Part shown: positions 1 to 64,000 of the stretch, one piece after another
How the letters are laid out: each line of letters starts with the position of its first letter
Numbering within the stretch: the first letter of the stretch is position 1
Sequence record: NC_024124.2
Length of the DNA: 64,000 nt
Source: Escherichia phage vB_EcoM_JS09
Strand: one strand, 5' to 3'
The notes under the pieces: generated by a model
Database searches by the model: none
Told to the model about the DNA's origin: nothing
The model's input: the letters and a program-made list of their open reading frames with translations, nothing else
Position numbers and translations under genes: made by a program

Positions 1-2214
1 ATGATTATTGAAACGGCTAAAGAAACGATTATTGGTTCAGGCGGGAAGAGCACAGCATTTACTATTCAAGGCAATAGCAAAGTTTATAAGATTTTGTCTA
101 ATGACCTTTATACAAACAAAGAATTGGCTTGTGTACGTGAATTAATCACAAACTGTATCGATGGACAAATTCTTAATGGTTGCACTGATAAGTTTATTGT
201 TCAGGCTCCAGGTCGTTTAGACCCACGTTTTGTAGTTCGAGACTTTGGTCCTGGTATGAGTGATTTCACCATTCGAGGTAATGACGAAGAGCCAGGAATC
301 TATAACTCATATTTTGCTTCAACTAAAACATCAAGTAACGATTTCATTGGTGGATTCGGACTCGGCTCTAAAGCTCCGTTAGCATATACTGATACGTTTA
401 ACCTTACGTCTTATCACAATGGTGAAGTTCGTGGTTATGTAATTTATCAAGATGACAGTGGTCCACAGATTAAGCCAACCTTCGTAGATAAGATGGGTCC
501 TGATGACCGGACTGGCGTTGAAGTAGTTGTGCCTGTTAACCCAGAAGATTTTGAAAAGTTCGCATCCGAAATTGCTTATGTTATGCGTCCTCTCGGCGAT
601 ATTGCAGAAGTTCGTGGTGTTAAAGATATCAAATACTTCCCGGAATTCGATGATGTTTATTTGGCCAAGGAAGCTCCATGGGGTGAACGTGGTAATATCA
701 TGGCTGTTTATGGTGGTATTGTATATCCAATCGGAAGTGTTATTAAAGAACAAACATGGATGATGACGCGATGCACTACAGCTTATATTAAATTCCCTAT
801 GGGTGAACTAGATGTAGCCCCGTCTCGTGAAGCATTGTCATTTGATAAACGTACAGTAGCAAATATCCATAAACGTGTTGCAGAAATCGATGCAAAATTA
901 TTTGCTGAAGATTCTAAGAAATGGATTGATTGTGAATATCCACGTCATGTATTCCGTGAAATCGATTCTCTTGGTTATTCTGCTCGTAAATACATGGAAA
1001 AAGCCGGTTCTAATATTGAATCACTGAAATATTCTAAAGAACAGCTAACTTATTCTGAGTTGTACAAACGTTTTAAAATGGGTCCCGAATGGTGCAACCT
1101 TGGTGTTGTATACGATATCGTTTCAGACCCACGACTTCGTCGTATTCGTGAAAGCGGAAGCTCGTCTGCAACTATTTCAATTAATAGCCTGCTAGGTATT
1201 AGTCGTAAGCATATTGATATTGTTATTGACGATGTGAAAGGCCGCGTACCAATGATGCGTGCTCTGAACGATGCTTTGACTTCCACAGATGCATCAACAC
1301 TCGTTGATAAGGTTCCTTCCGGATGGGGCAGTAGCGTATTATTCGTTAACCCGGAAGATGAAGTTGCAATGAAACTTCTGGAACGATTAAAGGTTATTTT
1401 CGCTGGTGATAGCCTTAAATTTTATAAGACCTCTGAAATTCTTGCATTAGTTAAACCGTGGATTGAAGTTAAAGAACGTTCATCTCAGCCTCGTCCTAAA
1501 TCCCCGAGTGCTCATCGATTCTTTAAGAATGAAAACGATGTTTGGGTATCAGAAGACCTCTTTATTCCGGCAAGTGAAGCAGATGAAATCCAAGGTTATG
1601 CTATAGTTCGTAATCGTTCTAATGCTGAATGTCTTGACGCAGATAAAGGTTGGTTGAACTATGACTCCAATTTCTTGACCCGTATTGCTGATTTGTCAGG
1701 TATTAAAGAGTTCACTGTAGTTCGTCCACAGATTGCTAAGAAAGTTCGTAAACTTGGTGAAGTAGAATGCTTGTTCGAAAAATCAATTAATGACTATATT
1801 ACGCTAATTGATAAAGTGGATTATGATGAGTATGTATCACCAAGTCGTAGAGCACAGCCTTATTTGAATCATATTACTCGTAACGAAGAGCTTAACTTCC
1901 TTAGTAAGTATTTTAGCTCTAAGAACAAAGAAATCAGTAAAGACTTTGCAAAACTCTCAACAGTAAATAATCGTTGGGGATGGAATCGATTCGCAGGTGC
2001 TACTAATACAGACCTGAATAAGAAGTTAGAATTGTGTGCTAAAATTTTCGATAAGCTTAAAGATAATGCTTACGATAATGATGATAAAATGGTTATTGAA
2101 TTCGAAACCAATTATCATATTGTGTCAGAATACATGGGACGACGTGGTACTCTTTCCAAAGAACAGGTCGCTCAAATCGTTAAATTCATGAAGGCCGTGG
2201 AAGCGGCCAAATAA
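1..2214 (+). CDS. rIIA: rIIA protein (rapid-lysis / exclusion-related membrane-associated protein)
   Basis: 737-aa ORF starting at ATG at position 1; sequence and length match recalled T4 rIIA (725 aa); followed 10 nt later by rIIB. Confidence 0.9.
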   Translation: MIIETAKETIIGSGGKSTAFTIQGNSKVYKILSNDLYTNKELACVRELITNCIDGQILNGCTDKFIVQAPGRLDPRFVVRDFGPGMSDFTIRGNDEEPGIYNSYFASTKTSSNDFIGGFGLGSKAPLAYTDTFNLTSYHNGEVRGYVIYQDDSGPQIKPTFVDKMGPDDRTGVEVVVPVNPEDFEKFASEIAYVMRPLGDIAEVRGVKDIKYFPEFDDVYLAKEAPWGERGNIMAVYGGIVYPIGSVIKEQTWMMTRCTTAYIKFPMGELDVAPSREALSFDKRTVANIHKRVAEIDAKLFAEDSKKWIDCEYPRHVFREIDSLGYSARKYMEKAGSNIESLKYSKEQLTYSELYKRFKMGPEWCNLGVVYDIVSDPRLRRIRESGSSSATISINSLLGISRKHIDIVIDDVKGRVPMMRALNDALTSTDASTLVDKVPSGWGSSVLFVNPEDEVAMKLLERLKVIFAGDSLKFYKTSEILALVKPWIEVKERSSQPRPKSPSAHRFFKNENDVWVSEDLFIPASEADEIQGYAIVRNRSNAECLDADKGWLNYDSNFLTRIADLSGIKEFTVVRPQIAKKVRKLGEVECLFEKSINDYITLIDKVDYDEYVSPSRRAQPYLNHITRNEELNFLSKYFSSKNKEISKDFAKLSTVNNRWGWNRFAGATNTDLNKKLELCAKIFDKLKDNAYDNDDKMVIEFETNYHIVSEYMGRRGTLSKEQVAQIVKFMKAVEAAK

Positions 2215-2223
2215 GGAAACATT

Positions 2224-3171
2224 ATGTACAATATTAAATGCTTGTCCCAAGAAGAACAGTTAGAAGCTTATGGCCTGGTTGAATCAGGCAAATGGACTCG
2301 TAAAGAAATTGCCGATTACTTCGACATTTCAACAGATACTCTTCGTAAGATTGTTAAGAATTTTAAAGCAGAAGGCGTTGTCCCTGAAGCAAACGATGCC
2401 TCTTATGTAATCGAAGAAGTTCCAGAAAATGATGAACCTATTATCGGCGGACATCGTCCTGAAATCGTATGGAACGCGTCATCTAAATTTATTTCAATTA
2501 TTGAAGGACGCGTAGCATACAATGCGACTCCATCAAGTCATGCAAATTTTGAAGAAATTAAAGCTAATCTGGTCGCAGGAAACCTTAATAAAGCTGTCGA
2601 ACTTATTAACATCAAGAAAGCTATTAGTAAGTTTGTTGACGGTAATGTTGTTATTGAAGGTGGTAGTTTATTTTATCAAGGTATAGAGATTCGTTCTGGT
2701 CTGGTTAATCGTATTATTGATTCTATGGAAAAAGGCGAAGACTTTAAATTCTATCTACCGTTCCTTGAAAACCTGTTAGAAAACCCAAGCGAAAAAGCTG
2801 TACAACGTTTATTCGACTTCTTGGTTGCAAATGATATTGAAATCACTGAAGATGGGCATTTCTACGCGTGGAAAGTAGTTCGTAAAGATTATTTAGATTG
2901 CTATAGCGGTACATTTGATAACTCACCAGGTAAAGTTGTTTCAATGCCTCGTACTCGTGTTAACGATGATGATACACAAACCTGCTCCCGTGGTCTACAT
3001 GTTTGCGCTAAATCGTATATTCGTTACTTTGGTTCTAGCTCAGATAAAGTTGTTAAGGTTAAAGTTCATCCACGTGATGTTGTGTCCATCCCAGTTGACT
3101 ATGGCGATGCTAAGATGCGTACTTGTCGTTATGAAGTAATTTCAGACGTTACTGAATTATTTGCAGAATAA
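2224..3171 (+). CDS. rIIB: rIIB protein
   Basis: 315-aa ORF, AAGGA SD upstream; matches recalled T4 rIIB (312 aa); followed by a UUCG terminator. Confidence 0.9.
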   Translation: MYNIKCLSQEEQLEAYGLVESGKWTRKEIADYFDISTDTLRKIVKNFKAEGVVPEANDASYVIEEVPENDEPIIGGHRPEIVWNASSKFISIIEGRVAYNATPSSHANFEEIKANLVAGNLNKAVELINIKKAISKFVDGNVVIEGGSLFYQGIEIRSGLVNRIIDSMEKGEDFKFYLPFLENLLENPSEKAVQRLFDFLVANDIEITEDGHFYAWKVVRKDYLDCYSGTFDNSPGKVVSMPRTRVNDDDTQTCSRGLHVCAKSYIRYFGSSSDKVVKVKVHPRDVVSIPVDYGDAKMRTCRYEVISDVTELFAE

Positions 3172-3176
3172 TAATT

Positions 3177-3199
3177 GGGGACTTCGGTCCCCTTTTTTT
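3177..3199 (+). terminator. rho-independent terminator (UUCG hairpin + U-tract) after rIIB
   Basis: GGGGAC-TTCG-GTCCCC followed by TTTTTTT. Confidence 0.8.
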
Positions 3200-3213
3200 C
3201 TTTAGGGGTAATT

Positions 3214-3501
3214 ATGATTCATCCATTTGACGTATCAGAATCCAAAATTGCTAATCTTCGTGGTCATCATAAGTGTAAATCAGTTTATTGTGCTAAATTG
3301 GTAAAACATCCTGGCGATGCACACTATGGTTGGTTAGAATGCGACGAAGTTGTTATTGAAATCCCACCGGTAGATGCAGAATATCTTGAAGAAGGTGACC
3401 GCATTTATTTTGGCGAACTACACATCAGAGGTATCTATGGTAAAGACGAACTTGGGACTGTTGAGACTGAAGAATCTTCCGACATTTATCCTGTCGAATG
3501 A
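3214..3501 (+). CDS. hypothetical protein
   Basis: Track ORF 3175 starts at TTG inside the rIIB terminator; first ATG with AGGGG SD is at 3214 (MIHPF...); acidic C-terminal half reads like real protein. Confidence 0.4.
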   Translation: MIHPFDVSESKIANLRGHHKCKSVYCAKLVKHPGDAHYGWLECDEVVIEIPPVDAEYLEEGDRIYFGELHIRGIYGKDELGTVETEESSDIYPVE

Positions 3502-3517
3502 GTTTTTGACTAGTGAA

Positions 3518-3994
3518 ATGAAGGTGAAGATTGCTGACACTGCTCGGTATTCCCTGAGCCAAAATCCTGACCAAAACAAAGAAGATGTAGTTCGACGTTG
3601 TAAGGTTGCGGTCTTTGCAGAGTATGTAGTAGCAAATTGGCTAGACGGATATGTTAATAAAGGTATTGAAGACGTAGAAGACCCGTACACGTATGCATGG
3701 GACGTGTTAGCCCATCCCAAGTATTGTGGAATTCGTGTAGAAGTCAAGACACACCAGATAGATTCTAAATGGATTTCTGTTACCACAGGATACAGTGGTG
3801 ATTATCCAGGTGGCAACGGAATCAACATAGGGCCCTTCTTGAACCATCGAGTCGCAGATTGCATTATTATATTAGATGTCAAAGAAACCTCACCTGACGT
3901 CTTCTCTTATTCTATAAAGTTCGTGGGAGACCATGAAGACCTAAAGAAAATCGTCCGCAAGAGCAACTACAACGGCTGGTATCTTCATCTTTAA
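3518..3994 (+). CDS. hypothetical protein at the position of T4 denB (endonuclease IV); start uncertain
   Basis: Track ORF 3374..3994 overlaps the previous ORF by 128 nt; first non-overlapping ATG is 3518; an alternative start at 3437 has an AGAGG SD and would give 185 aa (the T4 DenB length); identity rests on synteny only. Confidence 0.35.
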   Translation: MKVKIADTARYSLSQNPDQNKEDVVRRCKVAVFAEYVVANWLDGYVNKGIEDVEDPYTYAWDVLAHPKYCGIRVEVKTHQIDSKWISVTTGYSGDYPGGNGINIGPFLNHRVADCIIILDVKETSPDVFSYSIKFVGDHEDLKKIVRKSNYNGWYLHL

Positions 3995-4007
3995 TTTCAT
4001 AAAAGTG

Positions 4008-4036
4008 TTTACAACTAAGTAGGACTATGATATAGT
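4008..4036 (+). promoter_or_regulatory. early (sigma70-type) promoter with dyad symmetry around -10
   Basis: TTTACA-N17-TATAGT with TG at -15; 8-bp perfect inverted repeat TAGGACTA (4020..4027) / TAGTCCTA (4036..4043). Confidence 0.6.
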
Positions 4037-4062
4037 AGTCCTATCTAAAAGAGGATAACATC

Positions 4063-4326
4063 ATGAAATTTAAATTTTTCTACGCAAAACATAAAGTGAC
4101 CGGTGAGTTTGTTTCAATGTACAACACCGCAGATGACGAAGGGATGATTTATACCCATTTAGGTCTATCTCATTGGGACTCGGACGTGCCTTATATGTCA
4201 TCTGAAGCCGAAATAACTCGTCTGGTTAATGGACATATGAACGACCATTTTAATGTTATTCTTTCTAAAGACCTTAAAGAGGTTATCAACAAAGGATACA
4301 TGGAACTCGCGGAAGTTGAGATATGA
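4063..4326 (+). CDS. hypothetical early protein
   Basis: 87-aa ORF, GAGGA SD, preceded by early promoter 4008..4036. Confidence 0.5.
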   Translation: MKFKFFYAKHKVTGEFVSMYNTADDEGMIYTHLGLSHWDSDVPYMSSEAEITRLVNGHMNDHFNVILSKDLKEVINKGYMELAEVEI

Positions 4327-4409
4327 GTTCTAAAATGTGGATCGGAATATGGTTGCTTAGTATCCCAATGATTTGTATAATATTTTCAATTGTGTTGAGG
4401 TACTTATGA
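4323..4409 (+). CDS. small hydrophobic peptide (28 aa)
   Basis: ATGA overlap with the upstream stop; sequence MSSKMWIGIWLLSIPMICIIFSIVLRYL is a single predicted TM helix. Confidence 0.3.
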   Translation: MSSKMWIGIWLLSIPMICIIFSIVLRYL

Positions 4410-4516
4410 AAAATGCACTTCTTATTGTACTAAGAACAATTTGTGATACGGGTTTTTACATTGCATGTTCGTTCACTGGAACATGGTTGGCTTTAACATA
4501 TTTTAATGTAATTTAA
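4406..4516 (+). CDS. small hydrophobic peptide (36 aa)
   Basis: ATGA overlap with the previous ORF; GAGGT SD 5 nt upstream; hydrophobic. Confidence 0.3.
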   Translation: MKNALLIVLRTICDTGFYIACSFTGTWLALTYFNVI

Positions 4517-4519
4517 TTG

Positions 4520-4548
4520 TTTACATCACGGTAGGATTATGGTATAGT
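4520..4548 (+). promoter_or_regulatory. early promoter with dyad symmetry around -10
   Basis: TTTACA-N17-TATAGT; inverted repeat GTAGGA (4531..4536) / TCCTAC (4551..4556); near-copy of the 4008 promoter. Confidence 0.6.
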
Positions 4549-4576
4549 AGTCCTACTGAAACATGAGGAACACAAA

Positions 4577-4777
4577 ATGGCTAAGCTTTTTAAAGACGTT
4601 GAAATTGGTGAAAAATTTGTTCTGAATAATGGTCAGCAGCTTATTCGTGTAGCTTCTATCGCCGGACAAACTCATAACTGTATCGCCCCAACGTGTTGGA
4701 CCCGATTCTTTATTGAGGATGACACTGAATGTTTAACTGTTGAAGAGCTTTTTGAACGTTCTGATATGGCCGAATAA
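4577..4777 (+). CDS. hypothetical early protein
   Basis: 66-aa ORF, GAGGA SD, preceded by early promoter 4520..4548. Confidence 0.5.
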   Translation: MAKLFKDVEIGEKFVLNNGQQLIRVASIAGQTHNCIAPTCWTRFFIEDDTECLTVEELFERSDMAE

Positions 4778-4780
4778 AAT

Positions 4781-4809
4781 TGTACAAACTCTTGAGAGCA
4801 GAGTATAAT
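4781..4809 (+). promoter_or_regulatory. early promoter with dyad symmetry around -10 (upstream of ndd)
   Basis: TGTACA-N17-TATAAT; 8-bp inverted repeat TGAGAGCA (4793..4800) / TGCTCTCA (4809..4816); loop GAGTATAA. Confidence 0.6.
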
Positions 4810-4853
4810 GCTCTCATGGATTACAAAAACATTAATCAATTGAGGAAATTAGC

Positions 4854-5300
4854 ATGTCCAAATATTTAACTCGTAAAGACCTTCTGGCAGTTGGCGGTGA
4901 AGTTGTTGCAGTAGTTCGTAACGGCGAATACGGTTCTGAAGTTTCTAAAGAGTTTCGTTCTCGTGAAGGTTTTTACTTCTTTGTTAAAGGTTCATCTGAC
5001 TGGCGTCAAGTAGCAGCACGATTCTTTGTAGGACGTCAACGTTCTAAACAAGGGTTGGATGCAATTCTTTCTCACATTCGTCAAGGCCGTTCGCAACTAG
5101 CCCGTACTATGGGCACTAACAATATTGAATATGATGTAATCTTTGTTGCAGCTAAGAACATGAAACCACTGACCACCGGTTATGGTAAAGGTCAATTGGC
5201 TCTGGCATTCACTCGCAACCATACATCAGAATATCAAACACTCACTGAAATGAACCGTCTTCTGGCTGATAATTTCAAATTCATTCTGCAGAGTTACTAA
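4854..5300 (+). CDS. ndd: Ndd nucleoid disruption protein
   Basis: 148-aa ORF; matches recalled T4 Ndd (151 aa) over [11 protein letters not shown]...[14 protein letters not shown]...LADNFKF. Confidence 0.8.
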
Positions 5301-5352
5301 TTTATACGGGCCTATTAAGTTGGGCCTTTAATTTATTTTTGAGGTAATTAAA

Positions 5353-5502
5353 ATGGTAGCATGGATTATTGCATTGCTGTGTTGGTCGTTTTTATTCGTT
5401 AACACTTTAGTTACAGGCGAAACAACAGTATTTCAACAGGCTGTGTCACAAGGTACCTTAGCGGTCTTAGCTCTTCTTAACGTATTAAAAGGCGAGCAAT
5501 GA
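5353..5502 (+). CDS. small membrane protein (49 aa)
   Basis: GAGGT SD 7 nt upstream of ATG; hydrophobic N-terminus; lies where T4 has ac/52.1-type small genes. Confidence 0.35.
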   Translation: MVAWIIALLCWSFLFVNTLVTGETTVFQQAVSQGTLAVLALLNVLKGEQ

Positions 5503-5639
5503 TTAAGAAAATCTTAGCAGGAGCCTTCGGGCTCTTGTTGTTGCTTACGGTTCTGTACTATGGTGTGATGTTTGGACTAATCCAAGTAGTGCTTTTCATT
5601 TCAGATATTATAATGGCTATTCGTTCATTAATATGGTGA
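5499..5639 (+). CDS. small membrane protein (46 aa)
   Basis: ATGA overlap with the previous ORF; strongly hydrophobic; ends 5 nt before gene 52. Confidence 0.35.
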   Translation: MIKKILAGAFGLLLLLTVLYYGVMFGLIQVVLFISDIIMAIRSLIW

Positions 5640-5643
5640 AAAT

Positions 5644-6969
5644 ATGCAATTAAATTCTCGTAATCTAAAAAGTATTATTGATAACGAAGCCTTAGCATAT
5701 GCGATGTACACCGTTGAAAACCGTGCAATCCCAAACATGATTGATGGATTTAAGCCGGTTCAACGTTTTGTGGTTCATCGTGCGTTAGATTTGGCTCGTG
5801 GTAATAAAGAAAAATTTCATAAACTTGCGTCAATTGCAGGCGGTGTTGCAGATTTAGGTTATCACCATGGTGAATCTTCTGCACAAGATGCAGGTGCATT
5901 GATGGCTAACACATGGAACAACAACTATCCACTGTTAGATGGCCAAGGCAACTTTGGTTCTCGAACAGTTCAAAAAGCTGCAGCATCTCGTTATATTTTT
6001 GCTCGTGTAAGTAAAAATTTCTATAACGTATATAAAGATACTGAATATGCTCCAGCTCATGAAGATAAAGAACACATTCCACCAAAATTCTATCTTCCTA
6101 TTATTCCGACAGTTCTTTTGAATGGTGTCTCTGGTATTGCAACTGGTTACGCAACAAATATTCTGCCTCATAGTTTTAAATCAGTCAAAAAGGCTGTATT
6201 ACAAGCTCTTCAAGGTAAAAATGTCACTAAGCCAAAAGTTGAATTCCCGGAATTCCGTGGTGAAGTACATGAAGTTGATGGGCGTTATGAGATTCACGGA
6301 ACATATAAGTTCACATCTCGCACTCAAATGCAGATAACTGAAATCCCATATAAATTCGACCGTGAAACGTATGTGAGTAAGGTTCTTGACCCGTTGGAAG
6401 ACAAAGGTCTAATCTCATGGGAAGATGATTGCGGTGAACACGGCTTTGGGTTTAAGGTGAAGTTCCGTAAAGAGTACTCGCTTCCTGATGATGAAGAGCT
6501 ACGTCATGAAAAAATCATGAAAGATTTTAGTCTCATCGAACGTCGTTCACAAAACATCACAGTGATTAATGAAAAGGGTAAATTAGCTGTCTATGATAAC
6601 GTAGTGGACTTAATCAAAGATTTTGTTGAAGTCCGTAAGACTTACGTTCAGAAACGTATTGACAACAAAATCCTTGAATCTGAAAAAGCATTTAAACTGG
6701 CTTTTGCTAAGGCACACTTCATCAAAAAAGTTATCAACGGCGAAATTGTGATTCAGGGCAAGACTCGTAAAGCTTTGACTGAAGAGCTAGCACAAATCGA
6801 AATGTATAAAGAACATGTCGATAAACTGGTAGGTCTTAACATCTTCCATATCACTTCCGACGAAGCACGTAAACTAGCAGAAGAAGCTAAAGCTAAGAAA
6901 GAAGAAAATGAGTATTGGAAGTCTACTGATGTTGTGACAGAGTACACTAAAGACTTGGAGGCACTTTGA
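5644..6969 (+). CDS. 52: DNA topoisomerase II medium subunit
   Basis: 441-aa ORF matching recalled T4 gp52 (442 aa). Confidence 0.9.
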   Translation: MQLNSRNLKSIIDNEALAYAMYTVENRAIPNMIDGFKPVQRFVVHRALDLARGNKEKFHKLASIAGGVADLGYHHGESSAQDAGALMANTWNNNYPLLDGQGNFGSRTVQKAAASRYIFARVSKNFYNVYKDTEYAPAHEDKEHIPPKFYLPIIPTVLLNGVSGIATGYATNILPHSFKSVKKAVLQALQGKNVTKPKVEFPEFRGEVHEVDGRYEIHGTYKFTSRTQMQITEIPYKFDRETYVSKVLDPLEDKGLISWEDDCGEHGFGFKVKFRKEYSLPDDEELRHEKIMKDFSLIERRSQNITVINEKGKLAVYDNVVDLIKDFVEVRKTYVQKRIDNKILESEKAFKLAFAKAHFIKKVINGEIVIQGKTRKALTEELAQIEMYKEHVDKLVGLNIFHITSDEARKLAEEAKAKKEENEYWKSTDVVTEYTKDLEAL

Positions 6970-7045
6970 GTGCCCTAGCCTTAGGATTTCTCAGTGCAAT
7001 AGCTGCACTAGTGATTTGGCTATATTGGTTGGACAAACATGATTA

Positions 7046-7061
7046 GGGAGCCGAAGCTCCC
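7046..7061 (+). terminator. GC-rich hairpin after gene 52
   Basis: GGGAGC-CGAA-GCTCCC followed by TTTGTG; the UUCG loop is on the opposite strand. Confidence 0.5.
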
Positions 7062-7088
7062 TTTGTGCATTTTTTCCTCACAAAACAG

Positions 7089-7116
7089 TTTACACGTGCT
7101 TCAAACATGATATTAT
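7089..7116 (+). promoter_or_regulatory. early promoter with embedded MotA-box-like TGCTTCA
   Basis: TTTACA-N16-TATTAT preceded by TG; TGCTTCA at 7097..7103. Confidence 0.55.
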
Positions 7117-7164
7117 AGACCTATCAAAACAAAACAACCAAATTGGAGAAATAAAATGTCTAAA
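7097..7164 (+). repeat. direct repeat copy 1 (promoter-SD-start cassette)
   Basis: About 90% identical to 7419..7484, including the -10, SD GGAG and first codons ATGTCTAAA. Confidence 0.7.
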
Positions 7165-7371
7165 ATGAAATTAACCCAAAACACAACTACTCGTTTCGGT
7201 AAAGTTAAACCTGGTATGAATGCTCCCCGTAAAGCACTTGTTGAAGAATTAAATTTCTTAGAAGTTGAAATCAATTCTTTAGTGGTTCGCGGTTCAAATG
7301 GACATCATTTAGAAAAGCTTCGTTCTAAAAAGGCAAAACTTATTGGCCTTATTAAAGAAATGAGTTTGTAA
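7156..7371 (+). CDS. hypothetical early protein
   Basis: 71-aa ORF with GGAG SD; shares its promoter/SD/ATGTCTAAA start cassette with motA. Confidence 0.5.
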   Translation: MSKMKLTQNTTTRFGKVKPGMNAPRKALVEELNFLEVEINSLVVRGSNGHHLEKLRSKKAKLIGLIKEMSL

Positions 7372-7410
7372 ATTTTACCAGGGCTTTTGGAAAAAGAGCC
7401 CAAAATAAAG

Positions 7411-7438
7411 TTTACTTTTGCTTCAAACATGATATTAT
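7411..7438 (+). promoter_or_regulatory. early promoter with embedded MotA-box-like TGCTTCA (motA promoter)
   Basis: GTTTAC at 7410; TGCTTCA 7419..7425; TGATATTAT -10 at 7433..7438. Confidence 0.55.
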
Positions 7439-7484
7439 AGACCTATCAAAACAAATACTAATTTGGAGAAATAAAATGTCTAAA
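7419..7484 (+). repeat. direct repeat copy 2 (promoter-SD-start cassette)
   Basis: Near-identical to 7097..7164. Confidence 0.7.
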
Positions 7485-8108
7485 GTTACTTACATCATCA
7501 AAGCTTCTGAAAACGTTCTGAATGAAAAAACTGCTGCAATAATGGTTTATATCATTAAGAACAACTTCACCACTGCTGCCAATGTCCGTGAAGCTCTGGA
7601 AGCAGAATACAATGCATCGGTTGTTAACTCTAACATTGGTGTATTGATTAAGAAAGGTTTAGTCGAAAAATCCGGTGATGGACTTGTAGCAACAGGCGAA
7701 GCAATGGATATTATCCAAAAAGCTGCAGACCTATTTGCTCAAGAAAATGCTCCAGAACTTCTTCAGAAACGTAACACCAGAAAAGCACGTGGAGTTACTC
7801 CTGAAATGCATGAATTAGCAAACTTTGTTTTTGAAAATATTAAAGATAAAGTTGAAGTTAAAGAAATTGGTGAAAACCGTAGTAACTTAGAAGTTCGATT
7901 TGCAAAACGAGTTCTAGGTATTCGTCAGATCGAAATTCGTCGAGATGGCGCTCTTAGAATCTTTGCATACAATATGTCAGAAACTGAATCAAAGCTGTTT
8001 ACTTCTCTTGAAAATGATGTTAAGATTAAGATCGGTGGTAAATATACCTACATTGACTTCCCTAATGTGTCCAAAGAAATCATTACCCTTGTAACTAATG
8101 TACTGTGA
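7476..8108 (+). CDS. motA: MotA middle-transcription activator
   Basis: 210-aa ORF matching recalled T4 MotA (211 aa). Confidence 0.85.
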   Translation: MSKVTYIIKASENVLNEKTAAIMVYIIKNNFTTAANVREALEAEYNASVVNSNIGVLIKKGLVEKSGDGLVATGEAMDIIQKAADLFAQENAPELLQKRNTRKARGVTPEMHELANFVFENIKDKVEVKEIGENRSNLEVRFAKRVLGIRQIEIRRDGALRIFAYNMSETESKLFTSLENDVKIKIGGKYTYIDFPNVSKEIITLVTNVL

Positions 8109-8118
8109 GGAATACATA

Positions 8119-8463
8119 ATGAATAAGCTGAATATTATTAACGAACTTCGTAAATGTGCAGAACCTACTCAGGAAGGATGGGATATTTGGTACCATGGAG
8201 CTTATCTTGGAACTATCGTTAAAGTTAGAGCTGGGTTATATTTAATTATTCGCGAAAATTCTGAATTCCATAATGGAGTAGCTCCTGGTGGTATACGTAA
8301 AAACTTTATGGCCGCGATCAGTTCATTTGTTGATGCAGCTTACGAAATCTATAAAGAAGATTATAAAGAATATCAGCAGTCACAACCGGTTATTCGTTCA
8401 ATTGGTGTTAACAAAGCTCAGCAGAAAACTTTGTGGCAACGTATTAAAGGATGGTTTAAATGA
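8119..8463 (+). CDS. hypothetical protein
   Basis: Track start 8098 overlaps the motA end; ATG at 8119 has GAGGA SD. Confidence 0.5.
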
Positions 8464-8921
8464 AAACTTTTAAAGAACGTTTAGCTCTGTTAGATAAAGC
8501 TTTGTCGCGTGAGACTCCGGAAAGTCTGGCTGCTAAATTAGCTTCTTACGGTGGTGAATATACAGAACAAAATGTTTTAGATGAAGTTCCTGAAATCTGT
8601 TGGCAGACTCTGTATTGGGATGAAAACCAAAAGTATCAACGACGAATTGTCTGCGCAGCCAACCGTTTTAAATTAAAAGATGGACGAACTCTTATTATTC
8701 CAGGTGCTCGTCATTATTCTAAAGATATGGCAGAAGTTTTAGATGTAGTTAAACCTCAATTAGTTACTCAACAAGTTTGTGATGATGACCAAGGGTTTAT
8801 TGACCAATATAGTAATTATTGGACACGTGAAGAAGCAATGATTATTGCAACTTACGCTGGACAAGTACGTATTGAACGTGGTGGTAATGAAAAAGAACTT
8901 TACTCTGAGGACCTTTACTAA
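8460..8921 (+). CDS. hypothetical protein
   Basis: 153-aa ORF, ATGA-coupled to the upstream gene. Confidence 0.5.
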
Positions 8922-9202
8922 TGAATCTTAAACAACTCCAGATTGATGCTATTGAAGCCCACATTAATCATATCAAACGCCTGAATGCTATGATGGAAGA
9001 AAATTATGGTATGTATGCTAATCAGCCTGGTTGGGATGCTTTAGACCATCCTTATTTGGTTAATTTATGTAAAGGTGATACGTTAGCAATTATTCGTGAT
9101 GGGTTAAAACCTTTCTTGCGCGACATGTATATTAAAATGAACGAAGAAATTATTAGCTCATTGCAATATCAATTAAGGAAATTAGATGATGAGAATAATT
9201 GA
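8921..9202 (+). CDS. hypothetical protein
   Basis: 93-aa ORF, start overlaps the upstream stop. Confidence 0.5.
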   Translation: MNLKQLQIDAIEAHINHIKRLNAMMEENYGMYANQPGWDALDHPYLVNLCKGDTLAIIRDGLKPFLRDMYIKMNEEIISSLQYQLRKLDDENN

Positions 9203-9413
9203 TTCTAAAGCAGATTATTTTAATTCTGTTAATGATAAGAATAAAGCTTTAATTCGTCACTTTATTACTGAGATGGGATATACTAACTCTAAAGATTTGA
9301 AAGAGCACATTATCGAATGTTCTGTGGCTAAAAAGTTTTCTTTCACAGACAAATGTTTAAATGAGGTTATAAATCATTATGAACAATCTTGTAGCAAAAC
9401 ACGATTTCAATAA
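9186..9413 (+). CDS. hypothetical protein
   Basis: 75-aa ORF overlapping the upstream gene by 17 nt. Confidence 0.45.
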   Translation: MMRIIDSKADYFNSVNDKNKALIRHFITEMGYTNSKDLKEHIIECSVAKKFSFTDKCLNEVINHYEQSCSKTRFQ

Positions 9414-9487
9414 GGCTTCTGTCCATAAGGACAAGAAGAAATCAGAACTTCAATCTAAACGCAAACAAAAACATAAGGGTAAAGACT

Positions 9488-9787
9488 ATGCTTACTAAAA
9501 TCAAAGAAAATCCTGCCACTGAACTTGTTATTCGTTGTGAAGAACTTGCAGAGCTTTATCAGGTTAACAGAGAAGTGTGTCGTAGTGTTATCGTAGATAT
9601 GGAAGATGAAGTCTGTTCTCGTATTCCTTTTAGTGTCGATTTCAATCACATGAAGCCTGGTGAAATCACTATCGTCTTTGGTTCTGACTATACTGAAGAA
9701 CGGGCTCTTAATGTCCTAGAGTATGAAATGTCGTTCTTTGACATACAGGACTACATTGATAGTTATAAGGAACAATATGAGTCATAA
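9488..9787 (+). CDS. acidic hypothetical protein (at the T4 arn position next to asiA)
   Basis: 99-aa D/E-rich ORF; T4 Arn is a similar-sized acidic protein; assignment by synteny only. Confidence 0.4.
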   Translation: MLTKIKENPATELVIRCEELAELYQVNREVCRSVIVDMEDEVCSRIPFSVDFNHMKPGEITIVFGSDYTEERALNVLEYEMSFFDIQDYIDSYKEQYES

Positions 9788-9938
9788 TCTTCAGAACGTA
9801 GTAGAGGCCGAACGTGAGCGTGAGGCTTTAGTCTATAATGAACTATTAGTTCAATTCTTGGTCTTACACTCGTATGAACAGGAAGACTACACCAATTACG
9901 TTAAAAGCGTAGAAAAAGCCGTTTACAATCAACACTGA
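9776..9938 (+). CDS. hypothetical small protein (54 aa)
   Basis: Internal ATG of track ORF 9723..9938 (MSHNLQ...), overlapping the previous stop by 12 nt. Confidence 0.3.
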
Positions 9939-9950
9939 TAATGGTACTAT
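9922..9950 (+). promoter_or_regulatory. early promoter (asiA)
   Basis: TTTACA-N17-TACTAT with TG at -15. Confidence 0.55.
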
Positions 9951-9984
9951 ACTCCTATCAATTGAGTGGAATGAATAAAACGTT

Positions 9985-10257
9985 ATGAATAAAGACATTG
10001 AAATCGTACGTGAAATTATTACTATTGCTTCTATTTTGATTAAATTCTCTAGGGAAGATATTGTTGAAGACCGAGCAAGTTTCATCGGATTCTTGAATGA
10101 GATTGGAATTAAAAAAGATGGTCGGCAGCTAAATCAGAATTCTTTTAGAAAACTAATTACAAATTTAACTGCCGAAGAAAAGAAAACACTGATTAGTGAA
10201 TTCAATGAAGGTTTTGAAAATATTTATCGTCATTTAGCGATGTATTCTAACAACTAA
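9985..10257 (+). CDS. asiA: AsiA anti-sigma70 factor
   Basis: 90-aa ORF nearly identical to recalled T4 AsiA; own early promoter 9922..9950. Confidence 0.9.
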   Translation: MNKDIEIVREIITIASILIKFSREDIVEDRASFIGFLNEIGIKKDGRQLNQNSFRKLITNLTAEEKKTLISEFNEGFENIYRHLAMYSNN

Positions 10258-10917
10258 TTATTTAGCCCTTCCTAGTATTCGGACCGCTTGGTTGCATATA
10301 GCCGCTAAGCGATCTTCCTCAAGTATATTATTCCCCTTATACCAATACATCGTCACAGTTCCAGCATAGATGTTATCCAAATTAAAGTATGGACAACTAT
10401 ACATATAAGAAAGTTCGGCAGTCTTAGATTTTGTAGGCAAAAATGCAAATTCTGATTTAGATGAGAAATGACGGCCGCTTAAATGAACTATATATTCATT
10501 GGCCGTTTTATCCACCGGGAATCCGCCAAGGGACTTTTCAGAAATTGTGCTAGGTAGTTTGCCTTCATAAGCTATAAGGTCGACGAAATAATTTAAGTTT
10601 TTAGGTCTGAAAGAATACACAGCACTAAAATCTGCACCAGATGAGATATGAACTATTTGCAGTTGTTCTAGAGCCGCAGATTCAAAACGTAAAGCTCGTT
10701 CTTTTTGGATTATTTCAGTATAAGTATCATACTTAGCTCTTACATAATAATCCAGCAAAATACTTCCTTTGTACCATATTAGTGCCATTAGGAACAAAAG
10801 AATAATTACCGCTACTCGGGACATTAAAACCTTTCCAGTAGCGTTATCTTTGAAAATACGATCTAGCAACCCAAATAGAATATCACTAAGTGAAAATGAT
10901 ACTTTTGGTGTTGCCAT
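10258..10917 (-). CDS. t: holin T
   Basis: 219-aa ORF matching recalled T4 holin (218 aa); strong AGGAGG SD; late promoter 10938..10945. Confidence 0.9.
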   Translation of the reverse strand: MATPKVSFSLSDILFGLLDRIFKDNATGKVLMSRVAVIILLFLMALIWYKGSILLDYYVRAKYDTYTEIIQKERALRFESAALEQLQIVHISSGADFSAVYSFRPKNLNYFVDLIAYEGKLPSTISEKSLGGFPVDKTANEYIVHLSGRHFSSKSEFAFLPTKSKTAELSYMYSCPYFNLDNIYAGTVTMYWYKGNNILEEDRLAAICNQAVRILGRAK

Positions 10918-10926
10918 AATACCTCC

Positions 10927-11478
10927 TTACTTAAAGATATTTATAATCGCTTTGACAATAGATTTGTTTTCAAGGTCAGGGAATTTAGGGAATTCACCAC
11001 CAAGATGTTCATGTTTTTCTAAAAGGGCAAAGAATTTTTTGAGCTCTTTAAATTTTCGTTTTTCTTCTCTATTAGCAACCTCTGCGTCAATAAGAGAACT
11101 TAAAACACTGAATAATTTATAGAGTTCATGAATTTTCTTATCACGTTGAACTACGCGTTTATATGCTTCATCTTCCTTCCACCCGTCACCGGTCCAAATG
11201 TCAAATTCACCAGGTTCTTCTGTAGTAACATTTTGAAGAGCACCTGGGGTGTCAATAACAATTTTTTGCTTATCATAAGTCCATACTGTTTTTCCACGAT
11301 GGTCTTCAATATATACCCATTCTTGTTCGCGTTCATCAAATACAACAGCATAGCCTTCTTTAGGGTCTAAAGGTTTTTTTGGTGTCGAATGAGCCGGAAA
11401 TCCTACGCCTTTTAATGGTTTATAATTTTCTTCTTTGTAAAATTCTTTAGTGTCAAAATAATAGTGATAGAGTTTCAT
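10927..11478 (-). CDS. 38: gp38 long tail fibre assembly factor (T4 type)
   Basis: 183-aa ORF matching recalled T4 gp38 (183 aa); immediately downstream of gene 37. Confidence 0.85.
   Translation of the reverse strand: MKLYHYYFDTKEFYKEENYKPLKGVGFPAHSTPKKPLDPKEGYAVVFDEREQEWVYIEDHRGKTVWTYDKQKIVIDTPGALQNVTTEEPGEFDIWTGDGWKEDEAYKRVVQRDKKIHELYKLFSVLSSLIDAEVANREEKRKFKELKKFFALLEKHEHLGGEFPKFPDLENKSIVKAIINIFK
10938..10945 (-). promoter_or_regulatory. late promoter TATAAATA (gene t)
   Basis: Plus strand TATTTATA; 21 to 28 nt upstream of the t start codon. Confidence 0.55.
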
Positions 11479-11511
11479 ATTATAAAAAGGGACCGAAGTC
11501 CCTTCTCCTTA
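11479..11511 (-). promoter_or_regulatory. gene 38 translation initiation region with hairpin between SD and AUG
   Basis: Minus strand reads TAA-GGAG-AA-GGGAC-UUCG-GUCCC-UUUUUAUAAU-AUG: the SD overlaps the gene 37 stop and lies about 26 nt from the AUG, with a UUCG hairpin in between. Confidence 0.5.
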
Positions 11512-14500
11512 TGCTAAACGAACTATATAGTTAAAAGCAACGTTTTTAACTGTGTTTTCTGTATTACCTGTACTATTTACAGTGATAGTATGACCGTGCG
11601 AACCAATTGCAACAGTATGAGAATGAGCACCAATACCTACCGAATGGGTATGAGCACCAATACCTACAGTATGAGCATGGTTACCAGTAGCGCTAGTAGT
11701 TCCTGACCAACTATGGGTGTGGGCACCGTCTGAAGAAGTTTTGGCCATATTCGACGATGCAGTAGCACCGCTCACGGTTCCAGTGATTTTAGCGTTGCCG
11801 TTTGGACCCGCACTATTGTATCCATCATAGAATATGCTAGTGGGTATGCCGCCTTGCATCTGAGGGCCTGAACGCGCGTGTTGGTGAGCACCAGCGGAAC
11901 TAGTATTACCACTCACTGTATGGTTATGGTTGCCAGTGGTACTACTTGTCTTAGTACCATAATCAAAGCTTGAAGTCGTTTTGCTACCGTAATCAAAACT
12001 AGAAGTGGTCTTAGTACCTAAATCTGTGCTTGATGCACTTGCACTATGGCTATGTGACTTAACACCGTCTGCTTCTGTACTTAATACAGCACGCCCAGAT
12101 GGTTTACCCTTGATAGTTTGACCACGCATATCAGGCAGAGAGCCGGAAGGATACACAGCAGCTAACTTAGGATACAATCCAGCATCAAATGTTTGACCTT
12201 CCATTATGGCATAACCTTCAGGAGGTGTATCAGTAGGCCAAGGAATCGGAGCACCAATTGGATAACTTGAGACAATATCCGTCTTAAGGTTATTTATTGT
12301 GGTATTCAAGTTAGCAAAATTACCAGAACCACCAGTGATATTACCATCAGTACCAATACGAACATTACCAGCGCCTAATTTACCAGGAGAATAAAAATCA
12401 CCGTTTTTATTAAATTCCCATCCAAGATCCTTTATAACAGCACCAGTAGAAACGCCGTCACCACCTTCATGATAATGAACTCTAAAGTTACCACCATTAA
12501 TTAAAGTACCAATAGAATAGCAACTATTATTTTGAACGTATCTTTGTTTCACAATAGGAACATAAGTGCTTGTATCTGTTCTATCAATATTCATATAGAA
12601 CGGAGCACGAACGTTTTCATTATTTTGTGAAGCAAAAGAACCGGCTCCAGCAGGTCGTGCAGTATCAGTACATTCAGCGTCGATATATGCCGATTGTCCT
12701 AATTGCATACGGTAATTAGGAGAAATGCGACTATGACTAGTTATAACAACAAGTTTACTATCATTATCAACGGTCACCATATTACCGCCTGCACCGTCAT
12801 CACCTAACGTGACGGAATGACGCATTTGAACCATACCGTTATGAAGTGCGATGCTCAATGGACGAAGATTACCTATTTCACCATTTTCTCCTTGGTCTTT
12901 AAGAGTAGGAATAATGTGCAATGCCGTTTCTGAACGACGGAAAATTGCGCCATATTCGGCGTTCCAAATTCTCAATGCATTTGCTGTTCCACCAAATTTA
13001 GCTTGTCCGTTTACAGATAATCCATTATTTGCAACTAAACTTGATTCACTAACAATAGAACCGGCCGATATAATACCACCACCCACACGTAAAGCGCCAG
13101 AAATTCTAAATTGAAGAGAACCCACAGTTTCAGAACCCGTTGGAGCTAAACGTTGAGAATAAAAATGATAGCCCTGGCCGTCATACAATTCAAATACGGT
13201 TTCACGATTACCGGCAGTAGGGTCGAATGCATTACCCCAAGCTTTCATAGTCAGATAACTTTTATTTTGTCCTGCACGGGTCCCGGCGTTCCATTGGATA
13301 GTTCTCGAGCCATCAACTTTGCTAGGGGCACCAAATTTAAGGCCTTCGGTATTATTAGAACTATTTAAAAATAATTCGTTGTCTAATTTAACAGGTTGGA
13401 TAGAAGAAATAGTGCCGTCAGCATAAAACTGTACATTATTAGAGCCAGTTACCAATTTCAAAATACCGGGGTTAACTTCCATGCCTTCTTGGGTATTAAT
13501 GTTAGTTTTGCCTTTACCACGGAAATAGTGGTTCATTTTACCGCCTGAGTTATAGCCAATATGCGTCTGACCGTCTCCAGCATTGTTTTCATCAGCTTGT
13601 GTTTGAACTGATAAAAATGCAACGTTCGTTCCAGGCATAATCCATGTTGTACCTTGGTCTTCTGAGCGTCCAAATAATGCTTTACGAGTACTACGGAAAC
13701 TATCAGGAGCAATAGAAGCAACAGAATTCCAATTACCTACTAAATCATAAACACCTTGCTTAATATATTTTAAACCGGTTGCAGCATCACCCAAAGCAAT
13801 ATATCTTTCTCCCATTGGAGTAGGAGAACCATAGTTGTTAGTATTTTCATCAGCGGTAATTGTGCCAATAGCAAGTGAACGACGTAATACCATTGCGCCA
13901 TCATTACGAAGACCCATTAATTTAGTAGTAAGTGTATTTCCGGTCCACCAAGAAATTTCATCATTCTTACCAGTTTGAGCTGAAGCGATTTCATGGTAAA
14001 TAGTTCCGCCTGATTTAGCTCGAACTTTACGAAGATAGTTTATACCATTTTCTTCGCCTGTTCCAGGATAAACATATTGAACTAGTGATTGTGAATCATA
14101 TTGTCCGAATGCTTTTGTGTCCAAAACAATGGTTTTCGTATTAACTTGTGGAGCAGAAACTATACCATTGGCAGAGTTAATATTGCCTGATGCAGAAATA
14201 TTACCTGCGCGGACCTCAATACTACCAGAATCTACAATAAAATTACCATTACGGTTAAAGACCCAGTGTTTAGAATTGTCTGGAGTTGTAGAATCAATAT
14301 AATGAACTCTAAATGAGCCTTCGCTTACTAGTGTACCTACTGAAAAAGTACCGTCTTTATAACGTTGCTTAATCAAAGGGTGGTATTCAGAAGTTGAAGT
14401 AGTTGAACTCAAATCTGTAAAGATAGGGGCTTTATTCAAATGTTGGTTAGCCCAAGCGCCATTTCCAGCGGTTTTTGGCAAGAATTCGATATACTTTCCT

Positions 14501-14751
14501 GCATAAACAAACTGGTTTCCATTAAGATTATATGAGCCGTTTTGTAAATAATCACCATTTTGAGTTACATTACCGTTAATATCACCACCCTTAGCAAAGC
14601 CTAGGCTAATAATATTACCGAGGTCATCTTTAGTAAAAAGAGTTCGATCTTTTAAGTTTATCGCTAATTCGCCTTCGGCTAATTGTGCTGCAGTAGGATT
14701 AACTCCTGCTACTTTGCTTCTTTTAAATTGTATCTGTTTTAATGTAGCCAT
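11509..14751 (-). CDS. 37: gp37 long tail fibre distal subunit (receptor-binding)
   Basis: 1080-aa ORF (T4 gp37 is 1026 aa); C-terminal His-box repeats (GAHTHS/GAHSHT/GSHGHT). Confidence 0.9.
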
Positions 14752-14759
14752 AAGTCCTC

Positions 14760-15425
14760 TTAATAATAGCCGAAATCTTGAACAGAATCTTTAATTACAA
14801 TCTGGTCGAAACGAGGAACATGATTAGCCTCAGACGCCGGATTCTGTGAGAAAAAGTTTGGTGCTGTTAAAGTACCAGCCATGGTATCGCCAGAACGCAA
14901 TACACGAGAATTTGCGTTATCCGTAACAATATTTATTCGTCCATCAACATAATCTTTTCTTGTGAGATCATTTGCTGCAACCGGAGCAGTCATATCGCTT
15001 CTTACTTGTCCTGAAGCAGATACAACGCCTTTTGTACTAATATCGCCATTACGTGTGTTAATTACAACAGTTCGAGCTGCTGAACCTTGCGATGATTTAA
15101 AACCAATACCATTCCACGAAACAATATCGATATTTGCTACAGCAAAAGTAGCATTATCACCGTTACCTGGATAAACGCCGCATGGGTTTGTGTTGTTTAC
15201 AGCATACGGAACTTGAACGCCACCGTTAAATGTTACCTTTGATGCATAAGTACCACCATTAGCTTTAGAAACGAAATCGTTATCAGCAGCTTGTGGTTTA
15301 TTATATTCTGAATAGAGTTTAAACGTTTTATACAGGACGTCATCACCTGCTGGCATTAAAGGGAAATTACCTTGATGCCATATAACGGCACCACCAGTTG
15401 TACTACCAGCTTTTAAATCGGCCAT
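14760..15425 (-). CDS. 36: gp36 long tail fibre distal connector
   Basis: 221-aa ORF matching recalled T4 gp36 (221 aa). Confidence 0.85.
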
Positions 15426-15449
15426 AGTTGTCTCCTTATATGTATACCA

Positions 15450-15457
15450 TATTTATA
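15450..15457 (-). promoter_or_regulatory. late promoter TATAAATA (gene 36)
   Basis: Plus strand TATTTATA between the gp35-end hairpin and the gene 36 SD. Confidence 0.55.
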
Positions 15458-15464
15458 CAAAAAT

Positions 15465-15482
15465 GGGAGACCGAAGTCTCCC
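15465..15482 (-). terminator. UUCG hairpin after gene 35
   Basis: Minus strand GGGAGAC-UUCG-GUCUCCC followed by AUUUUUG; 5 nt after the gp35 stop. Confidence 0.65.
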
Positions 15483-15487
15483 TAAAT

Positions 15488-16615
15488 TTATTCTGACGCT
15501 TCTTTAAATTCTTGTCCAAATACCTTACCAGTATCAGTTGAAGATTGAGTAGGTAATGTCATTATGTCTGGGGCACTTAAAGATTCTGAAACATAATTTA
15601 CACGAATACCATTTATACCAAACTCGGCAGGTTTTGAAACGCTTCCATTACATGATACTTCAGTGAATATAACGTTTCTTAATCCACCTTGCCCGACTGG
15701 AGCTGTACGATAACAATAAATCGTGAACCCGTCAGCACCAGCAGGAATTTCTATGTAGTCTTCATATATCTTCCATTCACCTGCAGCCCCATCAAAGTTT
15801 ATATCCTTAAATGAAATAGGTGAAGTAGAAGGAGATTTAAAGAAACGAATAGAAAGTCGTGTCGTCCCTTGTGCTAACAAATCGGCATCGGCCATTAGTT
15901 GGAATTTCATATAAAGGAAATCTCCAGGCTTCAATTTATACCCAGCGAGAGGTGTAATAATGGATGTTGTAGGCATCCTTTTAATTTCATTATTAGCACC
16001 TCCAACAGCAGATAAAAATGTGTCTGTCGATTCGTACGTACGTCTAGGGAAGCCGGTAGCACCAATATCATCGATCGTGTCGTACACAACATCAAGTGGT
16101 GTACTATAGTCGGTTGAAGTTTTCTTATTACTATACTTAATATGTTCTAGTGCTATAGCATTCTTACCAGAAATATAAAACGCAGAATAAGAAATGTCCA
16201 CTATATTTAAAACTTGTTGAGCTAATGGAATAGCAGAACTTCCGGCTTTATTAAACCATGTAAGAACTTCGGGTGGAAAGTTTGTTTTAGCGTTAGTAAC
16301 AAGAGCAAATATAAAATTTGAAGCATATGTGTCCATGAAAGTAACAAATGCACTTGACGTGGCGTCGTTTTCAGTAGAGAAATTATATGACTTAGATTCA
16401 ACTACTGCACCTGTTGTAGGATTTATTACACGAACGTTTAATCCAACAGAAAAAACCTGGGACCCAAGTGGATTATCTTGGAACTTAATATAAGCAGGAG
16501 ATGTTGATAGCGGACAAGAGCCCGCTATGCTTAATTTAAATCGTACCGAATTGCTTTCCGATAAAAATGGCGTTTGGACGTATCCTTGTCCAAACTTAGC
16601 CATAAATTTTTCCAT
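15488..16615 (-). CDS. 35: gp35 long tail fibre hinge
   Basis: 375-aa ORF (T4 gp35 372 aa); synteny 34-35-36-37. Confidence 0.85.
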   Translation of the reverse strand: MEKFMAKFGQGYVQTPFLSESNSVRFKLSIAGSCPLSTSPAYIKFQDNPLGSQVFSVGLNVRVINPTTGAVVESKSYNFSTENDATSSAFVTFMDTYASNFIFALVTNAKTNFPPEVLTWFNKAGSSAIPLAQQVLNIVDISYSAFYISGKNAIALEHIKYSNKKTSTDYSTPLDVVYDTIDDIGATGFPRRTYESTDTFLSAVGGANNEIKRMPTTSIITPLAGYKLKPGDFLYMKFQLMADADLLAQGTTRLSIRFFKSPSTSPISFKDINFDGAAGEWKIYEDYIEIPAGADGFTIYCYRTAPVGQGGLRNVIFTEVSCNGSVSKPAEFGINGIRVNYVSESLSAPDIMTLPTQSSTDTGKVFGQEFKEASE

Positions 16616-16623
16616 AATACCTC

Positions 16624-19600
16624 TTATTCAATCCACTCGAATTTAACAGATTTATTCACAGGGTCTGGAATAACGCGGACATTACCAATCCTTAAGAAAT
16701 CCCTTATTGTCAAGTTTCCGATTGTTGCATTATCAGAAGGTAAAGCACCAATATCAGATGGCTGAGGAGGGTTACCCCCATCAAATACTTGAACAAAACT
16801 TGACCAAGAATTTTTAGTTTTCTGCCATGTACGAGTCCAGCGAGTGGTACGTGCTTCCGGAGTTGTTGGATAAGTAATCCAATCTTGGTAAAGCGAATCA
16901 AGTGTGTTACCAAACTGAGTCAATGTACCAGGAGATTTAACTTCTTCGCCACGTTCTAAGTATGGAAGTCCAGACACTTCATTAGTTTTTTCAACCATTT
17001 TAAAATAACCAGGGAACTGGTTATAAGTGGCTGAATCATTAATATCAATTGACCAGAATCCTACAGTATCGGATGTTGGCGCACGAGTATATAAGTCAGA
17101 TGTTTTAGTACCCTGAGAACGAATTCTAGAGTTAACAGTCAAACCATCTGAATTTATAGTAGCACCTTTGGCAATGATTAAGCCTTCACCAATCGTTACT
17201 TGACCGGATGCATTATTAATAGCTAAAGGACGTAATCCATTAAATCCGCCAGTCTGATCGCCTGATGCAGTGAGCATAAAATAGGTATTAGCAGCGTCAT
17301 TACGAATAAAGAATCCGTAATCACCACTAATTGCTCTGAAAGCATTTGCAGACTTACTAATGAATTCGCCATTAGCAGTAACTGAACGACCGAATGTTGC
17401 AACGCCATTAACATTCATCAAACCGGAAGCATTAATGTTTATTGGCATCACAGTACCATTAATGCTAAACGCTATATTCCCATCTTTATTACGTTGAGAA
17501 TAAAAATGATTAGACGTTTCATCACCAACTTCAAATACAGTAGAACGTGTTGTATCTGATCCGCCACCAAACTGATTTCCCCAAACTCTGATAGTCATCG
17601 TCTGTGCTGGATTAGTTCCAGTTTGAGGTCCTTTCTCAAAAATCAGACGAGTTGCCGTTCCAGTATTAGAAATAGTTAATGTACTATTTGCCGAAACTGA
17701 CCCACCAAACGTAGCAGTACTAGATGATACAAGAGGGGCACTCAGATTAGTTTGTTTCGTTAAGGTTAGTGAACCATTAACCGTCTGTGCAATATCCCTA
17801 CGAATGAACTGAGATGAATCTATGCCATCTAATAAATTTGCGTCAGCAGCTTTTGCTTTTAATGGCAAATAGTTAGCAAGTACACGGTTTAATTCATATG
17901 GAGATATAGCATAGCTATTTTTTTCATATGATTCTAAAGGTTGTGTTGAACCAACTGTATCATTACCAACAAATGTAATAGAACCGGATGAAGTTTTAAC
18001 GAATCCACGAATTGCTGTAGTAGCAGCCCATGTTGGTTCATTCTGGACAATCCATTTTAAATTCTTAGGCGATACAGCAGTATTAGCAGAAGTTCCTGTT
18101 ACAGTTTCAGCCCGAGTAGCAACCTTAATTACGCCTTCAGACGTTTCAGTGGACTTAGTCCCTAAAAGCTTTTTAGGAGTAATAAGAACATCATCTAAAG
18201 TTCCTGCATTAGATTCTGTCTGAGTCGCTACTCGAAGTGTACCACGTTGTGTTTCATTTGCTTTAGAAATATCAAGAGTATAATGGTTCCACAAGGTTCC
18301 TTCTTCAATAAGTCCGGAATCAGAATTAACACTGGTACGGTCAGAAGAATCAAAATGAGTTTTAATTTTCAGTGGAGTTGAGATACGAGTATCATCAGTT
18401 CCAGTATCAAATTCAACTTGCGTAGCAAGTTCGGCTATGCCGGATAATCCTTCCGTAGCTTTCCTATCATTTAACGTCTTAGGCGTTACTGCACGTGTAT
18501 AATCAGTCCCAGCATTAGTTTCTGCTTGCGTAGCAATTTCAATTAAACCAATACGTCCATCAGTAGAAGTTTTCTTATGTAGTGTTTCAGGAGTTACTAC
18601 AGCGTGAGAATAACCTGCTTGAGATTGTCCAGCAATTACTTCACTATCAACAGCTAAAATTACTGCACCTTGTTGAGCATAAGTTGCTTTATATTGGTCA
18701 AGGGCTTTAGGAGAAATAGTTAACGTGGATGTGTCTTTATTATAAACATTAGTGCCTGCAGCTCCACGAGTTTCAGCAGGAGTAGCAGAAGTAGTTGATA
18801 CATATTTAACTATACCTGATAGTGTTTCAGAACCCTGACGTGCCTGCAATTTCTTAGGTGTAATAATCGTTGTGTCATCAAGACCAGCATCGGTTTCAGT
18901 CTGAGTAGCAATTTCAGCAAGACCGCGACGAGTTTCAGTTGCTGTACGCTCATTTAGTTTTTTAGGCGTAACAATAGTATCGTCCACAAATGATGCTATG
19001 GAATTCTGGTTAACTTGTGCTGTTGTAGCAATTTTAGCGATACCACGTCGAGCTTCAGTTGCTGTACGATTTGCCAACGTTTCAGGAGTAATAGCCACTT
19101 CTTTAGCTGGAGTATTCTCTAAATCAACATTTGCTTGCGCTTGAGTAGCAAGAGCAATAACACCTAAACGAGCTCGTGTAGCATCAGTTCCAGCATCAAC
19201 ACGTTCTACCGTAGGGACATTCTGTTGCACAACCCAATAATGAGTGTCAGAATCGGTGTCTTCGATATACGCTAATTCTAATACAGGAACATATGAAGTA
19301 GTGCCATTGAATTCTAGTTCAGTAACAGAGACCCATTGAGTATCAGGTGGATATTCAGAACGTTTAGGGAACTGAAGTAATGCGACAGAAGAAGCAATTG
19401 TATCACCTTCGGCAGCTTTAATTTTTACTGTTTGGCCTTTACGCATGTAGTTCATTGAAATTTTAACAGTGTCACCGGTCAAAATTCCTGTAGGAAGCGT
19501 AAGGTTAATAGTTTCTGCTGTAGCGTTATTTGTACCAAAAATAAGAACTTCTTCATTTGGGCGAATATTTGAATCTGTACGGATAATACGAAGACGTGAT

Positions 19601-20499
19601 TTCTGGTCGCCTTCCCATATACGCCATAAACTATTTGCAGCATCAAAAACAAAAAACGCGTCAGAAGAAGTTCTACCTTCGACGATATGAGTCCCGACTT
19701 CGCCAATAGACGTTGTATCATCAAATGTTTTAATAATCGTATGATACAGTGGGTTTAATTTATCTAAATCAACTAGGCTGATTATATCACCATTGTTAGC
19801 ATTACGTGGAAGTGTAATGTTGATTGGTGCTGCACTAGTAAAACGAAGAACAATAAAATCGTTTGCTTGCGCTTGATGTGGTGTAGCAGGTGTAACAGTG
19901 ATTGATTCTTTACCGTAATCAATGATATACATCTGCCACAAACGATTACTAAACACAAACAATAGTTGTGAACGTGGGCGCGTCATTAAAACTGTACGAA
20001 CTTGTTCACCTCTAAAGTTTAAAATACTCTGCACAGACGCGTTAATCTGTACTTTAACTGTCCCGGTTCTTCCACCGATATCAGCTAAAACAATAGTGTC
20101 ACCATCAACCGGCGCATTTGGCAACGTGAAAACCATATCATTGCCGGCACCAGTGTTAACCGAAATCGATTCACCTGAAGAAAGTTGATAAGTCCCAGAA
20201 GCTACAGTTATCCATTGTGCATCGGTACGAACTGCACGCCATTGTAAAAGGTTAAATGCCCCGGAAGGAGACACGATATCATTTATTGCTTGATATAAAC
20301 GGTTGTCATAAAGAACAACAAATCCTTTGTTATATCCACGCGTAGAATCATATACTTGAACGGTGTTTTCTTGTACCAGGAAGTCAACGTTTACGCCATC
20401 AGTACCTACTGTACGGTCGGCTAATGCTACGTTAACAATCTTGTCGCCACCGGCGTCCAGACCGTCTTCGGCTCTGAACTTACGTTTGATGTCGGCCAT
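16624..20499 (-). CDS. 34: gp34 long tail fibre proximal subunit
   Basis: 1291-aa ORF (T4 gp34 1289 aa); late promoter 20530..20537. Confidence 0.9.
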   Translation of the reverse strand: MADIKRKFRAEDGLDAGGDKIVNVALADRTVGTDGVNVDFLVQENTVQVYDSTRGYNKGFVVLYDNRLYQAINDIVSPSGAFNLLQWRAVRTDAQWITVASGTYQLSSGESISVNTGAGNDMVFTLPNAPVDGDTIVLADIGGRTGTVKVQINASVQSILNFRGEQVRTVLMTRPRSQLLFVFSNRLWQMYIIDYGKESITVTPATPHQAQANDFIVLRFTSAAPINITLPRNANNGDIISLVDLDKLNPLYHTIIKTFDDTTSIGEVGTHIVEGRTSSDAFFVFDAANSLWRIWEGDQKSRLRIIRTDSNIRPNEEVLIFGTNNATAETINLTLPTGILTGDTVKISMNYMRKGQTVKIKAAEGDTIASSVALLQFPKRSEYPPDTQWVSVTELEFNGTTSYVPVLELAYIEDTDSDTHYWVVQQNVPTVERVDAGTDATRARLGVIALATQAQANVDLENTPAKEVAITPETLANRTATEARRGIAKIATTAQVNQNSIASFVDDTIVTPKKLNERTATETRRGLAEIATQTETDAGLDDTTIITPKKLQARQGSETLSGIVKYVSTTSATPAETRGAAGTNVYNKDTSTLTISPKALDQYKATYAQQGAVILAVDSEVIAGQSQAGYSHAVVTPETLHKKTSTDGRIGLIEIATQAETNAGTDYTRAVTPKTLNDRKATEGLSGIAELATQVEFDTGTDDTRISTPLKIKTHFDSSDRTSVNSDSGLIEEGTLWNHYTLDISKANETQRGTLRVATQTESNAGTLDDVLITPKKLLGTKSTETSEGVIKVATRAETVTGTSANTAVSPKNLKWIVQNEPTWAATTAIRGFVKTSSGSITFVGNDTVGSTQPLESYEKNSYAISPYELNRVLANYLPLKAKAADANLLDGIDSSQFIRRDIAQTVNGSLTLTKQTNLSAPLVSSSTATFGGSVSANSTLTISNTGTATRLIFEKGPQTGTNPAQTMTIRVWGNQFGGGSDTTRSTVFEVGDETSNHFYSQRNKDGNIAFSINGTVMPININASGLMNVNGVATFGRSVTANGEFISKSANAFRAISGDYGFFIRNDAANTYFMLTASGDQTGGFNGLRPLAINNASGQVTIGEGLIIAKGATINSDGLTVNSRIRSQGTKTSDLYTRAPTSDTVGFWSIDINDSATYNQFPGYFKMVEKTNEVSGLPYLERGEEVKSPGTLTQFGNTLDSLYQDWITYPTTPEARTTRWTRTWQKTKNSWSSFVQVFDGGNPPQPSDIGALPSDNATIGNLTIRDFLRIGNVRVIPDPVNKSVKFEWIE

Positions 20500-20529
20500 T
20501 CGTTTTTCCTTTATTGTTTCAATAATACT

Positions 20530-20537
20530 TATTTATA
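20530..20537 (-). promoter_or_regulatory. late promoter TATAAATA (gene 34)
   Basis: Plus strand TATTTATA about 30 nt upstream of gene 34; back-to-back with the rnh early promoter. Confidence 0.6.
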
Positions 20538-20541
20538 CCAG

Positions 20542-20570
20542 TTTACGCTTTCAAATGAGTGTGTTACTAT
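20542..20570 (+). promoter_or_regulatory. early promoter (rnh)
   Basis: GTTTAC at 20541; TGTTACTAT extended -10 at 20562..20570. Confidence 0.55.
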
Positions 20571-20602
20571 AGACAAGTTGACTAACTGAACAAGAGGTTC
20601 AT

Positions 20603-21520
20603 ATGGATTTAGAAATGATGTTGGATGAAGATTACAAAGAAGGTATTGCACTTGCCGACTTTAGTAACATTGCATTGGCAGCCGCATTAAACAACTTTGA
20701 AGACGGCGATAAAATTACTGTTCCGATGGTTCGCCATGTAATCTTGAATTCAATTCGTAAAAACGTAGTGATGTTCCGTAAGCAAGGTTATACAAAATTT
20801 GTATTGTGTATGGATAATGCTACTTCAGGTTATTGGCGACGTGACTTTGCTTACTATTATAAGAAAAATCGTAAAACCGATCGTGAAGCTTCAAAGTGGG
20901 ATTGGGAAGGATATTTTACTGCACTCCATCAAGTTGTTGATGAGATTAAGAAATACATGCCATACGTTGTAATGGATATTGACAAATACGAAGCGGATGA
21001 CCATATCGGTGTATTAACTAAATATTTGTCATTAGCTGGACATAAGGTGTGTATTGTTGCATCAGATGGTGACTTTACACAATTACACAAATACCCTAAC
21101 GTTAAACAGTGGTCGCCACCACAGAAAAAATGGGTTAAAATTAAGAACGGTTCTGCTGAAATTGATTGCATGACTAAAATTCTTAAAGGTGACCGTAAAG
21201 ATGGCGTTGCATCTGTTCGAGTTCGTGGTGACTTCTGGTTTACTCGAGTTGATGGTGAACGAACTCCGAGCATGAAAACAACGATTATTGAAGCAATTGC
21301 CAATGACCGTTCTCAAGCCGAAGTATTATTAAGTGCAGAAGAATATAAACGGTATCAAGAAAATTTGGTTCTCATTGATTTTGATTATATCCCTGATAAT
21401 ATTGCTTCAACCATTATAGAGTATTATAACTCATATAAACCACAACCTAAAGGCAAGATTTATTCATACTTTGTAAAATCTGGTCTTTCTAAATTAACAA
21501 GTGTAATTAATGAATTCTGA
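20603..21520 (+). CDS. rnh: RNase H (5'-3' exonuclease / flap endonuclease)
   Basis: 305-aa ORF matching recalled T4 Rnh (305 aa). Confidence 0.9.
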   Translation: MDLEMMLDEDYKEGIALADFSNIALAAALNNFEDGDKITVPMVRHVILNSIRKNVVMFRKQGYTKFVLCMDNATSGYWRRDFAYYYKKNRKTDREASKWDWEGYFTALHQVVDEIKKYMPYVVMDIDKYEADDHIGVLTKYLSLAGHKVCIVASDGDFTQLHKYPNVKQWSPPQKKWVKIKNGSAEIDCMTKILKGDRKDGVASVRVRGDFWFTRVDGERTPSMKTTIIEAIANDRSQAEVLLSAEEYKRYQENLVLIDFDYIPDNIASTIIEYYNSYKPQPKGKIYSYFVKSGLSKLTSVINEF

Positions 21521-21527
21521 GGTAAAC

Positions 21528-21797
21528 ATGGCTAAGAAAGAAGCAGTTGAATTTAATCAAGATGTGCATGGTGAAGAACTGGCTAAACTAGTCAAAGAAG
21601 CTTCCGATAACAAACTTAAAATTTCTGGTTATAATGAACTGATTAAAGACATTCGTACTCGTGCTAAAGAAGAGCTTGGCGTCGATGGAAAAATGTTTAA
21701 TCGTTTGTTAGCTCTTTATCATAAAGACGCACGTGACCAATTTGAAGCTGAAAACGAAGAGGTAGTCGAGCTTTATGACACAGTTTTCACTAAGTGA
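21528..21797 (+). CDS. dsbA: DsbA dsDNA-binding protein
   Basis: Internal ATG (MAKKEAV...) with GAGGT SD; 89 aa as in T4. Confidence 0.8.
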   Translation: MAKKEAVEFNQDVHGEELAKLVKEASDNKLKISGYNELIKDIRTRAKEELGVDGKMFNRLLALYHKDARDQFEAENEEVVELYDTVFTK

Positions 21798-22113
21798 TAT
21801 TAAACCGGTTGATGAGACCGGTTTATCTGAACAAGAATTAGCAGTAAAACACGATAAAGATGATATCGCTAAATTGCTTGACCGACAAGAAAATGGATTC
21901 ATTATCGAATCCATGGTTGAACAATTTGGTATGTCTTATTTAGAAGCAACAACTGCTTTCTTGGAAGAAAATTCTATTCCAGAAACACAATTTGCTAAAT
22001 TTATTCCTACAGGAATTGTTGAAAAAATTACAAGCGAAGCAATTGACGAAAATATGCTTCGCCCATCAGTTGCTCGTGGTGAAAAAACTAATACGTTAGA
22101 TTTCTTATTATGA
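21775..22113 (+). CDS. 33: gp33 late transcription accessory protein
   Basis: 112-aa ORF matching recalled T4 gp33. Confidence 0.85.
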   Translation: MTQFSLSDIKPVDETGLSEQELAVKHDKDDIAKLLDRQENGFIIESMVEQFGMSYLEATTAFLEENSIPETQFAKFIPTGIVEKITSEAIDENMLRPSVARGEKTNTLDFLL

Positions 22114-22763
22114 TTAAAATACGCATGCCTCCTGATGGAGAACGTTATATTAACGGAAAATCGGTATACAAACTATACTTGATGTGCAAACAACATTTTA
22201 ATGGTCGGTATGACGTAATCAAATATAACTGGTGCATGCGTGTTTCGGATAATGCGTATCAAAAACGCCGAGATAAATATTTCTTTGAAAAACTAGCAGA
22301 GAAATATAAATTGAAGGAACTCACCTTGATATTCATAAGCAACTTAGTTGCTAACCAAGACGCATGGATTGGTGAGATATCAGACGCTGATGCATTAGTT
22401 TTCTATAGGGAATATATTGGACGTCTCAAACAAGCCAAGGAGACGTTTGCTGAAGATGTACGTAACATCTACTATTTCGGTAAGAAAGTTGAAGTTAGCG
22501 CGCTTCAAGAGATATTTGATTATAATAATAAAGTTCAGTCGAGCTACATATTTAAATTGCTACAAAGCAATATAATTTCATTTGAAACCTTCTTGTTGTT
22601 AGATTCATTTTTGAATATTATAGATAAGCACGACGAACTCACCGATAACTTAGTCTGGCAAAATTATTCTACCAAATTAAAGGCATATCGAAAAATACTT
22701 CAAATCGATGGAAATGCTGCTAAGAAATTGTTCATAGAAACAATCAAATCATGTAAGTATTAA
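22110..22763 (+). CDS. 59: gp59 helicase loader
   Basis: 217-aa ORF matching recalled T4 gp59. Confidence 0.9.
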   Translation: MIKIRMPPDGERYINGKSVYKLYLMCKQHFNGRYDVIKYNWCMRVSDNAYQKRRDKYFFEKLAEKYKLKELTLIFISNLVANQDAWIGEISDADALVFYREYIGRLKQAKETFAEDVRNIYYFGKKVEVSALQEIFDYNNKVQSSYIFKLLQSNIISFETFLLLDSFLNIIDKHDELTDNLVWQNYSTKLKAYRKILQIDGNAAKKLFIETIKSCKY

Positions 22764-22792
22764 GCTTTATTTCTTGTGTGTTAAAATTACTT

Positions 22793-22800
22793 TATAAATA
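22793..22800 (+). promoter_or_regulatory. late promoter TATAAATA (gene 32)
   Basis: Exact TATAAATA in the gene 32 leader. Confidence 0.5.
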
Positions 22801-22810
22801 AATCATACCA

Positions 22811-22885
22811 GCTACGAGGTATAAGTGTCGTAGCAACCAACTGTAAGTAAATAAATTAAATAATCTAAATAAAAGGTAATAATCC
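22811..22885 (+). promoter_or_regulatory. gene 32 translational operator (hairpin/pseudoknot region plus unstructured A/U-rich gp32 binding tract)
   Basis: Hairpin GCTACGA (22811..22817) / TCGTAGC (22828..22834), then a U/A-rich tract with repeated UAAA/UUAAA elements up to the SD AAGG; matches the known T4 autoregulatory leader architecture. Confidence 0.6.
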
Positions 22886-23785
22886 ATGTTTAAACGTAAA
22901 TCTACTGCTGACCTCGCTGCTCAAATGGCTAAACTGAATGGTAACAAAGGTTTCTCTTCAGAAGATAAAGGCGAATGGAAGCTGAAGCTAGATGCATCCG
23001 GTAATGGTCAAGCGGTAATTCGTTTCTTGCCAGCAAAAACTGATGATGCACTACCATTTGCAATTCTTGTTAACCACGGTTTCAAGAAAAATGGTAAATG
23101 GTATATTGAAAATTGCTCTTCTACACATGGTGATTACGACTCTTGTCCTGTATGTCAGTACATTAGTAAAAATGACCTGTACAATACCAACAAAGCTGAA
23201 TATTCTCAACTGAAACGTAAAACTTCTTATTGGGCTAATATTCTGGTTGTTAAAGACCCTCAAGCTCCAGATAACGAAGGTAAAGTATTTAAATATCGTT
23301 TCGGTAAAAAGATTTGGGACAAAATCAATGCAATGATTGCAGTTGATACCGAAATGGGTGAAACTCCAGTTGATGTTACTTGTCCGTTTGAAGGTGCTAA
23401 CTTCGTTCTGAAAGCTAAGCAGGTTTCTGGTTTTAGCAACTATGACGAATCTAAATTCTTGGGTCAATCTGAAATTCCTCGTATTAATGACGAAGCATTC
23501 CAGAAAGAACTATATGACCAGATGGTAGACCTTACTACTTTGACGGCTAAAGACCAGTTCAAATCCTTTGAAAAATTAAATGAATCTTTCGCTAAGGTTC
23601 TTGGTACTGCCGCTCTTGGTGGTGCAGCAGCCGCAGCAGCTTCTGTTGCAGATAAAGTTGCTTCTGACCTTGACGATTTTGATAAAGACATGGAAGCCTT
23701 TAGTTCTGCAAAAACTGAAGATGACTTCATGAGTTCCTCGTCTTCTGACGATGGCGACCTCGATGACCTGTTAGCTGGTCTATAA
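22886..23785 (+). CDS. 32: gp32 single-stranded DNA-binding protein
   Basis: 299-aa ORF matching recalled T4 gp32; acidic C-terminus; structured A/U-rich 5' leader. Confidence 0.9.
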
Positions 23786-23791
23786 TAAATT

Positions 23792-23813
23792 GGGAGACTT
23801 CGGTCTCCCTTTT
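23792..23813 (+). terminator. rho-independent terminator after gene 32
   Basis: GGGAGAC-TTCG-GTCTCCC + TTTTGAG. Confidence 0.75.
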
Positions 23814-23841
23814 GAGTATCTGTAAATTGCCGAAAAAGTTG

Positions 23842-23869
23842 TTTACTTCTTCCCTGGATGTGTTAGTAT
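23842..23869 (+). promoter_or_regulatory. early promoter
   Basis: GTTTAC 23841; TGTTAGTAT extended -10; followed by the common AGACCTATCAA motif. Confidence 0.5.
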
Positions 23870-23898
23870 AGACCTATCAACAACATGAGGAAATCAAA

Positions 23899-24303
23899 AT
23901 GGAAATCGGAAAATCTTATATCATTAACCCTTTATTTAAAGATGACTTTGTTCAAGAAGCACCACACAATAACGCTAAGATGTTAAAATTGATTGAACTC
24001 CACGGGCCTAGTTTTGTTGTAAACGGAATGGAACCTGATTATGATAGCGATACGTCAAACGTAGTAAGTGTAACTATGGAAGATGGTACTGTATGTTCTG
24101 CCGGTGGTGAAATTGAAACTTATTTTGAGATTTATCCTGACGAGTTCAAATACTTTATTGAGTACTTTACTGAGGTAACTTTAGAAAAGCCTCAACCTAC
24201 TAACGAAGGTATAACTTTAGGTGTAACAAAAATCCATTGTATCGTAGATGAAACCAACGTCGACGAAATCATCAAACTTTTGCAAAAAACTTTTAAAAAG
24301 TAG
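23899..24303 (+). CDS. hypothetical protein (frd.3 position)
   Basis: 134-aa ORF, GAGGA SD, early promoter 23842..23869. Confidence 0.5.
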   Translation: MEIGKSYIINPLFKDDFVQEAPHNNAKMLKLIELHGPSFVVNGMEPDYDSDTSNVVSVTMEDGTVCSAGGEIETYFEIYPDEFKYFIEYFTEVTLEKPQPTNEGITLGVTKIHCIVDETNVDEIIKLLQKTFKK

Positions 24304-24332
24304 TGTACAATCAGATAGGGTTATGTTATAGT
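24304..24332 (+). promoter_or_regulatory. early promoter with dyad symmetry around -10
   Basis: TGTACA-N17-TATAGT; inverted repeat ATAGGG (24315..24320) / CCCTAT (24335..24340). Confidence 0.55.
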
Positions 24333-24367
24333 AGCCCTATCAAATCAAAAGTGAAGCGGAGAATAAA

Positions 24368-24616
24368 ATGAGATTGCAACGCCAGAGCATCAAAGATTCG
24401 GAAGTTAGAGGTAAATGGTACTTCAACATCGTCGGTAAAGACGCTGAACTCCTTGAACAAGCTGAAGAAGCTTTACGAGAAATGGGTTGGAACGAAGAAT
24501 GTGATGGATGTCCACTCTACGAAGATGGTGAAAGTGCAGGATTCTGGATTTATCATTCTGACGTCGATCAGTTTAAAGCTGATTGGAAAGTTGTTAAGAA
24601 AAATCTGAGGAAATAA
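24368..24616 (+). CDS. hypothetical protein (frd.2 position)
   Basis: 82-aa ORF, GGAG SD, early promoter 24304..24332. Confidence 0.5.
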   Translation: MRLQRQSIKDSEVRGKWYFNIVGKDAELLEQAEEALREMGWNEECDGCPLYEDGESAGFWIYHSDVDQFKADWKVVKKNLRK

Positions 24617-24618
24617 TT

Positions 24619-26304
<1,686 letters not shown>

Positions 26305-26305
26305 A

Positions 26306-26560
26306 ATGATTTTACGTTTTATTAATTCATATGGCACCACAATTTTTGAAATGAAAAATCCTACAGAACTAGATATCCCTTCGCCAAATAGTGAAATCAC
26401 AGTTAAAGGTGAACGATTCATTTGCTATTCACATGAACGAATTTATGAATATCGTGAATTTTGTGGTGGTTACGGTATGGAAAAAGAACCATTGGTTTAT
26501 TTCGATATCACAGTTTTGACTCCTAAAGAATACAAAGAAATTATTGCTAAGAATAATTAA
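26306..26560 (+). CDS. hypothetical protein
   Basis: 84-aa ORF directly after td. Confidence 0.5.
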   Translation: MILRFINSYGTTIFEMKNPTELDIPSPNSEITVKGERFICYSHERIYEYREFCGGYGMEKEPLVYFDITVLTPKEYKEIIAKNN

Positions 26561-26591
26561 CGCTTCAGTTTAAAAGTGTATAATAAATTAA

Positions 26592-26613
26592 CGGGATAAA
26601 TACTATCCCGTTT
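26592..26613 (+). terminator. hairpin with U-tract upstream of nrdA
   Basis: CGGGATA-AATAC-TATCCCG followed by TTTGG. Confidence 0.45.
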
Positions 26614-26647
26614 GGAGTAATGTCTATCAACCTATACTGAGGAATAT

Positions 26648-28903
26648 ATGCAAGTAACTAAGAGCAGTGGTGTATCCCAAAATTTTGATGCACAGAAAAT
26701 TATTCAAGTATTAACTTGGCAATGTGAAGGAACACAAATCGACCCATATGAATTGTACGAAGAAATTAAGACCCATCTTGTCGATGGGATGAGCACCAAA
26801 GATATTCAGAAGATTTGTATTAAAGTTGCAGCTAACTCGATTTCTGTCGAAGAACCCGATTATCAATATGTTGCCGCTAAAGGATTAATGTTTGCACTTC
26901 GTAAAGATGTATATGGACAGTTTGAACCTCCTGCTTTTATCGACCATATTTCTTACTGTGTTAATGAAGGCAAATACGATCCCGAGTTGTTGTCTAGATA
27001 TTCTGCAGAAGAAATCATTTATCTTGATTCTCAGATTAAACACGAGCGAGATTTCGACCTGACTTATGCTGGTGCTATGCAGCTTAAAGAAAAATACCTG
27101 GTTAAAGATAAAACAACTGGTAAGATTTATGAAACTCCCCAGTTTGCTATCATGGCTATTGGTATGGCCTTACATCAAGACGAAACTCATGACCGTTTGA
27201 AACATATTATTCGTTTTTATGATGCCGTTTCTACTCATCAAGTTTCATTGCCTACTCCAATTATGGCAGGTGCTCGTACTCCAACTCGCCAGTTCTCTAG
27301 TTGTGTAGTTATTGAAGCCGGTGATTCGTTAAAATCTATTAACAAAACTTCAGCATCAATTATTGAATATATTTCTAAACGAGCTGGTATAGGTATCAAC
27401 GTTGGTATGCTTCGTGCAGAAGGTTCTAAGATCGGTATGGGTGAAGTTCGACATACGGGTGTTATTCCATTCTGGAAACATTTCCAAACTGCAGTAAAAT
27501 CTTGTTCTCAAGGTGGTATTCGTGGTGGTGCTGCTACAGCGTATTATCCGATGTGGCACTTAGAAGTAGAGAACCTATTAGTTCTGAAAAATAATAAAGG
27601 TGTGGATGAAAACCGTATTCGACATATGGACTACGGAATTCAGATTAATGACCTTATGATGGAACGCCTTGGTAAAAATGATTATATTACTTTATTTAGC
27701 CCTCACGAAATGTCAGGCGAACTATACTACTCGTTCTTTGAAGATCAAGATAAATTCCGTGAGCTTTATGAGAAAGCTGAAAAAGACCCAACAATCAGAA
27801 AGAAAAGAATCAAAGCACTAGAACTCTTTGAATTGTTCATGACTGAACGTTCTGGCACTGCTCGAATTTATCCACAGTTTGTTGACAACACGAATAACTA
27901 TACTCCATTTATTCGCGAAAAAGCTCCAATTCGCCAGAGTAACTTATGTTGTGAAATCGCTATTCCAACTAATGATGTGAATGGGCCTGATGCTGAAATT
28001 GGTTTATGCACGTTATCTGCCTTTGTATTAGATAAATTTGATTGGCAAGACCAAGATAAAATTAATGAACTTGCTGAAGTACAAGTACGTGCACTTGATA
28101 ACCTGTTAGACTATCAAGATTATCCGGTTCCAGAAGCTTTAAAAGCTAAAAAGCGTCGAAACCTCGGCGTTGGTGTGACGAACTATGCTGCATGGTTAGC
28201 TTCTAACTTTGCTTCATATGAAGACGCTAACGATTTGACTCATGAATTGTTTGAGAGATTGCAATATGGCCTTATCAAAGCTTCAATCAAACTCGCCAAA
28301 GAAAAAGGACCTTGCGAGTATTATTCAGACACTAAATGGTCTAGAGGCGAATTACCTATCGACTGGTACAATAAAAAGATTGACCAAATCGCAGCCCCGA
28401 ACTACGTCTGTGATTGGGAAGAACTTCGAGCTGAACTCAAAGAACATGGAATTCGTAACTCAACGTTGTCTGCACTCATGCCTTGTGAGTCAAGCAGTCA
28501 AGTATCGAACTCTACAAATGGGATTGAGCCCCCGCGCGGTCCAGTAAGTATTAAAGAATCTAAAGAAGGCAACTTCCGACAGGTTGTTCCTAATATCGAA
28601 CATAATATGAGTCTTTACGACTATGCGTGGAAACTTGCTAAGAAAGGTAATAAACCTTATTTGACCCAAGTTGCTATCATGTTGAAATGGGTGTGCCAAT
28701 CTGTTTCTGCTAATACTTACTATGACCCTGCAGTATTTGAGAAAGGTAAAGTGCCAATGTCAGTAATGCTTGACGATCTACTTTACTTCTGGTACTTTGG
28801 CGGAAAAAACCTCTACTATCATAACACTCGTGATGGGTCAGGTACAGATGACTATGAATTAGAAACACCTAAAGCTGAAGATTGTTCTGCTTGTAAGCTT
28901 TAA
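26648..28903 (+). CDS. nrdA: ribonucleotide reductase large subunit
   Basis: 751-aa ORF (T4 NrdA 754 aa); class I RNR motifs. Confidence 0.9.
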   Translation: MQVTKSSGVSQNFDAQKIIQVLTWQCEGTQIDPYELYEEIKTHLVDGMSTKDIQKICIKVAANSISVEEPDYQYVAAKGLMFALRKDVYGQFEPPAFIDHISYCVNEGKYDPELLSRYSAEEIIYLDSQIKHERDFDLTYAGAMQLKEKYLVKDKTTGKIYETPQFAIMAIGMALHQDETHDRLKHIIRFYDAVSTHQVSLPTPIMAGARTPTRQFSSCVVIEAGDSLKSINKTSASIIEYISKRAGIGINVGMLRAEGSKIGMGEVRHTGVIPFWKHFQTAVKSCSQGGIRGGAATAYYPMWHLEVENLLVLKNNKGVDENRIRHMDYGIQINDLMMERLGKNDYITLFSPHEMSGELYYSFFEDQDKFRELYEKAEKDPTIRKKRIKALELFELFMTERSGTARIYPQFVDNTNNYTPFIREKAPIRQSNLCCEIAIPTNDVNGPDAEIGLCTLSAFVLDKFDWQDQDKINELAEVQVRALDNLLDYQDYPVPEALKAKKRRNLGVGVTNYAAWLASNFASYEDANDLTHELFERLQYGLIKASIKLAKEKGPCEYYSDTKWSRGELPIDWYNKKIDQIAAPNYVCDWEELRAELKEHGIRNSTLSALMPCESSSQVSNSTNGIEPPRGPVSIKESKEGNFRQVVPNIEHNMSLYDYAWKLAKKGNKPYLTQVAIMLKWVCQSVSANTYYDPAVFEKGKVPMSVMLDDLLYFWYFGGKNLYYHNTRDGSGTDDYELETPKAEDCSACKL

Positions 28904-28955
28904 GACTTTTGATTATAATTTACTCATGGATGAGTTAAACTAAGTGAGAAATATA

Positions 28956-30134
28956 ATGAGTACAGTTTTTAACACACAACAAGTCGATGTTTTGAATGAG
29001 CCGATGTTCTTTGGTTCTGGTCTTGGTATTGCGCGTTATGATATTCAACGCCATAAAGTTTTTGAAGATTTGACCGAAAAACAATTGTCATTTTTCTGGC
29101 GCCCCGAAGAGGTAAACTTGATGTTGGACTCTGCGCAGTTCAATAAGCTTCCTCAGTTCCAACAGGACATCTTTACAACCAACCTTAAGTATCAATCATT
29201 ATTAGATTCTATCCAAGGCAGAGCCCCATCTGCGGTACTTATGGCACTGATTTCTGACCCTTCATTAGATACATGGGTTGCAACATGGACATTCAGTGAA
29301 ACTATTCACTCTCGTTCATATACTCATATCATGCGAAATCTTTATACAGACCCATCTAAGGTATTTGATGAGATTGTATTAGACGAAGCAATCATGAAAC
29401 GAGCTGAATCAATAGGTAAATATTACGATGATGTTCTAGTCAAGACCCGCCATTGGGAAAACCAGAAAGAATTCACGGAACTAGCCAAAGCGTCAATTGG
29501 TGCAGACCTTCAATTAGAACGTGCTATTAAGCAAGAAGCCGCTGCTAAGCGTGATTTAATGAAGTCTCTTTATCTCTGTTTGCATGTTATCAACGCCTTA
29601 GAAGCTATTCGTTTTTACGTATCATTTGCATGTACCTTTAACTTCCATAAAAATATGGAAATTATGGAAGGCAATGCAAAGATTATGAAGTTCATTGCTC
29701 GTGACGAACAACTCCACCTCAAGGGTACTCAGTACATTATCCGTCAACTTCAATCTGGTACTGATGGTGATGAGTGGGTTCAAATTGCTAAAGAATGTGA
29801 ACAAGAAGCAGTTAACATTTTTATGGAAGTAAATAGACAAGAGAAGGAATGGGCTGCACACCTCTTTAAAGACGGTACATGTCCAGGTATCAATACGCAG
29901 AGTATGTGTGCTTTTGTTGATTACTTGACTGTGTCTCGTATGAAACAGTGTGGTTTGCCATGTCCAATTACTGATGCTCCTACCAAGCATCCGTATCCTT
30001 GGATTCGTGAATATCTGAACTCTGATTTAGTTCAAGCAGCTCCTCAGGAAGTTGAAATCAGTTCTTATCTTGTCGCACAAATTGATAATGATGTAGACCA
30101 AAATGTAATCAATTCATACAAAAAATATTTCTAA
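28956..30134 (+). CDS. nrdB: ribonucleotide reductase small subunit (uninterrupted, no intron)
   Basis: ATG at 28956 (MSTVFNT...) matches the recalled T4 NrdB N-terminus; track start 28944 is GTG; contiguous ORF. Confidence 0.9.
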   Translation: MSTVFNTQQVDVLNEPMFFGSGLGIARYDIQRHKVFEDLTEKQLSFFWRPEEVNLMLDSAQFNKLPQFQQDIFTTNLKYQSLLDSIQGRAPSAVLMALISDPSLDTWVATWTFSETIHSRSYTHIMRNLYTDPSKVFDEIVLDEAIMKRAESIGKYYDDVLVKTRHWENQKEFTELAKASIGADLQLERAIKQEAAAKRDLMKSLYLCLHVINALEAIRFYVSFACTFNFHKNMEIMEGNAKIMKFIARDEQLHLKGTQYIIRQLQSGTDGDEWVQIAKECEQEAVNIFMEVNRQEKEWAAHLFKDGTCPGINTQSMCAFVDYLTVSRMKQCGLPCPITDAPTKHPYPWIREYLNSDLVQAAPQEVEISSYLVAQIDNDVDQNVINSYKKYF

Positions 30135-30138
30135 GGAC

Positions 30139-30160
30139 GGGACTTCGGTCCCACTTTATT
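30139..30160 (+). terminator. UUCG hairpin between nrdB and denA
   Basis: GGGAC-TTCG-GTCCC; weak U-tract; abuts the denA start so may act in RNA stability or translation instead. Confidence 0.45.
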
Positions 30161-30571
30161 ATGAAAGATATTGCCGCCGAATATTCCTTTATTAAATATA
30201 CAGAATTGGAGCTATTAGAAGATGCAACAATTAAAACAGTTGATGTCCCTAATAAGAAAAATGTCATATACGCTATTGCTATAGATGACGAACTTGTGTA
30301 TATTGGTAAAACCAAGAATTTAAAGAAACGCATTAACTATTATCGAACAGCCATAAATCGAAAAGACCAGACTTCAGATTCAAGAAAATCTCTTATGATT
30401 TTGGATGCCTTAATGCAAGGCAAAAAGGTTGAATTCTGGGCCCGCCAATGTTTTGACCTTTCAGTCACCAACGAACTTGGTTCAATGACCATCGCAACAA
30501 TGGACCTTGAAGAACCGCTTTTTATCAAAAAGTTCAACCCGCCTTGGAATATCCAACATAAGAAAAAGTAG
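30161..30571 (+). CDS. denA: endonuclease II
   Basis: 136-aa ORF matching recalled T4 DenA (136 aa). Confidence 0.85.
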   Translation: MKDIAAEYSFIKYTELELLEDATIKTVDVPNKKNVIYAIAIDDELVYIGKTKNLKKRINYYRTAINRKDQTSDSRKSLMILDALMQGKKVEFWARQCFDLSVTNELGSMTIATMDLEEPLFIKKFNPPWNIQHKKK

Positions 30572-30600
30572 TTTACACACCACAAGGATTGTGGTACAAT
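30572..30600 (+). promoter_or_regulatory. early promoter (rnlA) with dyad in the spacer
   Basis: TTTACA-N17-TACAAT; 7-bp inverted repeat ACCACAA (30579..30585) / TTGTGGT (30589..30595). Confidence 0.5.
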
Positions 30601-30616
30601 TTAAAAAACTAACTGA

Positions 30617-31750
<1,134 letters not shown>

Positions 31751-31812
31751 TGGTTTACAAACACCAAGGATGGTGTTACTATGGCTTTTATCAACATCAC
31801 GAGGAGAAAATT

Positions 31813-32313
31813 ATGAATATGCAATTGATTACTAACGATATGGTTGTGGCAGCATTTGGTGATTCTTCAGATGGAATCAGGGTCTTTAAGAAAGGACGTC
31901 CAGTTGGTTATCTTACTGACCTACGTGTTACACTGGCCAAAAATGCTAAAAAGAAGTTAAAGCAAAAGGAATATTCAACACGTTACACCGAAGAGAAACG
32001 TGAAGCGATGCCAGAAGCAGTTAATGCCATGGTAGAATTTCTTCAAAACAATTTGACTAAATATGACGCTAATGTGTTCATTAATATTAGTCAACCAAAT
32101 GTACATATCGCAGGTATAAAATTCTACATTATTTGCGACCCTCTTACCGACAAATTCAACCGCCTCGGAATTTCAAGTCCGTATCATACAGCAGAAGAGT
32201 TGTGTGTATTGTTTGAATCGTACAAAATCCAGTGCGATGGTCCGAAAACCGTTCTTATCAATGGATTATCCCGAGATGAAATCATTGAGATTATTAAAAC
32301 ATGCTTAAAGTAA
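31813..32313 (+). CDS. alc: Alc-like protein (by position and size)
   Basis: ATG at 31813 with GAGGAG SD gives 166 aa (T4 Alc 167 aa); between rnlA and the pseT-region genes as in T4; sequence not independently recognised. Confidence 0.5.
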   Translation: MNMQLITNDMVVAAFGDSSDGIRVFKKGRPVGYLTDLRVTLAKNAKKKLKQKEYSTRYTEEKREAMPEAVNAMVEFLQNNLTKYDANVFINISQPNVHIAGIKFYIICDPLTDKFNRLGISSPYHTAEELCVLFESYKIQCDGPKTVLINGLSRDEIIEIIKTCLK

Positions 32314-32657
32314 ATCCGATTTATACTATAGTAGCAGCTTTTGCTCTAGTTTCTACGGTAACAATAGTTGTCTTAAACAACAAAGTTGATTCGTTGAATA
32401 CTGAATTAGCTTCTGTCAAAGAGACCGCTAAAAACAATGCTAAAGTATTAGACGACTTCAAGGTTCAGTATCAGTCAATCGAAGAAATGACTTATAAGAA
32501 CCGTGTTTTAGTTGACCAACTTAAGGCCGAAAATGAAAAGCTCCGTAAGGATTCGAAGAAGAAGAACGTGGTGGCGAGTAAGCCAGGATTGGTCGAAAAA
32601 CAAATCAACAAGTCCTTCGATTCCTTTGCAGAAGACCTCAGGAAGCTCTCAGAATGA
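32301..32657 (+). CDS. i-spanin (Rz-like; T4 pseT.3 equivalent)
   Basis: 118 aa; N-terminal TM segment IYTIVAAFALVSTVTIVVL then K/E-rich coiled-coil-like region; coupled to the downstream lipoprotein. Confidence 0.6.
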   Translation: MLKVNPIYTIVAAFALVSTVTIVVLNNKVDSLNTELASVKETAKNNAKVLDDFKVQYQSIEEMTYKNRVLVDQLKAENEKLRKDSKKKNVVASKPGLVEKQINKSFDSFAEDLRKLSE

Positions 32658-32944
32658 TTAAATTAACCGCAGTTGTATTATCTATTGGCATTTTGGCCGG
32701 ATGTGCCCAGGATGTGCCTTTAAGCCCTAAAGAAACTTTACATCCGCCATGGCCAGAATCTATTGTTGAATATAACCAGAAATGGCAAGTAAAGGTTATT
32801 GATGGTAATCCATGGGTTGGAATGCCATTTGAAGACTCTCAAGAATTTCGTATCTGGTTAAACGACGTAAAAAGATATGTACATGACCAGAAGACTATGT
32901 TATGTTATTATCGTAGTGGTTTAAAAGAGGAAAAATGCCAATGA
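32654..32944 (+). CDS. o-spanin (Rz1-like outer-membrane lipoprotein; T4 pseT.2 equivalent)
   Basis: 96 aa; lipobox LSIGILAGC; ATGA-coupled to the i-spanin. Confidence 0.65.
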   Translation: MIKLTAVVLSIGILAGCAQDVPLSPKETLHPPWPESIVEYNQKWQVKVIDGNPWVGMPFEDSQEFRIWLNDVKRYVHDQKTMLCYYRSGLKEEKCQ

Positions 32945-33159
32945 CTAAAGAACAGCATGAATACATTAAAGGGCTTATCTATGAATCTGAAATGGCGGCC
33001 ATGATTTACGGGCGACAGATTCAACGATTAGAATCTTTGCCTCCGACTAATGACCGATTGTTAGTTCAGTCTCGTGCTAATCTGAAAAATGAATATCAGA
33101 ATAAGTGGGCAGTAGCGACTAAAGCTCTTCACGAGTATATTGAATCTTTAGTAAAATAG
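32935..33159 (+). CDS. hypothetical protein
   Basis: 74-aa ORF overlapping the o-spanin stop. Confidence 0.5.
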   Translation: MPMTKEQHEYIKGLIYESEMAAMIYGRQIQRLESLPPTNDRLLVQSRANLKNEYQNKWAVATKALHEYIESLVK

Positions 33160-33188
33160 TTTACAAACTCTCAGGAGCAGAGTATAAT
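33160..33188 (+). promoter_or_regulatory. early promoter with dyad symmetry around -10
   Basis: TTTACA-N17-TATAAT; inverted repeat AGGAGCA (33173..33179) / TGCTCCT (33188..33194); paralogue of the 4781 promoter with compensatory arm changes. Confidence 0.6.
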
Positions 33189-33216
33189 GCTCCTATGGAT
33201 AATTGAGGAAATCTAA

Positions 33217-33515
33217 ATGAAAACATTACTAGAGAATTACATCAAACGGTCTGATGAGTATATTGATATCTGTCGTGGAATGTCACTCGGCAATTATGAC
33301 AAAGATGCAGCAAAGGCACTAGATGAAGCAGGTAAAGCTCTTCGTAAAGCTGCTAAAGAAAAAGGGTTGGATTTGCAACAACTCAAAAGTCATATGATTA
33401 AATTTATTTCTTCAAACGTTAGAAGTACGTCAATTAATAAAAACGTTGCTGAAATTAATAAAGACCGGCGCGAGCATAACATTCGTATTCTTGAAATTTT
33501 CTTAGGAATAAAATA

Positions 33516-33516
<1 letters not shown>
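33217..33516 (+). CDS. hypothetical protein
   Basis: 99-aa ORF, GAGGA SD, early promoter 33160..33188. Confidence 0.5.
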
Positions 33517-34602
<1,086 letters not shown>

Positions 34603-34603
<1 letters not shown>

Positions 34604-34794
34604 TGAAACGATTATATGAAGTGATTGAGGCCATCGAACAGCATAAAGAATATTTGTTTGTAGCCTGGCCTTTAGTAAATGGACAGTTCGGTATTGATGT
34701 GCTGGACTATGAGCATGAAGAACGTTTGGACGGTGGTATATTTGATAACGTCGACCAGGCAATTGAATGGTTAAATGAAAACTATGTACGATAA
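34603..34794 (+). CDS. hypothetical protein
   Basis: 63-aa ORF, ATGA-coupled to pseT. Confidence 0.45.
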
Positions 34795-34999
34795 ACATCA
34801 TGAAATCGAAGATGAAGCATACAAAATGCTTCGTAAACTAGTGGGACTTAATATGAGTCCTACATTAATCAACAAACTCGCAGGAATTCGTAATGATCTG
34901 AATACTCGTTACAAAGGCGAATATCATGTAGAGTTTGTTCCTGTAGGTGAACCGACCGAGCGATTTGTTGTTCGAGTTAAAGTAAATACTGTACACTGA
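34775..34999 (+). CDS. hypothetical protein
   Basis: 74-aa ORF; start may be the in-frame ATG at 34784. Confidence 0.45.
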   Translation: MKTMYDKHHEIEDEAYKMLRKLVGLNMSPTLINKLAGIRNDLNTRYKGEYHVEFVPVGEPTERFVVRVKVNTVH

Positions 35000-35006
35000 G
35001 GTAATT

Positions 35007-35282
35007 ATGTTCCCAACTTATTCTGAAATTGTAAAGGTAGTCTTCAGTCAGATTATTGCTAATAATATGTTTGAAGTGCTTGATAATGCAGCCGAACTCA
35101 GAGTTCATGCTCAACTAACTCATGTACTCAATGCTTTGCTCCCAGACCAAGTAGATTCTATTGCTATTACTCTTCTCCCTGGGTCTGCGCACGTCATAGT
35201 GGTATTTGATCTTGATGGTGATTTAGTTATCCAGTGTGATATCAATTTCGGTACACAAAAAATTGAATGCAAAGCAATTTAA
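35007..35282 (+). CDS. hypothetical protein
   Basis: 91-aa ORF. Confidence 0.5.
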   Translation: MFPTYSEIVKVVFSQIIANNMFEVLDNAAELRVHAQLTHVLNALLPDQVDSIAITLLPGSAHVIVVFDLDGDLVIQCDINFGTQKIECKAI

Positions 35283-35285
35283 TGG

Positions 35286-35314
35286 TTTACAACATGGTGG
35301 AGTTGTGATACTAT
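35286..35314 (+). promoter_or_regulatory. early promoter with dyad symmetry around -10
   Basis: TTTACA-N17-TACTAT with TG; inverted repeat GGTGGAGTT (35296..35304) / AACTCTACC (35315..35323), 8 of 9 complementary. Confidence 0.55.
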
Positions 35315-35342
35315 AACTCTACCAACAAATGAGGAAATAGAA

Positions 35343-35579
35343 ATGCTAAGTGAAAACCCAATTACAGTACACGAATTTCAGATTAAAGTAAAAGAATTTG
35401 CTCAAGCACTCATCAATAAAGTGTCTGAACGTTTCCAAGATGCAACATTACGAGTTATTCAAGAATCTCCACGTTCTTTTCTCATAATCGTTAATCCTAA
35501 AGATGGTGACCAAATTACTAATCTTAAATTAGGCAGTGACGGTCTTGTTGAAGCAACTCGAGTATATGGAACACTATAA
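35343..35579 (+). CDS. hypothetical protein
   Basis: 78-aa ORF, GAGGA SD, early promoter 35286..35314. Confidence 0.5.
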   Translation: MLSENPITVHEFQIKVKEFAQALINKVSERFQDATLRVIQESPRSFLIIVNPKDGDQITNLKLGSDGLVEATRVYGTL

Positions 35580-35699
35580 TGAGAGCTATCTCATTACTAT
35601 CGAGAATGGTCATAAATCTGAGCACTACCAACTTAGCCTGTCTAATCCGGTTAAAGGTATTGTTGAATCAGAATCTGTTTATATCTCCTAAGGATTGTT

Positions 35700-36692
35700 A
35701 TGTTACCTGTCATCAGAAAACTTATTTCTCCAAAAGAACTGGCTGAGATTATTCCTTTGTCGGAAGCTTACGCATCACAAGTGGCTTCTCATCGCGAACA
35801 AGTTAATTCGATTATGAACGGTGAAGACCCACGCAAACTTATTGTTGTAGGTCCTTGTTCAATTCATGACCCTATTGCTGCTGTTGAATACGGCAAACGT
35901 CTGGCTGAACTTCAAACTCGTCTTCCTAATGTTCTGTTAGTGATGCGCGTTTATTTTGAAAAGCCTCGAACTACCGTAGGTTGGAAAGGTCTTGTAAATG
36001 ATCCATATCTTGACGGAAGTTTTGATATGAACCACGGTCTTATAGTTGCACGAACATTGTGTCGTAAACTTCTACGTATAGGACTTCCATTAGCAACTGA
36101 AGTATTAGACCCATTCACGATTAAGTATCTTTCTGGTATTTTCTCATGGGTTGCTATTGGCGCCCGTACGACTGAAAGTCAGACACATCGTGAAATTGCT
36201 TCAGGTCTACCGATGTGCGTAGGCTTCAAGAACGCAACCAATGGTTCTATTAAAGTAGCTACAGACGCGATGTATAGTGCCGCCTGGCCTCATCGGTATA
36301 TGGGTATGGACGTCGATGGTACTGTAGGCATTGTTGAAGCTGAAGGTAATCAGAATACGCATATCGTATTGCGTGGCGGGACCAACGGCCCGAACTATCA
36401 TTCTTCTGATATTCAAGAAGCTTCTAACAAAGCAAGGGCAGTAGGTCTGAATCATTATGTAATGGTTGACTGTAGCCATGCAAACGCTGATGGACATTAT
36501 AGCAATCAAATTGGTATTGGTAAAAATTTAGCAGCTAATGATTTGGTCAAAGGAATTATGATAGAATCATTCCTACATGAAGGAAATCAAAAAATTTCCG
36601 ATAATATGTCCTATGGCGTTTCCGTTACCGATGCGTGCATCAGTTGGGAACAAACTAAAGAGCTGTTAACTTATATTAATAAGGTTCAATAA
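35700..36692 (+). CDS. 3-deoxy-D-arabino-heptulosonate 7-phosphate (DAHP) synthase, class I (AroG/AroF/AroH-like)
   Basis: 330-aa ORF with AAGGA SD; hallmark motifs shared with E. coli AroG: VVGPCSIHD, RVYFEKPRTTVGWKGL, WVAIGARTTESQ, HIVLRGG, ESFLHEGNQ, VTDACISWE; the metal-ligand positions (Cys, His, Glu, Asp) are all present. Confidence 0.85.
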   Translation: MLPVIRKLISPKELAEIIPLSEAYASQVASHREQVNSIMNGEDPRKLIVVGPCSIHDPIAAVEYGKRLAELQTRLPNVLLVMRVYFEKPRTTVGWKGLVNDPYLDGSFDMNHGLIVARTLCRKLLRIGLPLATEVLDPFTIKYLSGIFSWVAIGARTTESQTHREIASGLPMCVGFKNATNGSIKVATDAMYSAAWPHRYMGMDVDGTVGIVEAEGNQNTHIVLRGGTNGPNYHSSDIQEASNKARAVGLNHYVMVDCSHANADGHYSNQIGIGKNLAANDLVKGIMIESFLHEGNQKISDNMSYGVSVTDACISWEQTKELLTYINKVQ

Positions 36693-37273
36693 TGAAAGCT
36701 AGCACATACCTTCAGATTGCATATCTGATTTCTCAAGAATCAAAATGTTGTTCATGGAAAGTTGGCGCAGTCATTGAAAAAGATGGGCGCATTATTTCTA
36801 CTGGGTATAACGGTTCACCTGCAGGTGGCGTTAACTGTTGCGAACATGCATCTGAAAATGGTTGGTTGAAGAATAAACCAATCCCAGTCATCGTTGCTGG
36901 GCATAAAGAAGGCACTACAGCATTTGGACGGGCAGATAATTTTGTTTTGGCTAAAGAACATCGGGCCGCTCATAGTGCATGGTCTGCTAATAACGAAATC
37001 CATGCAGAATTGAATGCAATTTTGTTTGCAGCTCGTAAAGGTAATTCTATTGAAGGTGCTACGTTGTATACGACACTTTCTCCATGTCCTGATTGCACTA
37101 AAGCTATTACGCAGTCAGGTATTAAAAAGGTTGTATACGCAGAATTATATGACAGATCTCCTGAAAATTGGGCAGACATTCTTAAACAAGCTGGTATTGA
37201 AGTAATTCAGTACTCTCGTAATAATCTTCGTTCTCTGAATTGGGAACAAATCCGAAACTTTTGTGGTGAATAA
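36692..37273 (+). CDS. cd: dCMP deaminase
   Basis: 193-aa ORF (T4 Cd 193 aa); zinc-deaminase motifs HAELNAI and SPCPDCTKAI. Confidence 0.9.
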   Translation: MKASTYLQIAYLISQESKCCSWKVGAVIEKDGRIISTGYNGSPAGGVNCCEHASENGWLKNKPIPVIVAGHKEGTTAFGRADNFVLAKEHRAAHSAWSANNEIHAELNAILFAARKGNSIEGATLYTTLSPCPDCTKAITQSGIKKVVYAELYDRSPENWADILKQAGIEVIQYSRNNLRSLNWEQIRNFCGE

Positions 37274-37274
37274 T

Positions 37275-37571
37275 ATGATTTTAACCGAACAAGAAACTAT
37301 GGTTCTTCGTGAACGTATTAAAACTATTCTGTCTGTAGGCGTTCATTGTGTTGTATTTGAAAAGGCTAACGGTGAGGTACGCACTATGTTTGCTTCGCGC
37401 GATGAACTTGAAGTCAAATATGAAAATAACAATCCGGCAACAGAAGTTCGTTATGAACCTCGTGAATCAGTTCGAGCATTCGATACCAAGTTAGGTCAGT
37501 GGCGTTCTTTCCGCCTTGATAAAGTAATTTCGGTTGATGGTACTCCGGTGGAACGTTTGCTTCTTATGTAA
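37275..37571 (+). CDS. hypothetical protein
   Basis: First ATG after the cd stop (track start 37263 overlaps cd). Confidence 0.45.
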   Translation: MILTEQETMVLRERIKTILSVGVHCVVFEKANGEVRTMFASRDELEVKYENNNPATEVRYEPRESVRAFDTKLGQWRSFRLDKVISVDGTPVERLLLM

Positions 37572-37573
37572 TA

Positions 37574-37598
37574 TGCTTTACGAATAGTATAGTATTAT
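37574..37598 (+). promoter_or_regulatory. MotA-dependent middle promoter (gene 31)
   Basis: MotA box TGCTTTA (37574..37580), 12-bp spacer, TATTAT -10. Confidence 0.5.
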
Positions 37599-37628
37599 TA
37601 ATCTATCGTCAAACAACAAGGAAATAAG

Positions 37629-37961
37629 ATGTCTGAAGTACAACTCCCAATTCGTGCTGTTGGTGAATATGTCATTCTGGTTTCTGAACCCGCTCAAGCA
37701 GGTGATGAAGAAGTTACAGAATCAGGACTTGTGATTGGTAAACGTGTTCAAGGTGAAGTTCCTGAACTATGTGTAGTTCATTCTGTAGGTCCTGATGTTC
37801 CTGAAGGTTTTGTTGAAGTCGGTGATTTGACTCCACTACCAGTTGGACAAATTCGAAATGTTCCACATCCATTTGTGGCTTTGGGACTTAAACAACCTAA
37901 AGAAATTAAACAGAAATTCGTAACATGCCACTATAAAGCTATTCCGTGTCTTTATAAGTGA
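37629..37961 (+). CDS. 31: gp31 co-chaperonin (GroES analogue)
   Basis: 110-aa ORF matching recalled T4 gp31 (111 aa); MotA-box middle promoter 37574..37598. Confidence 0.85.
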
Positions 37962-37969
37962 TATAAATA
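37962..37969 (+). promoter_or_regulatory. late promoter TATAAATA (upstream of rIII)
   Basis: Exact TATAAATA immediately after the gene 31 stop; followed by hairpin GAAGAG-AACA-CTCTTC (37977..37992). Confidence 0.45.
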
Positions 37970-38085
37970 ACTATATGAAGAGAACACTCTTCTAAGCGGT
38001 AGCCTACAACTGAGAGACTTGTCGAAAGAAGGTGAAATTCAGACGAACGTGGCTACTAAATATTATCTCGAATTGAGAATTTAAA

Positions 38086-38334
38086 ATGATTAAACAATTA
38101 CAACACGCTCTTGAACTGCAACGCAACGCATGGAATAACGGTCACGAAAACTATGGCGCGTCGATTGATGTTGAAGCCGAAGCACTGGAAATCCTGCGTT
38201 ATTTCAAACACCTGAATCCTGCTCAGGCTACTCTGGCTTCTGAACTGGAAGCTAAAGATGAATTGAAATATGCTAAGCCTCTGGCTTCTGCAGCACGCAA
38301 AGCAGTTCGTCATTTTGTTATTACCCTGAAGTAA
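38086..38334 (+). CDS. rIII: rIII lysis-inhibition accessory protein
   Basis: 82-aa ORF matching recalled T4 RIII (82 aa). Confidence 0.85.
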   Translation: MIKQLQHALELQRNAWNNGHENYGASIDVEAEALEILRYFKHLNPAQATLASELEAKDELKYAKPLASAARKAVRHFVITLK

Positions 38335-38356
38335 GTTAAATCGAGGAGCCGTCGAA

Positions 38357-38584
38357 TTGTCTGATTATCGATTTGCGAATCGGTATGTTTTAGAAGTACC
38401 GCCCCGACAATTTTACGGTGTACCTCTTGAATGTTACTATCATGCGTCAGAAAAGTGTTATCTGTGTAAGTCTTGGTGGTATGATGACGAGGTTTATGGT
38501 TATCCTGTCGTTAAATATCCAAAACCTATGTTCCCCTTGAGGGCTTGCGCAGGCAATGTCAATAAGTCCTGCATTTTCATTTAA
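38357..38584 (+). CDS. hypothetical Cys-rich protein (TTG start)
   Basis: 75-aa ORF whose only plausible start is TTG at 38357, 7 nt after a GAGGAG SD; five Cys and W/Y-rich. Confidence 0.35.
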   Translation: MSDYRFANRYVLEVPPRQFYGVPLECYYHASEKCYLCKSWWYDDEVYGYPVVKYPKPMFPLRACAGNVNKSCIFI

Positions 38585-38596
38585 AGAGAATTTATA

Positions 38597-38776
38597 ATGG
38601 CAAAACAAGCTAAAGCAAAGAAAGCAGTTGAAAAGAAAGTTGATGGTACCTCTAAACGCGCTGGATACAAGCGTGGGTCGAACTCTCGTATTAATCAAAC
38701 AGTTGAGAAGATCATGCGCAGAGCACGTGCAGTTCTTCGAGATGATGCTTCTCGTTTTGGAAAGGTTGTTGCATAA
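38597..38776 (+). CDS. hypothetical small basic protein (59 aa)
   Basis: Below the track threshold; found by eye: ATG at 38597, K/R-rich, followed directly by UUCG terminator 38782..38803. Confidence 0.35.
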   Translation: MAKQAKAKKAVEKKVDGTSKRAGYKRGSNSRINQTVEKIMRRARAVLRDDASRFGKVVA

Positions 38777-38781
38777 TTTTA

Positions 38782-38803
38782 GGGAGACTTCGGTCTCCCT
38801 TTT
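38782..38803 (+). terminator. rho-independent terminator
   Basis: GGGAGAC-TTCG-GTCTCCC + TTTTGTG. Confidence 0.75.
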
Positions 38804-38837
38804 GTGCGTTTAGGGCAGAAAAAGTTTAAAAAAGATG

Positions 38838-38865
38838 TTTACTCTCCTGTAGGATGTGTTACTAT
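38838..38865 (+). promoter_or_regulatory. early promoter
   Basis: GTTTAC 38837..38842; TGTTACTAT extended -10 ending 38865. Confidence 0.5.
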
Positions 38866-38906
38866 AGACTTGTACCACCTAATCAATAAAACAATCGGAG
38901 AATAAA

Positions 38907-39275
38907 ATGAAAATCAATCTGAACTCATACATCAAATGTAAAGACCACGACGGTTATAAAGCTATCGAAATTAAAGAATTCCAGTGGATGTTATACAAAG
39001 AGCAATTTGAGTTCGTAGGTTGTATGACCCCTGAAGGTCCTTCAGATGATTTCTCTTGGAAAATTGTGTTAGCAAACTTTTTCACAGGTGACACATACGA
39101 ATTAAAAACTATTATTACCGGTAAAATTCGTTCAGAAACATATGTTGACGAAGAAACTGGTTACTCTGAAGATGTTACATGGTATCAAAATGGACGCATT
39201 ACAGCAGATAACCTGATCGAAAAAATGAAAGCCAAAGGTGTTTTAAATTTAGACAATTGGATTAAAGTTGCATAA
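38907..39275 (+). CDS. hypothetical protein
   Basis: 122-aa ORF, GGAG SD, early promoter 38838..38865. Confidence 0.5.
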   Translation: MKINLNSYIKCKDHDGYKAIEIKEFQWMLYKEQFEFVGCMTPEGPSDDFSWKIVLANFFTGDTYELKTIITGKIRSETYVDEETGYSEDVTWYQNGRITADNLIEKMKAKGVLNLDNWIKVA

Positions 39276-39280
39276 AACAG

Positions 39281-39308
39281 TTTACTTTGGTACAGGTTAT
39301 GTTATTAT
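39281..39308 (+). promoter_or_regulatory. early promoter with 9-bp dyad symmetry around -10
   Basis: GTTTAC 39280; TATTAT 39303..39308; perfect inverted repeat GGTACAGGT (39289..39297) / ACCTGTACC (39311..39319). Confidence 0.6.
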
Positions 39309-39349
39309 AGACCTGTACCAACAAACAACTTAAACATCTGGAGAATAAA

Positions 39350-39715
39350 ATGAACTACACCAACTTCGAACGCAAATATGTTTCTAACGGTATCGCTGGT
39401 TCTATCGATATGGTTTGTTTGTGGAAGCATAAAAATGGTTCAGTATGTGAAATTGAGCAGTGCATGACTCCTAATTATGTTTATATGCGATTTGAAAATG
39501 GCATCACGGTTTCAATCACGATGGAAGGTTCAAATTTTAAAATTGCATTAGATGATGATTTCCGTCAGCGTGATTTAGGTACTCATCCTTGCTGGAACGG
39601 CGTTAATCGTAAACTTCTGGTTAAAACTTGGATTCGTCATATCCTGAGTAACCGAGCTAAACATGAACATCTCGAAGCAATCTTTGATGTAGTTCTTAAC
39701 GAATTTGATATCTAA
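39350..39715 (+). CDS. hypothetical protein
   Basis: 121-aa ORF, GGAG SD, early promoter 39281..39308; shares short motifs (CMTP, GSVCEI) with its neighbours. Confidence 0.5.
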   Translation: MNYTNFERKYVSNGIAGSIDMVCLWKHKNGSVCEIEQCMTPNYVYMRFENGITVSITMEGSNFKIALDDDFRQRDLGTHPCWNGVNRKLLVKTWIRHILSNRAKHEHLEAIFDVVLNEFDI

Positions 39716-39722
39716 TTTAACT

Positions 39723-39738
39723 GGGAGCTTCGGCTCCC
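39723..39738 (+). other. UUCG hairpin without U-tract, just upstream of the SD of the 39751 gene
   Basis: GGGAGC-TTCG-GCTCCC followed by ATTGAGGAAATT-ATG. Confidence 0.5.
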
Positions 39739-39750
39739 ATTGAGGAAATT

Positions 39751-40365
39751 ATGTTTAAAGTTAATACTTTTTATAAAATGAATTTTAAAAATGGGGATAT
39801 TACTCCACGCCTTAAAAACATGTTCTCATATGACCTTATCGAGCCTTTTGAAGTTTTAGAAGTTACTGATGCCGGCTCGGTTTGTGAAATTAGAACGTCT
39901 GAAGGTAAAATTTATCAGGCAGGTGTTGGTAAATTCAGTAATTGTTTTACTTTAATATTCTCGACTGATTTAGATGAACATTTTATTGAATGTCATAACC
40001 ATAAGGTCTACGAAGTTCCACATCAAGAAACTAAGAAAAATGGCCCACATGAATATACGAAGGTTGAAACTCCTCACGGTGTGATGTGGCGTCATAACTC
40101 TCCTTTTGGAAGTAAAGGAACATTTGCTCAACTGCCTAAACCGTATGACGATGAAAAATACATCGTCGCCTTTTTATCTGAACAGGGTACTCAAGACCGT
40201 GGATGCCAAAGAAGTGGTTTACTAAGTGAACTTGAAGCTCATAACCAAGCACGTGAATTCGTTGAGAAAAATCCTGGTTCTGAAGCTCTAGTCATGAAAG
40301 CAGTTACTCAATATATCACTGCTCAACCTGTTGTTCATCCGGTAGAAATTAATTTCATTAAGTAG
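39751..40365 (+). CDS. hypothetical protein
   Basis: 204-aa ORF preceded by a UUCG hairpin and GAGGA SD. Confidence 0.5.
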   Translation: MFKVNTFYKMNFKNGDITPRLKNMFSYDLIEPFEVLEVTDAGSVCEIRTSEGKIYQAGVGKFSNCFTLIFSTDLDEHFIECHNHKVYEVPHQETKKNGPHEYTKVETPHGVMWRHNSPFGSKGTFAQLPKPYDDEKYIVAFLSEQGTQDRGCQRSGLLSELEAHNQAREFVEKNPGSEALVMKAVTQYITAQPVVHPVEINFIK

Positions 40366-40395
40366 TTTACATCCAAGGACGGATTAGAGTATAAT
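40366..40395 (+). promoter_or_regulatory. early promoter
   Basis: TTTACA-N18-TATAAT. Confidence 0.45.
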
Positions 40396-40419
40396 GATTT
40401 CTTTAGTAAGTGGAAAAAT

Positions 40420-40617
40420 ATGAAATTTTTAATAGCACAAACAGTCCAATTAAAAGGTGTTGGAATTCCTGGGGTGATTTTTAAAGTTCTCCCTGAATTT
40501 AAAACCGCCGCTGGAATTATCAATGAAGCGTATGCTGTTCAATGGGTTGATTGGACTTCTGACATACGTATGGGTAAAGAGTTATCTCCTATTAAAGGGT
40601 TGAAACATGTTGAATAA
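40420..40617 (+). CDS. hypothetical protein
   Basis: 65-aa ORF downstream of early promoter 40366..40395. Confidence 0.45.
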   Translation: MKFLIAQTVQLKGVGIPGVIFKVLPEFKTAAGIINEAYAVQWVDWTSDIRMGKELSPIKGLKHVE

Positions 40618-40819
40618 ATTAATCCAGAAATTGTTAGGTACAGAAATGGTTGAAGTTACGTATCGTGTGACTGACTGCTCGCCTATTCATCCACAGGATG
40701 AACCATTTATCAAGACAATTAAAATGCTTAAAAACGATGGTGGTTTATCTATTGAAGACCGTCTGCCTAGTTACGGTCATTGGGCTGATGTTGAAATTAT
40801 AAGTGTTAAAGATGTCTGA
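40607..40819 (+). CDS. hypothetical protein
   Basis: 70-aa ORF overlapping neighbours. Confidence 0.45.
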   Translation: MLNKLIQKLLGTEMVEVTYRVTDCSPIHPQDEPFIKTIKMLKNDGGLSIEDRLPSYGHWADVEIISVKDV

Positions 40820-41270
40820 ATTAGAAATAAGAAGCAATTTCAAATGGCCGTCATGCGCATTAAGTAATTTCGCCCAATGGCCTTTTGTTATGGATGGTAT
40901 TCAATTCGGAGGACTTGAAGGATTTCTCCAAGGATGTAAGGTGAAAAACGTTGAACAACAAAAACGTATATTTGGGTTGTCTGGATTGGCTGCACAGCAA
41001 GCTGGAAGGTCTTATGCAAGAGCTCAGGACCGTGGGACTCTCTTCTGGTTAGGAGTTCCATTTTCAAGATACTCTGAAGCGTGGAAAGAATTATACACAA
41101 ATGCATATTTTGAAGCCGCGATCCAAAACAAGGGGTTTCGTGATGCCTTACAAGCCTCTAAAGGAAAAATTTTGAAGCACAGCATGGCCAGCCACCTAAC
41201 AAAAGATGATACAATATTAACCGAAGCTGAATTTATTGATGTGTTAAACCTATTAAGAGACTCTTTATGA
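40803..41270 (+). CDS. NADAR / YbiA-like (DUF1768) domain protein
   Basis: 155 aa; segment LSNFAQWPFVMDGIQFGGLEGFLQGCKV resembles the conserved FSNFA...W...DG...E...QA.K core of E. coli YbiA. Confidence 0.5.
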   Translation: MLKMSELEIRSNFKWPSCALSNFAQWPFVMDGIQFGGLEGFLQGCKVKNVEQQKRIFGLSGLAAQQAGRSYARAQDRGTLFWLGVPFSRYSEAWKELYTNAYFEAAIQNKGFRDALQASKGKILKHSMASHLTKDDTILTEAEFIDVLNLLRDSL

Positions 41271-42082
41271 AACCTACTATTTTGACTGATATTGATGGTG
41301 TATGTTTAAGCTGGCAATCTGGACTTCCTTATTTTGCCCAAAAATATAATCTTCCATTAGAACATATTTTAAAAATGATTCAGGACGAAAAATTTATTTC
41401 TCCTGGTAAACTATTCAATACCGACGATGACCTCGGTAAACAATTAATAGAAAAATATAATCGCTCTGATTTTATTCGTTACTTAGCGCCTTATTCGGAT
41501 GCTCTTCGAGTTATCAATAAACTAAAAGAAGACTATAATTTTGTAGCCGTGACGGCGCTAGGTGATTCAATTGATGCTCGATTGAATAGACAATTTAATT
41601 TGAATGCTTTGTTCCCAGGCGCTTTCTCTGAAGTAATGATGTGTGGTCATGATTCTTCAAAGGAACAATTATTTGAACTAGCTAAAACAAAATATAACGT
41701 GATTTGTTATGTTGACGATTTAGCTCATCACTGTGACCATGCGGCAGAAATTCTTAATGTACCGATTTATTGGTTGGCCCGTGGTGAACGTGATGATATT
41801 CCTCGCACTGCACAACGTGTACACACGTGGGATGATATTGAATCTCGTTTGGTTCCACCCGAGCATAATTCAGATTCAGATCGTGAAGACCTTTTAAAAC
41901 GATTGGCGGATTTACTTAAAGAATCTGGTGCAACAAGTCCAGGTGCATGGCCTAATCAAATTGGCGCTCCGTCGAATCCGTATACCTGGCGAACCCCAGG
42001 ACCAACCGATATGCGGCCATGGTGGACGATTCAAAACTTTCCTTTAGATTCGTCTAAATGGACTTGGTCTATAAATTGTTAA
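41267..42082 (+). CDS. HAD-superfamily hydrolase-like protein (possible nucleotidase/phosphatase)
   Basis: 271 aa; N-terminal DxDGV motif (ILTDIDGVCL) and downstream CYVDDLAHHCD acidic motif typical of HAD phosphatases; W/P-rich C-terminal tail. Confidence 0.45.
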   Translation: MKPTILTDIDGVCLSWQSGLPYFAQKYNLPLEHILKMIQDEKFISPGKLFNTDDDLGKQLIEKYNRSDFIRYLAPYSDALRVINKLKEDYNFVAVTALGDSIDARLNRQFNLNALFPGAFSEVMMCGHDSSKEQLFELAKTKYNVICYVDDLAHHCDHAAEILNVPIYWLARGERDDIPRTAQRVHTWDDIESRLVPPEHNSDSDREDLLKRLADLLKESGATSPGAWPNQIGAPSNPYTWRTPGPTDMRPWWTIQNFPLDSSKWTWSINC

Positions 42083-42091
42083 GGGATACTT

Positions 42092-42361
42092 ATGTTTGTA
42101 GTTCATGATATTACAGATGGCAAAAACACCACACGTGACTACGGTCACGTTAACATGTTCTTTCGAGACTGGCCGTTGTTTCGTTCAGTAAAAGACGCAG
42201 AAATATTTAAAGAGTGTGTTGAACAAGGGTTCATCTACATTTCAGAATACTATGTTGAAGGGCTCGGTAAATGGATTACCACTTATCAGAAAACTCTGAA
42301 ATCGCTTCTAGATGAAGTGGCTTATAATAGAACCGTAACCAAAATCGAGGACATCAAATGA
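42092..42361 (+). CDS. hypothetical protein
   Basis: 89-aa ORF coupled to the ligase start. Confidence 0.5.
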   Translation: MFVVHDITDGKNTTRDYGHVNMFFRDWPLFRSVKDAEIFKECVEQGFIYISEYYVEGLGKWITTYQKTLKSLLDEVAYNRTVTKIEDIK

Positions 42362-43851
42362 TTTTAGATATTTTAAACCAAATAGCTGCGATCGGTTCTA
42401 CTAAAACAAAACAAGAAATCCTTAAGAAAAATAAGGACAACAAATTACTTGAACGTGTGTATCGTTTAACATATGCACGTGGTATCCAGTATTATATTAA
42501 GAAATGGCCAGGACCAGGTGAAAGGTCTCAAGCGTATGGTCTTCTTGAATTAGATGACATGTTGGATTTTATTGAGTTCACATTAGCCACTCGTAAACTC
42601 ACTGGTAATGCTGCAATTAAAGAGCTCATGGGTTATATCGCTGACGGTAAACCTGATGATGTAGAAGTCCTTCGTCGTGTAATGATGCGCGACCTTGAAG
42701 TAGGTGCTTCAGTGTCTATCGCGAATAAGGTGTGGCCTGGACTTATTCAATTGCAACCACAGATGTTAGCATCTGCATATGACGAGAAATTGATTACTAA
42801 AAATATTAAATGGCCTGCATTTGCTCAATTAAAAGCCGATGGTGCTCGTTGTTTTGCTGAAGTTCGTGATGATGGTGTTCAATTCTTTTCTCGTGCTGGT
42901 AATGAATACCATGGTCTTACCCTATTAGCAGATGAACTAATGGAAATGACTAAAGAAGCTCGTGAAAGACACCCTAATGGGGTTTTAATCGACGGTGAAT
43001 TAGTTTATCATTCATTTGATATTAAAAAGGCTGTGAGCTCAGGAAATGACCTGTCGTTCTTATTTGGTGATAATGAAGAATCCGAAGAAGTACAAGTTGC
43101 AGACCGTAGCACTTCAAATGGTTTAGCAAATAAATCTCTTCAAGGGACTATTTCTCCTAAAGAAGCGGAAGGTATGGTTCTTCAAGCCTGGGACTATGTT
43201 CCTTTAGATGAAGTCTATTCTGATGGCAAAATTAAAGGTCAGAAATACGATGTTCGTTTTGCTGCTCTTGAAAATATGGCTGAAGGCTTTAAACGAATTG
43301 AGCCAATTGAAAATCAGTTAGTTCGTAATCTTGACGAAGCTAAAGTGGTTTATAAAAAATATGTTGACCAAGGTCTTGAAGGTATTATCCTTAAAAACCG
43401 TGATTCATATTGGGAAAACAAACGCTCTAAGAATCTAATTAAATTTAAAGAAGTTATTGATATCGCTTTAGAAGTTGTAGGATACTATGAACACTCTAAA
43501 GACCCTAACAAATTAGGTGGTGTCGAACTCGTATCACGTTGTCGTCGTATTACAACTGATTGTGGTTCAGGTTTTAAAGATACAACTCATAAAACAGTTG
43601 ATGGTGTAAAGGTTCTTATTCCTTTAGATGAGCGTCATGATTTAGACCGTGAACGATTAATGGCTGAAGCTCGTGAAGGTAAATTGATTGGACGTATTGC
43701 TGATTGTGAATGCAATGGTTGGGTTCATTCTAAAGGACGTGAAGGCACTGTAGGTATTTTCCTTCCAATTATTAAAGGGTTCCGTTTTGATAAAACAGAA
43801 GCGGATTCATTTGAAGACGTATTTGGACCGTGGTCCCAGACAGGTTTATAA
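42358..43851 (+). CDS. 30: ATP-dependent DNA ligase
   Basis: 497-aa ORF matching recalled T4 gp30 (487 aa); adenylation lysine motif KADGAR. Confidence 0.9.
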   Translation: MILDILNQIAAIGSTKTKQEILKKNKDNKLLERVYRLTYARGIQYYIKKWPGPGERSQAYGLLELDDMLDFIEFTLATRKLTGNAAIKELMGYIADGKPDDVEVLRRVMMRDLEVGASVSIANKVWPGLIQLQPQMLASAYDEKLITKNIKWPAFAQLKADGARCFAEVRDDGVQFFSRAGNEYHGLTLLADELMEMTKEARERHPNGVLIDGELVYHSFDIKKAVSSGNDLSFLFGDNEESEEVQVADRSTSNGLANKSLQGTISPKEAEGMVLQAWDYVPLDEVYSDGKIKGQKYDVRFAALENMAEGFKRIEPIENQLVRNLDEAKVVYKKYVDQGLEGIILKNRDSYWENKRSKNLIKFKEVIDIALEVVGYYEHSKDPNKLGGVELVSRCRRITTDCGSGFKDTTHKTVDGVKVLIPLDERHDLDRERLMAEAREGKLIGRIADCECNGWVHSKGREGTVGIFLPIIKGFRFDKTEADSFEDVFGPWSQTGL

Positions 43852-44039
43852 TGAAAGCTTATTTAGAAACAGTTATTGTAGCTAAGAAGGATGGTGGAGA
43901 TGTTTCCACCTCTTGCTCTCAGATTATATTAGATTTTCCTAATGAAAATTCGTATCGGGTTTTCGTAGATAATGTTAATGGGTACGAAAAAGGCCCTAAT
44001 TTTGAAGTTTATCGTACTTTGCTCCCGATTGTGGATTAA
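43851..44039 (+). CDS. hypothetical protein
   Basis: ATG overlapping the ligase stop (TAATG); 62 aa; terminator follows. Confidence 0.4.
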   Translation: MKAYLETVIVAKKDGGDVSTSCSQIILDFPNENSYRVFVDNVNGYEKGPNFEVYRTLLPIVD

Positions 44040-44058
44040 GAGCCTTCGGGCTCTTTTT
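44038..44058 (+). terminator. rho-independent terminator
   Basis: AAGAGCC-TTCG-GGCTCTT + TTT, overlapping the stop of the 43851 ORF. Confidence 0.7.
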
Positions 44059-44094
44059 GGCATAAATATAAATTATTACTAAAAGGAAAACACT

Positions 44095-46182
44095 ATGTCT
44101 GAACAATTAAATGAAGTGTTTGAATCTGAAGGCAGTCTTCCTGTCGTCAATTTGAACCCTAAAGCTAAAGTTCCACAAGTCTGGAAAATTGGTGATATCG
44201 ATACAAACATCGTAGTTCGCTTATTCTCTTATCTTTCTGAAGGCGATGCTGTAAAACAAGTTAAACTTGGCGACAAATATGCTCATGTTGTTATTATGAG
44301 TCTGTCTGAAAAGGGTAATCTCGCTGAATTGAAAAATGGCCTTGGTCCTGCTCCTATTGATGCAATCAACACCATTTTCAATACAGTGTATGAACAGGTT
44401 AAAGCTCTTCGTATGGATGCAGTTCTGTTCCGATTCCCTACCAAGAAATTGAAAGGACGTGGACAACAGCTTCAAACTCTTCTTGCTCGTTTAGTTTCTA
44501 CTAAAACCGGTGGTCGTTTTAAAGTATTGTCGGCAATGTATCAATTCACAGGTAAACACACCTATGTGATGATGGTTCGTAAAAATGCCAACATTGAAGA
44601 TATTAAAGGCATCCCTAACATTAACACAGAGTTGTACACGAAAGTAGATTCTGATGTTGGCGAAGTTTATGTGAGTAAAAAGACTGGCGAAAAGGTCACC
44701 AAAGAAACGGCTATCGCTGGTTCTATTGCTGCTGTAGAAGAAAAACGTAAAGATAAGCCTGTTATTGCTCGTACTAAAATTTCTCGTCGTGCTATTGCAG
44801 CAAGTCAATCTTTAGAAGCTGACCGCCAAGAAGGTGAGTTATTCCAGAAATACGAAAATTCTGCTAAAGAAGTTAGTGGCCCAGCTACGGCCGAATTACT
44901 TCCCGAAGCATATGAAATCGTACTAGCCCAAGCATCGTCCACAGCAAAAGGCACTTTAGTTGCTGATATCGAAAATAAGATTTATAATCGTATTGATGAA
45001 TCCTTTAGATTTGCTGATGAAGTTTCTTATGGTAGTGTTATTAAGCCAACTTTAGAAAAGTTTGCTAAGAAAATTAAAACCGAAAAAACAACATCTGTTA
45101 AAGCATTAGCTGCTTTTGTTGAAGCTGCAAATGAAATTGCAGACTCTATTAAAGACGAATGGTTTGAAGATTTTAGACGAGATAATTTCCAACTGACAGA
45201 CGACGTTTTAGCTGAAGTATCTGAAAAAACTTGGAAACAACGTAAATCAGCGTTCTTGTCTAATGTGATGTATACTTATGCACGAGAATCGGCCAGAGGC
45301 ACCTTTAATATAACAATGAATCGGGACCCTAAACAATACTCTGTTGCTGAAAAACGAGCTATTCGTGAATATGCCTCTTCTGCGTATACCGATATCAATA
45401 ATATGTTGTTAGGTCGTTATAAACCGGATTTTTACGATGTTGCAGATGAAGATGAAGTTAAACGCGCTATTGATGGTCTTGATTCGGCGTTTTTAAATGG
45501 AGACCGTTTACCTGAAGGACTAACGTTATATAGAGCTCAGTCTATCAGAATGCCTATTTACGAAGCAATGGTTAAAAATAAGGTATTCTACTTCAGAAAC
45601 TATGTTTCCACTTCACTAGCTCCTATTATTTTCGGTGGGTTTAAAGAGAACGTTGCCCTTGGACTTGCTCCTGAAGAAGTTCGCAAAGAGCTTAACATTG
45701 ATAATAATGACGAAGGTGTTACTATTTCTCCTAGTCAAGTAAGAACAGCTATGCATGCACCAGAACAAATCCGTGTTAACGTTGGATGGGCTATTGATGG
45801 CGCCCATAAAGTTAACGTGATTTATCCAGGACAGTTGAGTAATCACCCTAATGAGCAAGAAATTATTTTGCCTAGAGGCATTCTCTTGCAGATAAATAAA
45901 ATTACAGATGCGTCATCTGATACTGGTGCAGGTTTAGAATCCAACCTTAAATTTATTCAAGCTGAAGTCATGTCCTCAGACCAGTTAGATGAAGCTGTCA
46001 TTTATGATGGTGATGTTCTCATGGAAACAGGCGAGGTAGTTGCTATGACAGGTGAAATCGAATCAGATGAGCCGGTATCTTTTGCCTCATTTGTAGAAAA
46101 AACTAGTGCACCTAAAGGTTTGAAATTGTTAGCATCTTTAATGGATTTAGAATCAGTTCCGTTTAAATTTGTCCAAGGATAG
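44095..46182 (+). CDS. alt: Alt-like ADP-ribosyltransferase (packaged internal head protein)
   Basis: 695-aa ORF (T4 Alt 682 aa) between gene 30 and gene 54 as in T4; C-terminal R-S-E ART signature: LYRAQS, YVSTSLAP, EQEIILPRG. Confidence 0.7.
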   Translation: MSEQLNEVFESEGSLPVVNLNPKAKVPQVWKIGDIDTNIVVRLFSYLSEGDAVKQVKLGDKYAHVVIMSLSEKGNLAELKNGLGPAPIDAINTIFNTVYEQVKALRMDAVLFRFPTKKLKGRGQQLQTLLARLVSTKTGGRFKVLSAMYQFTGKHTYVMMVRKNANIEDIKGIPNINTELYTKVDSDVGEVYVSKKTGEKVTKETAIAGSIAAVEEKRKDKPVIARTKISRRAIAASQSLEADRQEGELFQKYENSAKEVSGPATAELLPEAYEIVLAQASSTAKGTLVADIENKIYNRIDESFRFADEVSYGSVIKPTLEKFAKKIKTEKTTSVKALAAFVEAANEIADSIKDEWFEDFRRDNFQLTDDVLAEVSEKTWKQRKSAFLSNVMYTYARESARGTFNITMNRDPKQYSVAEKRAIREYASSAYTDINNMLLGRYKPDFYDVADEDEVKRAIDGLDSAFLNGDRLPEGLTLYRAQSIRMPIYEAMVKNKVFYFRNYVSTSLAPIIFGGFKENVALGLAPEEVRKELNIDNNDEGVTISPSQVRTAMHAPEQIRVNVGWAIDGAHKVNVIYPGQLSNHPNEQEIILPRGILLQINKITDASSDTGAGLESNLKFIQAEVMSSDQLDEAVIYDGDVLMETGEVVAMTGEIESDEPVSFASFVEKTSAPKGLKLLASLMDLESVPFKFVQG

Positions 46183-46211
46183 TTTACAAACACATGGATG
46201 TGTGATACTAT
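46183..46211 (+). promoter_or_regulatory. early promoter with short dyad around -10
   Basis: TTTACA-N17-TACTAT with TG; GGATG (46196..46200) / CATCC (46212..46216). Confidence 0.5.
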
Positions 46212-46240
46212 CATCCCATCAACAACATGAGGAAAACGTT

Positions 46241-46534
46241 ATGAAATCTATGCTTCGCTTTAATGGTCAAGAACTAGTAGTTGAAGATGCTATCCCAGCG
46301 GATGATGTTTTTAACGAAGCTGTGATTGATGAATTGAATCGAGTATTCCCAGGTGCATTCCATATTGCTATGGAACCTCTTAAAAACTTTCGTGACCCTG
46401 AGCACACTGATCAAATTTTTGTCGGTGTAGTGACAGGTCATTTAGAAACAGAGGTACCAATGGTCGTATTAGTTAAATACTCTAAAGATGATACTCCATT
46501 CCGAGCACCAGCATTCCTTTCATTCCGTAAATAA
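46241..46534 (+). CDS. hypothetical protein
   Basis: ATG at 46241 with GAGGA SD downstream of early promoter 46183..46211. Confidence 0.45.
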   Translation: MKSMLRFNGQELVVEDAIPADDVFNEAVIDELNRVFPGAFHIAMEPLKNFRDPEHTDQIFVGVVTGHLETEVPMVVLVKYSKDDTPFRAPAFLSFRK

Positions 46535-46543
46535 ACCCCTAAA

Positions 46544-46565
46544 GGGAGACAACGTCTCCCTTTTT
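46544..46565. terminator. bidirectional terminator between the 46241 ORF (+) and gene 54 (-)
   Basis: AAAGGGAGAC-AAC-GTCTCCCTTTTT, symmetric A/T flanks. Confidence 0.7.
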
Positions 46566-46566
46566 C

Positions 46567-47529
46567 TTATAGTCCTAAAACTCTTGACGCAGAATTCACC
46601 ACACCTGTCAATGTGTTTATATTAGACACACCACCAGCAGTCCCACCTAATCTAGAAAGTCTTGATACTGCACTTCCTAGTCCAGAATCATTCTGATTAT
46701 TTCCAAACATTCCTGAAACACTACTAATAAGTCCTGATTCCAGCCATTCTAAAGCAGCCTGTCTATTTACAGCACCTGATTGCATAACGCGATAAGCAAA
46801 TGTTACATCAAAAACTGTTATCTGATTATCACCATCATACGTTAACTCAGGAGAAGAGACACTAACAGGAATACATCCTGTGAACATGACAGCGGTATGT
46901 GGTAAACCATTTCGTGCGTGTAAATTAACCTGAATATCTGCTTCGACGTCTTGTGGTAAAGCACGAAGACCTGTTACAGGGTCTTGGACTGAGTTTACCC
47001 AGTCTTGCATTGCTCTAAAGTTAGATGCTTCGGAATCCATTCTAAAGCTTATTACTAACGGGTCCATTTCACGACCGGTAATTCGGATGTTCGGGGAGTT
47101 ATAGTTGAAATCCGTTTCATAGGATAATCGGTTCTCAGGCATTTTTACAGAATAAATCATTAAACCTGTATTATTATATGCCATATTGAAGAAGTCTATC
47201 AGATAAGTTCCTACTGTGAACTCACCTAACAAGCTTTGTACCGTACGTTGACTCATTGCTCCAATCAGATATTTACTTGCACCCGATTTTCGAATTAATT
47301 TCTGTGTTCCTGCTGTAATCAGGGTTGTTACGCCCTGATTGATATCACCTTGAGACAATCCTAGCCAATCTGAATCCAACCCTAAGTTATTATAAGCAAA
47401 ACTACCAATTGACGAAATTAGTGAAGATGATTTGGTCGATGGGGTAGTAGCAAATACACAACTAAACATATTGTTTCGTTGGAAATCCGCATTTATAGCG
47501 TGGTTATTAAATTCTTCTAAAGAGTACAT
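46567..47529 (-). CDS. 54: gp54 baseplate tail-tube initiator
   Basis: 320-aa ORF (T4 gp54 320 aa); synteny 54-48-29. Confidence 0.8.
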   Translation of the reverse strand: MYSLEEFNNHAINADFQRNNMFSCVFATTPSTKSSSLISSIGSFAYNNLGLDSDWLGLSQGDINQGVTTLITAGTQKLIRKSGASKYLIGAMSQRTVQSLLGEFTVGTYLIDFFNMAYNNTGLMIYSVKMPENRLSYETDFNYNSPNIRITGREMDPLVISFRMDSEASNFRAMQDWVNSVQDPVTGLRALPQDVEADIQVNLHARNGLPHTAVMFTGCIPVSVSSPELTYDGDNQITVFDVTFAYRVMQSGAVNRQAALEWLESGLISSVSGMFGNNQNDSGLGSAVSRLSRLGGTAGGVSNINTLTGVVNSASRVLGL

Positions 47530-48638
47530 TAGAAAGTCCCCGCATAAAGTGAAGAACGGTTTAATGTAATAATTTCTCGCATTGTTATCTCTAACGTAAA
47601 TGTTGATGGTAAGTTAGGAGCAACAGCGAGACCATTAAATTGTCCATTTGGAGTTTTATCAAAACGTACGCTTTGAATTTGACATGGGCCAAATACGTCA
47701 GTTAATCCGTCAAATTTAGATGTATAACCAAAGTTTTTAACCATCCAAATTGTAGGGTTGCTTACAACTAATACATTTGTTAATGACGCAGTAATCTTTT
47801 CAAACAATGTCTTATTTTTTACTGCATCATCTGGCGTCATAGGCTCAATAAACGTTGAACGGTACCATTCGTCTAAATAACTTTTAATCTCTTGAGCGTA
47901 CTGTGATTTACCGGTCTCACCATATGAGAAATAGTTAAAATACTGGTAAATGTTTATAATAGCCATAAGGTCTTCAGTTGAACGTGGAGTTAAATCCCAT
48001 GTAAAGACTTTAGTACGGTTCTCAGCACCGCCATACATACTACGAGAAGTCGTATAAATCTGTTCGTTATTATCAGCCATAAGCCCTTGAGTAATAGAAT
48101 CTAATGCACCAAAAACTGCAGTAGAAGCAATGTTACTTAAAACACCCGTAGCAGTACCTCCACCTTTAGTAATAAGGCTATCACCGACATCATTAAAACG
48201 ATGCGAAGTTGTATCAACGTCGGATTTGGAACGTGGCAAAAGTATATTAGCAACAGGAGTTTTGTTTATAGTAGACTTATTAGCTCCGGCAGGAAGCAAT
48301 CCATTTGAGAATTTAGTCACTGCATCTTTCACATTATCAGTTAAATCTGATATGATACCATTAGATGAAGTCCCGGCATACGCCGGACGTAAATTCCTGA
48401 GGGATCCTGAATCGCGTGCAGACATATTGTACGCGGTAAATAATAATCCATTCTTATAAAGGTCTGTTACCTGGAAGTCTCCTGTGGAGTCATTTCCGGC
48501 TGCTCTTCCTGTAGGAAATTGAGCAACATAAGTTTTAGTAGTTGTTTCTGTTTTAGTGCTTTGCCCGGCACTTTCTGAGACTGGGATTGCTTTATTTAAA
48601 TCCTTTGCATCTACTACTATTTCTTTTACACTAATCAT
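47529..48638 (-). CDS. 48: gp48 baseplate tail-tube cap
   Basis: 369-aa ORF (T4 gp48 364 aa). Confidence 0.8.
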   Translation of the reverse strand: MISVKEIVVDAKDLNKAIPVSESAGQSTKTETTTKTYVAQFPTGRAAGNDSTGDFQVTDLYKNGLLFTAYNMSARDSGSLRNLRPAYAGTSSNGIISDLTDNVKDAVTKFSNGLLPAGANKSTINKTPVANILLPRSKSDVDTTSHRFNDVGDSLITKGGGTATGVLSNIASTAVFGALDSITQGLMADNNEQIYTTSRSMYGGAENRTKVFTWDLTPRSTEDLMAIINIYQYFNYFSYGETGKSQYAQEIKSYLDEWYRSTFIEPMTPDDAVKNKTLFEKITASLTNVLVVSNPTIWMVKNFGYTSKFDGLTDVFGPCQIQSVRFDKTPNGQFNGLAVAPNLPSTFTLEITMREIITLNRSSLYAGTF

Positions 48639-48646
48639 AATAATCC

Positions 48647-50419
48647 TTAATTAACACCGGTGGCATGGAAAATTCCAGGAGCCGTTGTACTTGTTACAGG
48701 GGTCATATTCTGGACTACGGTATTCTTTTTGACGACATTATTTGTGTTACTAATCGCCGCTACCGGTTGCTGTTGTTTAGATTCAGAAGCACGTCCTTTC
48801 TCTATTGACTGAACTTGTTTTGCTTCTGGAGATTTAGACGAAGATTCAGGCTTAACTGTTGTCTGAGCCTTTTTGGCTTCAGCCATTTTATTATTTAGCT
48901 TTTCAAATCTAGCATCTAATTCCTTTTTAACAACAGGAGTTTTATTAAGTTCAGGGTCTTTAATAAGTTTACTTAAATCAGCATAAGACTTCTCGACGTT
49001 TTTAGCATTTTCTGGATTAGTCATATCGATTTTATCGATATAATCCTCAAATCTAACTAGTGCCGCACGAGTTTCATTAGCTTTTATATACGCCTCTTTA
49101 CGCTCCTCTTCAGGTAACTCTTTTAATTTTGCTGATTCCGCAGCACGCTCATCGCTTGTACTAAACTCTTCTTTATTGTCATTACCACGAACCCAGTTAG
49201 TAACGAATGTTTTGCCGCGTTGTAACATATCAAGACCTTTAGAAACGGTTCCTAATTCCCCATCGTCACGCTTCATTTGATATTTAGCGACTTTCTCTTG
49301 GTCTTCTTTCTTTAATGTGTTCCCAGTAGTTTCTTGGAATCCTTCCAAAGCACGTCCTTCTATTTCGTCCGCGGTATCACCAAAACCTATAGCACGCAAT
49401 ATAGACGCAGAGAGTTTAGCCATTCCTAATTGAATTAGTTCACCTAAGTTCATTAATGCTGTTCCTACACCTTTGACAATAGCAACGGTTAAACCACCCC
49501 AGTCTCCAGCTTCCCACAATTGTTTTATAGAGTCAATAGAAGTGAATATATCACTTAAGAATTTACCCCACTCTTTAGCTTCATCAGAGAATTTAGTAAA
49601 GTTTTCATCAAATAAATCCCAGGCAGAAGTGAACTTGTCTGTCCAATATTTGAAATGGACTATCAATAAATCAATACCGATAACAATACCAAGAATAAGT
49701 GCGGCCAATTTTGCTGCTTCAATAGCAGCCGTTATAGTGTATTTGAAAAGCATTCCAGCAATTCTGTCTGAAATTGATATTGATTTATTAAACCCGGTTT
49801 GAACTGTTTTGGTGAGCATTGCAATTTTATCGCTCAATTTAAAGCTAATTCCGCCTTTAGAATCGGAAGTAGAATTAGCACTTTCTTGAACCGGGGCTGG
49901 GAAGAAATCTTCGTCTGGCTTATTATCAATCTTTTCAGGTGTAGGGAATGCTTTAAACAACTCATCAGAAGTTTCATTCTCAACCACTTTAACAGGTATC
50001 GCGTTCTCAATTACTTCAAGAGAGGTGCCTCCTGTATTTTGAATAGCGGTAGATGTTTGTAATTTTTGCTCTAATAATGTAGCTAATCGGTCTAACTTAG
50101 AGCTTATTGCACTAGAAACTTCGTTTATACTTTTAGTGACTTCAGTTTGTTTTTCAATAACTTCTGCGATAAGCTCTGTGCCTTCAGCAGTATTATCTGT
50201 CGAATTCTTTAAGTCTCCAATTGATTCAATAATTCCATTGCCTTTATCTTCTACACTTTGTGATGTGAGTTCAGACGCGGCTTGGACATCGTCTAGTTTT
50301 GATGAAATATCATTCAATGCTTCTAATGAATCAGTAGCTGCTGTTGCAGCTACTTTTTGTGGTTTATTATCGGCAATGACCTTATTTCTACGCATGGATT
50401 TCATTTCTTCAGGTTTCAT
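48647..50419 (-). CDS. 29: gp29 tail tape measure / baseplate hub protein
   Basis: 590-aa ORF (T4 gp29 590 aa). Confidence 0.8.
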   Translation of the reverse strand: MKPEEMKSMRRNKVIADNKPQKVAATAATDSLEALNDISSKLDDVQAASELTSQSVEDKGNGIIESIGDLKNSTDNTAEGTELIAEVIEKQTEVTKSINEVSSAISSKLDRLATLLEQKLQTSTAIQNTGGTSLEVIENAIPVKVVENETSDELFKAFPTPEKIDNKPDEDFFPAPVQESANSTSDSKGGISFKLSDKIAMLTKTVQTGFNKSISISDRIAGMLFKYTITAAIEAAKLAALILGIVIGIDLLIVHFKYWTDKFTSAWDLFDENFTKFSDEAKEWGKFLSDIFTSIDSIKQLWEAGDWGGLTVAIVKGVGTALMNLGELIQLGMAKLSASILRAIGFGDTADEIEGRALEGFQETTGNTLKKEDQEKVAKYQMKRDDGELGTVSKGLDMLQRGKTFVTNWVRGNDNKEEFSTSDERAAESAKLKELPEEERKEAYIKANETRAALVRFEDYIDKIDMTNPENAKNVEKSYADLSKLIKDPELNKTPVVKKELDARFEKLNNKMAEAKKAQTTVKPESSSKSPEAKQVQSIEKGRASESKQQQPVAAISNTNNVVKKNTVVQNMTPVTSTTAPGIFHATGVN

Positions 50420-50949
50420 TCAAGCAATCCAATAATTTCTGCTATACCCTTAATAGGGCCATTAGGGCCTGGAATAGCAATAGTTGTCGAAAGGTCTTCT
50501 GCCCATTTGATTACAAAAGCAGGCATCTCAAGGAAAGAAATTTCTTTCTCTTCGTCATTAACTTTTATTAAGCAATTTGATAGCATTTCACTGATTGTAG
50601 CGAATTGTTCAAATTTGCCTGGGGGTCTAAAATAAAAAGTATTACCTTGAAATTGGAATTCTGTTCGTTGGCATACATAGACGTCATCTAGTTTATAAGT
50701 GAATCCATCTTTTTCAACTTCAGACTTAAGTTTGTTATTAAATTCCAATATGTGTAGACATGCAAAATCAAAATCTGCGGGACTCATATTTTTACAAATA
50801 GAATCAGCTAAGATTTTCATGTTTTCGTCAGGACCTTTAACGTCCTTTAAAAGATTATAATGTTTGAGCCCTAATTTGGGAATCATTACCTTTTTATTAG
50901 ACTGTGGTAGAATTATTTTCTTTAGAGGTAGAATCAGATTTAAGTTCAT
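50416..50949 (-). CDS. 28: gp28 baseplate hub distal subunit
   Basis: 177-aa ORF (T4 gp28 177 aa); ATGA overlap with gene 29. Confidence 0.75.
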
Positions 50950-52069
50950 TTTTAACCTTAACTGGGTTAACAGGTTCTAACACCATTGAGTTGGTAAACA
51001 TGTACAGATGAGTTTGTGAGTTGTTATTTGATAACTCATGAATAACTTCATCCACGTAAAATTCGGATTTGAATTGGTTCTTTTGGTCGACAAATATAAT
51101 TTTAGTAGCAGGCGTTATGTTAAAATTACCTGTAGTAGTGCATTTAGCATATCCGTCATATTGAGCCATTGTCTGAAGACGACTTGCTTCTTCAAATCCA
51201 TTACGATAGGTCATTTCGGAATATCCACCTGATCTTGACACAAGAATAGCATTATCACCATCACCTGTAACAATAACCGGAATAGATGTATCTAAAAATG
51301 AATGAGCGAATATCGTGGCGTTTTTAATAGGGTCTCTTGTAAATTGGTTAGCTTTAGTCATCCAGGTGAAATCCCATACTAATGGATACTCAAGCTCTTG
51401 AATATACTGACCTACAGTATTTGGCTCGCCTACAATCATCTTAATGCCTTCCTGACCAATAAGAGTATCATAGTCAATCATGTTTACGCCTAAAATATCT
51501 TGCCATACGAATACGAACTTATCACTCGCTGTAGCAAGTCCTAATTCTCTGACATATGCCAAATAATCATCAAATGTGCTTGTCCAAGGAATATCAGGAA
51601 CATAAGCATTAATAGTGTTTATTGGCGGAGTAATTAACGTACGGTCTTTATATATGACACCTAACATTTCACGTATAGATTCTCCTGCGTCTGAGAAGAA
51701 TGGTCGCCCGAATTTAAGGTTCTCTATAGAATGTATTGTTCCAAGCTCAATTGCAATAATATTGTCACCTTTTGAGTCCACAGACACAGAATAATGTCTA
51801 CATCCATAAATTCGAGTTCTAACTTGGAGAGGTGTGTTTGAATTTGAAACAGAGATTTGGACTATCTGTCTACCATCCATTTTAGTGTGGATGTTTTTAG
51901 TGTCATAAAATTGAAGAATCCCTTCATTTCTTCCATATAGCGAATCTCGCATGGTTAAAGTTGTTATTGTTGCTGCGAGTTCAACATATCTATTTTCTTG
52001 CCAAGCCGAATAATCTTGATATAATTTAACGCTTAAGTTAGGATATCCTGGACGTTGGAATACTGTCAT
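50897..52069 (-). CDS. 27: gp27 baseplate hub subunit
   Basis: 390-aa ORF (T4 gp27 391 aa). Confidence 0.8.
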
Positions 52070-52818
52070 TTTTTATGGTCCTTTTCTACTAATGTTAAAG
52101 CAATACCACGTTCAACAGGAATCATTTGCATAATAGAATCCAATGTGTATTGACTCTTTACTAGTGAATGGTTTATCTGATAGAATGTAAAAATCTCATC
52201 AGGGTTAACTAACAATTTAAAAACCTCTAAGATATCAGTATATGTTTTAACATGACGTTCACAACAACCTAATCTAAGGGTCAAATTAATAGGGTTCATA
52301 GAAGCAATAACCTTCTCGAGCGAGTCAATGTCTATTGCTTCTATTACTTGGATTTGGTTCTCTTCAGTCAAATCATTCCATGGGTACCATTCATCATTAT
52401 AATATATTTCTTTTATGTTTTCACTTATCATTAATGCTTTATTGTCATAAAACTTTTCAGGGAAAGAAAAACGTATTTTTATACCAGCAACATCAAGTTC
52501 AGGTTCGACTAGTTCTTTTTGATATATCTCAAATGGTGCAGTTTTTTCTTTAGAGCATTTAGGGCAAGTGAAAATAACGGGAACTTTTGTTTTGCCTATA
52601 GAGCCTGCAAAAACTTGCAGGAATATAAATGGTTGCCATGTTTTAGGGTACTCGCCAAAATAATCATCAATCAGATCGGCAATTATTTCTTTTTGTTCTT
52701 GCGGCGAACGATGTTCGATATCATTTCTAACTAGTAAAAAGTCTCTATAATCCGCCACAGTGAACGGCTTAAAACGATGAACACCATCCGGTAATTTACA
52801 ACGAATTATATTAGCCAT
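52066..52818 (-). CDS. 51: gp51 baseplate hub assembly catalyst
   Basis: 250-aa ORF (T4 gp51 249 aa); divergent from gene 26. Confidence 0.8.
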
Positions 52819-52835
52819 AATTACTCCTTTTCTAT

Positions 52836-52843
52836 TATTTATA
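52836..52843 (-). promoter_or_regulatory. late promoter TATAAATA (gene 51)
   Basis: Plus strand TATTTATA; overlaps the divergent gene 26 promoter. Confidence 0.5.
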
Positions 52844-52847
52844 AATA
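52840..52847 (+). promoter_or_regulatory. late promoter TATAAATA (gene 26)
   Basis: Exact TATAAATA 19 nt upstream of the gene 26 start. Confidence 0.55.
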
Positions 52848-52865
52848 CACAATAAAGGAGTTAAC

Positions 52866-53492
52866 ATGTACAAATATACGTTTACCGTACGTTTAGGCGA
52901 TAAAGAAGTGAATTGTAGAGCCTTTACTTTAAAAGAATATTTAGGACTCATTGGTGCGCGGGCTACCGGTACTATTGAATCAGCAGTGAACAATATTATC
53001 ACTAATTGCTCTAACGCTAAAAACTTGACTAAACAAGAAGCCGAGTTATTGTTGGTAAATCTGTGGGCACATTCGTTAGGTGAAGTGAATCAAGAACACA
53101 CCTGGAATTGTTCCTGTGGGCATTCATTTCAAGTCTATATGAATTTATTGCACACTCAATTAGATGAACAGGCCGATCCCTGGTATTCGTTCAGTGGTAT
53201 TAAAATTAAGTTCCGTCAACCTAAATTATTTGACGATAAAAATATCGCATTAATGATTGCTTCATGTATTGAGGCCGTTTTTGTCAATGGAGAGTCCATC
53301 CCTGTTGAAGATTTAACTGAAGCAGAAATAAATGACCTTTACGGCCTTATAACAGAAGATGACATGATCAATATTAAAAATCTTTTAGTAACGCCATCAA
53401 TTTATCTGGCAACCCCTATTAAATGTCCCAAATGTGGGGCTGCACACGTTCACACAATACGAGGCCTCAAAGAATTCTTTGAGTTACTATAA
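52866..53492 (+). CDS. 26: gp26 baseplate hub subunit
   Basis: 208-aa ORF (T4 gp26 208 aa). Confidence 0.8.
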   Translation: MYKYTFTVRLGDKEVNCRAFTLKEYLGLIGARATGTIESAVNNIITNCSNAKNLTKQEAELLLVNLWAHSLGEVNQEHTWNCSCGHSFQVYMNLLHTQLDEQADPWYSFSGIKIKFRQPKLFDDKNIALMIASCIEAVFVNGESIPVEDLTEAEINDLYGLITEDDMINIKNLLVTPSIYLATPIKCPKCGAAHVHTIRGLKEFFELL

Positions 53493-53494
53493 TG
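53461..53494 (+). promoter_or_regulatory. gene 25 structured split-SD translation initiation region
   Basis: GAGG (53461..53464) is 27 nt from the ATG at 53492; intervening palindrome CTCAAAG-AATT-CTTTGAG (53466..53483) can loop out the spacer, as described for T4 gene 25. Confidence 0.55.
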
Positions 53495-53890
53495 TCTAAT
53501 ATCAATAAACTTTATTCAGATATCGACCCAGAAATGCGTATGGATTGGAACAAGGACGTTGCTCGTTCTGTAGGACTTCGTTCTATTAAAAATAGTCTTC
53601 TTGGCATAGTGACAACTAGAAAAGGCTCACGCCCATTCGACCCTGAATTTGGATGCGATTTGGTCGACGAACTTTTCGAGAACATGACACCACTTACAGC
53701 CGATACGATTGAGCGTAATATCCAGGCAGCCGTCCGTAACTATGAGCCACGCATCGACAAACTTTCTGTAAGTGTAACGCCAGTATATGATGACTATACG
53801 GTTATAGTAGAGATTAGATTTTCGGTCGTAGACAACCCTGACGATATTGAACAAATTAAACTTCAGTTAGCGTCAAGCAATAGAGTATAA
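53492..53890 (+). CDS. 25: gp25 baseplate wedge subunit
   Basis: 132-aa ORF (T4 gp25 132 aa); structured split-SD initiation region. Confidence 0.85.
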   Translation: MSNINKLYSDIDPEMRMDWNKDVARSVGLRSIKNSLLGIVTTRKGSRPFDPEFGCDLVDELFENMTPLTADTIERNIQAAVRNYEPRIDKLSVSVTPVYDDYTVIVEIRFSVVDNPDDIEQIKLQLASSNRV

Positions 53891-53915
53891 TGCTTCAAGG
53901 CAACCTATGTATAAT
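53891..53915 (+). promoter_or_regulatory. MotA-dependent middle promoter (uvsY)
   Basis: MotA box TGCTTCA (53891..53897), 12-bp spacer, TATAAT (53910..53915); T4 uvsY is a known middle gene. Confidence 0.6.
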
Positions 53916-53970
53916 GGTTTTAGGTCCTTCCGATACAGCCGGGAGATTATTAGTTAAAAGAGAGAACATT

Positions 53971-54384
53971 ATGAAGCTGGAAGATTTACAGGAAGAGTTA
54001 GACGCAGACTTAGTTATTGATATGACAAAGTTGCAATATGAGACGGCGAATAATGTTAAGTTATACAGCAAATGGCTACGTAAGCACTCATTTATTCGTA
54101 AAGAAATGTTGCGTATAGAGACTCAGAAGAAAACTGCTCTAAAAGCAAGATTAGACTACTACTCGGGACGAGGTGACGGTGATGAATTTAGTATGGACCG
54201 ATACGAGAAATCTGAAATGAAAACTGTCCTGGCTGCAGATAAAGATGTGCTTAAAATAGAGACTACTTTACAATACTGGGGAATTTTACTTGAGTTCTGT
54301 AGTGGTGCACTTGACGCAGTTAAGTCTCGTAGTTTTGCGCTTAAACATATCCAGGATATGCGAGAATTTGAAGCGGGGCAATAA
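53971..54384 (+). CDS. uvsY: UvsY recombination mediator
   Basis: Internal ATG (MKLEDL...) gives 137 aa as in T4; MotA-box middle promoter upstream. Confidence 0.85.
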   Translation: MKLEDLQEELDADLVIDMTKLQYETANNVKLYSKWLRKHSFIRKEMLRIETQKKTALKARLDYYSGRGDGDEFSMDRYEKSEMKTVLAADKDVLKIETTLQYWGILLEFCSGALDAVKSRSFALKHIQDMREFEAGQ

Positions 54385-54608
54385 TGCGTTATTCAATTGA
54401 AGATGCCTTTAATAATGATGAAGAATTTGAAACTGAAATTAAATTCTTAATGGAAAAGTATCGTCTACGTCGTCAGGATATTCGTATTCTGGCAGACCAC
54501 CCTTGTGGCGAAGACGTCCTTTATATTAAAGGGAAGTTTGCTGGGTACATCGACGAGTATTTTTATACAAAAGATATGGGTATCGATATGTGCATGCGAA
54601 TGGTATAA
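54384..54608 (+). CDS. hypothetical protein (uvsY.-1 position)
   Basis: 74-aa ORF coupled to uvsY. Confidence 0.5.
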   Translation: MRYSIEDAFNNDEEFETEIKFLMEKYRLRRQDIRILADHPCGEDVLYIKGKFAGYIDEYFYTKDMGIDMCMRMV

Positions 54609-54611
54609 ATA
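54604..54611 (+). promoter_or_regulatory. late promoter TATAAATA
   Basis: Exact match about 30 nt upstream of the 54641 small ORF. Confidence 0.45.
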
Positions 54612-54640
54612 GATATGTAATTTCAACTTAGGAGGCAATC

Positions 54641-54808
54641 ATGTCAGATAAGATTTGTGTTGTCTGTAAAACTCCAATCGATTCTGCATTGGTTGTTGAA
54701 ACAGACAAAGGTCCAGCACATCCTGGTCCTTGTTATAATTATGTCCAACAAATGCCGGTTTCAGAAAGTTCAGAAGAGCAATTGAACGAAACCCAACTTT
54801 TACTATAG
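54641..54808 (+). CDS. hypothetical small protein (55 aa; uvsY.-2 position)
   Basis: Below the track threshold; found by eye: AGGAGG SD 5 nt upstream; contains a CxxC pair and a second Cys. Confidence 0.4.
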   Translation: MSDKICVVCKTPIDSALVVETDKGPAHPGPCYNYVQQMPVSESSEEQLNETQLLL

Positions 54809-54812
54809 TGTT

Positions 54813-54862
54813 ACCTTTTTGCCTATGGTTTTGGCCCTTCCAAAAAGGTCGGGCCTTTTTTT
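54813..54862. terminator. convergent-gene terminator region (nested inverted repeats)
   Basis: ACCTTTTTG (54813..54821) / CAAAAAGGT (54841..54849) and GGCCC / GGGCC followed by TTTTTTT. Confidence 0.5.
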
Positions 54863-54864
54863 AA

Positions 54865-55098
54865 TTAGAAGTCTTCTTCCTCATCCTCATCATCGTCGCC
54901 TTCAAGTTCGGCACGCTTACCTGCTAAGGCATCCCTGACAGAAATATCATCTGTATCTTTTAATTCCGTTTCTTTTATACGTTTCTTATAATAAGCTTCC
55001 AATTCTTCAAGCCCTTCTAAGGTATGACAACTAGCAATTTTGCCCATGAATTCGTCAATAGATGCTTCGTATAAAAATTGTTTAAATTCAAGTACCAT
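54865..55098 (-). CDS. uvsW.1: UvsW.1 helicase accessory protein
   Basis: 77-aa ORF immediately downstream of uvsW; acidic C-terminus. Confidence 0.6.
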   Translation of the reverse strand: MVLEFKQFLYEASIDEFMGKIASCHTLEGLEELEAYYKKRIKETELKDTDDISVRDALAGKRAELEGDDDEDEEEDF

Positions 55099-55110
55099 TT
55101 TTATCTCCTA

Positions 55111-55124
55111 AGGGCCGAAGCCCT
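55111..55124 (-). other. UUCG hairpin between uvsW and uvsW.1
   Basis: Minus strand AGGGC-UUCG-GCCCU just upstream of the uvsW.1 SD AGGAG. Confidence 0.5.
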
Positions 55125-56638
55125 TATAAATTAATTGTTTTCATTACATAGTTAAATTTCTCATCAGCGTAACGTTGGATACGATCAATACCGTGTTTTA
55201 ACAAGTAATTAAGATGAGTATACTTCTTTTTAGTATTTAATGATTTAGGTTTTACACCTGCGTCATCGATGAGATCCCAAACTGTAGCAACAGCTTTAGA
55301 ACCATGCTTACGAAGCACGCGACCTACGGTTTGAAGTACGATAATTTTTGATTTAACACCATGAGCAAAAATAACATGATGAAGATTCTTGACTGAAATA
55401 CCAGTAGAGAATACTCCGTATGATGCGACAATAATAATGCCTTTACCATTTTCTGCCATGACTTTAAGCGCGTTACGTGTTTCAGTATCAACTTCGCCTG
55501 ATACGTAATAAACTTTTTCGTATCCAAGCTCTTTAATAGCTTCAAATATTTCTTTACCGTGTGTAACGTGTTTAAACATTACAAAGGCGTTCTCGTCTTT
55601 CTTAGCCAATTTGACTGAAAGTTGAGCAATCCACTTTGTACGTCGTTTTAGTCCGGTAATAATTTTAACTTCTTCTTGGTATGTTTTACCTTTTAATTTA
55701 ACGGTGAATTCGTCCGGATAACGAAGGAAAATACTATTAATCTTAAGCTCAGTTACCTGTCCGTCTTCCATTAATTTAGACGTGCTAACAGGACGGAAGA
55801 TTTCGCCGAACATACCTACGTACTGCATTACATTGGCTTTTCCGTCTCTTAATGAGCCAGATAAACCGAATTTAAACATGCAATTATTTAATCCTGAGAT
55901 GATTGAAGAAATACTTTTGCCTGTTGCTAAGTGGCATTCATCGTTCATCATCATACCGAACTGAGAGAACCATTCTTTAGGCTGCTTAACTACCGTTTGC
56001 CATGTGCCAACAATAATTGGAGCGTCATTTTTAGATTTGTCCGCTTTATCAGCGCCACCGCCAATTTTCTTAATCATCGAATGACTAAACAAGCGATAAT
56101 CAACAAAATCATTAGCCATCTGGGTTGTCAATGCTGTTGTAGGGACGATAATGAGAATTTTACCTTCATAGTTCTCTAGATAATACCGAGCTAAAAGTGC
56201 TTGGATTAGTGATTTACCTGCTGATGTCGGAAGGTTTAAAATTCGACGACGATTAACTAGTCCTTCATATACTGCATCTTTTTGATACCAATGCGGTTCG
56301 ATTTTGGCGTTGCCTGAATAAATTTCTTGTTTAGAAAGCCATGCGTCAAAATCTTCCCTGGTAAGGTCTTCGGTCTCAAAGATTTTAGGGTCAATCCATA
56401 CAGAATAACTCATATTGTTACAGAACTTTTTTATTTGTCCTACAAGTCCATATGGTAACAAACGGTTGTAATCTAAAAGTCGAATTCTACCATCCCATTG
56501 CCCATAGCGATATTTTGGGTTAAATTTATACCCGTCAGCTTCAAAGCTAAAAAAGTCACGAAGTTCGTAAAACGTACTTTCGTCGCATTCAATGCGCACG
56601 TGACTAAAATCATAAAAATGTACTTTAATGTCAGTCAT
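55124..56638 (-). CDS. uvsW: UvsW DNA/RNA helicase (SF2)
   Basis: 504-aa ORF matching recalled T4 UvsW; helicase motifs LPTSAGKS and DECH. Confidence 0.9.
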   Translation of the reverse strand: MTDIKVHFYDFSHVRIECDESTFYELRDFFSFEADGYKFNPKYRYGQWDGRIRLLDYNRLLPYGLVGQIKKFCNNMSYSVWIDPKIFETEDLTREDFDAWLSKQEIYSGNAKIEPHWYQKDAVYEGLVNRRRILNLPTSAGKSLIQALLARYYLENYEGKILIIVPTTALTTQMANDFVDYRLFSHSMIKKIGGGADKADKSKNDAPIIVGTWQTVVKQPKEWFSQFGMMMNDECHLATGKSISSIISGLNNCMFKFGLSGSLRDGKANVMQYVGMFGEIFRPVSTSKLMEDGQVTELKINSIFLRYPDEFTVKLKGKTYQEEVKIITGLKRRTKWIAQLSVKLAKKDENAFVMFKHVTHGKEIFEAIKELGYEKVYYVSGEVDTETRNALKVMAENGKGIIIVASYGVFSTGISVKNLHHVIFAHGVKSKIIVLQTVGRVLRKHGSKAVATVWDLIDDAGVKPKSLNTKKKYTHLNYLLKHGIDRIQRYADEKFNYVMKTINL

Positions 56639-56688
56639 GTCAAATTACCATGTAATAAATATAATTATATTTATAATGAGGAAATATC

Positions 56689-57357
56689 ATGATCGATAAA
56701 GACTATATTGAAGAGTTACGTGCTCTTTCTGATAAAAAGGAAGCCAAAGCTAAACTGTTTGAATATGCGGAACAATTTGGCATTAGTGTTAAGAAATCAA
56801 AATCATTCGATAATATTGTTATTGATATCGAAGAAGCTCTTAACGCACTGGCTGATGAACCATTACCTGAAACTGATGGATTATCTATCACCGATTTAAT
56901 TACTGCCGCAGATGATGTAGACGGTGTTAATTTCACCAACGAAGAAGTTAAAGAAGAAGCTATTCTTTTGTTTGATTCTCCAACAGAACAAGTTGAAGTA
57001 TTAGAAGTTGTCGAACAAGAAAAAGAATTCGACCATGATAAATTCGAAGAAGCAATTACTCAGGTTGTTGAATCTGAAAAAGAGCCTGAGGCAGAGGTAA
57101 ATAAAGAAGTAAAATTTGTTCTGCCTGAAAATTTTAGTCCTACACTCATTAAATTAGGCAAAGGCCCAGGATATGTTACTGTTCCTTGGTGGATTTATCA
57201 ATGGATAGCCGAAACCCCAGATTGGAAATCTCGCCCAACTAGTTTTGTGCATGCTTCTGCTCACCAAACATTATTTAGCTTAATTTATTATATTAATCGC
57301 GATGGATCAGTTCTAATTCGTGAAACTCGTAATTCTTCTTTCGTAACATTAAAATAA
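56689..57357 (+). CDS. inh: Inh-like protein (inhibitor of prohead protease) by position
   Basis: 222-aa acidic ORF between uvsW and hoc as in T4 (Inh about 226 aa); sequence not independently recognised. Confidence 0.5.
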   Translation: MIDKDYIEELRALSDKKEAKAKLFEYAEQFGISVKKSKSFDNIVIDIEEALNALADEPLPETDGLSITDLITAADDVDGVNFTNEEVKEEAILLFDSPTEQVEVLEVVEQEKEFDHDKFEEAITQVVESEKEPEAEVNKEVKFVLPENFSPTLIKLGKGPGYVTVPWWIYQWIAETPDWKSRPTSFVHASAHQTLFSLIYYINRDGSVLIRETRNSSFVTLK

Positions 57358-57366
57358 GGATAACTT

Positions 57367-58497
57367 ATGGCTTTTACAGTTGATATAACTCCTAAAACAC
57401 CTACTGGAGTTATAGATGAGACTAAGCAGTTTACTGCTACTCCCAGTGGTGAAACTGGAGGTGGAACTATTACATATGCTTGGACTGTAGATGATGTTCC
57501 ACAAGATGGAGCTGAAGCAACTTTTAGTTATGTACTAAAAGGACCTGCCGGTCAAAAGACTATTAAAGTAGTTGCAACAAATACAGTTCCAGAAGCTGAA
57601 GCTGAAACAGCAGAAGCTTCTACAACTATCACAGTTCAAAACAAGACACAAACGACTACCTTAGCTGTAACTCCCAATAGTCCTTCAGCCGGAGTAATTG
57701 GAACCCCAGTTCAATTTACTGCTGCCTTAGCTTCTCAACCGGTTGGAGCGTCTGCTACGTATCAGTGGTATGTAGATGATTCACAGGTTGGTGGAGAAAC
57801 TAACTCTACATTTAGCTATACTCCGACTACAAGTGGAGTAAAAAGAATTAAATGTGTAGCCCAAGTAACCGCGACAGATTATGATGCAAAGGAAGTTACT
57901 TCGAATGAAGTATCATTAACGGTTAATAAGAAGACAATGAATCCACAGATTACATTGACTCCTCCTTCTATTAATGTTCAACAAGATGCTTCGGCTACAT
58001 TTACTGCTAATGTTACTGGCGCACCTGCCGCAGCACAAATTACTTACTCGTGGAAGAAAGATTCTTCTCCTGTAGAAGGGTCAACTAATGTATATACTGT
58101 TGATACTTCATCTATTGGAAGTCAAACTATTGAAGTTACTGCAACTATTACTGCAACTGATTACGATAGCAAAACTATTACAGCAGAAGGTCAAGTTCAG
58201 GTAACTGATAAAGTTGCTCCAGAACCAGAAGGTGAACTACCTTATGTTCATCCTCTTCCACATCGTACTTCAGCTTACATCTGGTGCGGATGGTGGGTTA
58301 TGGATGAAATCCAAAAAATGGCCGAAGAAGGTAAAGATTGGAAAACTGAAGATCCAGATAGTAAGTACTACTTGCATCGTTACACACTTCAGAAGATGAT
58401 GAAAGACTATCCAGAAGTTGATGTTCAAGAATCACGTAATGGATACATCATCCATAAAACTGCTTTGGAAACTGGTATCATCTATACATATCCATAA
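57367..58497 (+). CDS. hoc: Hoc outer capsid decoration protein
   Basis: 376-aa ORF nearly identical to recalled T4 Hoc. Confidence 0.85.
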   Translation: MAFTVDITPKTPTGVIDETKQFTATPSGETGGGTITYAWTVDDVPQDGAEATFSYVLKGPAGQKTIKVVATNTVPEAEAETAEASTTITVQNKTQTTTLAVTPNSPSAGVIGTPVQFTAALASQPVGASATYQWYVDDSQVGGETNSTFSYTPTTSGVKRIKCVAQVTATDYDAKEVTSNEVSLTVNKKTMNPQITLTPPSINVQQDASATFTANVTGAPAAAQITYSWKKDSSPVEGSTNVYTVDTSSIGSQTIEVTATITATDYDSKTITAEGQVQVTDKVAPEPEGELPYVHPLPHRTSAYIWCGWWVMDEIQKMAEEGKDWKTEDPDSKYYLHRYTLQKMMKDYPEVDVQESRNGYIIHKTALETGIIYTYP

Positions 58498-58503
58498 TCG
58501 TAA

Positions 58504-58530
58504 GGGGCTTCGGCCCCTTTCTTCGTTTTT
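58504..58530 (+). terminator. rho-independent terminator after hoc
   Basis: GGGGC-TTCG-GCCCC + TTTCTTCGTTTTT. Confidence 0.7.
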
Positions 58531-58598
58531 AAAGCATACAAAACACAACCTGGGATTGATGTATATAATGGCACAAACCAAATAATACGGGATTGATT

Positions 58599-58793
58599 AT
58601 GAGAGCTGAAGTTGAAGTTTATACATTACATGAGGCGGGATTTTCATTCGTAGAAATTGCTCAAAAAATTGGTTTACAACCTAAAGAAGTTGGATTACTA
58701 TGGACTAAAGCCGAGACAGCTCGGTCAAAGTTTAAAGCAAAAGAAAAAGTTGTATACCGTAAACGTTTGATTAACAAAAAGGTGAAGAAATGA
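58599..58793 (+). CDS. hypothetical small protein with HTH-like segment
   Basis: Track start 58593 is TTG; ATG at 58599; GFSFVEIAQKIGLQPKEVG resembles a helix-turn-helix. Confidence 0.45.
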   Translation: MRAEVEVYTLHEAGFSFVEIAQKIGLQPKEVGLLWTKAETARSKFKAKEKVVYRKRLINKKVKK

Positions 58794-59041
58794 GTTTTGC
58801 ACAGGAATTAAGAGAAAGGGCTCTGGCCACTAAAGCTAATTTGTTGAGTGATTTTATTACTAACTTCTCTGTGATGGCAGAGAAAGCCGCTGATAAAGGC
58901 CAGACACAATTCACGTACTACCCGTCAAAGAATGATTTAACTATCACTGAGCAAGTCGGGCAGTGGTTACGTGATAATGGCTTTCAGTATAAAATTAATC
59001 ACGACCAGCGTGATGGTCATTGGATAGAAATCAAGTTCTAA
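58790..59041 (+). CDS. hypothetical protein
   Basis: 83-aa ORF, ATGA-coupled. Confidence 0.5.
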   Translation: MSFAQELRERALATKANLLSDFITNFSVMAEKAADKGQTQFTYYPSKNDLTITEQVGQWLRDNGFQYKINHDQRDGHWIEIKF

Positions 59042-59043
59042 TA

Positions 59044-59069
59044 TGCTTTACATTTTTTGATGGTATAAT
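59044..59069 (+). promoter_or_regulatory. MotA-dependent middle promoter (rnlB region)
   Basis: MotA box TGCTTTA (59044..59050), 13-bp spacer, TGGTATAAT. Confidence 0.5.
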
Positions 59070-59160
59070 GAATCTAGGTTCTATCCATTCAAATTAAACA
59101 TTGGGCCAGAGATAGAGTCTCTGCTAATTATTTTGATATTATTATTTATAATGGTGATTT

Positions 59161-59880
59161 ATGTTTAAGAAATACAGCAGTCTTGAAAACCACTACAACT
59201 CTAAGTTTATTGAAAAACTCTACACTAATGGTTTGACTACCGGTGTTTGGGTAGCACGTGAGAAAATCCATGGGACCAACTTCTCGTTAATAATTGAACG
59301 TGACAACGTCACATGCGCCAAGCGCACAGGCCCTATTCTTCCAGCAGAAGATTTTTATGGTTATGAAATCGTACTCAAGAAGTATGATAAAGCTATTAAA
59401 GCCGTTCAGGAATTCATGTACACAGCTCGAGCCGTATCATATCAAGTATTCGGTGAATTCGCTGGTGGTGGAATCCAGAAAGGTGTTGACTACGGTGAAA
59501 AAGATTTTTACGTGTTCGATATCCTTATCAATACAGAAAGTGGTGATAATACATATTTGACCGATTACGAAATGCAAGATTTCTGTAATGAATTCGGTTT
59601 TAAAATGGCACCAATGCTCGGTCGTGGAACATTCGATGCTCTTATCACGATTCCAAACGACCTTGATTCTGTCTTAGCCGCTTATAATGCTACTGCGTCA
59701 GAAGATCTTGTAGAAGCAAATAATTGTGTATTTGACGCTAATGTTATTGGTGATAATACTGCCGAAGGTTATGTTCTGAAGCCTTGTTTCCCTAAATGGC
59801 TGCCAAACGGTACTCGTGTAGCTATTAAGTGCAAGAACTCTAAATTCAGTGAAAAGAAAAAGTCTGATAAAGCCTATTAA
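59161..59880 (+). CDS. rnlB: RNA ligase 2 N-terminal fragment, truncated by a +1 frameshift
   Basis: 239-aa ORF matching recalled T4 Rnl2 residues 1 to about 237 ([15 protein letters not shown]); ends at TAA 59878..59880 where T4 continues. Confidence 0.6.
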
Positions 59881-60160
59881 AACTCAGGTTCCATTAACCG
59901 AAATTGACAAAAACTTGCTTGATGTTCTAGCTTGTTATGTTACATTAAATCGTGTTAATAATGTGATTTCTAAGATTGGGACTGTAACGCCAAAAGATTT
60001 TGGCAAAGTGATGGGATTGACTGTTCAAGATATTCTGGAAGAAACTTCTCGTGAAGGTATTGTATTAACAACATCTGATAATCCGAATCTTGTTAAGAAA
60101 GAATTAGTCCGAATGGTGCAAGATGTTCTGCGTCCTGCATGGATTGAATTAGTATCATAA
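59849..60160 (+). CDS. rnlB: RNA ligase 2 C-terminal fragment in the +1 frame
   Basis: From codon 59873 this frame encodes [14 protein letters not shown]...RPAWIELVS, matching the recalled T4 Rnl2 C-terminal domain; the track start is GTG at 59849. Confidence 0.55.
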
Positions 60161-60162
60161 CG

Positions 60163-60192
60163 AAAAAAGGGACCTTACGGTCCCTTTTTTTT
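60163..60192. terminator. bidirectional terminator between rnlB (+) and gene 24 (-)
   Basis: AAAAAA-GGGACC-TTAC-GGTCCC-TTTTTTTT. Confidence 0.8.
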
Positions 60193-61474
60193 ATTCATCA
60201 ATGATAATTTTTGGTAGCTTAACACCGAGTAAAACAGACAAGTCTGAACGTCCTGCCATTTTATCCATGTCCCCGCCATCAATTATTCTCGCTTCTTTTT
60301 CATCTTTTGCTACTGTGTAAGGATTTGCTGATAAGGCATATCTAACCAATAATCCGATAGACGGTTGCAAGCTTTCTGGATCAACTACAACTTTAAAAGC
60401 ACCGACATGTTCCGGGTCATCTAAATCTACTCCTTCAGTGTATGGAGCATAAAAGATGGACCCTACAATTTCTTTTTCGCCGATATTTTCTACAACACCT
60501 ACAATAACATAATCTAACGGACTGTTGGTATCGCAGTAAAGAGGTAATCCATTTGCCAAGAATCCATAAGCATTTTGTGAAAGATACTTGTCATCTTCTG
60601 GCTTATGTTTTAACCAACCGGAAGCAGCAAGAATAGCAGCCGCACGAGCTGAGGCTACACAAAACGTTGCAGTATAAGTCGTCTCTTTTTGAATGTGCGA
60701 TACCATTTCACACACCATTCGATATAATGAACGACCTGCTTCTGGAGCGGATGCATAGCTCAAGTCAATAAATCCGGTATCGGTAATTCCAGTAACTTTA
60801 TAACGTTTCGATACAGTAATTAAAGACTGAAGAATATCTTTATTAATTTCATCAGCCATTTCAGTAGCAAGCAAATCTTCTAAGAAGTTAGGGGCATCAA
60901 ATCCATTCGCTTCCAAATCTTGCGCTAATTCGACCGTGAGGCCAGTTTTAAGTTTACGTGATTTGACTGAAGTTTGCCATTTATTAATCTGGAATCTTGC
61001 ATCAGAAATTTCGCTATCGGAGCTTTCAAATTTGCTTGTTACCGCTGCATCTGAAAATAACCGTACCTTTAAATGAACGACTGCAATCTGAAGAGCTAGT
61101 TCTAGATCACTTTCTTGAATATCTGCAAATGGTGTATCTTCTAACACTTTATAGACGATATTATTATATTTGAAAAAATCACCTTTATTTAGTGTGACTT
61201 TTGATTCTTCTGTTAGCTCAGTAATTTTTTCTCGGTCTACATATCCAACTTCACCCGCATAAGTAGCGCCAGTTTTAAATGTGAATTCGTTATCTGGGTT
61301 AAGATATTTGATACCATAAAAAGCAGCAACAGGTTGATTAGTTCTTTGTGTTGCTACAATGTCAGAATATATTAATTTAGTCGTAGCGCGAGTCAAAGCA
61401 ACGAGATTTGGGCGACCAATTGAGTTGCTAGTAGACGTTGTAGATTCACGCAATAATTTTTGGATTTTACTCAT
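60191..61474 (-). CDS. 24: gp24 head vertex protein
   Basis: 427-aa ORF (T4 gp24 427 aa); late promoter 61503..61510. Confidence 0.85.
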   Translation of the reverse strand: MSKIQKLLRESTTSTSNSIGRPNLVALTRATTKLIYSDIVATQRTNQPVAAFYGIKYLNPDNEFTFKTGATYAGEVGYVDREKITELTEESKVTLNKGDFFKYNNIVYKVLEDTPFADIQESDLELALQIAVVHLKVRLFSDAAVTSKFESSDSEISDARFQINKWQTSVKSRKLKTGLTVELAQDLEANGFDAPNFLEDLLATEMADEINKDILQSLITVSKRYKVTGITDTGFIDLSYASAPEAGRSLYRMVCEMVSHIQKETTYTATFCVASARAAAILAASGWLKHKPEDDKYLSQNAYGFLANGLPLYCDTNSPLDYVIVGVVENIGEKEIVGSIFYAPYTEGVDLDDPEHVGAFKVVVDPESLQPSIGLLVRYALSANPYTVAKDEKEARIIDGGDMDKMAGRSDLSVLLGVKLPKIIIDE

Positions 61475-61502
61475 TGCATTTTTTCCTTATGTGATATAGA
61501 TT

Positions 61503-61510
61503 ATTTATAA
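61503..61510 (-). promoter_or_regulatory. late promoter TATAAATA (gene 24)
   Basis: Plus strand TATTTATA 29 to 36 nt upstream of the gene 24 start. Confidence 0.6.
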
Positions 61511-61516
61511 AGATTG

Positions 61517-61545
61517 TTTACAACGTATTTGGTATGTGATACTAT
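61517..61545 (+). promoter_or_regulatory. early promoter
   Basis: TTTACA-N17-TACTAT with TG. Confidence 0.5.
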
Positions 61546-61575
61546 AGACTTATCAACTACAGAGGAGTAAACAAA

Positions 61576-61845
61576 ATGACTAAAGCACGTTTCTTACGAG
61601 ATACTTTAAAAGTTCTAGAAGCTGAAGCAGTTAAGTTAGTAGAAAAATATGGTGCAAAAGTTAATGGTAATGCCTTCAACAAAGTATGGATGAAAGTTGA
61701 TTCTGAAGCTCGAGCTAAAGGTTATTGGGCCACTGATAAACTTGCATCATTCAAAAACAAAGACGGTTCTCTAGCATATGTCCAAGAAGGTATGCCTAAT
61801 TGGCAAAATATTTTGAAAACTTACATCGAAATTGCACAGAAATAA
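61576..61845 (+). CDS. hypothetical protein
   Basis: 89-aa ORF with GAGGAG SD and early promoter 61517..61545; sits between genes 24 and 23. Confidence 0.5.
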   Translation: MTKARFLRDTLKVLEAEAVKLVEKYGAKVNGNAFNKVWMKVDSEARAKGYWATDKLASFKNKDGSLAYVQEGMPNWQNILKTYIEIAQK

Positions 61846-61855
61846 AACCAAAAAT

Positions 61856-61873
61856 GGGAGACCGAAGTCTCCC
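61856..61873 (-). terminator. terminator after gene 23 (UUCG hairpin on the minus strand)
   Basis: Minus strand GGGAGAC-UUCG-GUCUCCC followed by AUUUUU. Confidence 0.7.
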
Positions 61874-61897
61874 AAAATAAGATTTAATCAATTAAGA

Positions 61898-63466
61898 TTA
61901 GATGCCTTTTACATATACACGGCGGAAGTAAGCGTTCTTACCAAGGCTGTTCAGGATAGACGGCATACCGGACTGGATGCGAGCACCTGGAGCCTGCAGG
62001 GAACTTTCAGCAAACGGGTTAACACCGATACCGTAACGAGTTTTAAAGCCCATTACCGGCTGGAAGTTCTTAGGATCGGAACCACGCAGTGGGGTAAGTG
62101 CAACGTAAGGAGCATAGTAAATACCTGCATCCATTTCGTTAGCGCCTTTGTAACCAACGGTGAAGTAATCCTGTTTAGCATACTGGTCGATGTATACGCG
62201 GTATTTACCACCAAGTACACCGGCAAATACGGACTTAGTAGTGTCGGTATTAAAACCAGAAGCCAGACCCTGTGCAGCATAAGAAATACCAGTATCAACT
62301 GAAGCCAGTACGTTAACTACGTTACGGGAAGCGATAATGAAGTTACCTTCACCACGACCGGTTTGACGAGCAATTTCAACTGCTTCTTTATCAATCTGGA
62401 ACAACAGAGATTTAAAGCTTTCACCGGCCCAACGAGCACCACGGATATCAATCGGGTCCTGGAAGTCAAATACACCAGCTTTAGAACCCGGAGTCAGGGT
62501 CATACCAGATTTACCAACCTGTGCTGAGTAGTTAATCCAATCAACAACTTCACGGTTGATTTCTAGCATAATTTCTGTAGCCAGAATACCGCTCAGTTCA
62601 GCATCAGCATCCATACCGTGTACTGCACGGAGGTCTTGTGCTAATTCGATAGAGTAAGCAGCTTTCAGCTGGCGAGATTTAGCTTCAATAACTTGTTTAT
62701 CGATACGGAAGCCCATTTCATTCCATGGGTTATCGGTAGAACCGTTGAAACCTTCCTGGAGTTCAGCGATAGAAGTAGCCATACCTTCAGCGATTTCTAC
62801 CAGTGCACCAGCTTCCATTTGTTTCTTAACTTCTGCATCTAATTTAGCTGCATCAGTTGCACCAGAATCAAGTGTTACGATAGCAGAAGCTTGCAGATAT
62901 ACAGTACCAGTTTCTTGGAAGAAGTGAGTATAGATATCACCTACAACAGTAGTAGTGTCAGCAGCCAGAGCTGGGAATTTCTTAGCAGCACCCTGACCAG
63001 AGAACATCGCGTCTGGGGCATACATCGGATGGAAAGCTTCTTTAGCGCCAGCAGCGATAGGGTCTTTACCATATACTGCACGGAGAGCAAATACCTGACC
63101 GGTCGGGCTGTTCATAGGCTGAACACCACAAATATCAAAAGCGATCAGATTAGGAATAGCACGACGAACCATACCCATAACTGCCGGCCCAATTTGGGTT
63201 ACTGCACCAGAGGTTTGACCTGCTGCGATGTTCTGAGCATTATAACCATGGTCACCACCAATTTCAGCTTCGGTCAAGAAAGAACCAAATGCCTGAGCGA
63301 TTTTCTCGTCTTTATATTCAGGGGATACTTCGAAATCTTTTTCCTGGTTTTCGAAGATTTTAGCGATAATAGCCTGCTTGCTATTAGCGATTTCCGGCAG
63401 GCCTTCACCTTCCAGCAGTTCTTTCCATTTGTCTACGAGCTGAGCTTTAGTTTTGATAGTAGTCAT
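61898..63466 (-). CDS. 23: gp23 major capsid protein
   Basis: 522-aa ORF essentially identical to recalled T4 gp23 (521 aa). Confidence 0.95.
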   Translation of the reverse strand: MTTIKTKAQLVDKWKELLEGEGLPEIANSKQAIIAKIFENQEKDFEVSPEYKDEKIAQAFGSFLTEAEIGGDHGYNAQNIAAGQTSGAVTQIGPAVMGMVRRAIPNLIAFDICGVQPMNSPTGQVFALRAVYGKDPIAAGAKEAFHPMYAPDAMFSGQGAAKKFPALAADTTTVVGDIYTHFFQETGTVYLQASAIVTLDSGATDAAKLDAEVKKQMEAGALVEIAEGMATSIAELQEGFNGSTDNPWNEMGFRIDKQVIEAKSRQLKAAYSIELAQDLRAVHGMDADAELSGILATEIMLEINREVVDWINYSAQVGKSGMTLTPGSKAGVFDFQDPIDIRGARWAGESFKSLLFQIDKEAVEIARQTGRGEGNFIIASRNVVNVLASVDTGISYAAQGLASGFNTDTTKSVFAGVLGGKYRVYIDQYAKQDYFTVGYKGANEMDAGIYYAPYVALTPLRGSDPKNFQPVMGFKTRYGIGVNPFAESSLQAPGARIQSGMPSILNSLGKNAYFRRVYVKGI

Positions 63467-63483
63467 TTGTGTTAACCTTTAAA

Positions 63484-64000
63484 TTAGAAACGAGATGCGA
63501 CTTTCGCATATAAACTTACATTAGAATTCTGTTCTACCTGAGTTGTGGTAGTGTCAACTGCTTCGGCAACAAAATTAAGACCGGCAGCGTCATTGTCAAC
63601 TGTATTTATACTTTCGGTAATAGCGGCTTCTTCTTTAGTAGAACCTTTAACCATTTCTACAATAGCAGTTAACTTAGTACCAAATGCGTCAGAATAATCC
63701 ATACCTTCAACCAGGCCAATAACTTTTTCTTTCTGAGATTCAGTCAGGTCTTTTACGCTTTCATTAATAGCGGTTTCACGCTGAACGTAATTGATATATG
63801 CATCACGTTTGGTAACTTCTTCGAACAAACGAGCGGTTTCTTCTTTATGTTCGGCCAGCTCTTCTTCCATTTCTGCTACAACATCTACAGATTCTTCTGG
63901 AACAACAACGTTATGTTCAACAAACAGTTCTTTCAGACCACCAAGCATGGATTCGAACAAATCAGCTTTAATGCCTTTATCAACTGCGATTTGGTTTTCT
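63484..64000 (-). CDS. 22: gp22 prohead core scaffold protein (C-terminal part; 5' end beyond window)
   Basis: C-terminal 158+ aa match recalled T4 gp22 (...YAKVASRF); the frame stays open to the window edge. Confidence 0.8.
   Translation of the reverse strand, partial: ENQIAVDKGIKADLFESMLGGLKELFVEHNVVVPEESVDVVAEMEEELAEHKEETARLFEEVTKRDAYINYVQRETAINESVKDLTESQKEKVIGLVEGMDYSDAFGTKLTAIVEMVKGSTKEEAAITESINTVDNDAAGLNFVAEAVDTTTTQVEQNSNVSLYAKVASRF
63603..63610 (-). promoter_or_regulatory. late promoter TATAAATA (gene 23), inside the 3' end of gene 22
   Basis: Plus strand TATTTATA about 140 nt upstream of the gene 23 start. Confidence 0.5.

Follow-up and report, generated by a model that had tools for sequence, protein, structure and literature searches.

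The window, by which we mean the whole stretch of 64,000 nucleotides analysed here (Escherichia phage vB_EcoM_JS09, an RB69-like T-even phage; NC_024124.2), carries 18 consensus early promoters on the + strand, all with a -35, a -10, a Shine-Dalgarno sequence and an ATG. Their form is GTTTAC-N17-19-TAnnnT, with TG before the -10 in most. A first-pass annotation, made from the sequence alone, had put the number of such promoters at about 17 and had reported inverted repeats around or next to the -10 at no fewer than nine of them, listing nine by position. Every one of the nine listed arm pairs is present at the coordinates given there, and the GTTTAC of the first promoter begins at 4007, one base before the start implied by its 4008. 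The arms are perfectly Watson-Crick in eight of the nine dyads, and the single mismatch in the ninth (35296-35304/35315-35323) is a G:T. An extra 7-bp dyad that had not been listed lies at 31760-31766/31771-31777. No Rfam family was found in the whole window in a scan at gathering thresholds. The features are as follows.

4007..4044, + strand: early promoter, -35 GTTTAC 4007-4012, -10 TATAGT 4031-4036, predicted +1 A4043; the upstream ORF stops at 3994
4019-4044, + strand: hairpin inside promoter 4007, perfect arms 4020-4027/4036-4043; RNA -13.2 kcal/mol, z -4.2
4519..4558, + strand: early promoter, GTTTAC 4519-4524, TATAGT 4543-4548; the small ORF before it ends at 4516
4529-4558, + strand: hairpin inside promoter 4519, 12 bp including a conserved U:G; -16.1 kcal/mol, z -5.3
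4780..4820, + strand: ndd promoter, TTGTAC 4780-4785, TATAAT 4804-4809; the upstream stop codon ends at 4777
4793-4800/4809-4816, + strand: arms of the ndd promoter hairpin; -13.9 kcal/mol, z -3.5
24303..24341, + strand: frd.1 promoter, GTGTAC 24303-24308 overlapping the upstream TAG stop, TATAGT 24327-24332
24314-24341, + strand: frd.1 promoter hairpin; -16.3 kcal/mol, z -6.0
30571..30600, + strand: rnlA promoter, GTTTAC 30571-30576, TACAAT 30595-30600
30579-30585/30589-30595, + strand: rnlA promoter hairpin, entirely within the spacer; -7.2 kcal/mol, z -1.9
31753..31782, + strand: alc promoter, GTTTAC 31753-31758, TACTAT 31777-31782
31760-31766/31771-31777, + strand: alc promoter spacer hairpin; -8.0 kcal/mol, z -1.8
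33159..33194, + strand: early promoter, GTTTAC 33159-33164 overlapping the upstream TAG, TATAAT 33183-33188
33173-33179/33188-33194, + strand: hairpin arms of promoter 33159; -12.2 kcal/mol, z -2.8
35285..35324, + strand: cd.2 promoter, orthologue of T4 Pe133295, GTTTAC 35285-35290, TACTAT 35309-35314
35295-35324, + strand: cd.2 promoter hairpin, 13 bp including G:U pairs; -16.9 kcal/mol, z -5.2
39280..39321, + strand: 30.7 promoter, GTTTAC 39280-39285, TATTAT 39303-39308
39287-39297/39311-39321, + strand: 30.7 promoter hairpin, perfect 11-bp arms; -17.9 kcal/mol, z -5.1
46182..46216, + strand: alt.-3 promoter, GTTTAC 46182-46187, TACTAT 46206-46211
46196-46200/46212-46216, + strand: claimed alt.-3 dyad, weak, 5 bp; -5.1 kcal/mol, z 0.03
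7045..7062, + strand: stand-alone hairpin AGGGAGCcgaaGCTCCCT followed by a T-rich tail, upstream of dyad-less promoter 7088
7381-7401, + strand: stand-alone hairpin before promoter 7410, same role as 7045
23792-23809, + strand: stand-alone hairpin before promoter 23841, same role as 7045
38782-38799, + strand: stand-alone hairpin before promoter 38837, same role as 7045
20541..20577, + strand: rnh promoter after divergent gene 34, with neither dyad nor upstream hairpin; z +0.75
61516, + strand: promoter also after a divergent gene, with neither dyad nor upstream hairpin; z +0.04

The last two served as negative controls. In the ATK47 record, terminators are annotated at the places equivalent to the stand-alone hairpins of the window.

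Geometry and significance of the promoter dyads

About half of the early promoters contain such a hairpin, which brackets the -10 in seven of them and sits in the spacer in two. The left arm is the spacer (about -26 to -16), the right arm is the discriminator and start region (-7 to about +3), and the loop is the conserved extended -10 (TGnTATAA), which places the dyad axis at -11.5. A shorter version of the hairpin fits wholly within the spacer. That the right arm lies mostly upstream of the transcription start, as had been argued earlier, agrees with the predicted +1 positions; RNA initiated by the promoter itself is predicted to begin within the final few bases of the right arm or at them, and would never contain the hairpin. 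No genome-wide T4 map of start or termination sites was found in the full-text literature searched.

The dyads exceed chance, as the first-pass annotation had supposed. When all promoter positions except the -10 hexamer were permuted, perfect stems of at least 7 bp were expected at 0.29 promoters; seven promoters have them, a number reached in 0 of 2000 shuffles. The whole window holds 93 such stems (63.9 +/- 7.7 in shuffles), and 8 of these fall inside the 18 promoter cores, which together make up 1.2% of the window and should contain about one. The excess in promoter cores is thus some 7-10 times chance. By RNA folding, hairpin stability is greater than in shuffled sequence at eight of the nine claimed sites, clearly at seven (-12.2 to -17.9 kcal/mol, z -2.8 to -6.0) and marginally at 30579, where the fold is about as weak as that of the other spacer hairpin, at 31760. 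The 5-bp dyad claimed at 46196 is indistinguishable from chance, and the seven dyad-less promoters give z from -1.5 to +0.75.

The embedded hairpins do not have the GC-rich stem, short loop and U-tract that define an intrinsic terminator, a combination found in the stand-alone hairpins 7045, 23792 and 38782. A U-tract rarely follows them (1.8% of 113 have 5 or more T among the 9 nt beyond the stem), and a consensus terminator scan of positions 3500-10500 called none of them on the + strand, so that efficient intrinsic termination is unlikely. The same scan lists the 4020-4043 dyad on the minus strand only.

Arm covariation, strand bias and promoter context

Arm sequences differ from promoter to promoter, and compensatory substitutions maintain their pairing. 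Orthologues were compared in six Mosigvirus loci (RB69, ATK47, three unannotated GenBank records and L005, the only close relative in IMG/VR) and in T4-type loci. In the paralogous promoters 4780 and 33159 of the window and motB of T4, flanks and loop are held in common and double compensatory substitutions occur at three stem positions. The frd.1 hairpin is a perfect 10 bp in RB69, with a T:G in the window and a G:T in ATK47 and in locus L060. The rnlA spacer hairpin is kept in T4, where it stands beside a MotA-box middle promoter. Pairs were counted in Python from ungapped sequences anchored on the -10; among 43 distinct arm pairs in the -11.5 register, a set preselected for pairing in which the diversity of pair types is informative and the percentage paired is not, single stem positions show 4-6 pair types. 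At position -18/-5, for example, the counts are CG 12, GC 11, TG 7, TA 7 and AT 3.

Where mismatches are flanked by Watson-Crick pairs, the sense strand has G:T or T:G in 28 cases and A:C in one. Reduced to independent clusters, the numbers are 12 G:T and 1 A:C (binomial p = 0.0017), against a ratio of about 1:1 expected from base composition. The sense strand also folds better than the antisense strand at tight promoters, in which at most 12 nt separate the -35 from a co-directional stop codon (-10.06 vs -7.92 kcal/mol, p = 6e-10), whereas the two hardly differ at other promoters. These data indicate that selection acts on the folded sense single strand. Tolerance of G:T is also compatible with a hairpin in single-stranded DNA of the sense strand.

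In the window, a hairpin is embedded in 9 of the 11 tight promoters; those at 40365 and 46182 are without a convincing one. Four promoters with gaps of 38-118 nt have no embedded hairpin and instead have a stand-alone hairpin upstream, and the two that follow divergent genes have neither. The same contrast was measured over 274 distinct promoter regions from the window, T4, RB69, ATK47 and 55 T4-like loci of IMG/VR. Folding energy was -10.06 kcal/mol at tight promoters (n = 141), -3.72 at loose ones (n = 114) and -4.82 at divergent ones (n = 19), with p = 3e-14 overall and p = 1e-8 in the non-Mosigvirus subset by itself, although these multi-locus p-values are optimistic because genes were called crudely and many of the loci share ancestry. 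The difference persists for promoters with at most one mismatch from consensus, and 33 of 35 loci from other T4-like phages obey the rule. Within the tight class the -11.5 register is the commonest (35 of 141), any other being used by 0-11. A hairpin with a T-run upstream of the -35 is present at 71% of loose co-directional junctions and at 0% of tight ones. Nearly all co-directional and convergent junctions in the window have hairpins, and none of the five divergent junctions does; hairpins mark gene 3' ends in general.

A probable read-through RNA hairpin and its alternatives

The reading that we favour, with a probability of roughly 0.7, is that the dyads encode an RNA hairpin belonging to the 3' end of the upstream cistron, which forms only in transcripts that read through from that cistron. 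In compact early regions the upstream stop codon abuts or overlaps the -35 and would leave no room for an intercistronic hairpin; lacking free space, the hairpin would be written into those positions of a sigma-70 promoter that are free to vary, the spacer and the discriminator. Read-through into these promoters and formation of the hairpin in vivo are presumed here. The hairpin likely acts as a transcription attenuator or as a barrier to 3'-exonuclease decay of the upstream message, and at roomier junctions the stand-alone GC-rich hairpins with a T-run would do the same job. Some 35 bp would then serve two codes at once, one read as DNA by RNA polymerase and the other a structure in the RNA of the preceding message.

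A narrower version, which we hold only tentatively, is that the embedded hairpin is punctuation specific to read-through RNA, a decay barrier or processing signal that makes each early cassette of T4-like phages an autonomous mRNA unit, and is neither a terminator nor a recombination signal. Under that rule every co-directional junction would have exactly one 3' hairpin, dual-coded with the sigma-70 promoter where the junction is compressed. More boldly, the same sense-strand fold could arise in single-stranded DNA during recombination-dependent replication and occasionally flip or convert the -10 loop. The T4 record at an orthologous promoter contains a 14-bp 'inverted complement' correction, which is a hint for loop flipping.

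It is unlikely that the dyad is kept mainly as a recombination substrate, with the PeSL as a 'mobile cassette' that shuffles flanked ORFs between promoters. Mini-circles and crossovers in or beside the stem-loop have been shown for PeSLs in RB49/phi1 (PMC2839356), the window ORF 7156-7371 is flanked by a repeated promoter of ~86 bp and is absent from RB69, and another RB69/ATK47 indel ends 15-40 nt from promoter 23841. Both of these promoter-associated indels, however, are at promoters without an embedded dyad. PeSLs are associated with small ORFs being inserted, deleted or replaced in hyperplastic regions; here gene content differs from that of five Mosigvirus genomes by about six events, a small sample, two of which end within 56 nt of early promoters, both dyad-less; the differences at 24616-24856 and 35588-36689 and an 863-bp insert in locus L061 lie away from promoters. 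Recombination depends on copies having the same sequence, whereas the arms vary more than any other part of these elements, and both the G:T bias of the sense strand and the dependence on the orientation of the upstream gene would be left unexplained.

Another proposal is a DNA-level element acting on the promoter itself, a symmetric protein site, cruciform or melting aid that tunes initiation by sigma-70 RNA polymerase. The first-pass annotation had preferred DNA-level symmetry to an RNA hairpin; it considered no RNA other than that initiated at the promoter, and missed transcripts that read through from the upstream gene. The position of the right arm upstream of +1 suits such an element, as does the location of the dyad axis (-11.5), where the transcription bubble has its upstream edge. 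A further point in its favour is that the arms, folded as single-stranded DNA, are still more stable than shuffled sequence, at -5 to -10 kcal/mol. Yet the proposal is disfavoured by the variable arms, the G:T bias, the greater stability of the sense fold and the dependence on context, and we consider it improbable. The arms have no common recognition sequence and are unconserved between promoters, which rules out a sequence-specific protein site; a dyad-symmetric operator was rejected for want of a conserved half-site, given 43 distinct arm pairs and 4-6 pair types per position. Promoters equally close to consensus, in roomy junctions or after divergent genes, have no dyad, so the dyad is not needed for promoter function. 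Neither the asymmetry of G:T over A:C (12 vs 1 clusters) nor the sense-strand advantage is expected of a duplex or a two-strand cruciform, a role in promoter or duplex DNA does not predict dependence on a co-directional gene ending at the -35, and 8-nt loops on stems of 7-11 bp would probably make poor cruciforms.

Slightly less probable still is translational discrimination, by which the hairpin would lower downstream translation from read-through RNA relative to promoter-initiated RNA. A promoter within a hairpin, whose own transcript is without the 5' arm, is indeed the arrangement of T4 e, soc, 49 and I-TevI (PMC3014915, PMC2988022), but here 10-30 nt separate the end of the right arm from the Shine-Dalgarno sequence downstream of it. 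Sequestration of the ribosome-binding site was examined by partition-function accessibility in read-through and primary transcripts and was rejected, as this does not separate dyad from dyad-less promoters. It is very improbable that the dyads have no function, having arisen by chance, by descent from duplicated promoters or through quasipalindrome-templated mutation, for which T4 is a classic system. Paralogy among promoters (4007/4519/24303 and 4780/33159) does mean that nine sites are not nine independent events, and the 5-bp dyad at 46196 is at chance level. Against a lack of function stand the excess of dyads over both shuffled sequence and the remainder of the window, the compensatory changes seen among paralogues and among orthologues, the strand-specific G:T bias and the context dependence in 33 of 35 loci.

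Comparison with known systems

Coliphage N4 virion RNA polymerase uses early hairpin promoters with a short inverted repeat centred near -12; there the template DNA strand folds into the hairpin, which is recognised by a polymerase that the phage brings along. The promoters of the window, in contrast, are of sigma-70 type, and the G:T bias puts the fold on the non-template (sense) strand. A hairpin promoter of the N4 type was rejected, as G:T mismatches in the sense strand are A:C on the template strand.

In T4 e, soc, 49 and I-TevI the promoter lies inside a hairpin that sequesters the ribosome-binding site (PMC3014915, PMC2988022). These genes have in common with the window a promoter within hairpin-coding DNA and a hairpin that is possible only in read-through transcripts. 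They differ in that their promoter is late and the 3' arm sequesters the ribosome-binding site, whereas the promoters here are early and the site is not sequestered. Intrinsic terminators of T4, with a GC-rich stem, a 4-nt loop and poly-U (PMC2988022), resemble the embedded hairpins in standing at the 3' end of a cistron. Unlike them, the embedded hairpins have loops of 6-8 nt that hold the -10, lower G+C and no U-tract; hairpins of the intrinsic type replace the embedded form in the window wherever room exists (7045, 23792, 38782).

The closest likeness is to the promoter-early stem-loop (PeSL). Early sigma-70 promoters with stem-loops were described in RB49/phi1 by Arbiol et al. 2010 (PMC2839356), who proposed the stem-loop as a terminator or attenuator; one RB49 stem-loop, the only one so demonstrated, lowered lacZ expression by roughly the same amount as rrnB T1. 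Comeau et al. 2014 (PMC4122927) extended PeSLs to T4/PST, with the motif AGNA-loop-TCNT and the promoter form TTTACW-N17-TAYWAT, and also to KVP40/nt-1. The first-pass annotation had noted a resemblance to PeSLs, and it was right to do so, as the published motif fits the AGGA...TCCT arms of the window. Like PeSLs, the sites have a strong early promoter of sigma-70 type that matches TTTACW-N17-TAYWAT, with an A/T-rich upstream region, and a stem-loop that lies in the interval from -35 to -10, overlaps one of these boxes or adjoins the promoter, and whose stems include G-T pairs. They are likewise intergenic, with a stop codon at the 5' end (-1 to 12 nt from the -35) and a Shine-Dalgarno sequence and ATG at the 3' end (55-74 nt from -35 to ATG). 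The stems of RB49 PeSLs are polyG/polyC and stronger, whereas those of the window are of mixed sequence, 7-13 bp, without a U-tract. Terminator activity and mini-circles have been shown for RB49/phi1 only, and, unlike in PeSL cassettes, no stem-loop is embedded in the promoters at the clear promoter-flanked indel of the window. PeSL-like elements are also known from the internal-protein loci of T-even phages (Repoila et al. 1994, as cited in PMC2839356) and, in that citing account, are described for those loci only; according to it they share with the window T4-type early promoters and weaker, AT-richer stem-loops of variable size without polyG/polyC.

The embedded hairpin with its promoter is thus a PeSL-type element rather than DNA-level symmetry, and not a new kind of system. 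The rule that embedding goes with a -35 abutting the upstream stop codon is not stated in the texts of PMC2839356 or PMC4122927. It gives an annotation rule for T4-like genomes (embedded if the stop abuts the -35, stand-alone with a T-run if there is room, absent after divergent genes) and bears on how mRNA decay and the early and delayed-early phases of expression are modelled in T-even phages, as well as on the design of phage gene cassettes. Seen in this way, the stem-loop of a PeSL would belong to the 3' end of the gene upstream and would not be a feature of the promoter or of recombination.

Gene map and promoter dyads

The source phage is an RB69-like T-even member of the genus Mosigvirus. 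Across 6 kb the window shares 98% identity with vB_EcoM_TU01; in the td region its identity is 100% to DCP548 and 94% to RB69. Gene order was assigned through synteny with the annotated relatives RB69 and ATK47.

Gene blocks of the window
First block, + strand: rIIA, rIIB, ndd, 52, motA, asiA
Between the asiA and rnh blocks, minus strand: tail-fibre block
rnh block, + strand: rnh, 32, frd, td, nrdAB, denA, rnlA, alc, pseT, cd, 31, 30.x genes, 30, alt

A 330-aa ORF at 35700-36692 is shared with ATK47, whose annotation calls it phospho-2-dehydro-3-deoxyheptonate aldolase (AroG-like), and may be an auxiliary metabolic gene; RB69 lacks it, and in that comparison it falls within a 1.1-kb segment present only in the window. 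Between nrdA and nrdB, where T4 carries the homing-endonuclease gene mobE, EP02SG has 863 bp that are missing from the window (28896-28941).

Early promoters, named here by the start of the -35 element, were defined as GTTTAC (or a 1- or 2-base variant), 17-19 nt and TAnnnT, followed by a Shine-Dalgarno sequence and ATG. The + strand has 18 of them, against the approximately 17 of the first-pass annotation, and all nine inverted repeats that it placed around or beside the -10 element were recovered, eight of them perfect and one (35296/35315) with a single mismatch, a G:T. Such dyads had been judged rare by chance, and they are: when everything except the -10 was shuffled, perfect stems of at least 7 bp were expected in 0.29 promoters and are seen in 7, a number reached in 0 of 2000 shuffles. 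They are also concentrated at promoters, since the window holds 93 perfect stems of at least 7 bp (63.9 +/- 7.7 when shuffled) and 8 of these lie within promoter cores, which make up 1.2% of its sequence. Folded as RNA, seven dyad sites reach -12 to -18 kcal/mol (z -2.8 to -6.0), and two hairpins located in the spacer reach -7 to -8 kcal/mol, 30579 with z of about -1.9 and 31760, which had been overlooked, with z of about -1.8. For the 5-bp dyad at 46196 the fold is no better than chance (z 0.03), and z is near 0 for the seven promoters that have no dyad. The dyads are thus confirmed as real and non-random, with the exception of 46196.

In the main geometry the dyad brackets the -10, with its axis at -11.5: the left arm occupies the spacer (about -26 to -16), the extended -10 (TGnTATAA, -15 to -8) forms the loop, and the right arm starts with the last T of the -10, covers the discriminator and stops at about +1 to +3. 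The second geometry has both 7-bp arms inside the spacer around a 3-4-nt loop, with the first T of the -10 serving as the right arm's final base. Arm placement would be set by constraint, the spacer and discriminator presumably being the only positions of a sigma-70 promoter that are free to vary; for this reason the arms would fall there and the conserved TGnTATAA would become the loop. Similarly, a spacer of 17-18 nt limits a hairpin confined to it to about 7 bp, the size seen in the second geometry. The predicted +1, 7 nt past the -10, agrees with the name of the T4 promoter at the orthologous cd.2 site, Pe133295, and is located at or within the final few bases of the right arm. Because of this, RNA initiated at the promoter itself does not contain the hairpin, which is possible only in RNA arriving from upstream.

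Upstream gene and free space

In 11 window promoters the -35 abuts or overlaps a co-directional stop codon (gaps of -1 to 12 nt; hereafter tight promoters), and 9 of the 11 have an embedded hairpin, the exceptions being 40365 and 46182; this count includes 4519 on the assumption that the small ORF 4407-4516 is real. That ORF would encode a hydrophobic product of about 36 aa (MKNALLIV...) and ends 2 nt ahead of the -35 of 4519. The dyad is absent from the four promoters with 38-118 nt to spare (7088, 7410, 23841 and 38837), each of which has instead a separate GC-rich hairpin ahead of the -35.

Stand-alone hairpins upstream of promoters with spare room
23792 and 38782: GGGAGACttcgGTCTCCC, then TTTT
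7045: AGGGAGCcgaaGCTCCCT

Neither a dyad nor an upstream hairpin was found at the rnh promoter (20541) or at promoter 61516, both of which follow a divergent gene. Promoter 9921, inside or beside the small ORF 9723-9938, has merely a weak 5-bp match.

Where genes of the window are 20 nt or more apart, nearly every co-directional or convergent junction has a hairpin of -10 kcal/mol or better, whether or not an early promoter is present, and none of the 5 divergent junctions does; the hairpin is thus a feature of the upstream gene's end. UUCG or CGAA tetraloops are common in junction hairpins (7045, 11487, 15465, 23792, 38781, 39722, 44038, 55109, 58502 and 61855).

The same pipeline (promoter pattern plus an ORF with ATG and Shine-Dalgarno; gene calling was crude) was applied to T4, RB69, ATK47, three more Mosigvirus records and 55 IMG/VR T4-like loci retrieved via RnlA. 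In 274 distinct promoter regions, mean MFE was -10.06 kcal/mol for tight promoters (n=141), -3.72 for those with spare room (loose, n=114) and -4.82 for those after a divergent gene (n=19; p = 3e-14). The difference holds with Mosigvirus removed (p = 1e-8), remains for promoters within one mismatch of the consensus (-10.5 vs -4.2), and between tight and loose promoters goes the same way in 33 of 35 loci. In this wider set, too, the -11.5 register is the commonest: it accounts for 35 of 141 promoters and every other register for 0-11. A hairpin and T-run precede the -35 at 71% of loose co-directional junctions and 0% of tight ones; among embedded hairpins, just 1.8% have a T-run behind them. 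The computation shows that the embedded hairpin goes with the 3' end of an upstream gene running in the same direction, and that where room exists an ordinary terminator-like hairpin replaces it.

Arm sequences and the strand that folds

Arm sequences vary from promoter to promoter. The ndd promoter (4780), promoter 33159 and the T4 motB promoter have common flanks and loop (AAACTCT...GAGTATAA...TGGA), and their stems, GAGAGCA/TGCTCTC, AGGAGCA/TGCTCCT and GGGACCA/TGGTCCC respectively, show double compensatory changes relative to one another at three positions. The stem at the frd.1 promoter is a perfect 10 bp in RB69, with one T:G in the window and a G:T elsewhere in the stem in ATK47 and the related locus L060; that at the cd.2 promoter is perfect in L060, with a G:T in the window and a T:G in T4. 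As many as six pair types occur at single positions among the 43 distinct arm pairs of the -11.5 register. It is the structure that is kept and not the sequence, which rules out a shared protein recognition sequence.

T4 rnlA is driven by a middle-type promoter with a MotA box (TGCTT; about 25883-26203 of the T4 locus, L003), and the window has an early GTTTAC promoter at 30571-30600. The spacer hairpin beside the -10 is kept in both (CCACAtggagTGTGG in T4, ACCACAAggaTTGTGGT in the window) and persists through a change of promoter class. At T4 133300-133313 (L003 30233-30246), orthologous to window 35302-35316, the T4 record describes the 14-bp stretch TTGTGATATTATAG as 'inverted complement of previously reported sequence; corrects the early promoter Pe133295'. 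This stretch corresponds exactly to the loop of the cd.2-promoter dyad GGTAGAG...CTCTACC plus its two inner pairs, and the correction may reflect an old sequencing error at the hairpin or a true flip between the inverted repeats.

Starting from perfect Watson-Crick stems, single mismatches were counted where two or more additional Watson-Crick pairs lay beyond them, a choice that favours neither mismatch type. On the sense strand there are 28 G:T or T:G mismatches and 1 A:C, or 12 and 1 after clustering of related promoters (binomial p = 0.0017), where base composition predicts about 1:1 (fG x fT 0.059; fA x fC 0.057). At tight promoters sense RNA folds at -10.06 and antisense at -7.92 kcal/mol (Wilcoxon p = 6e-10), with scant difference at the remaining promoters. 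Selection on the fold therefore acts on the sense single strand, which encodes the hairpin; this indicates RNA or, as the less simple option, single-stranded DNA of the sense strand. The G:T bias and the fold stability speak against duplex symmetry, against a two-strand cruciform and against an N4-like template-strand hairpin.

Function and relation to PeSL elements

We consider it probable, at roughly 70%, that the dyad is an RNA 3'-end element. The hairpin would form in read-through RNA and would either attenuate transcription or block 3'-to-5' decay of the upstream message following cleavage in the downstream leader; we make no firm choice, although the missing U-tract makes the decay block the likelier of the two.

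Recombination between repeated promoters may well occur, yet as a substrate for it the dyads stay unexplained. One indel of the window resembles a PeSL event: a direct repeat of about 86 bp (7079-7164 / 7401-7484, 84-89% identity), comprising early promoter, leader and first codons (MSK), flanks ORF 7156-7371, and RB69 has a single copy of the repeat and lacks the ORF. By its arrangement this looks like gain or loss of a PeSL-style cassette, but neither flanking promoter has an embedded dyad, and the remaining indels lie away from promoters. An element acting on the promoter at the DNA level, the first-pass reading in preference to an RNA hairpin, is not supported, as arm diversity, strand asymmetry and context dependence all contradict it. 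Translational control of the read-through RNA likewise finds no support in RBS accessibility. Chance, ancestry or quasipalindrome mutation predict neither the compensatory changes, the G:T bias nor the context rule.

The dyads have published counterparts, and the resemblance to promoter-early stem-loops (PeSLs) noted in the first-pass annotation is correct: the window's promoter hairpins have the structural features of PeSLs and are PeSL elements. Arbiol et al. 2010 (PMC2839356) described RB49 and phi1 early promoters with stem-loops that mostly lie in the -35/-10 interval or overlap the -10, marked G-T pairs in the stems, placed an upstream stop codon at one end of the element and a downstream Shine-Dalgarno and ATG at the other, and proposed that the stem-loops are terminators or attenuators of upstream transcription. 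Similar but weaker AT-rich stem-loops at T-even early promoters are there credited to Repoila et al. 1994. In the sections consulted, neither Hinton's T4 review nor that of Uzan and Miller discusses the dyads. In T4/PST, Comeau et al. 2014 (PMC4122927) reported PeSLs with the promoter TTTACW-N17-TAYWAT and stems AGNA...TCNT, and both forms match the window. Relative to the portions of the PeSL papers compared here, the lack of U-tracts, the dominant -11.5 register, the strand-specific G:T test and the context rule are new.

Follow-up and report, generated by a model that had tools for sequence, protein, structure and literature searches.

Comparative evidence for selection on base pairing in two promoter-early stem-loops of an RB69-group phage

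Introduction

Two predicted early promoters of a T4-like phage, lying some 28 kb apart on the same strand, are near-copies of each other in which the arms of an inverted repeat around the −10 box differ while each copy remains self-complementary. Both lie in a 64,000-nt stretch of the genome of Escherichia phage vB_EcoM_JS09 (NC_024124.2), referred to here as the window. A sequence-only reading of this stretch had proposed that the dyad itself is under selection and that the two copies could serve as substrates for recombination. The locus raises the question of whether pairing or arm sequence is conserved, which molecule would pair and what the pairing might do.

Elements of this kind have been described. 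Promoter-early stem-loops (PeSLs) combine an early promoter with a stem-loop, which in many cases overlaps the −10 box and has G-T pairs in its stem. The available portions of Arbiol et al. 2010 (PMC2839356) and Comeau et al. 2014 (PMC4122927) describe them in RB49/phi1, T4/PST and KVP40/nt-1 and demonstrate recombination between them; in these portions of the two papers, we found no quantified covariation, no asymmetry of G.T over A.C and no fixed register. For RB69, Nolan et al. 2006 (PMC1524935) predicted early promoters that include Pe:165022 and Pe:136687 and attributed extra conserved positions (GT-rich 5' of −12 and C at −3 to −1) to the promoter consensus; that paper does not contain the words stem-loop, palindrome or inverted repeat. 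An unexplained extra consensus in T4 early promoters is also noted in the Hinton review. The element studied here is not of a new kind, the promoters having been predicted in RB69 in 2006 and the PeSL class being already published. Beyond the published PeSL work, we add a quantitative covariation test, an asymmetry that favours the sense strand, a fixed register in which the 3' arm ends at +1, and the finding that terminator tails are missing.

Results

Over a 4-kb stretch around the site, the window had 99.3% identity to Escherichia phage vB_EcoM-ZQ3, and 149 records covered at least 80% of that stretch. ZQ3 is assigned to Mosigvirus JS09, which belongs to the RB69 group of T4-like phages. 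The window is collinear with ZQ3 and RB69 from rIIA to beyond cd. The window is that of a Mosigvirus, an RB69/JS09-type T4-like phage. Several phages of the RB69 group serve phage therapy or typing.

Direct reading of the window located both quoted promoter sequences (Table 1). They had been described as about 90% identical; the in-register identity is 30 of 36 positions (83%), or 35 of 41 with the conserved TGGAT. The string given for the second copy was present as well, at a length of 37 nt and with its end at 33195 rather than 33194. A 30-nt pattern in which the variable arm positions were masked matched the window twice, at these two copies, and had no match in 100 shuffles.

Table 1. Promoters, hairpins, cassettes and neighbouring genes in the window.
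Feature	Position	Strand	Details
Copy 1, early promoter and hairpin	4781..4816	+	Sequence read, promoter scan, RNA fold, covariance model
Copy 1 boxes	−35 4781-4786; −10 4804-4809; +1 4816	+	TGTACA; TATAAT; predicted +1 A
Copy 1 hairpin, 8 bp	4793-4800 / 4801-4808 / 4809-4816	+	TGAGAGCA / loop GAGTATAA / TGCTCTCA
Copy 2, early promoter and hairpin	33160..33195	+	Sequence read, promoter scan, RNA fold, covariance model
Copy 2 boxes	−35 33160-33165; −10 33183-33188; +1 33195	+	TTTACA; TATAAT; predicted +1 A
Copy 2 hairpin, 7 bp	33173-33179 / 33180-33187 / 33188-33194	+	AGGAGCA / loop GAGTATAA / TGCTCCT
Neighbouring early-promoter hairpin	4019..4044	+	GTAGGACTAT / gatata / GTAGTCCTAT; −35 4008-4013, −10 TATAGT 4031-4036
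Neighbouring early-promoter hairpin	4529..4558	+	CGGTAGGATTAT / ggtata / GTAGTCCTACTG, 3 G.T; −35 4520-4525, −10 TATAGT 4543-4548
Promoter of the same architecture (TGTACA ... TATAGT)	24298..24349	+	Arms TAGGGTTA/TAGCCCTA; covariance model 16.1 bits, E 0.13
Hairpin of about 12 bp around −10 TATTAT	39287..39321	+	TTGGTACAGGTT ... GACCTGTACCAA; −17.9 kcal/mol, z −4.2
Promoter with loop GAGTATAA and degenerate arms	40383..40398	+	GGATTA/TGATTT (3 G.T)
ndd.1 orthologue, 66 aa	4577..4777	+	Co-directional ORF 5' of copy 1; RB69 annotation
ndd (nucleoid disruption protein, 148 aa)	4854..5300	+	Gene served by copy 1; annotated matches and RB69
pseT.1 orthologue, 74 aa	32935..33159	+	Co-directional ORF 5' of copy 2
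Hypothetical 99-aa ORF, RB69ORF231c-like	33217..33516	+	Served by copy 2; upstream of pseT
78-bp promoter cassette, first copy	7087..7164	+	TTTACA, MotA-box TGCTT, TATTAT, SD, ATGTCTAAA
Second copy of the 78-bp cassette, upstream of motA	7409..7484	+	RB69 alignment

Both copies are intergenic and lie between the stop codon of the upstream gene and the SD and start codon of the downstream gene, which is the position described for PeSLs. The stop codon of ndd.1 (TAA, 4775-4777) is 3 nt 5' of the −35 box of copy 1, and that of pseT.1 (TAG, 33157-33159) adjoins the −35 box of copy 2. Downstream, an SD of the sequence GAGGAAA precedes both ndd (4842-4848; SD/ATG span 4842-4856) and the 99-aa ORF (33205-33211; span 33205-33219). 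The gene 3' of copy 1 is ndd, not gene 52, to which the promoter had been assigned. As predicted promoters, both copies are sigma70-like, as expected of a PeSL, with a 17-bp spacer and a perfect TATAAT. Their 5' flanks, GAATAAAAT before copy 1 and AGTAAAATAG before copy 2, likewise correspond to the upstream sequence of PeSLs. With a −35 box of the GTTTAC type, a 17-bp spacer, a −10 box and an upstream A-tract, the copies resemble the T4-type early promoters (Pe).

Each promoter is able to form a stable stem-loop, with stems of 8 and 7 bp, as is found in PeSLs. In RNA folding, copy 1 had an energy of −14.6 kcal/mol (z −4.2 versus shuffles) and copy 2 one of −12.2 kcal/mol (z −2.0); the pair outside the 7-bp stem of copy 2 is C.A. 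In promoter numbering, the left arm occupies −23 to −16 of the spacer, the loop −15 to −8, and the right arm −7 to +1 in the discriminator. Most of the −10 box lies in the loop; the final T of the box is the first base of the 3' arm, which extends to the predicted +1. Because the 3' arm ends at the predicted +1, the hairpin cannot form in the copies' own transcripts and is therefore confined to transcripts that arrive from upstream. The arm differences between copies 1 and 2 are reciprocal: G-C is replaced by A-T at one pair, and A-T by G-C at its neighbour. As had been claimed, these two differences are truly compensatory, and each copy is self-complementary.

The sites described here and PeSLs have in common a sigma70-like early promoter, an A/T-rich upstream region, a stem-loop that overlaps the −10 box, G-T pairs, a position between a stop codon and an SD/ATG, many repeats, nearby small ORFs whose function is not known, an occurrence at indel or replacement boundaries, and a part in the shuffling of modules. 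The stem motif AGNA-loop-TCNT of the T4/PST PeSLs fits AGGA...TCCT here. The sites differ from the published PeSLs in belonging to the RB69/JS09 group and in the absence of a U-tract, whereas the published terminator function comes from one poly-G/poly-C stem. Both sites belong to the published PeSL class and are a clear example of something already described.

We searched IMG/VR and a metagenome collection for homologues using patterns that fixed only the start of the spacer and the loop, leaving both arms free. Family members were chosen by their −35 context and downstream GGA, with the arms ignored. The resulting 26 distinct members are from Mosigvirus, Dhakavirus (JS98, VR5, VR25 and IME341-type genomes) and Tequatrovirus (KIT03), and stand 5' of at least 10 different genes. 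Standard pairs were present in 98.1% of the 208 arm cells, as compared with a mean of 86.0% in shuffles, none of which (0 of 500) reached the observed value. When the partners were slid, 36-53% of the cells paired. Changes had occurred on both sides in 5 of the 8 pairs (26 cells), and the covariation score was 0.507 versus 0.268 in the shuffles (0 of 500). Positions outside the arms were almost invariant. Arm states included TGGGAGCA/TGCTCCCA, TGGGACCA/TGGTCCCA, TGGGGTCA/TGACCCCA, TGGGAGTA/TACTCCCA and TGAGAGAT/TTCTCTCG, together with several G.T variants. Because the family members share a common descent, the cell counts exaggerate how many changes arose independently; counted by eye, there were at least seven separate double changes.

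One pair of copy 2 forms a stepwise series. The commonest state in the family is G-C; RB69 and vB_VIPECOMC06 have G.T (CGGGAGCA/TGCTCCTA); and the window has A-T (CAGGAGCA/TGCTCCTA). Pairing was absent from eight matches to the same pattern that lacked the promoter context. It was also absent from a large unrelated environmental promoter family with TACAAACTCT, which makes up most of the matches listed for TACAAACTCT-N11-TATAAT. Protein-anchored retrieval from IMG/VR yielded three loci for ndd and one for the 99-aa ORF, too few for this purpose.

Arms that vary yet remain complementary indicate that the dyad is under selection, as the sequence-only reading had proposed. Neither a loss of covariation on alignment of the 26 homologues nor arms that drifted freely out of complementarity appeared. 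Overall, the alignment indicates that selection maintains pairing, not arm sequence. A covariance model built from the family gave 71.9 bits for copy 2 and 69.8 bits for copy 1, the only high scores in the window; the other hairpin promoters of the window scored weakly. No match to Rfam 15 at or above the gathering score was found anywhere in the window.

The departures from Watson-Crick pairing are one-sided. The family contained 27 wobble cells as against 4 non-pairs, nearly all of the non-Watson-Crick cells being G.T or T.G on the sense strand. A set of 131 distinct early promoters predicted at 66 T-even loci had 55 internal G.T versus 6 A.C, and the longer stem was on the sense strand in 36 versus 1. 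The corresponding counts in the 58 early promoters of RB69 were 30 G.T versus 5 A.C. From the base composition of the window, we estimate that an excess of G.T of only about 1.2-fold is expected. Folding energies on the sense and antisense strands were −13.2 and −10.0 kcal/mol, respectively, for the hairpin at 4019-4044, and −16.1 and −8.9 kcal/mol for that at 4529-4558. Copies 1 and 2 are perfect Watson-Crick palindromes, and neither itself displays the asymmetry.

The one-sided preference for G.T over A.C argues for a single-strand hairpin on the sense strand. A symmetric protein site and a cruciform are both disfavoured because neither predicts a strand bias. Thus, the proposal of selection on the dyad stands as regards pairing, but what is maintained appears to be a strand-specific, single-strand hairpin that tolerates G.T and not A.C, rather than a symmetric duplex dyad. 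The folding molecule is most likely RNA, produced by read-through from the co-directional upstream gene. G.T is the most stable mismatch in DNA, and a DNA hairpin on the sense strand would be compatible with the same data.

Hairpins occur in many other early promoters. In the 131 T-even promoters, their centres formed a sharp peak 2 nt 5' of the midpoint of the −10 hexamer (43 promoters), with few per background bin. A test that was independent of our own promoter calls used the 58 early promoters published by Nolan et al. and the RB69 sequence. The −10 box was enclosed by a stem of 6 bp or more in 23 of the 58 promoters (about 40%), of 8 bp or more in 10, and of 10 bp or more in 7. The corresponding means in 300 shuffles of the flanks were 7.8, 1.2 and 0.16 (maxima 18, 5 and 2), and other offsets gave 1-11, 0-3 and 0-1. 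The exact family has four members in RB69: Pe:42515, Pe:72069, Pe:136687 and Pe:165022. The orthologue of copy 1 is Pe:165022, which is identical in sequence, and that of copy 2 is Pe:136687.

The 64-kb window contains at least seven hairpin promoters, in keeping with the repetition of PeSLs and their proximity to small ORFs; the neighbouring ORFs include ndd.1 and those resembling RB69ORF270c and RB69ORF231c. In the hairpin at 4019-4044, the position of the centre relative to the −10 box matches that in copies 1 and 2. This promoter and those at 4529-4558 and 24298-24349 have the RB69 orthologues Pe:165795, Pe:165283 and Pe:145300, respectively, and fall into a sister family of the form ..TAGGACTAT / gKtata / GTAGTCCTA.. 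Other families with the same architecture include one in KIT03 with a 15-bp stem, one in Dhakavirus with a 13-bp stem, and that of the hairpin at 39287-39321 in the window. Across promoter families, the stem varies from 6 to 15 bp and the loop from 4 to 12 nt. In all non-family promoters taken together, fixed-register pairing was 51% versus 34-46% when slid, a modest excess because many promoters have no hairpin or have one in another register. More than half of the early promoters have no hairpin, and the hairpin is therefore not required for promoter function or read-through generally.

As to recombination, a chimeric-junction BLAST of about 160-170 related genomes found neither junction of an exchange between copies 1 and 2. 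An exchange of this kind would lead to the loss or duplication of 28 kb, and its absence is unsurprising because this interval holds essential genes such as 52, 32, 59 and the tail-fibre genes. The idea that the copies are recombination substrates holds better for the cassettes as a class: rearrangement breakpoints of the kind that the sequence-only reading had suggested looking for were found at copy 2, in the comparison with vB_VIPECOMC06, and at the motA cassette pair, in that with RB69. Identity between the window and vB_VIPECOMC06 is 98.5% as far as position 33203 of the window, about 9 nt past the hairpin of copy 2. Past this point, the two are unalignable for about 500 nt, and homology returns at pseT; the 99-aa ORF and the next ORF in the window correspond to one divergent 100-aa ORF in vB_VIPECOMC06. 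At motA, a 71-aa ORF (7156-7371) is flanked by the two copies of the 78-bp cassette, and RB69 has one hybrid cassette and no such ORF. Positions 3000-7164 of the window correspond to RB69 774-4936, and 7409-8527 to RB69 4861-5964, with an overlap of 76 nt. According to this alignment, the motA cassette pair is a cassette-bounded indel. Indel and replacement junctions are thus bounded by cassettes, as has been found for PeSLs.

Discussion

We consider it probable that the hairpin acts in read-through RNA as a boundary element between the upstream and downstream messages, uncoupling the one from the other. As duplex DNA, the site would be a strong early promoter for sigma70, composed of A/T-rich sequence upstream, a −35 box T(T/G)TACA, a 17-bp spacer and a −10 box TATAAT; that of copy 1 would drive ndd, and that of copy 2 the small ORF upstream of pseT. 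Polymerases arriving from ndd.1 or pseT.1 would read through the site, and the transcribed spacer (−23 to −16) and discriminator (−7 to +1) would pair in the nascent RNA to give a hairpin of 7-8 bp, with the loop GAGUAUAA and a 3' end at the promoter's own +1. On the read-through mRNA, this hairpin may serve as a pause site or partial attenuator and as a protective 3'-terminal hairpin. Once the upstream message had been uncoupled, the downstream gene would depend on its own promoter for its level of expression. As a secondary consequence, the conserved cassette of about 50-90 nt would provide a patch of homology for the exchange, insertion and loss of modules.

The early mRNA of T7 offers a parallel in its intercistronic hairpins, which are able to define or protect the 3' ends of upstream messages. 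The RNase III sites of T7 are long, imperfect duplexes of about 20 bp that lie between early cistrons, outside promoters, and are cut by RNase III. For T4, we found nothing usable in the literature on the mapping of 3' ends or transcription start sites that bears on read-through.

A bolder alternative, which we advance only tentatively and think rather doubtful, is that the hairpin is no terminator at all but a device for transcribing through a consensus promoter, and that many T-even early promoters carry a dual DNA/RNA code. The nascent hairpin would form just as the read-through polymerase has passed the −10 box and +1, and could free the enzyme from sigma70-dependent pausing or capture at the consensus −10 box, or prevent either. 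It could also hide SD-like GGAG or GAGAG and an AUG (from TATAAT followed by G) from ribosomes. Alternatively, it could define a processing site, such that read-through and promoter-initiated mRNAs would have nearly the same 5' end and the upstream fragment would keep a protective 3' hairpin. The GGAUUAU 3' of the stem might be read as an RNase E site, by an RAUUW consensus; sister families have A-rich tails, and we leave this as speculation. A link to RegB through the GGAG found in some left arms was considered and rejected, as many members have no GGAG.

Taken literally, the original PeSL proposal would make the hairpin a canonical rho-independent terminator for the upstream gene. The hairpin indeed resembles such terminators as a sense-strand RNA hairpin at the end of a cistron, lying directly 3' of the upstream stop codon. 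In Arbiol et al. (PMC2839356), one stem-loop of RB49/phi1, with a poly-G/poly-C stem, lowered expression of a downstream lacZ about as much as did rrnB T1. Against this, the stems described here are short (7-8 bp) and moderately G+C-rich, have an 8-nt loop and are followed by UGGAUUAC or UGGAUAAU (tails TGGATTAC and TGGATAAT), with no U-tract; in the sister families, the following sequence is A-rich. A terminator scan made no call at either copy and did call ordinary terminators nearby, at 3177-3192 (after rIIB) and 5308-5327 (after ndd). The absence of a U-tract and of a terminator call makes efficient intrinsic termination unlikely. Moreover, delayed-early expression in T4 depends on read-through of such regions (Hinton review). 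By these sequence features, the hairpin is not a canonical terminator, and the literal proposal is unlikely to hold. Because the published label of effective terminator rests on one poly-G/poly-C stem, it should not be transferred uncritically.

The position of the cassettes at indel and mosaic boundaries might instead reflect a single-stranded DNA hairpin, extruded in replication or recombination, which would attract structure-specific nucleases or stall forks and so create an active recombination hotspot. DNA hairpins tolerate G.T mismatches. In RB49, one crossover was mapped inside the loop (PMC2839356). Nevertheless, plain homology explains the boundaries equally well. We see no known reason for folding of the sense strand only, with the complementary strand carrying A.C and any cruciform being asymmetric. 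That the hairpin keeps a fixed register with the −10 box and ends at +1 further suggests a link to transcription. We regard a DNA hairpin of this kind as improbable.

LexA and lambda-type operators are palindromes that overlap the −10 box and have conserved half-site sequences. The dyad here is likewise centred on the −10 region of a strong promoter, and in both copies it is a perfect palindrome to which a dimeric phage or host protein might bind as duplex DNA to shut the early promoter off. According to the Hinton review, shut-off of early promoters persists without ModA or AsiA by an unknown mechanism, which leaves a small door open to such a regulatory reading. In contrast to these operators, the sequence of the dyad drifts while pairing is kept. 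Because the arms covary, there is no common half-site. The stem and loop lengths also vary between promoter families, and the one-sided mismatches (55 G.T versus 6 A.C in the T-even promoters) are unexpected for a symmetric duplex site. The strand asymmetry thus disfavours a duplex operator, and we judge this explanation very unlikely.

That the dyad is itself without function, the likeness of the copies reflecting descent or gene conversion and their complementarity a by-product of the promoter consensus or chance, fits a family that is clearly related by descent and almost invariant outside the arms, but is highly improbable given pairing of 98% versus 86% in column-preserving shuffles and about 40% when slid, the multiple double changes with G.T intermediates, the enrichment of hairpins at the same register in unrelated families and in the independent RB69 list, and the lack of pairing in the large unrelated promoter family with TACAAACTCT.

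A short stretch of phage DNA is here constrained twice, for promoter recognition as a duplex and for base pairing as a single strand. The double changes, G.U intermediates and strand asymmetry together provide clean comparative evidence that the stem-loop part of a PeSL is functional. The evidence points to action of the stem on the sense strand, which the original PeSL descriptions took for granted and did not demonstrate. The question of the role of the stem-loop is also narrowed, because these stems have no terminator tails.

The cassettes are predictable boundaries of module exchange in RB69-group phages, which should be useful for annotation and engineering. At the e.7/e.6 junction, KIT03 and Mosigvirus have the hairpin family and T4 has a different promoter without the dyad; data on the T4 promoter are not transferable for that reason. 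In a metagenome contig, which may be an assembly chimera, the 5' flank of one locus passes into the 3' flank of another exactly within the 49-nt cassette. In JS98 and VR5, divergence starts at the cassette's SD.

Promoter cassettes at sites of replacement and indel

We compared the window with related T4-like phages (table). Downstream of copy 2, one of the two look-alike early promoters with a hairpin, homology between the window and vB_VIPECOMC06 (Mosigvirus) ends ∼9 nt past the hairpin and picks up again at the start of pseT. The interval between copy 2 and pseT holds two small ORFs in the window versus one divergent 100-aa ORF in vB_VIPECOMC06.

At the e.7/e.6 locus, the early promoter of T4 is a different one that lacks the dyad. 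By contrast, KIT03 and Mosigvirus have a member of the promoter family of copies 1 and 2 here, with arms TGGGAGTA/TACTCCCA or TGAGAGCA/TGCTCTCG. This orthologous site has thus undergone replacement of its promoter cassette.

A motA-type promoter cassette, comprising TTTACA, the MotA-box TGCTT, TATTAT, an SD and the initial codons ATGTCTAAA, is directly repeated in the window. In RB69 there is only one cassette, a hybrid, and the intervening 71-aa ORF is missing; the difference is therefore an indel bounded by the cassette.

Coordinates of the compared features
Feature	Window	Other genome
Replaced segment between copy 2 and pseT	33204–33698	vB_VIPECOMC06 (L243) 1395–1715
e.7/e.6 intergenic region		T4 (L237) 3900–3975; KIT03 (L012) 20001–20085
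motA-type promoter cassette, direct repeat of 78 bp	7087–7164; 7409–7484	
71-aa ORF between the two motA-type cassette copies	7156–7371	
SD-like sequence and ATG within hairpin	4793–4812 (copy 1); 33173–33191 (copy 2)	
DAHP synthase (aroF-like) gene	35589–36688	
nrdA insertion (∼930 bp)	absent (∼27982–28007)	ZQ3 (L001) 27095–28024
Distal tail-fibre and adhesin region	11685–14554	

The DAHP synthase gene occurs in the window and ZQ3 but not in RB69, where the flanking alignments adjoin with an overlap of 13 nt. The nrdA gene of ZQ3 is split by an insertion whose annotation is putative homing endonuclease. Identity to ZQ3 drops to 78–83%, with gaps, across the distal tail-fibre and adhesin region; the rest of the window is far closer (95–98%).

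Possible translation signals and a dyad-free motif

Family members possess an SD-like GAGAG or GGAG 8–9 nt 5′ of an ATG made by TATAAT+G. One idea is that, in read-through mRNA, the hairpin would hide both elements.

Among the matches listed, more than 50 environmental viral contigs (L091–L202) contained a strongly conserved, dyad-free motif resembling a promoter, cccgcT[TA]TACAAACTCTGC[CT]GCCTATGCTATAAT..AACATAGGAGA, with start codons immediately 3′. These contigs represent an unrelated phage group, with the spacer start TACAAACTCT in common.

Follow-up and report, generated by a model that had tools for sequence, protein, structure and literature searches.

A type I-alpha DAHP synthase with a remodelled, predicted feedback-insensitive inhibitor site encoded between pseT and cd in Escherichia phage vB_EcoM_JS09 and other T4-like phages

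The window analysed here is a 64,000-nt stretch of the Escherichia phage vB_EcoM_JS09 genome (NC_024124.2). The region surrounding the gene for 3-deoxy-7-phosphoheptulonate synthase (DAHP synthase, DAHPS) is 94–98.6% identical to 138 Mosigvirus records and runs collinear with phage TU01 (species Mosigvirus JS09), with matching coordinates; the phage is therefore a JS09-like Mosigvirus, and the Tequatrovirus setting assumed in a preliminary description of this DNA does not apply. On the plus strand the gene order is frd, td, nrdA, nrdB, denA, rnlA, alc, the spanins, pseT, four small ORFs resembling cd.5 to cd.2, a 51-aa ORF, DAHPS, cd, 31.1, gene 31 and rIII. The main features of the pseT–cd interval and its borders are:

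33704–34603, plus strand: pseT.
35286–35314, plus strand: promoter-like site (GTTTACA, 17-nt spacer, TGn-TACTAT) located where a gap separates the cd.3-like ORF from the cd.2-like one, from a consensus scan.
35536–35691, plus strand: 51-aa ORF at the left edge of the DAHPS cassette, its C-terminal half duplicating part of a cd.2-type (DUF7320) gene, from profile and alignments.
35579–36691, plus strand: 1,113-bp segment absent from RB69, from the RB69 annotation and a junction alignment.
35690–35694, plus strand: Shine-Dalgarno-like AAGGA, 5 nt before the DAHPS ATG, from the sequence.
35700–36692, plus strand: DAHPS, type I-alpha, AroF-like, 330 aa, from ORF analysis, profiles, alignment and an AlphaFold2 (AF2) model.
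36102–36215, plus strand: codons 135–172 (VLDPFTIKYLSGIFSWVAIGARTTESQTHREIASGLPM), a near-invariant phage inhibitor-site/active-site segment that includes P150I, Q151K, D155G, L156I and S180P (AroG numbering), from alignments and a conservation scan.
36692–37273, plus strand: dCMP deaminase (cd), from Pfam PF00383 (E = 1.5e-26) and PHROG 174.

The ATG at 35700 is the first possible start past the upstream in-frame stop, and the translation contains RVYFEKPRTTVGWKGL, GPCSIHD, HIVLRGG, EGNQ and TDACISWE, the motifs on which the preliminary description had based an AroG/AroF/AroH-type assignment. Profile searches bear this out: the protein matches Pfam PF00793 (DAHP_synth_1; E = 5.2e-75; 252.3 bits, cutoff 25.5), passes the NCBIfam aroFGH equivalog TIGR00034 (427.7 bits; cutoff 173.2), and aligns over residues 1–330 with positions 8–337 of the 341 in PHROG 5045 (phospho-2-dehydro-3-deoxyheptonate aldolase; E = 9.8e-182). 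AroG had been chosen as the comparison isozyme, but the closest is AroF-like: the AroF-like subfamily model NF009395/PRK12755 is passed (454.5 bits; cutoff 343), while the AroG-specific NF006723 (363.6 bits, below 568) and AroH-specific NF009396 (386.5 bits, below 463) both fail. Among solved structures E. coli AroF (6AGM, E = 1.6e-104) ranks first, ahead of N. meningitidis DAH7PS and AroG of E. coli, and identity to the E. coli K-12 isozymes is 51% for AroF (full length), 48% for AroG and 44% for AroH. An AF2 model built with 47 homologues (pLDDT 93.6) superimposes on the solved type I-alpha structures 8E0U, 1GG1 and 4HSO, targets that included E. coli AroG and N. meningitidis DAH7PS, with a TM score of 0.96 and an rmsd of 1.4 Å. 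The agreement goes far beyond chance, and 35700–36692 encodes a true DAHP synthase of type I-alpha. The family is large (6125 matches at E ≤ 1e-3 in a representative library, in which the phage clade is merged into a 50% cluster).

Both termini had been described as 8–10 residues short relative to AroG. At the N-terminus this stands, with the phage protein 7–9 residues shorter than AroH, AroG and AroF; at the C-terminus it does not, the difference being about 5 residues from AroG (9 from AroF), and internal deletions of 5 and 3 residues make up much of the difference in length from the E. coli isozymes. In the AF2 model only the first 8–9 residues of the I-alpha N-terminal extension are missing and the rest is present, with N-terminal helices at 11–17 and 22–39 and the beta6a/6b hairpin strands at 198–203 and 209–214.

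Alignment to E. coli AroG identifies the metal ligands noted earlier, C53, H260, E289 and D311, with AroG Cys61, His268, Glu302 and Asp326, and all four are invariant across every phage and bacterial sequence aligned. The PEP and erythrose-4-phosphate (E4P) ligands (R92, K97-P-R99-T100, G163-A164-R165, K186 and R234, AroG numbering) are likewise all present and invariant, and metal and substrate ligands alike are kept in every phage homologue. Profiles, alignment and model agree on a class I DAHPS whose catalytic site is intact, and the phage protein is predicted to convert PEP and E4P to DAHP. It shares with E. coli AroF the type I-alpha fold and these metal and PEP/E4P ligands.

The DAHPS stop codon overlaps the cd start in TAATG at 36690–36694, an arrangement that makes cd a translationally coupled neighbour. 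An RBS is annotated in phage Mizar at the place equivalent to the Shine-Dalgarno-like AAGGA, and the T4 record carries the early promoter Pe133295 in the cd.3/cd.2 gap that matches the position of the promoter-like site at 35286–35314. No late-promoter TATAAATA was found upstream of the DAHPS gene in a sequence scan. Together, the site at the T4 early-promoter position and the lack of a late promoter make early co-expression of DAHPS with cd plausible, and 35286–35314 is probably the early promoter of the unit containing DAHPS, with the timing of expression deduced from these signals. On the opposite strand, a promoter-like site was within chance expectation (16 found, 15.7 expected), and the ORFs antisense within the DAHPS gene had no family matches in a profile search.

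Homologues were found by tblastn in 211 phage records, 138 of them at ≥95% identity, 47 at 60–80% and 26 lower; the window gene is 98–99.8% identical to 138 GenBank records, and nothing sets it apart, as a member of PHROG 5045, from other JS09-type copies. The gene occupies the same pseT–cd slot in at least seven T4-like genera, that is in every genus examined: Mosigvirus, Kanagawavirus (CIP9, PEi26), Marfavirus (P545), Winklervirus (X20), Kagamiyamavirus (EcS1), Bragavirus (PM2) and Gualtarvirus (PSTRCR_127). Two metagenomic members of the phage clade also lie in T4-like contexts. RB69, the type Mosigvirus, lacks DAHPS, as do the Tequatroviruses; in T4, in agreement with the preliminary description, the pseT–cd interval holds only cd.1–cd.5. 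In Winklervirus X20 a homologue of T4 cd.1 lies downstream of DAHPS, which places the ancestral position between cd.2 and cd.1. T4 cd.1 was also considered as a remnant of DAHPS and rejected, since the two have no similarity and cd.1 survives beside DAHPS in X20. The interval is otherwise variable, with small ORFs and homing endonucleases that differ by phage, and the earlier argument from a position in the nucleotide-metabolism block to a role in folate or nucleotide supply is accordingly weak.

Public records already name the gene DAHP synthase or phospho-2-dehydro-3-deoxyheptonate aldolase, as had been suspected for T4 relatives, so its presence in phages is known and not new; the PHROG 5045 family is annotated by homology only. 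A full-text literature search, with most subscription papers outside its scope, found no functional study of a phage DAHPS, in keeping with the preliminary description, and returned annotation-level mentions only: a 2025 paper noted DAHPS in Klebsiella phage KLB31 as a putative auxiliary metabolic gene (PMC11845039), and the enzyme is mentioned for phage phiC120 (PMC8022965). The JS09 gene has the context of such genes, a host-type metabolic gene between the phage core genes pseT and cd, and resembles auxiliary metabolic genes of lytic phages in specifying a host-type enzyme in a virulent phage, within an early-gene region and translationally coupled to cd. Unlike T4 cd, td, frd and nrdAB, it would act at the entry to an amino-acid and cofactor pathway rather than in nucleotide synthesis, and it is accessory within its own genus.

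Asp6 and Asp7 are part of the Phe site of AroG, and D6G-D7A and similar variants are Phe-resistant (PMC6520568); the inhibitor main chain is bound by Q151/Q152 and S180/S181, a D155 salt bridge stabilises the site, and AroG becomes feedback-resistant through P150L, S180F and F209A/S (PMC9529685). The phage proteins were compared with about 98 bacterial relatives in a 130-sequence alignment (mean identity within groups 62% and 60%, respectively). All members of the phage clade have 48–52 residues ahead of the catalytic Cys, against at least 58 in the bacterial relatives, and with this shorter stretch the equivalents of AroG Asp6/Asp7 and AroF Asn8 are missing from the phage proteins. Over the whole protein just seven positions are fixed differently in phages and bacteria (P150I, Q151K, D155G, L156I, S180P, F209Y and T223A, AroG numbering). 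Five of these (P150I, Q151K, D155G, S180P and F209Y), none of them seen in the bacterial relatives, are published inhibitor-site or feedback-resistance positions, an enrichment among 14 literature positions (hypergeometric P = 1.3e-6) that is indicative only, as the list was compiled after the alignment had been seen. The phage protein thus departs from the canonical inhibitor-binding set (D6/D7 or N8; P150/G; Q151; D155; S180; F209).

Set against E. coli AroF, the phage protein is 9 residues shorter at the N-terminus and has no equivalent of Asn8, has K for Q152, P for S181, I for P151 and G for D156, and carries Tyr at the Phe equivalent to AroG F209. Other features are kept: the Tyr/Phe selector (AroG Ser211; Ser also in AroH) is G202 in the phage, with Gly also in AroF, and the AroF-type P148 and the beta6a/6b hairpin are retained. 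The clade differs naturally at the same positions as laboratory AroG variants (P150L, S180F, F209A/S, D6G-D7A and Q151 variants), but the phage residues are different ones (I, K, P, Y and an N-terminal deletion), occur together and have been fixed by natural selection, and their effect is a predicted one. P0022, an early-branching metagenomic member, still has Pro150 and already has K151 and P180. Conservation along the phage proteins peaks in segment 135–172 (0.95–1.00 in phages against 0.77–0.96 in bacteria).

Given the loss of the N-terminal acidic contacts together with Q151K, S180P, P150I, D155G and F209Y, insensitivity is the most likely outcome, and the phage DAHPS probably escapes feedback inhibition by aromatic amino acids. 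The preliminary description had raised this from the shortened N-terminus; the missing D6/D7 equivalents and the clade-invariant substitutions both speak for it, and the pocket substitutions support it more strongly than truncation alone. No earlier description of this clade-wide inhibitor-site remodelling was found, and the phage protein is with it a natural variant of a well-known enzyme.

The reading we favour, with somewhat better than even confidence, is of an active AroF-like DAHPS, long carried by phages, in which the regulatory pocket has been rebuilt so that the enzyme would be feedback-insensitive and, made early, would sustain entry into the shikimate pathway. Metal-dependent type I-alpha catalysis would join PEP and erythrose-4-phosphate to give DAHP. 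The pocket that binds Tyr, Phe or Trp in the host isozymes would no longer hold the inhibitor main chain, its holders being replaced (Q151K, S180P) along with neighbouring residues (P150I, D155G, F209Y). The enzyme would be made early in infection together with cd from a T4-type early promoter, and would keep carbon flowing into the pathway while the host isozymes are inhibited and no longer resynthesised. Later steps to chorismate would be left to surviving host enzymes, supplying aromatic amino acids for phage protein as well as folate and quinone precursors. Both the expression of the gene during infection and its metabolic benefit to the phage are deduced from sequence features, and because RB69 and all Tequatroviruses lack the gene, any benefit would be conditional. 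Of the seven steps that lead to chorismate DAHPS catalyses just one, the first, which is a point against this explanation.

The retained selector Gly, P148 and hairpin make residual Tyr binding possible, and they belong to the case for an ordinary Tyr-regulated AroF-type isozyme, in which the pocket changes are tolerated and the phage gains extra DAHPS capacity that is still feedback-controlled. E. coli AroF is the closest characterised relative (51%; 6AGM), the PRK12755 cutoff is passed, Gly and Pro stand at the AroG-211 selector and at AroF-148, respectively, the predicted model has the regulatory hairpin and N-terminal helices, and the Lys that replaces Gln151 might still form a bond with a carboxylate. 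Against this, four inhibitor contacts, each independent of the others, have been altered or lost together (the D6/D7 equivalents, Q151, S180 and P150), single changes at three of them are enough to abolish inhibition of the E. coli or C. glutamicum enzymes (PMC9529685, PMC6520568), and the phage pocket states occur in 0 of about 98 bacterial relatives; continued Tyr regulation is therefore unlikely.

The altered pocket residues are invariant and have not drifted, a pattern that simple loss of a site does not predict, and the pocket could therefore still bind something. One version of this, rather doubtful and rated a little below Tyr regulation, is that the pocket has been repurposed as a sensor of another ligand, tying shikimate entry flux to a phage-relevant signal. 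One class of candidates would be anionic, non-amino compounds (prephenate, chorismate, an arylpyruvate or a nucleotide), given that the acidic N-terminal ammonium contacts are lost and a Lys is gained; the remodelled residues and segment 135–172 are near-invariant among proteins only 53–76% identical overall across genera. The proposal is nevertheless pure inference: the same segment also contains the active-site G163-A164-R165 and subunit-interface residues, which may alone explain its conservation, and Pro at 180 may just fill or stiffen the pocket.

A feedback-free enzyme might instead profit the phage through what it consumes, draining PEP and/or erythrose-4-phosphate without regulation and thereby reshaping central carbon metabolism, pentose-phosphate flux or PTS activity. 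An entry-step enzyme free of control would take up both substrates regardless of downstream demand, and other phages carry pentose-phosphate-pathway genes. However, a drain on E4P would be expected to lower, not raise, the pentose yield of the non-oxidative branch, and no other central-carbon gene is linked in the loci examined, so that we regard this as improbable.

The history of the gene is consistent with long residence in phages. The phage proteins form one clade in all of 100 neighbour-joining bootstraps (32 phage sequences), and the nearest bacterial proteins are merely 50–55% identical and come from several phyla; enterobacterial AroF is no closer to the clade than are proteins of uncultured marine Gammaproteobacteria, Kiritimatiellota and Planctomycetota, and diverse uncultured bacteria are as close to the phage protein as E. 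coli AroF or closer. The neighbour-joining sister of the clade consists of long branches (HJ05, P0120 and others) and is not trusted as the donor lineage. GC3 is 0.29, matching the phage neighbours, compared with 0.51–0.57 for E. coli aroF, aroG and aroH (0.51 for aroF). Recent capture from the host was rejected on these grounds (44–51% identity to AroF/G/H, several phyla equally close, phage-like base composition). A dN/dS of 0.15–0.24 between genera indicates purifying selection, and within Mosigvirus DAHPS is among the best conserved genes of the region (98.9–99.8% nucleotide identity), with pseT and cd more variable. An inactive relic or non-enzymatic protein would accord with the dispensability of the gene in nature, RB69 and T4 being without it, but is very hard to reconcile with this dN/dS, with this identity among Mosigviruses and with conservation of every catalytic residue in all clade members. 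DAHPS is an old, maintained phage gene, neither a recent host capture nor a relic.

If the favoured prediction of a feedback-insensitive enzyme is true, T4-like enterobacterial phages have long carried a naturally feedback-free gatekeeper of the shikimate pathway, and in infected cells a limiting point would be entry into aromatic, folate or quinone biosynthesis; to our knowledge, metabolic takeover of this kind has been little studied outside cyanophages. The clade would also offer a naturally optimised feedback-resistant DAHPS scaffold for engineering. Laboratory variants, for example S188F in C. glutamicum AroF, often come with a loss of activity (PMC9529685).

Within Mosigvirus, DAHPS behaves as a cassette-like indel. 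In RB69, cd.2 abuts cd, with the cd.2 stop overlapping the cd start (TAATGAAAGCTAGC...). In the window, the RB69-type cd.2 (96% identical protein) ends in TAATGAGAGCTATC... and is followed by about 110 nt coding for the C-terminal part of a second cd.2, then by DAHPS and the true cd start, TAATGAAAGCTAGC. The segment absent from RB69 is flanked by imperfect direct repeats around the TAATG stop/start overlap (35576–35598 and 36689–36711; 17/23 identical, by eye). The 51-aa ORF at its left edge matches Pfam DUF7320 (E = 1.3e-6; profile positions 43–76), and the second cd.2 copy resembles the Kanagawavirus allele, not the resident one, in an alignment with CIP9 cd.2 and a junction alignment against RB69 and CIP9. 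Pairwise BLASTP of the 51-aa ORF against the resident cd.2 gave no alignment, and only the DUF7320 profile and the CIP9 allele reveal the kinship. This foreign-type fragment favours entry of the cassette into an RB69-like backbone from a different T4-like phage that bears DAHPS; deletion of the cassette in the RB69 line is the alternative. The JS09 group, with the gene, and RB69, without it, form a ready comparison pair, the difference between them being a clean 1.1-kb cassette.

The 1,113-bp cassette carrying the phage DAHP synthase gene (DAHPS), which is found in the window and missing from RB69 (type Mosigvirus), can be delimited by a fragment of the small ORF cd.2 and by imperfect direct repeats at its two junctions:

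35536–35691, + strand: 51-aa ORF directly 5′ of DAHPS, a second, incomplete copy of cd.2 (DUF7320)
35576–35598 and 36689–36711: cassette junctions, imperfect direct repeats that each span a TAATG overlap

The allele of the partial cd.2 copy is Kanagawavirus-like, and the complete cd.2 adjoining it has 96% identity to cd.2 of RB69. Variation was also seen in a second small ORF of the pseT–cd interval:

35007–35282, + strand: cd.3-like ORF (DUF7355)

Nucleotide identity of this small early gene is only about 71% among Mosigvirus isolates, compared with 95–100% for the flanking genes, a pattern that looks like allele replacement.

In three T4-like phages of other genera, pseT, DAHPS and cd (dCMP deaminase) are flanked or separated by homing-endonuclease ORFs, which could help in moving the region between co-infecting phages:

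Klebsiella phage P545, locus L007, 4480–5049: homing-endonuclease ORF (weak HNH/NUMOD3 matches)
Proteus phage PM2, locus L009, 2106–2822: homing endonuclease (record annotation)
Providencia phage PSTRCR_127, locus L010, 1590–2306: homing endonuclease SegD (record annotation)

Outside the T4-like group, a distant DAHPS was identified in a 79-kb Aeromonas phage:

Aeromonas phage HJ05, locus L012, 3899–5062: DAHPS, 38% identity

Like the window-type enzymes, this protein has Pro at the position equivalent to residue 180 of E. coli AroG (inhibitor site), but it differs in other respects and seems to have been acquired separately, by an unrelated phage. A few other ‘phage’ DAHPS matches appear to be bacterial DNA: a 13-kb Acinetobacter contig and a 2.4-kb Salmonella record.

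Two antisense features lie inside DAHPS:

36207–36509, − strand: 100-aa ORF
36524–36496, − strand: good-looking sigma-70-like site (TTTACC-17-TG-TATAAT)

Both are probably spurious, since a search for a family match to the ORF found none and promoter-like sites are just as numerous in the region as chance predicts.

Downstream of DAHPS, dCMP deaminase is 193 aa long in the window (36692–37273), as in T4, and 169 aa as annotated in RB69:

RB69, locus L013, 6743–7252: cd, 169 aa

The RB69 protein departs from that of the window, or stops early, past residue ~165, which could reflect a frameshift or a truly truncated C-terminus.

Several public labels in this region look wrong: cd is named ‘ribD riboflavin biosynthesis protein’ or ‘tRNA-specific adenosine deaminase’ in some records, the WYL_2/31.1 protein (37263–37571) ‘tail fiber protein’, and DAHPS ‘hypothetical protein’ in several. 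pseT is annotated in TU01 and PTK from an internal ATG (33827 versus 33704), giving a shorter product, whereas a possible GTG start at 33704 yields a 299-aa ORF in which the full PHROG and the Pfam kinase domain are matched from residue 1.
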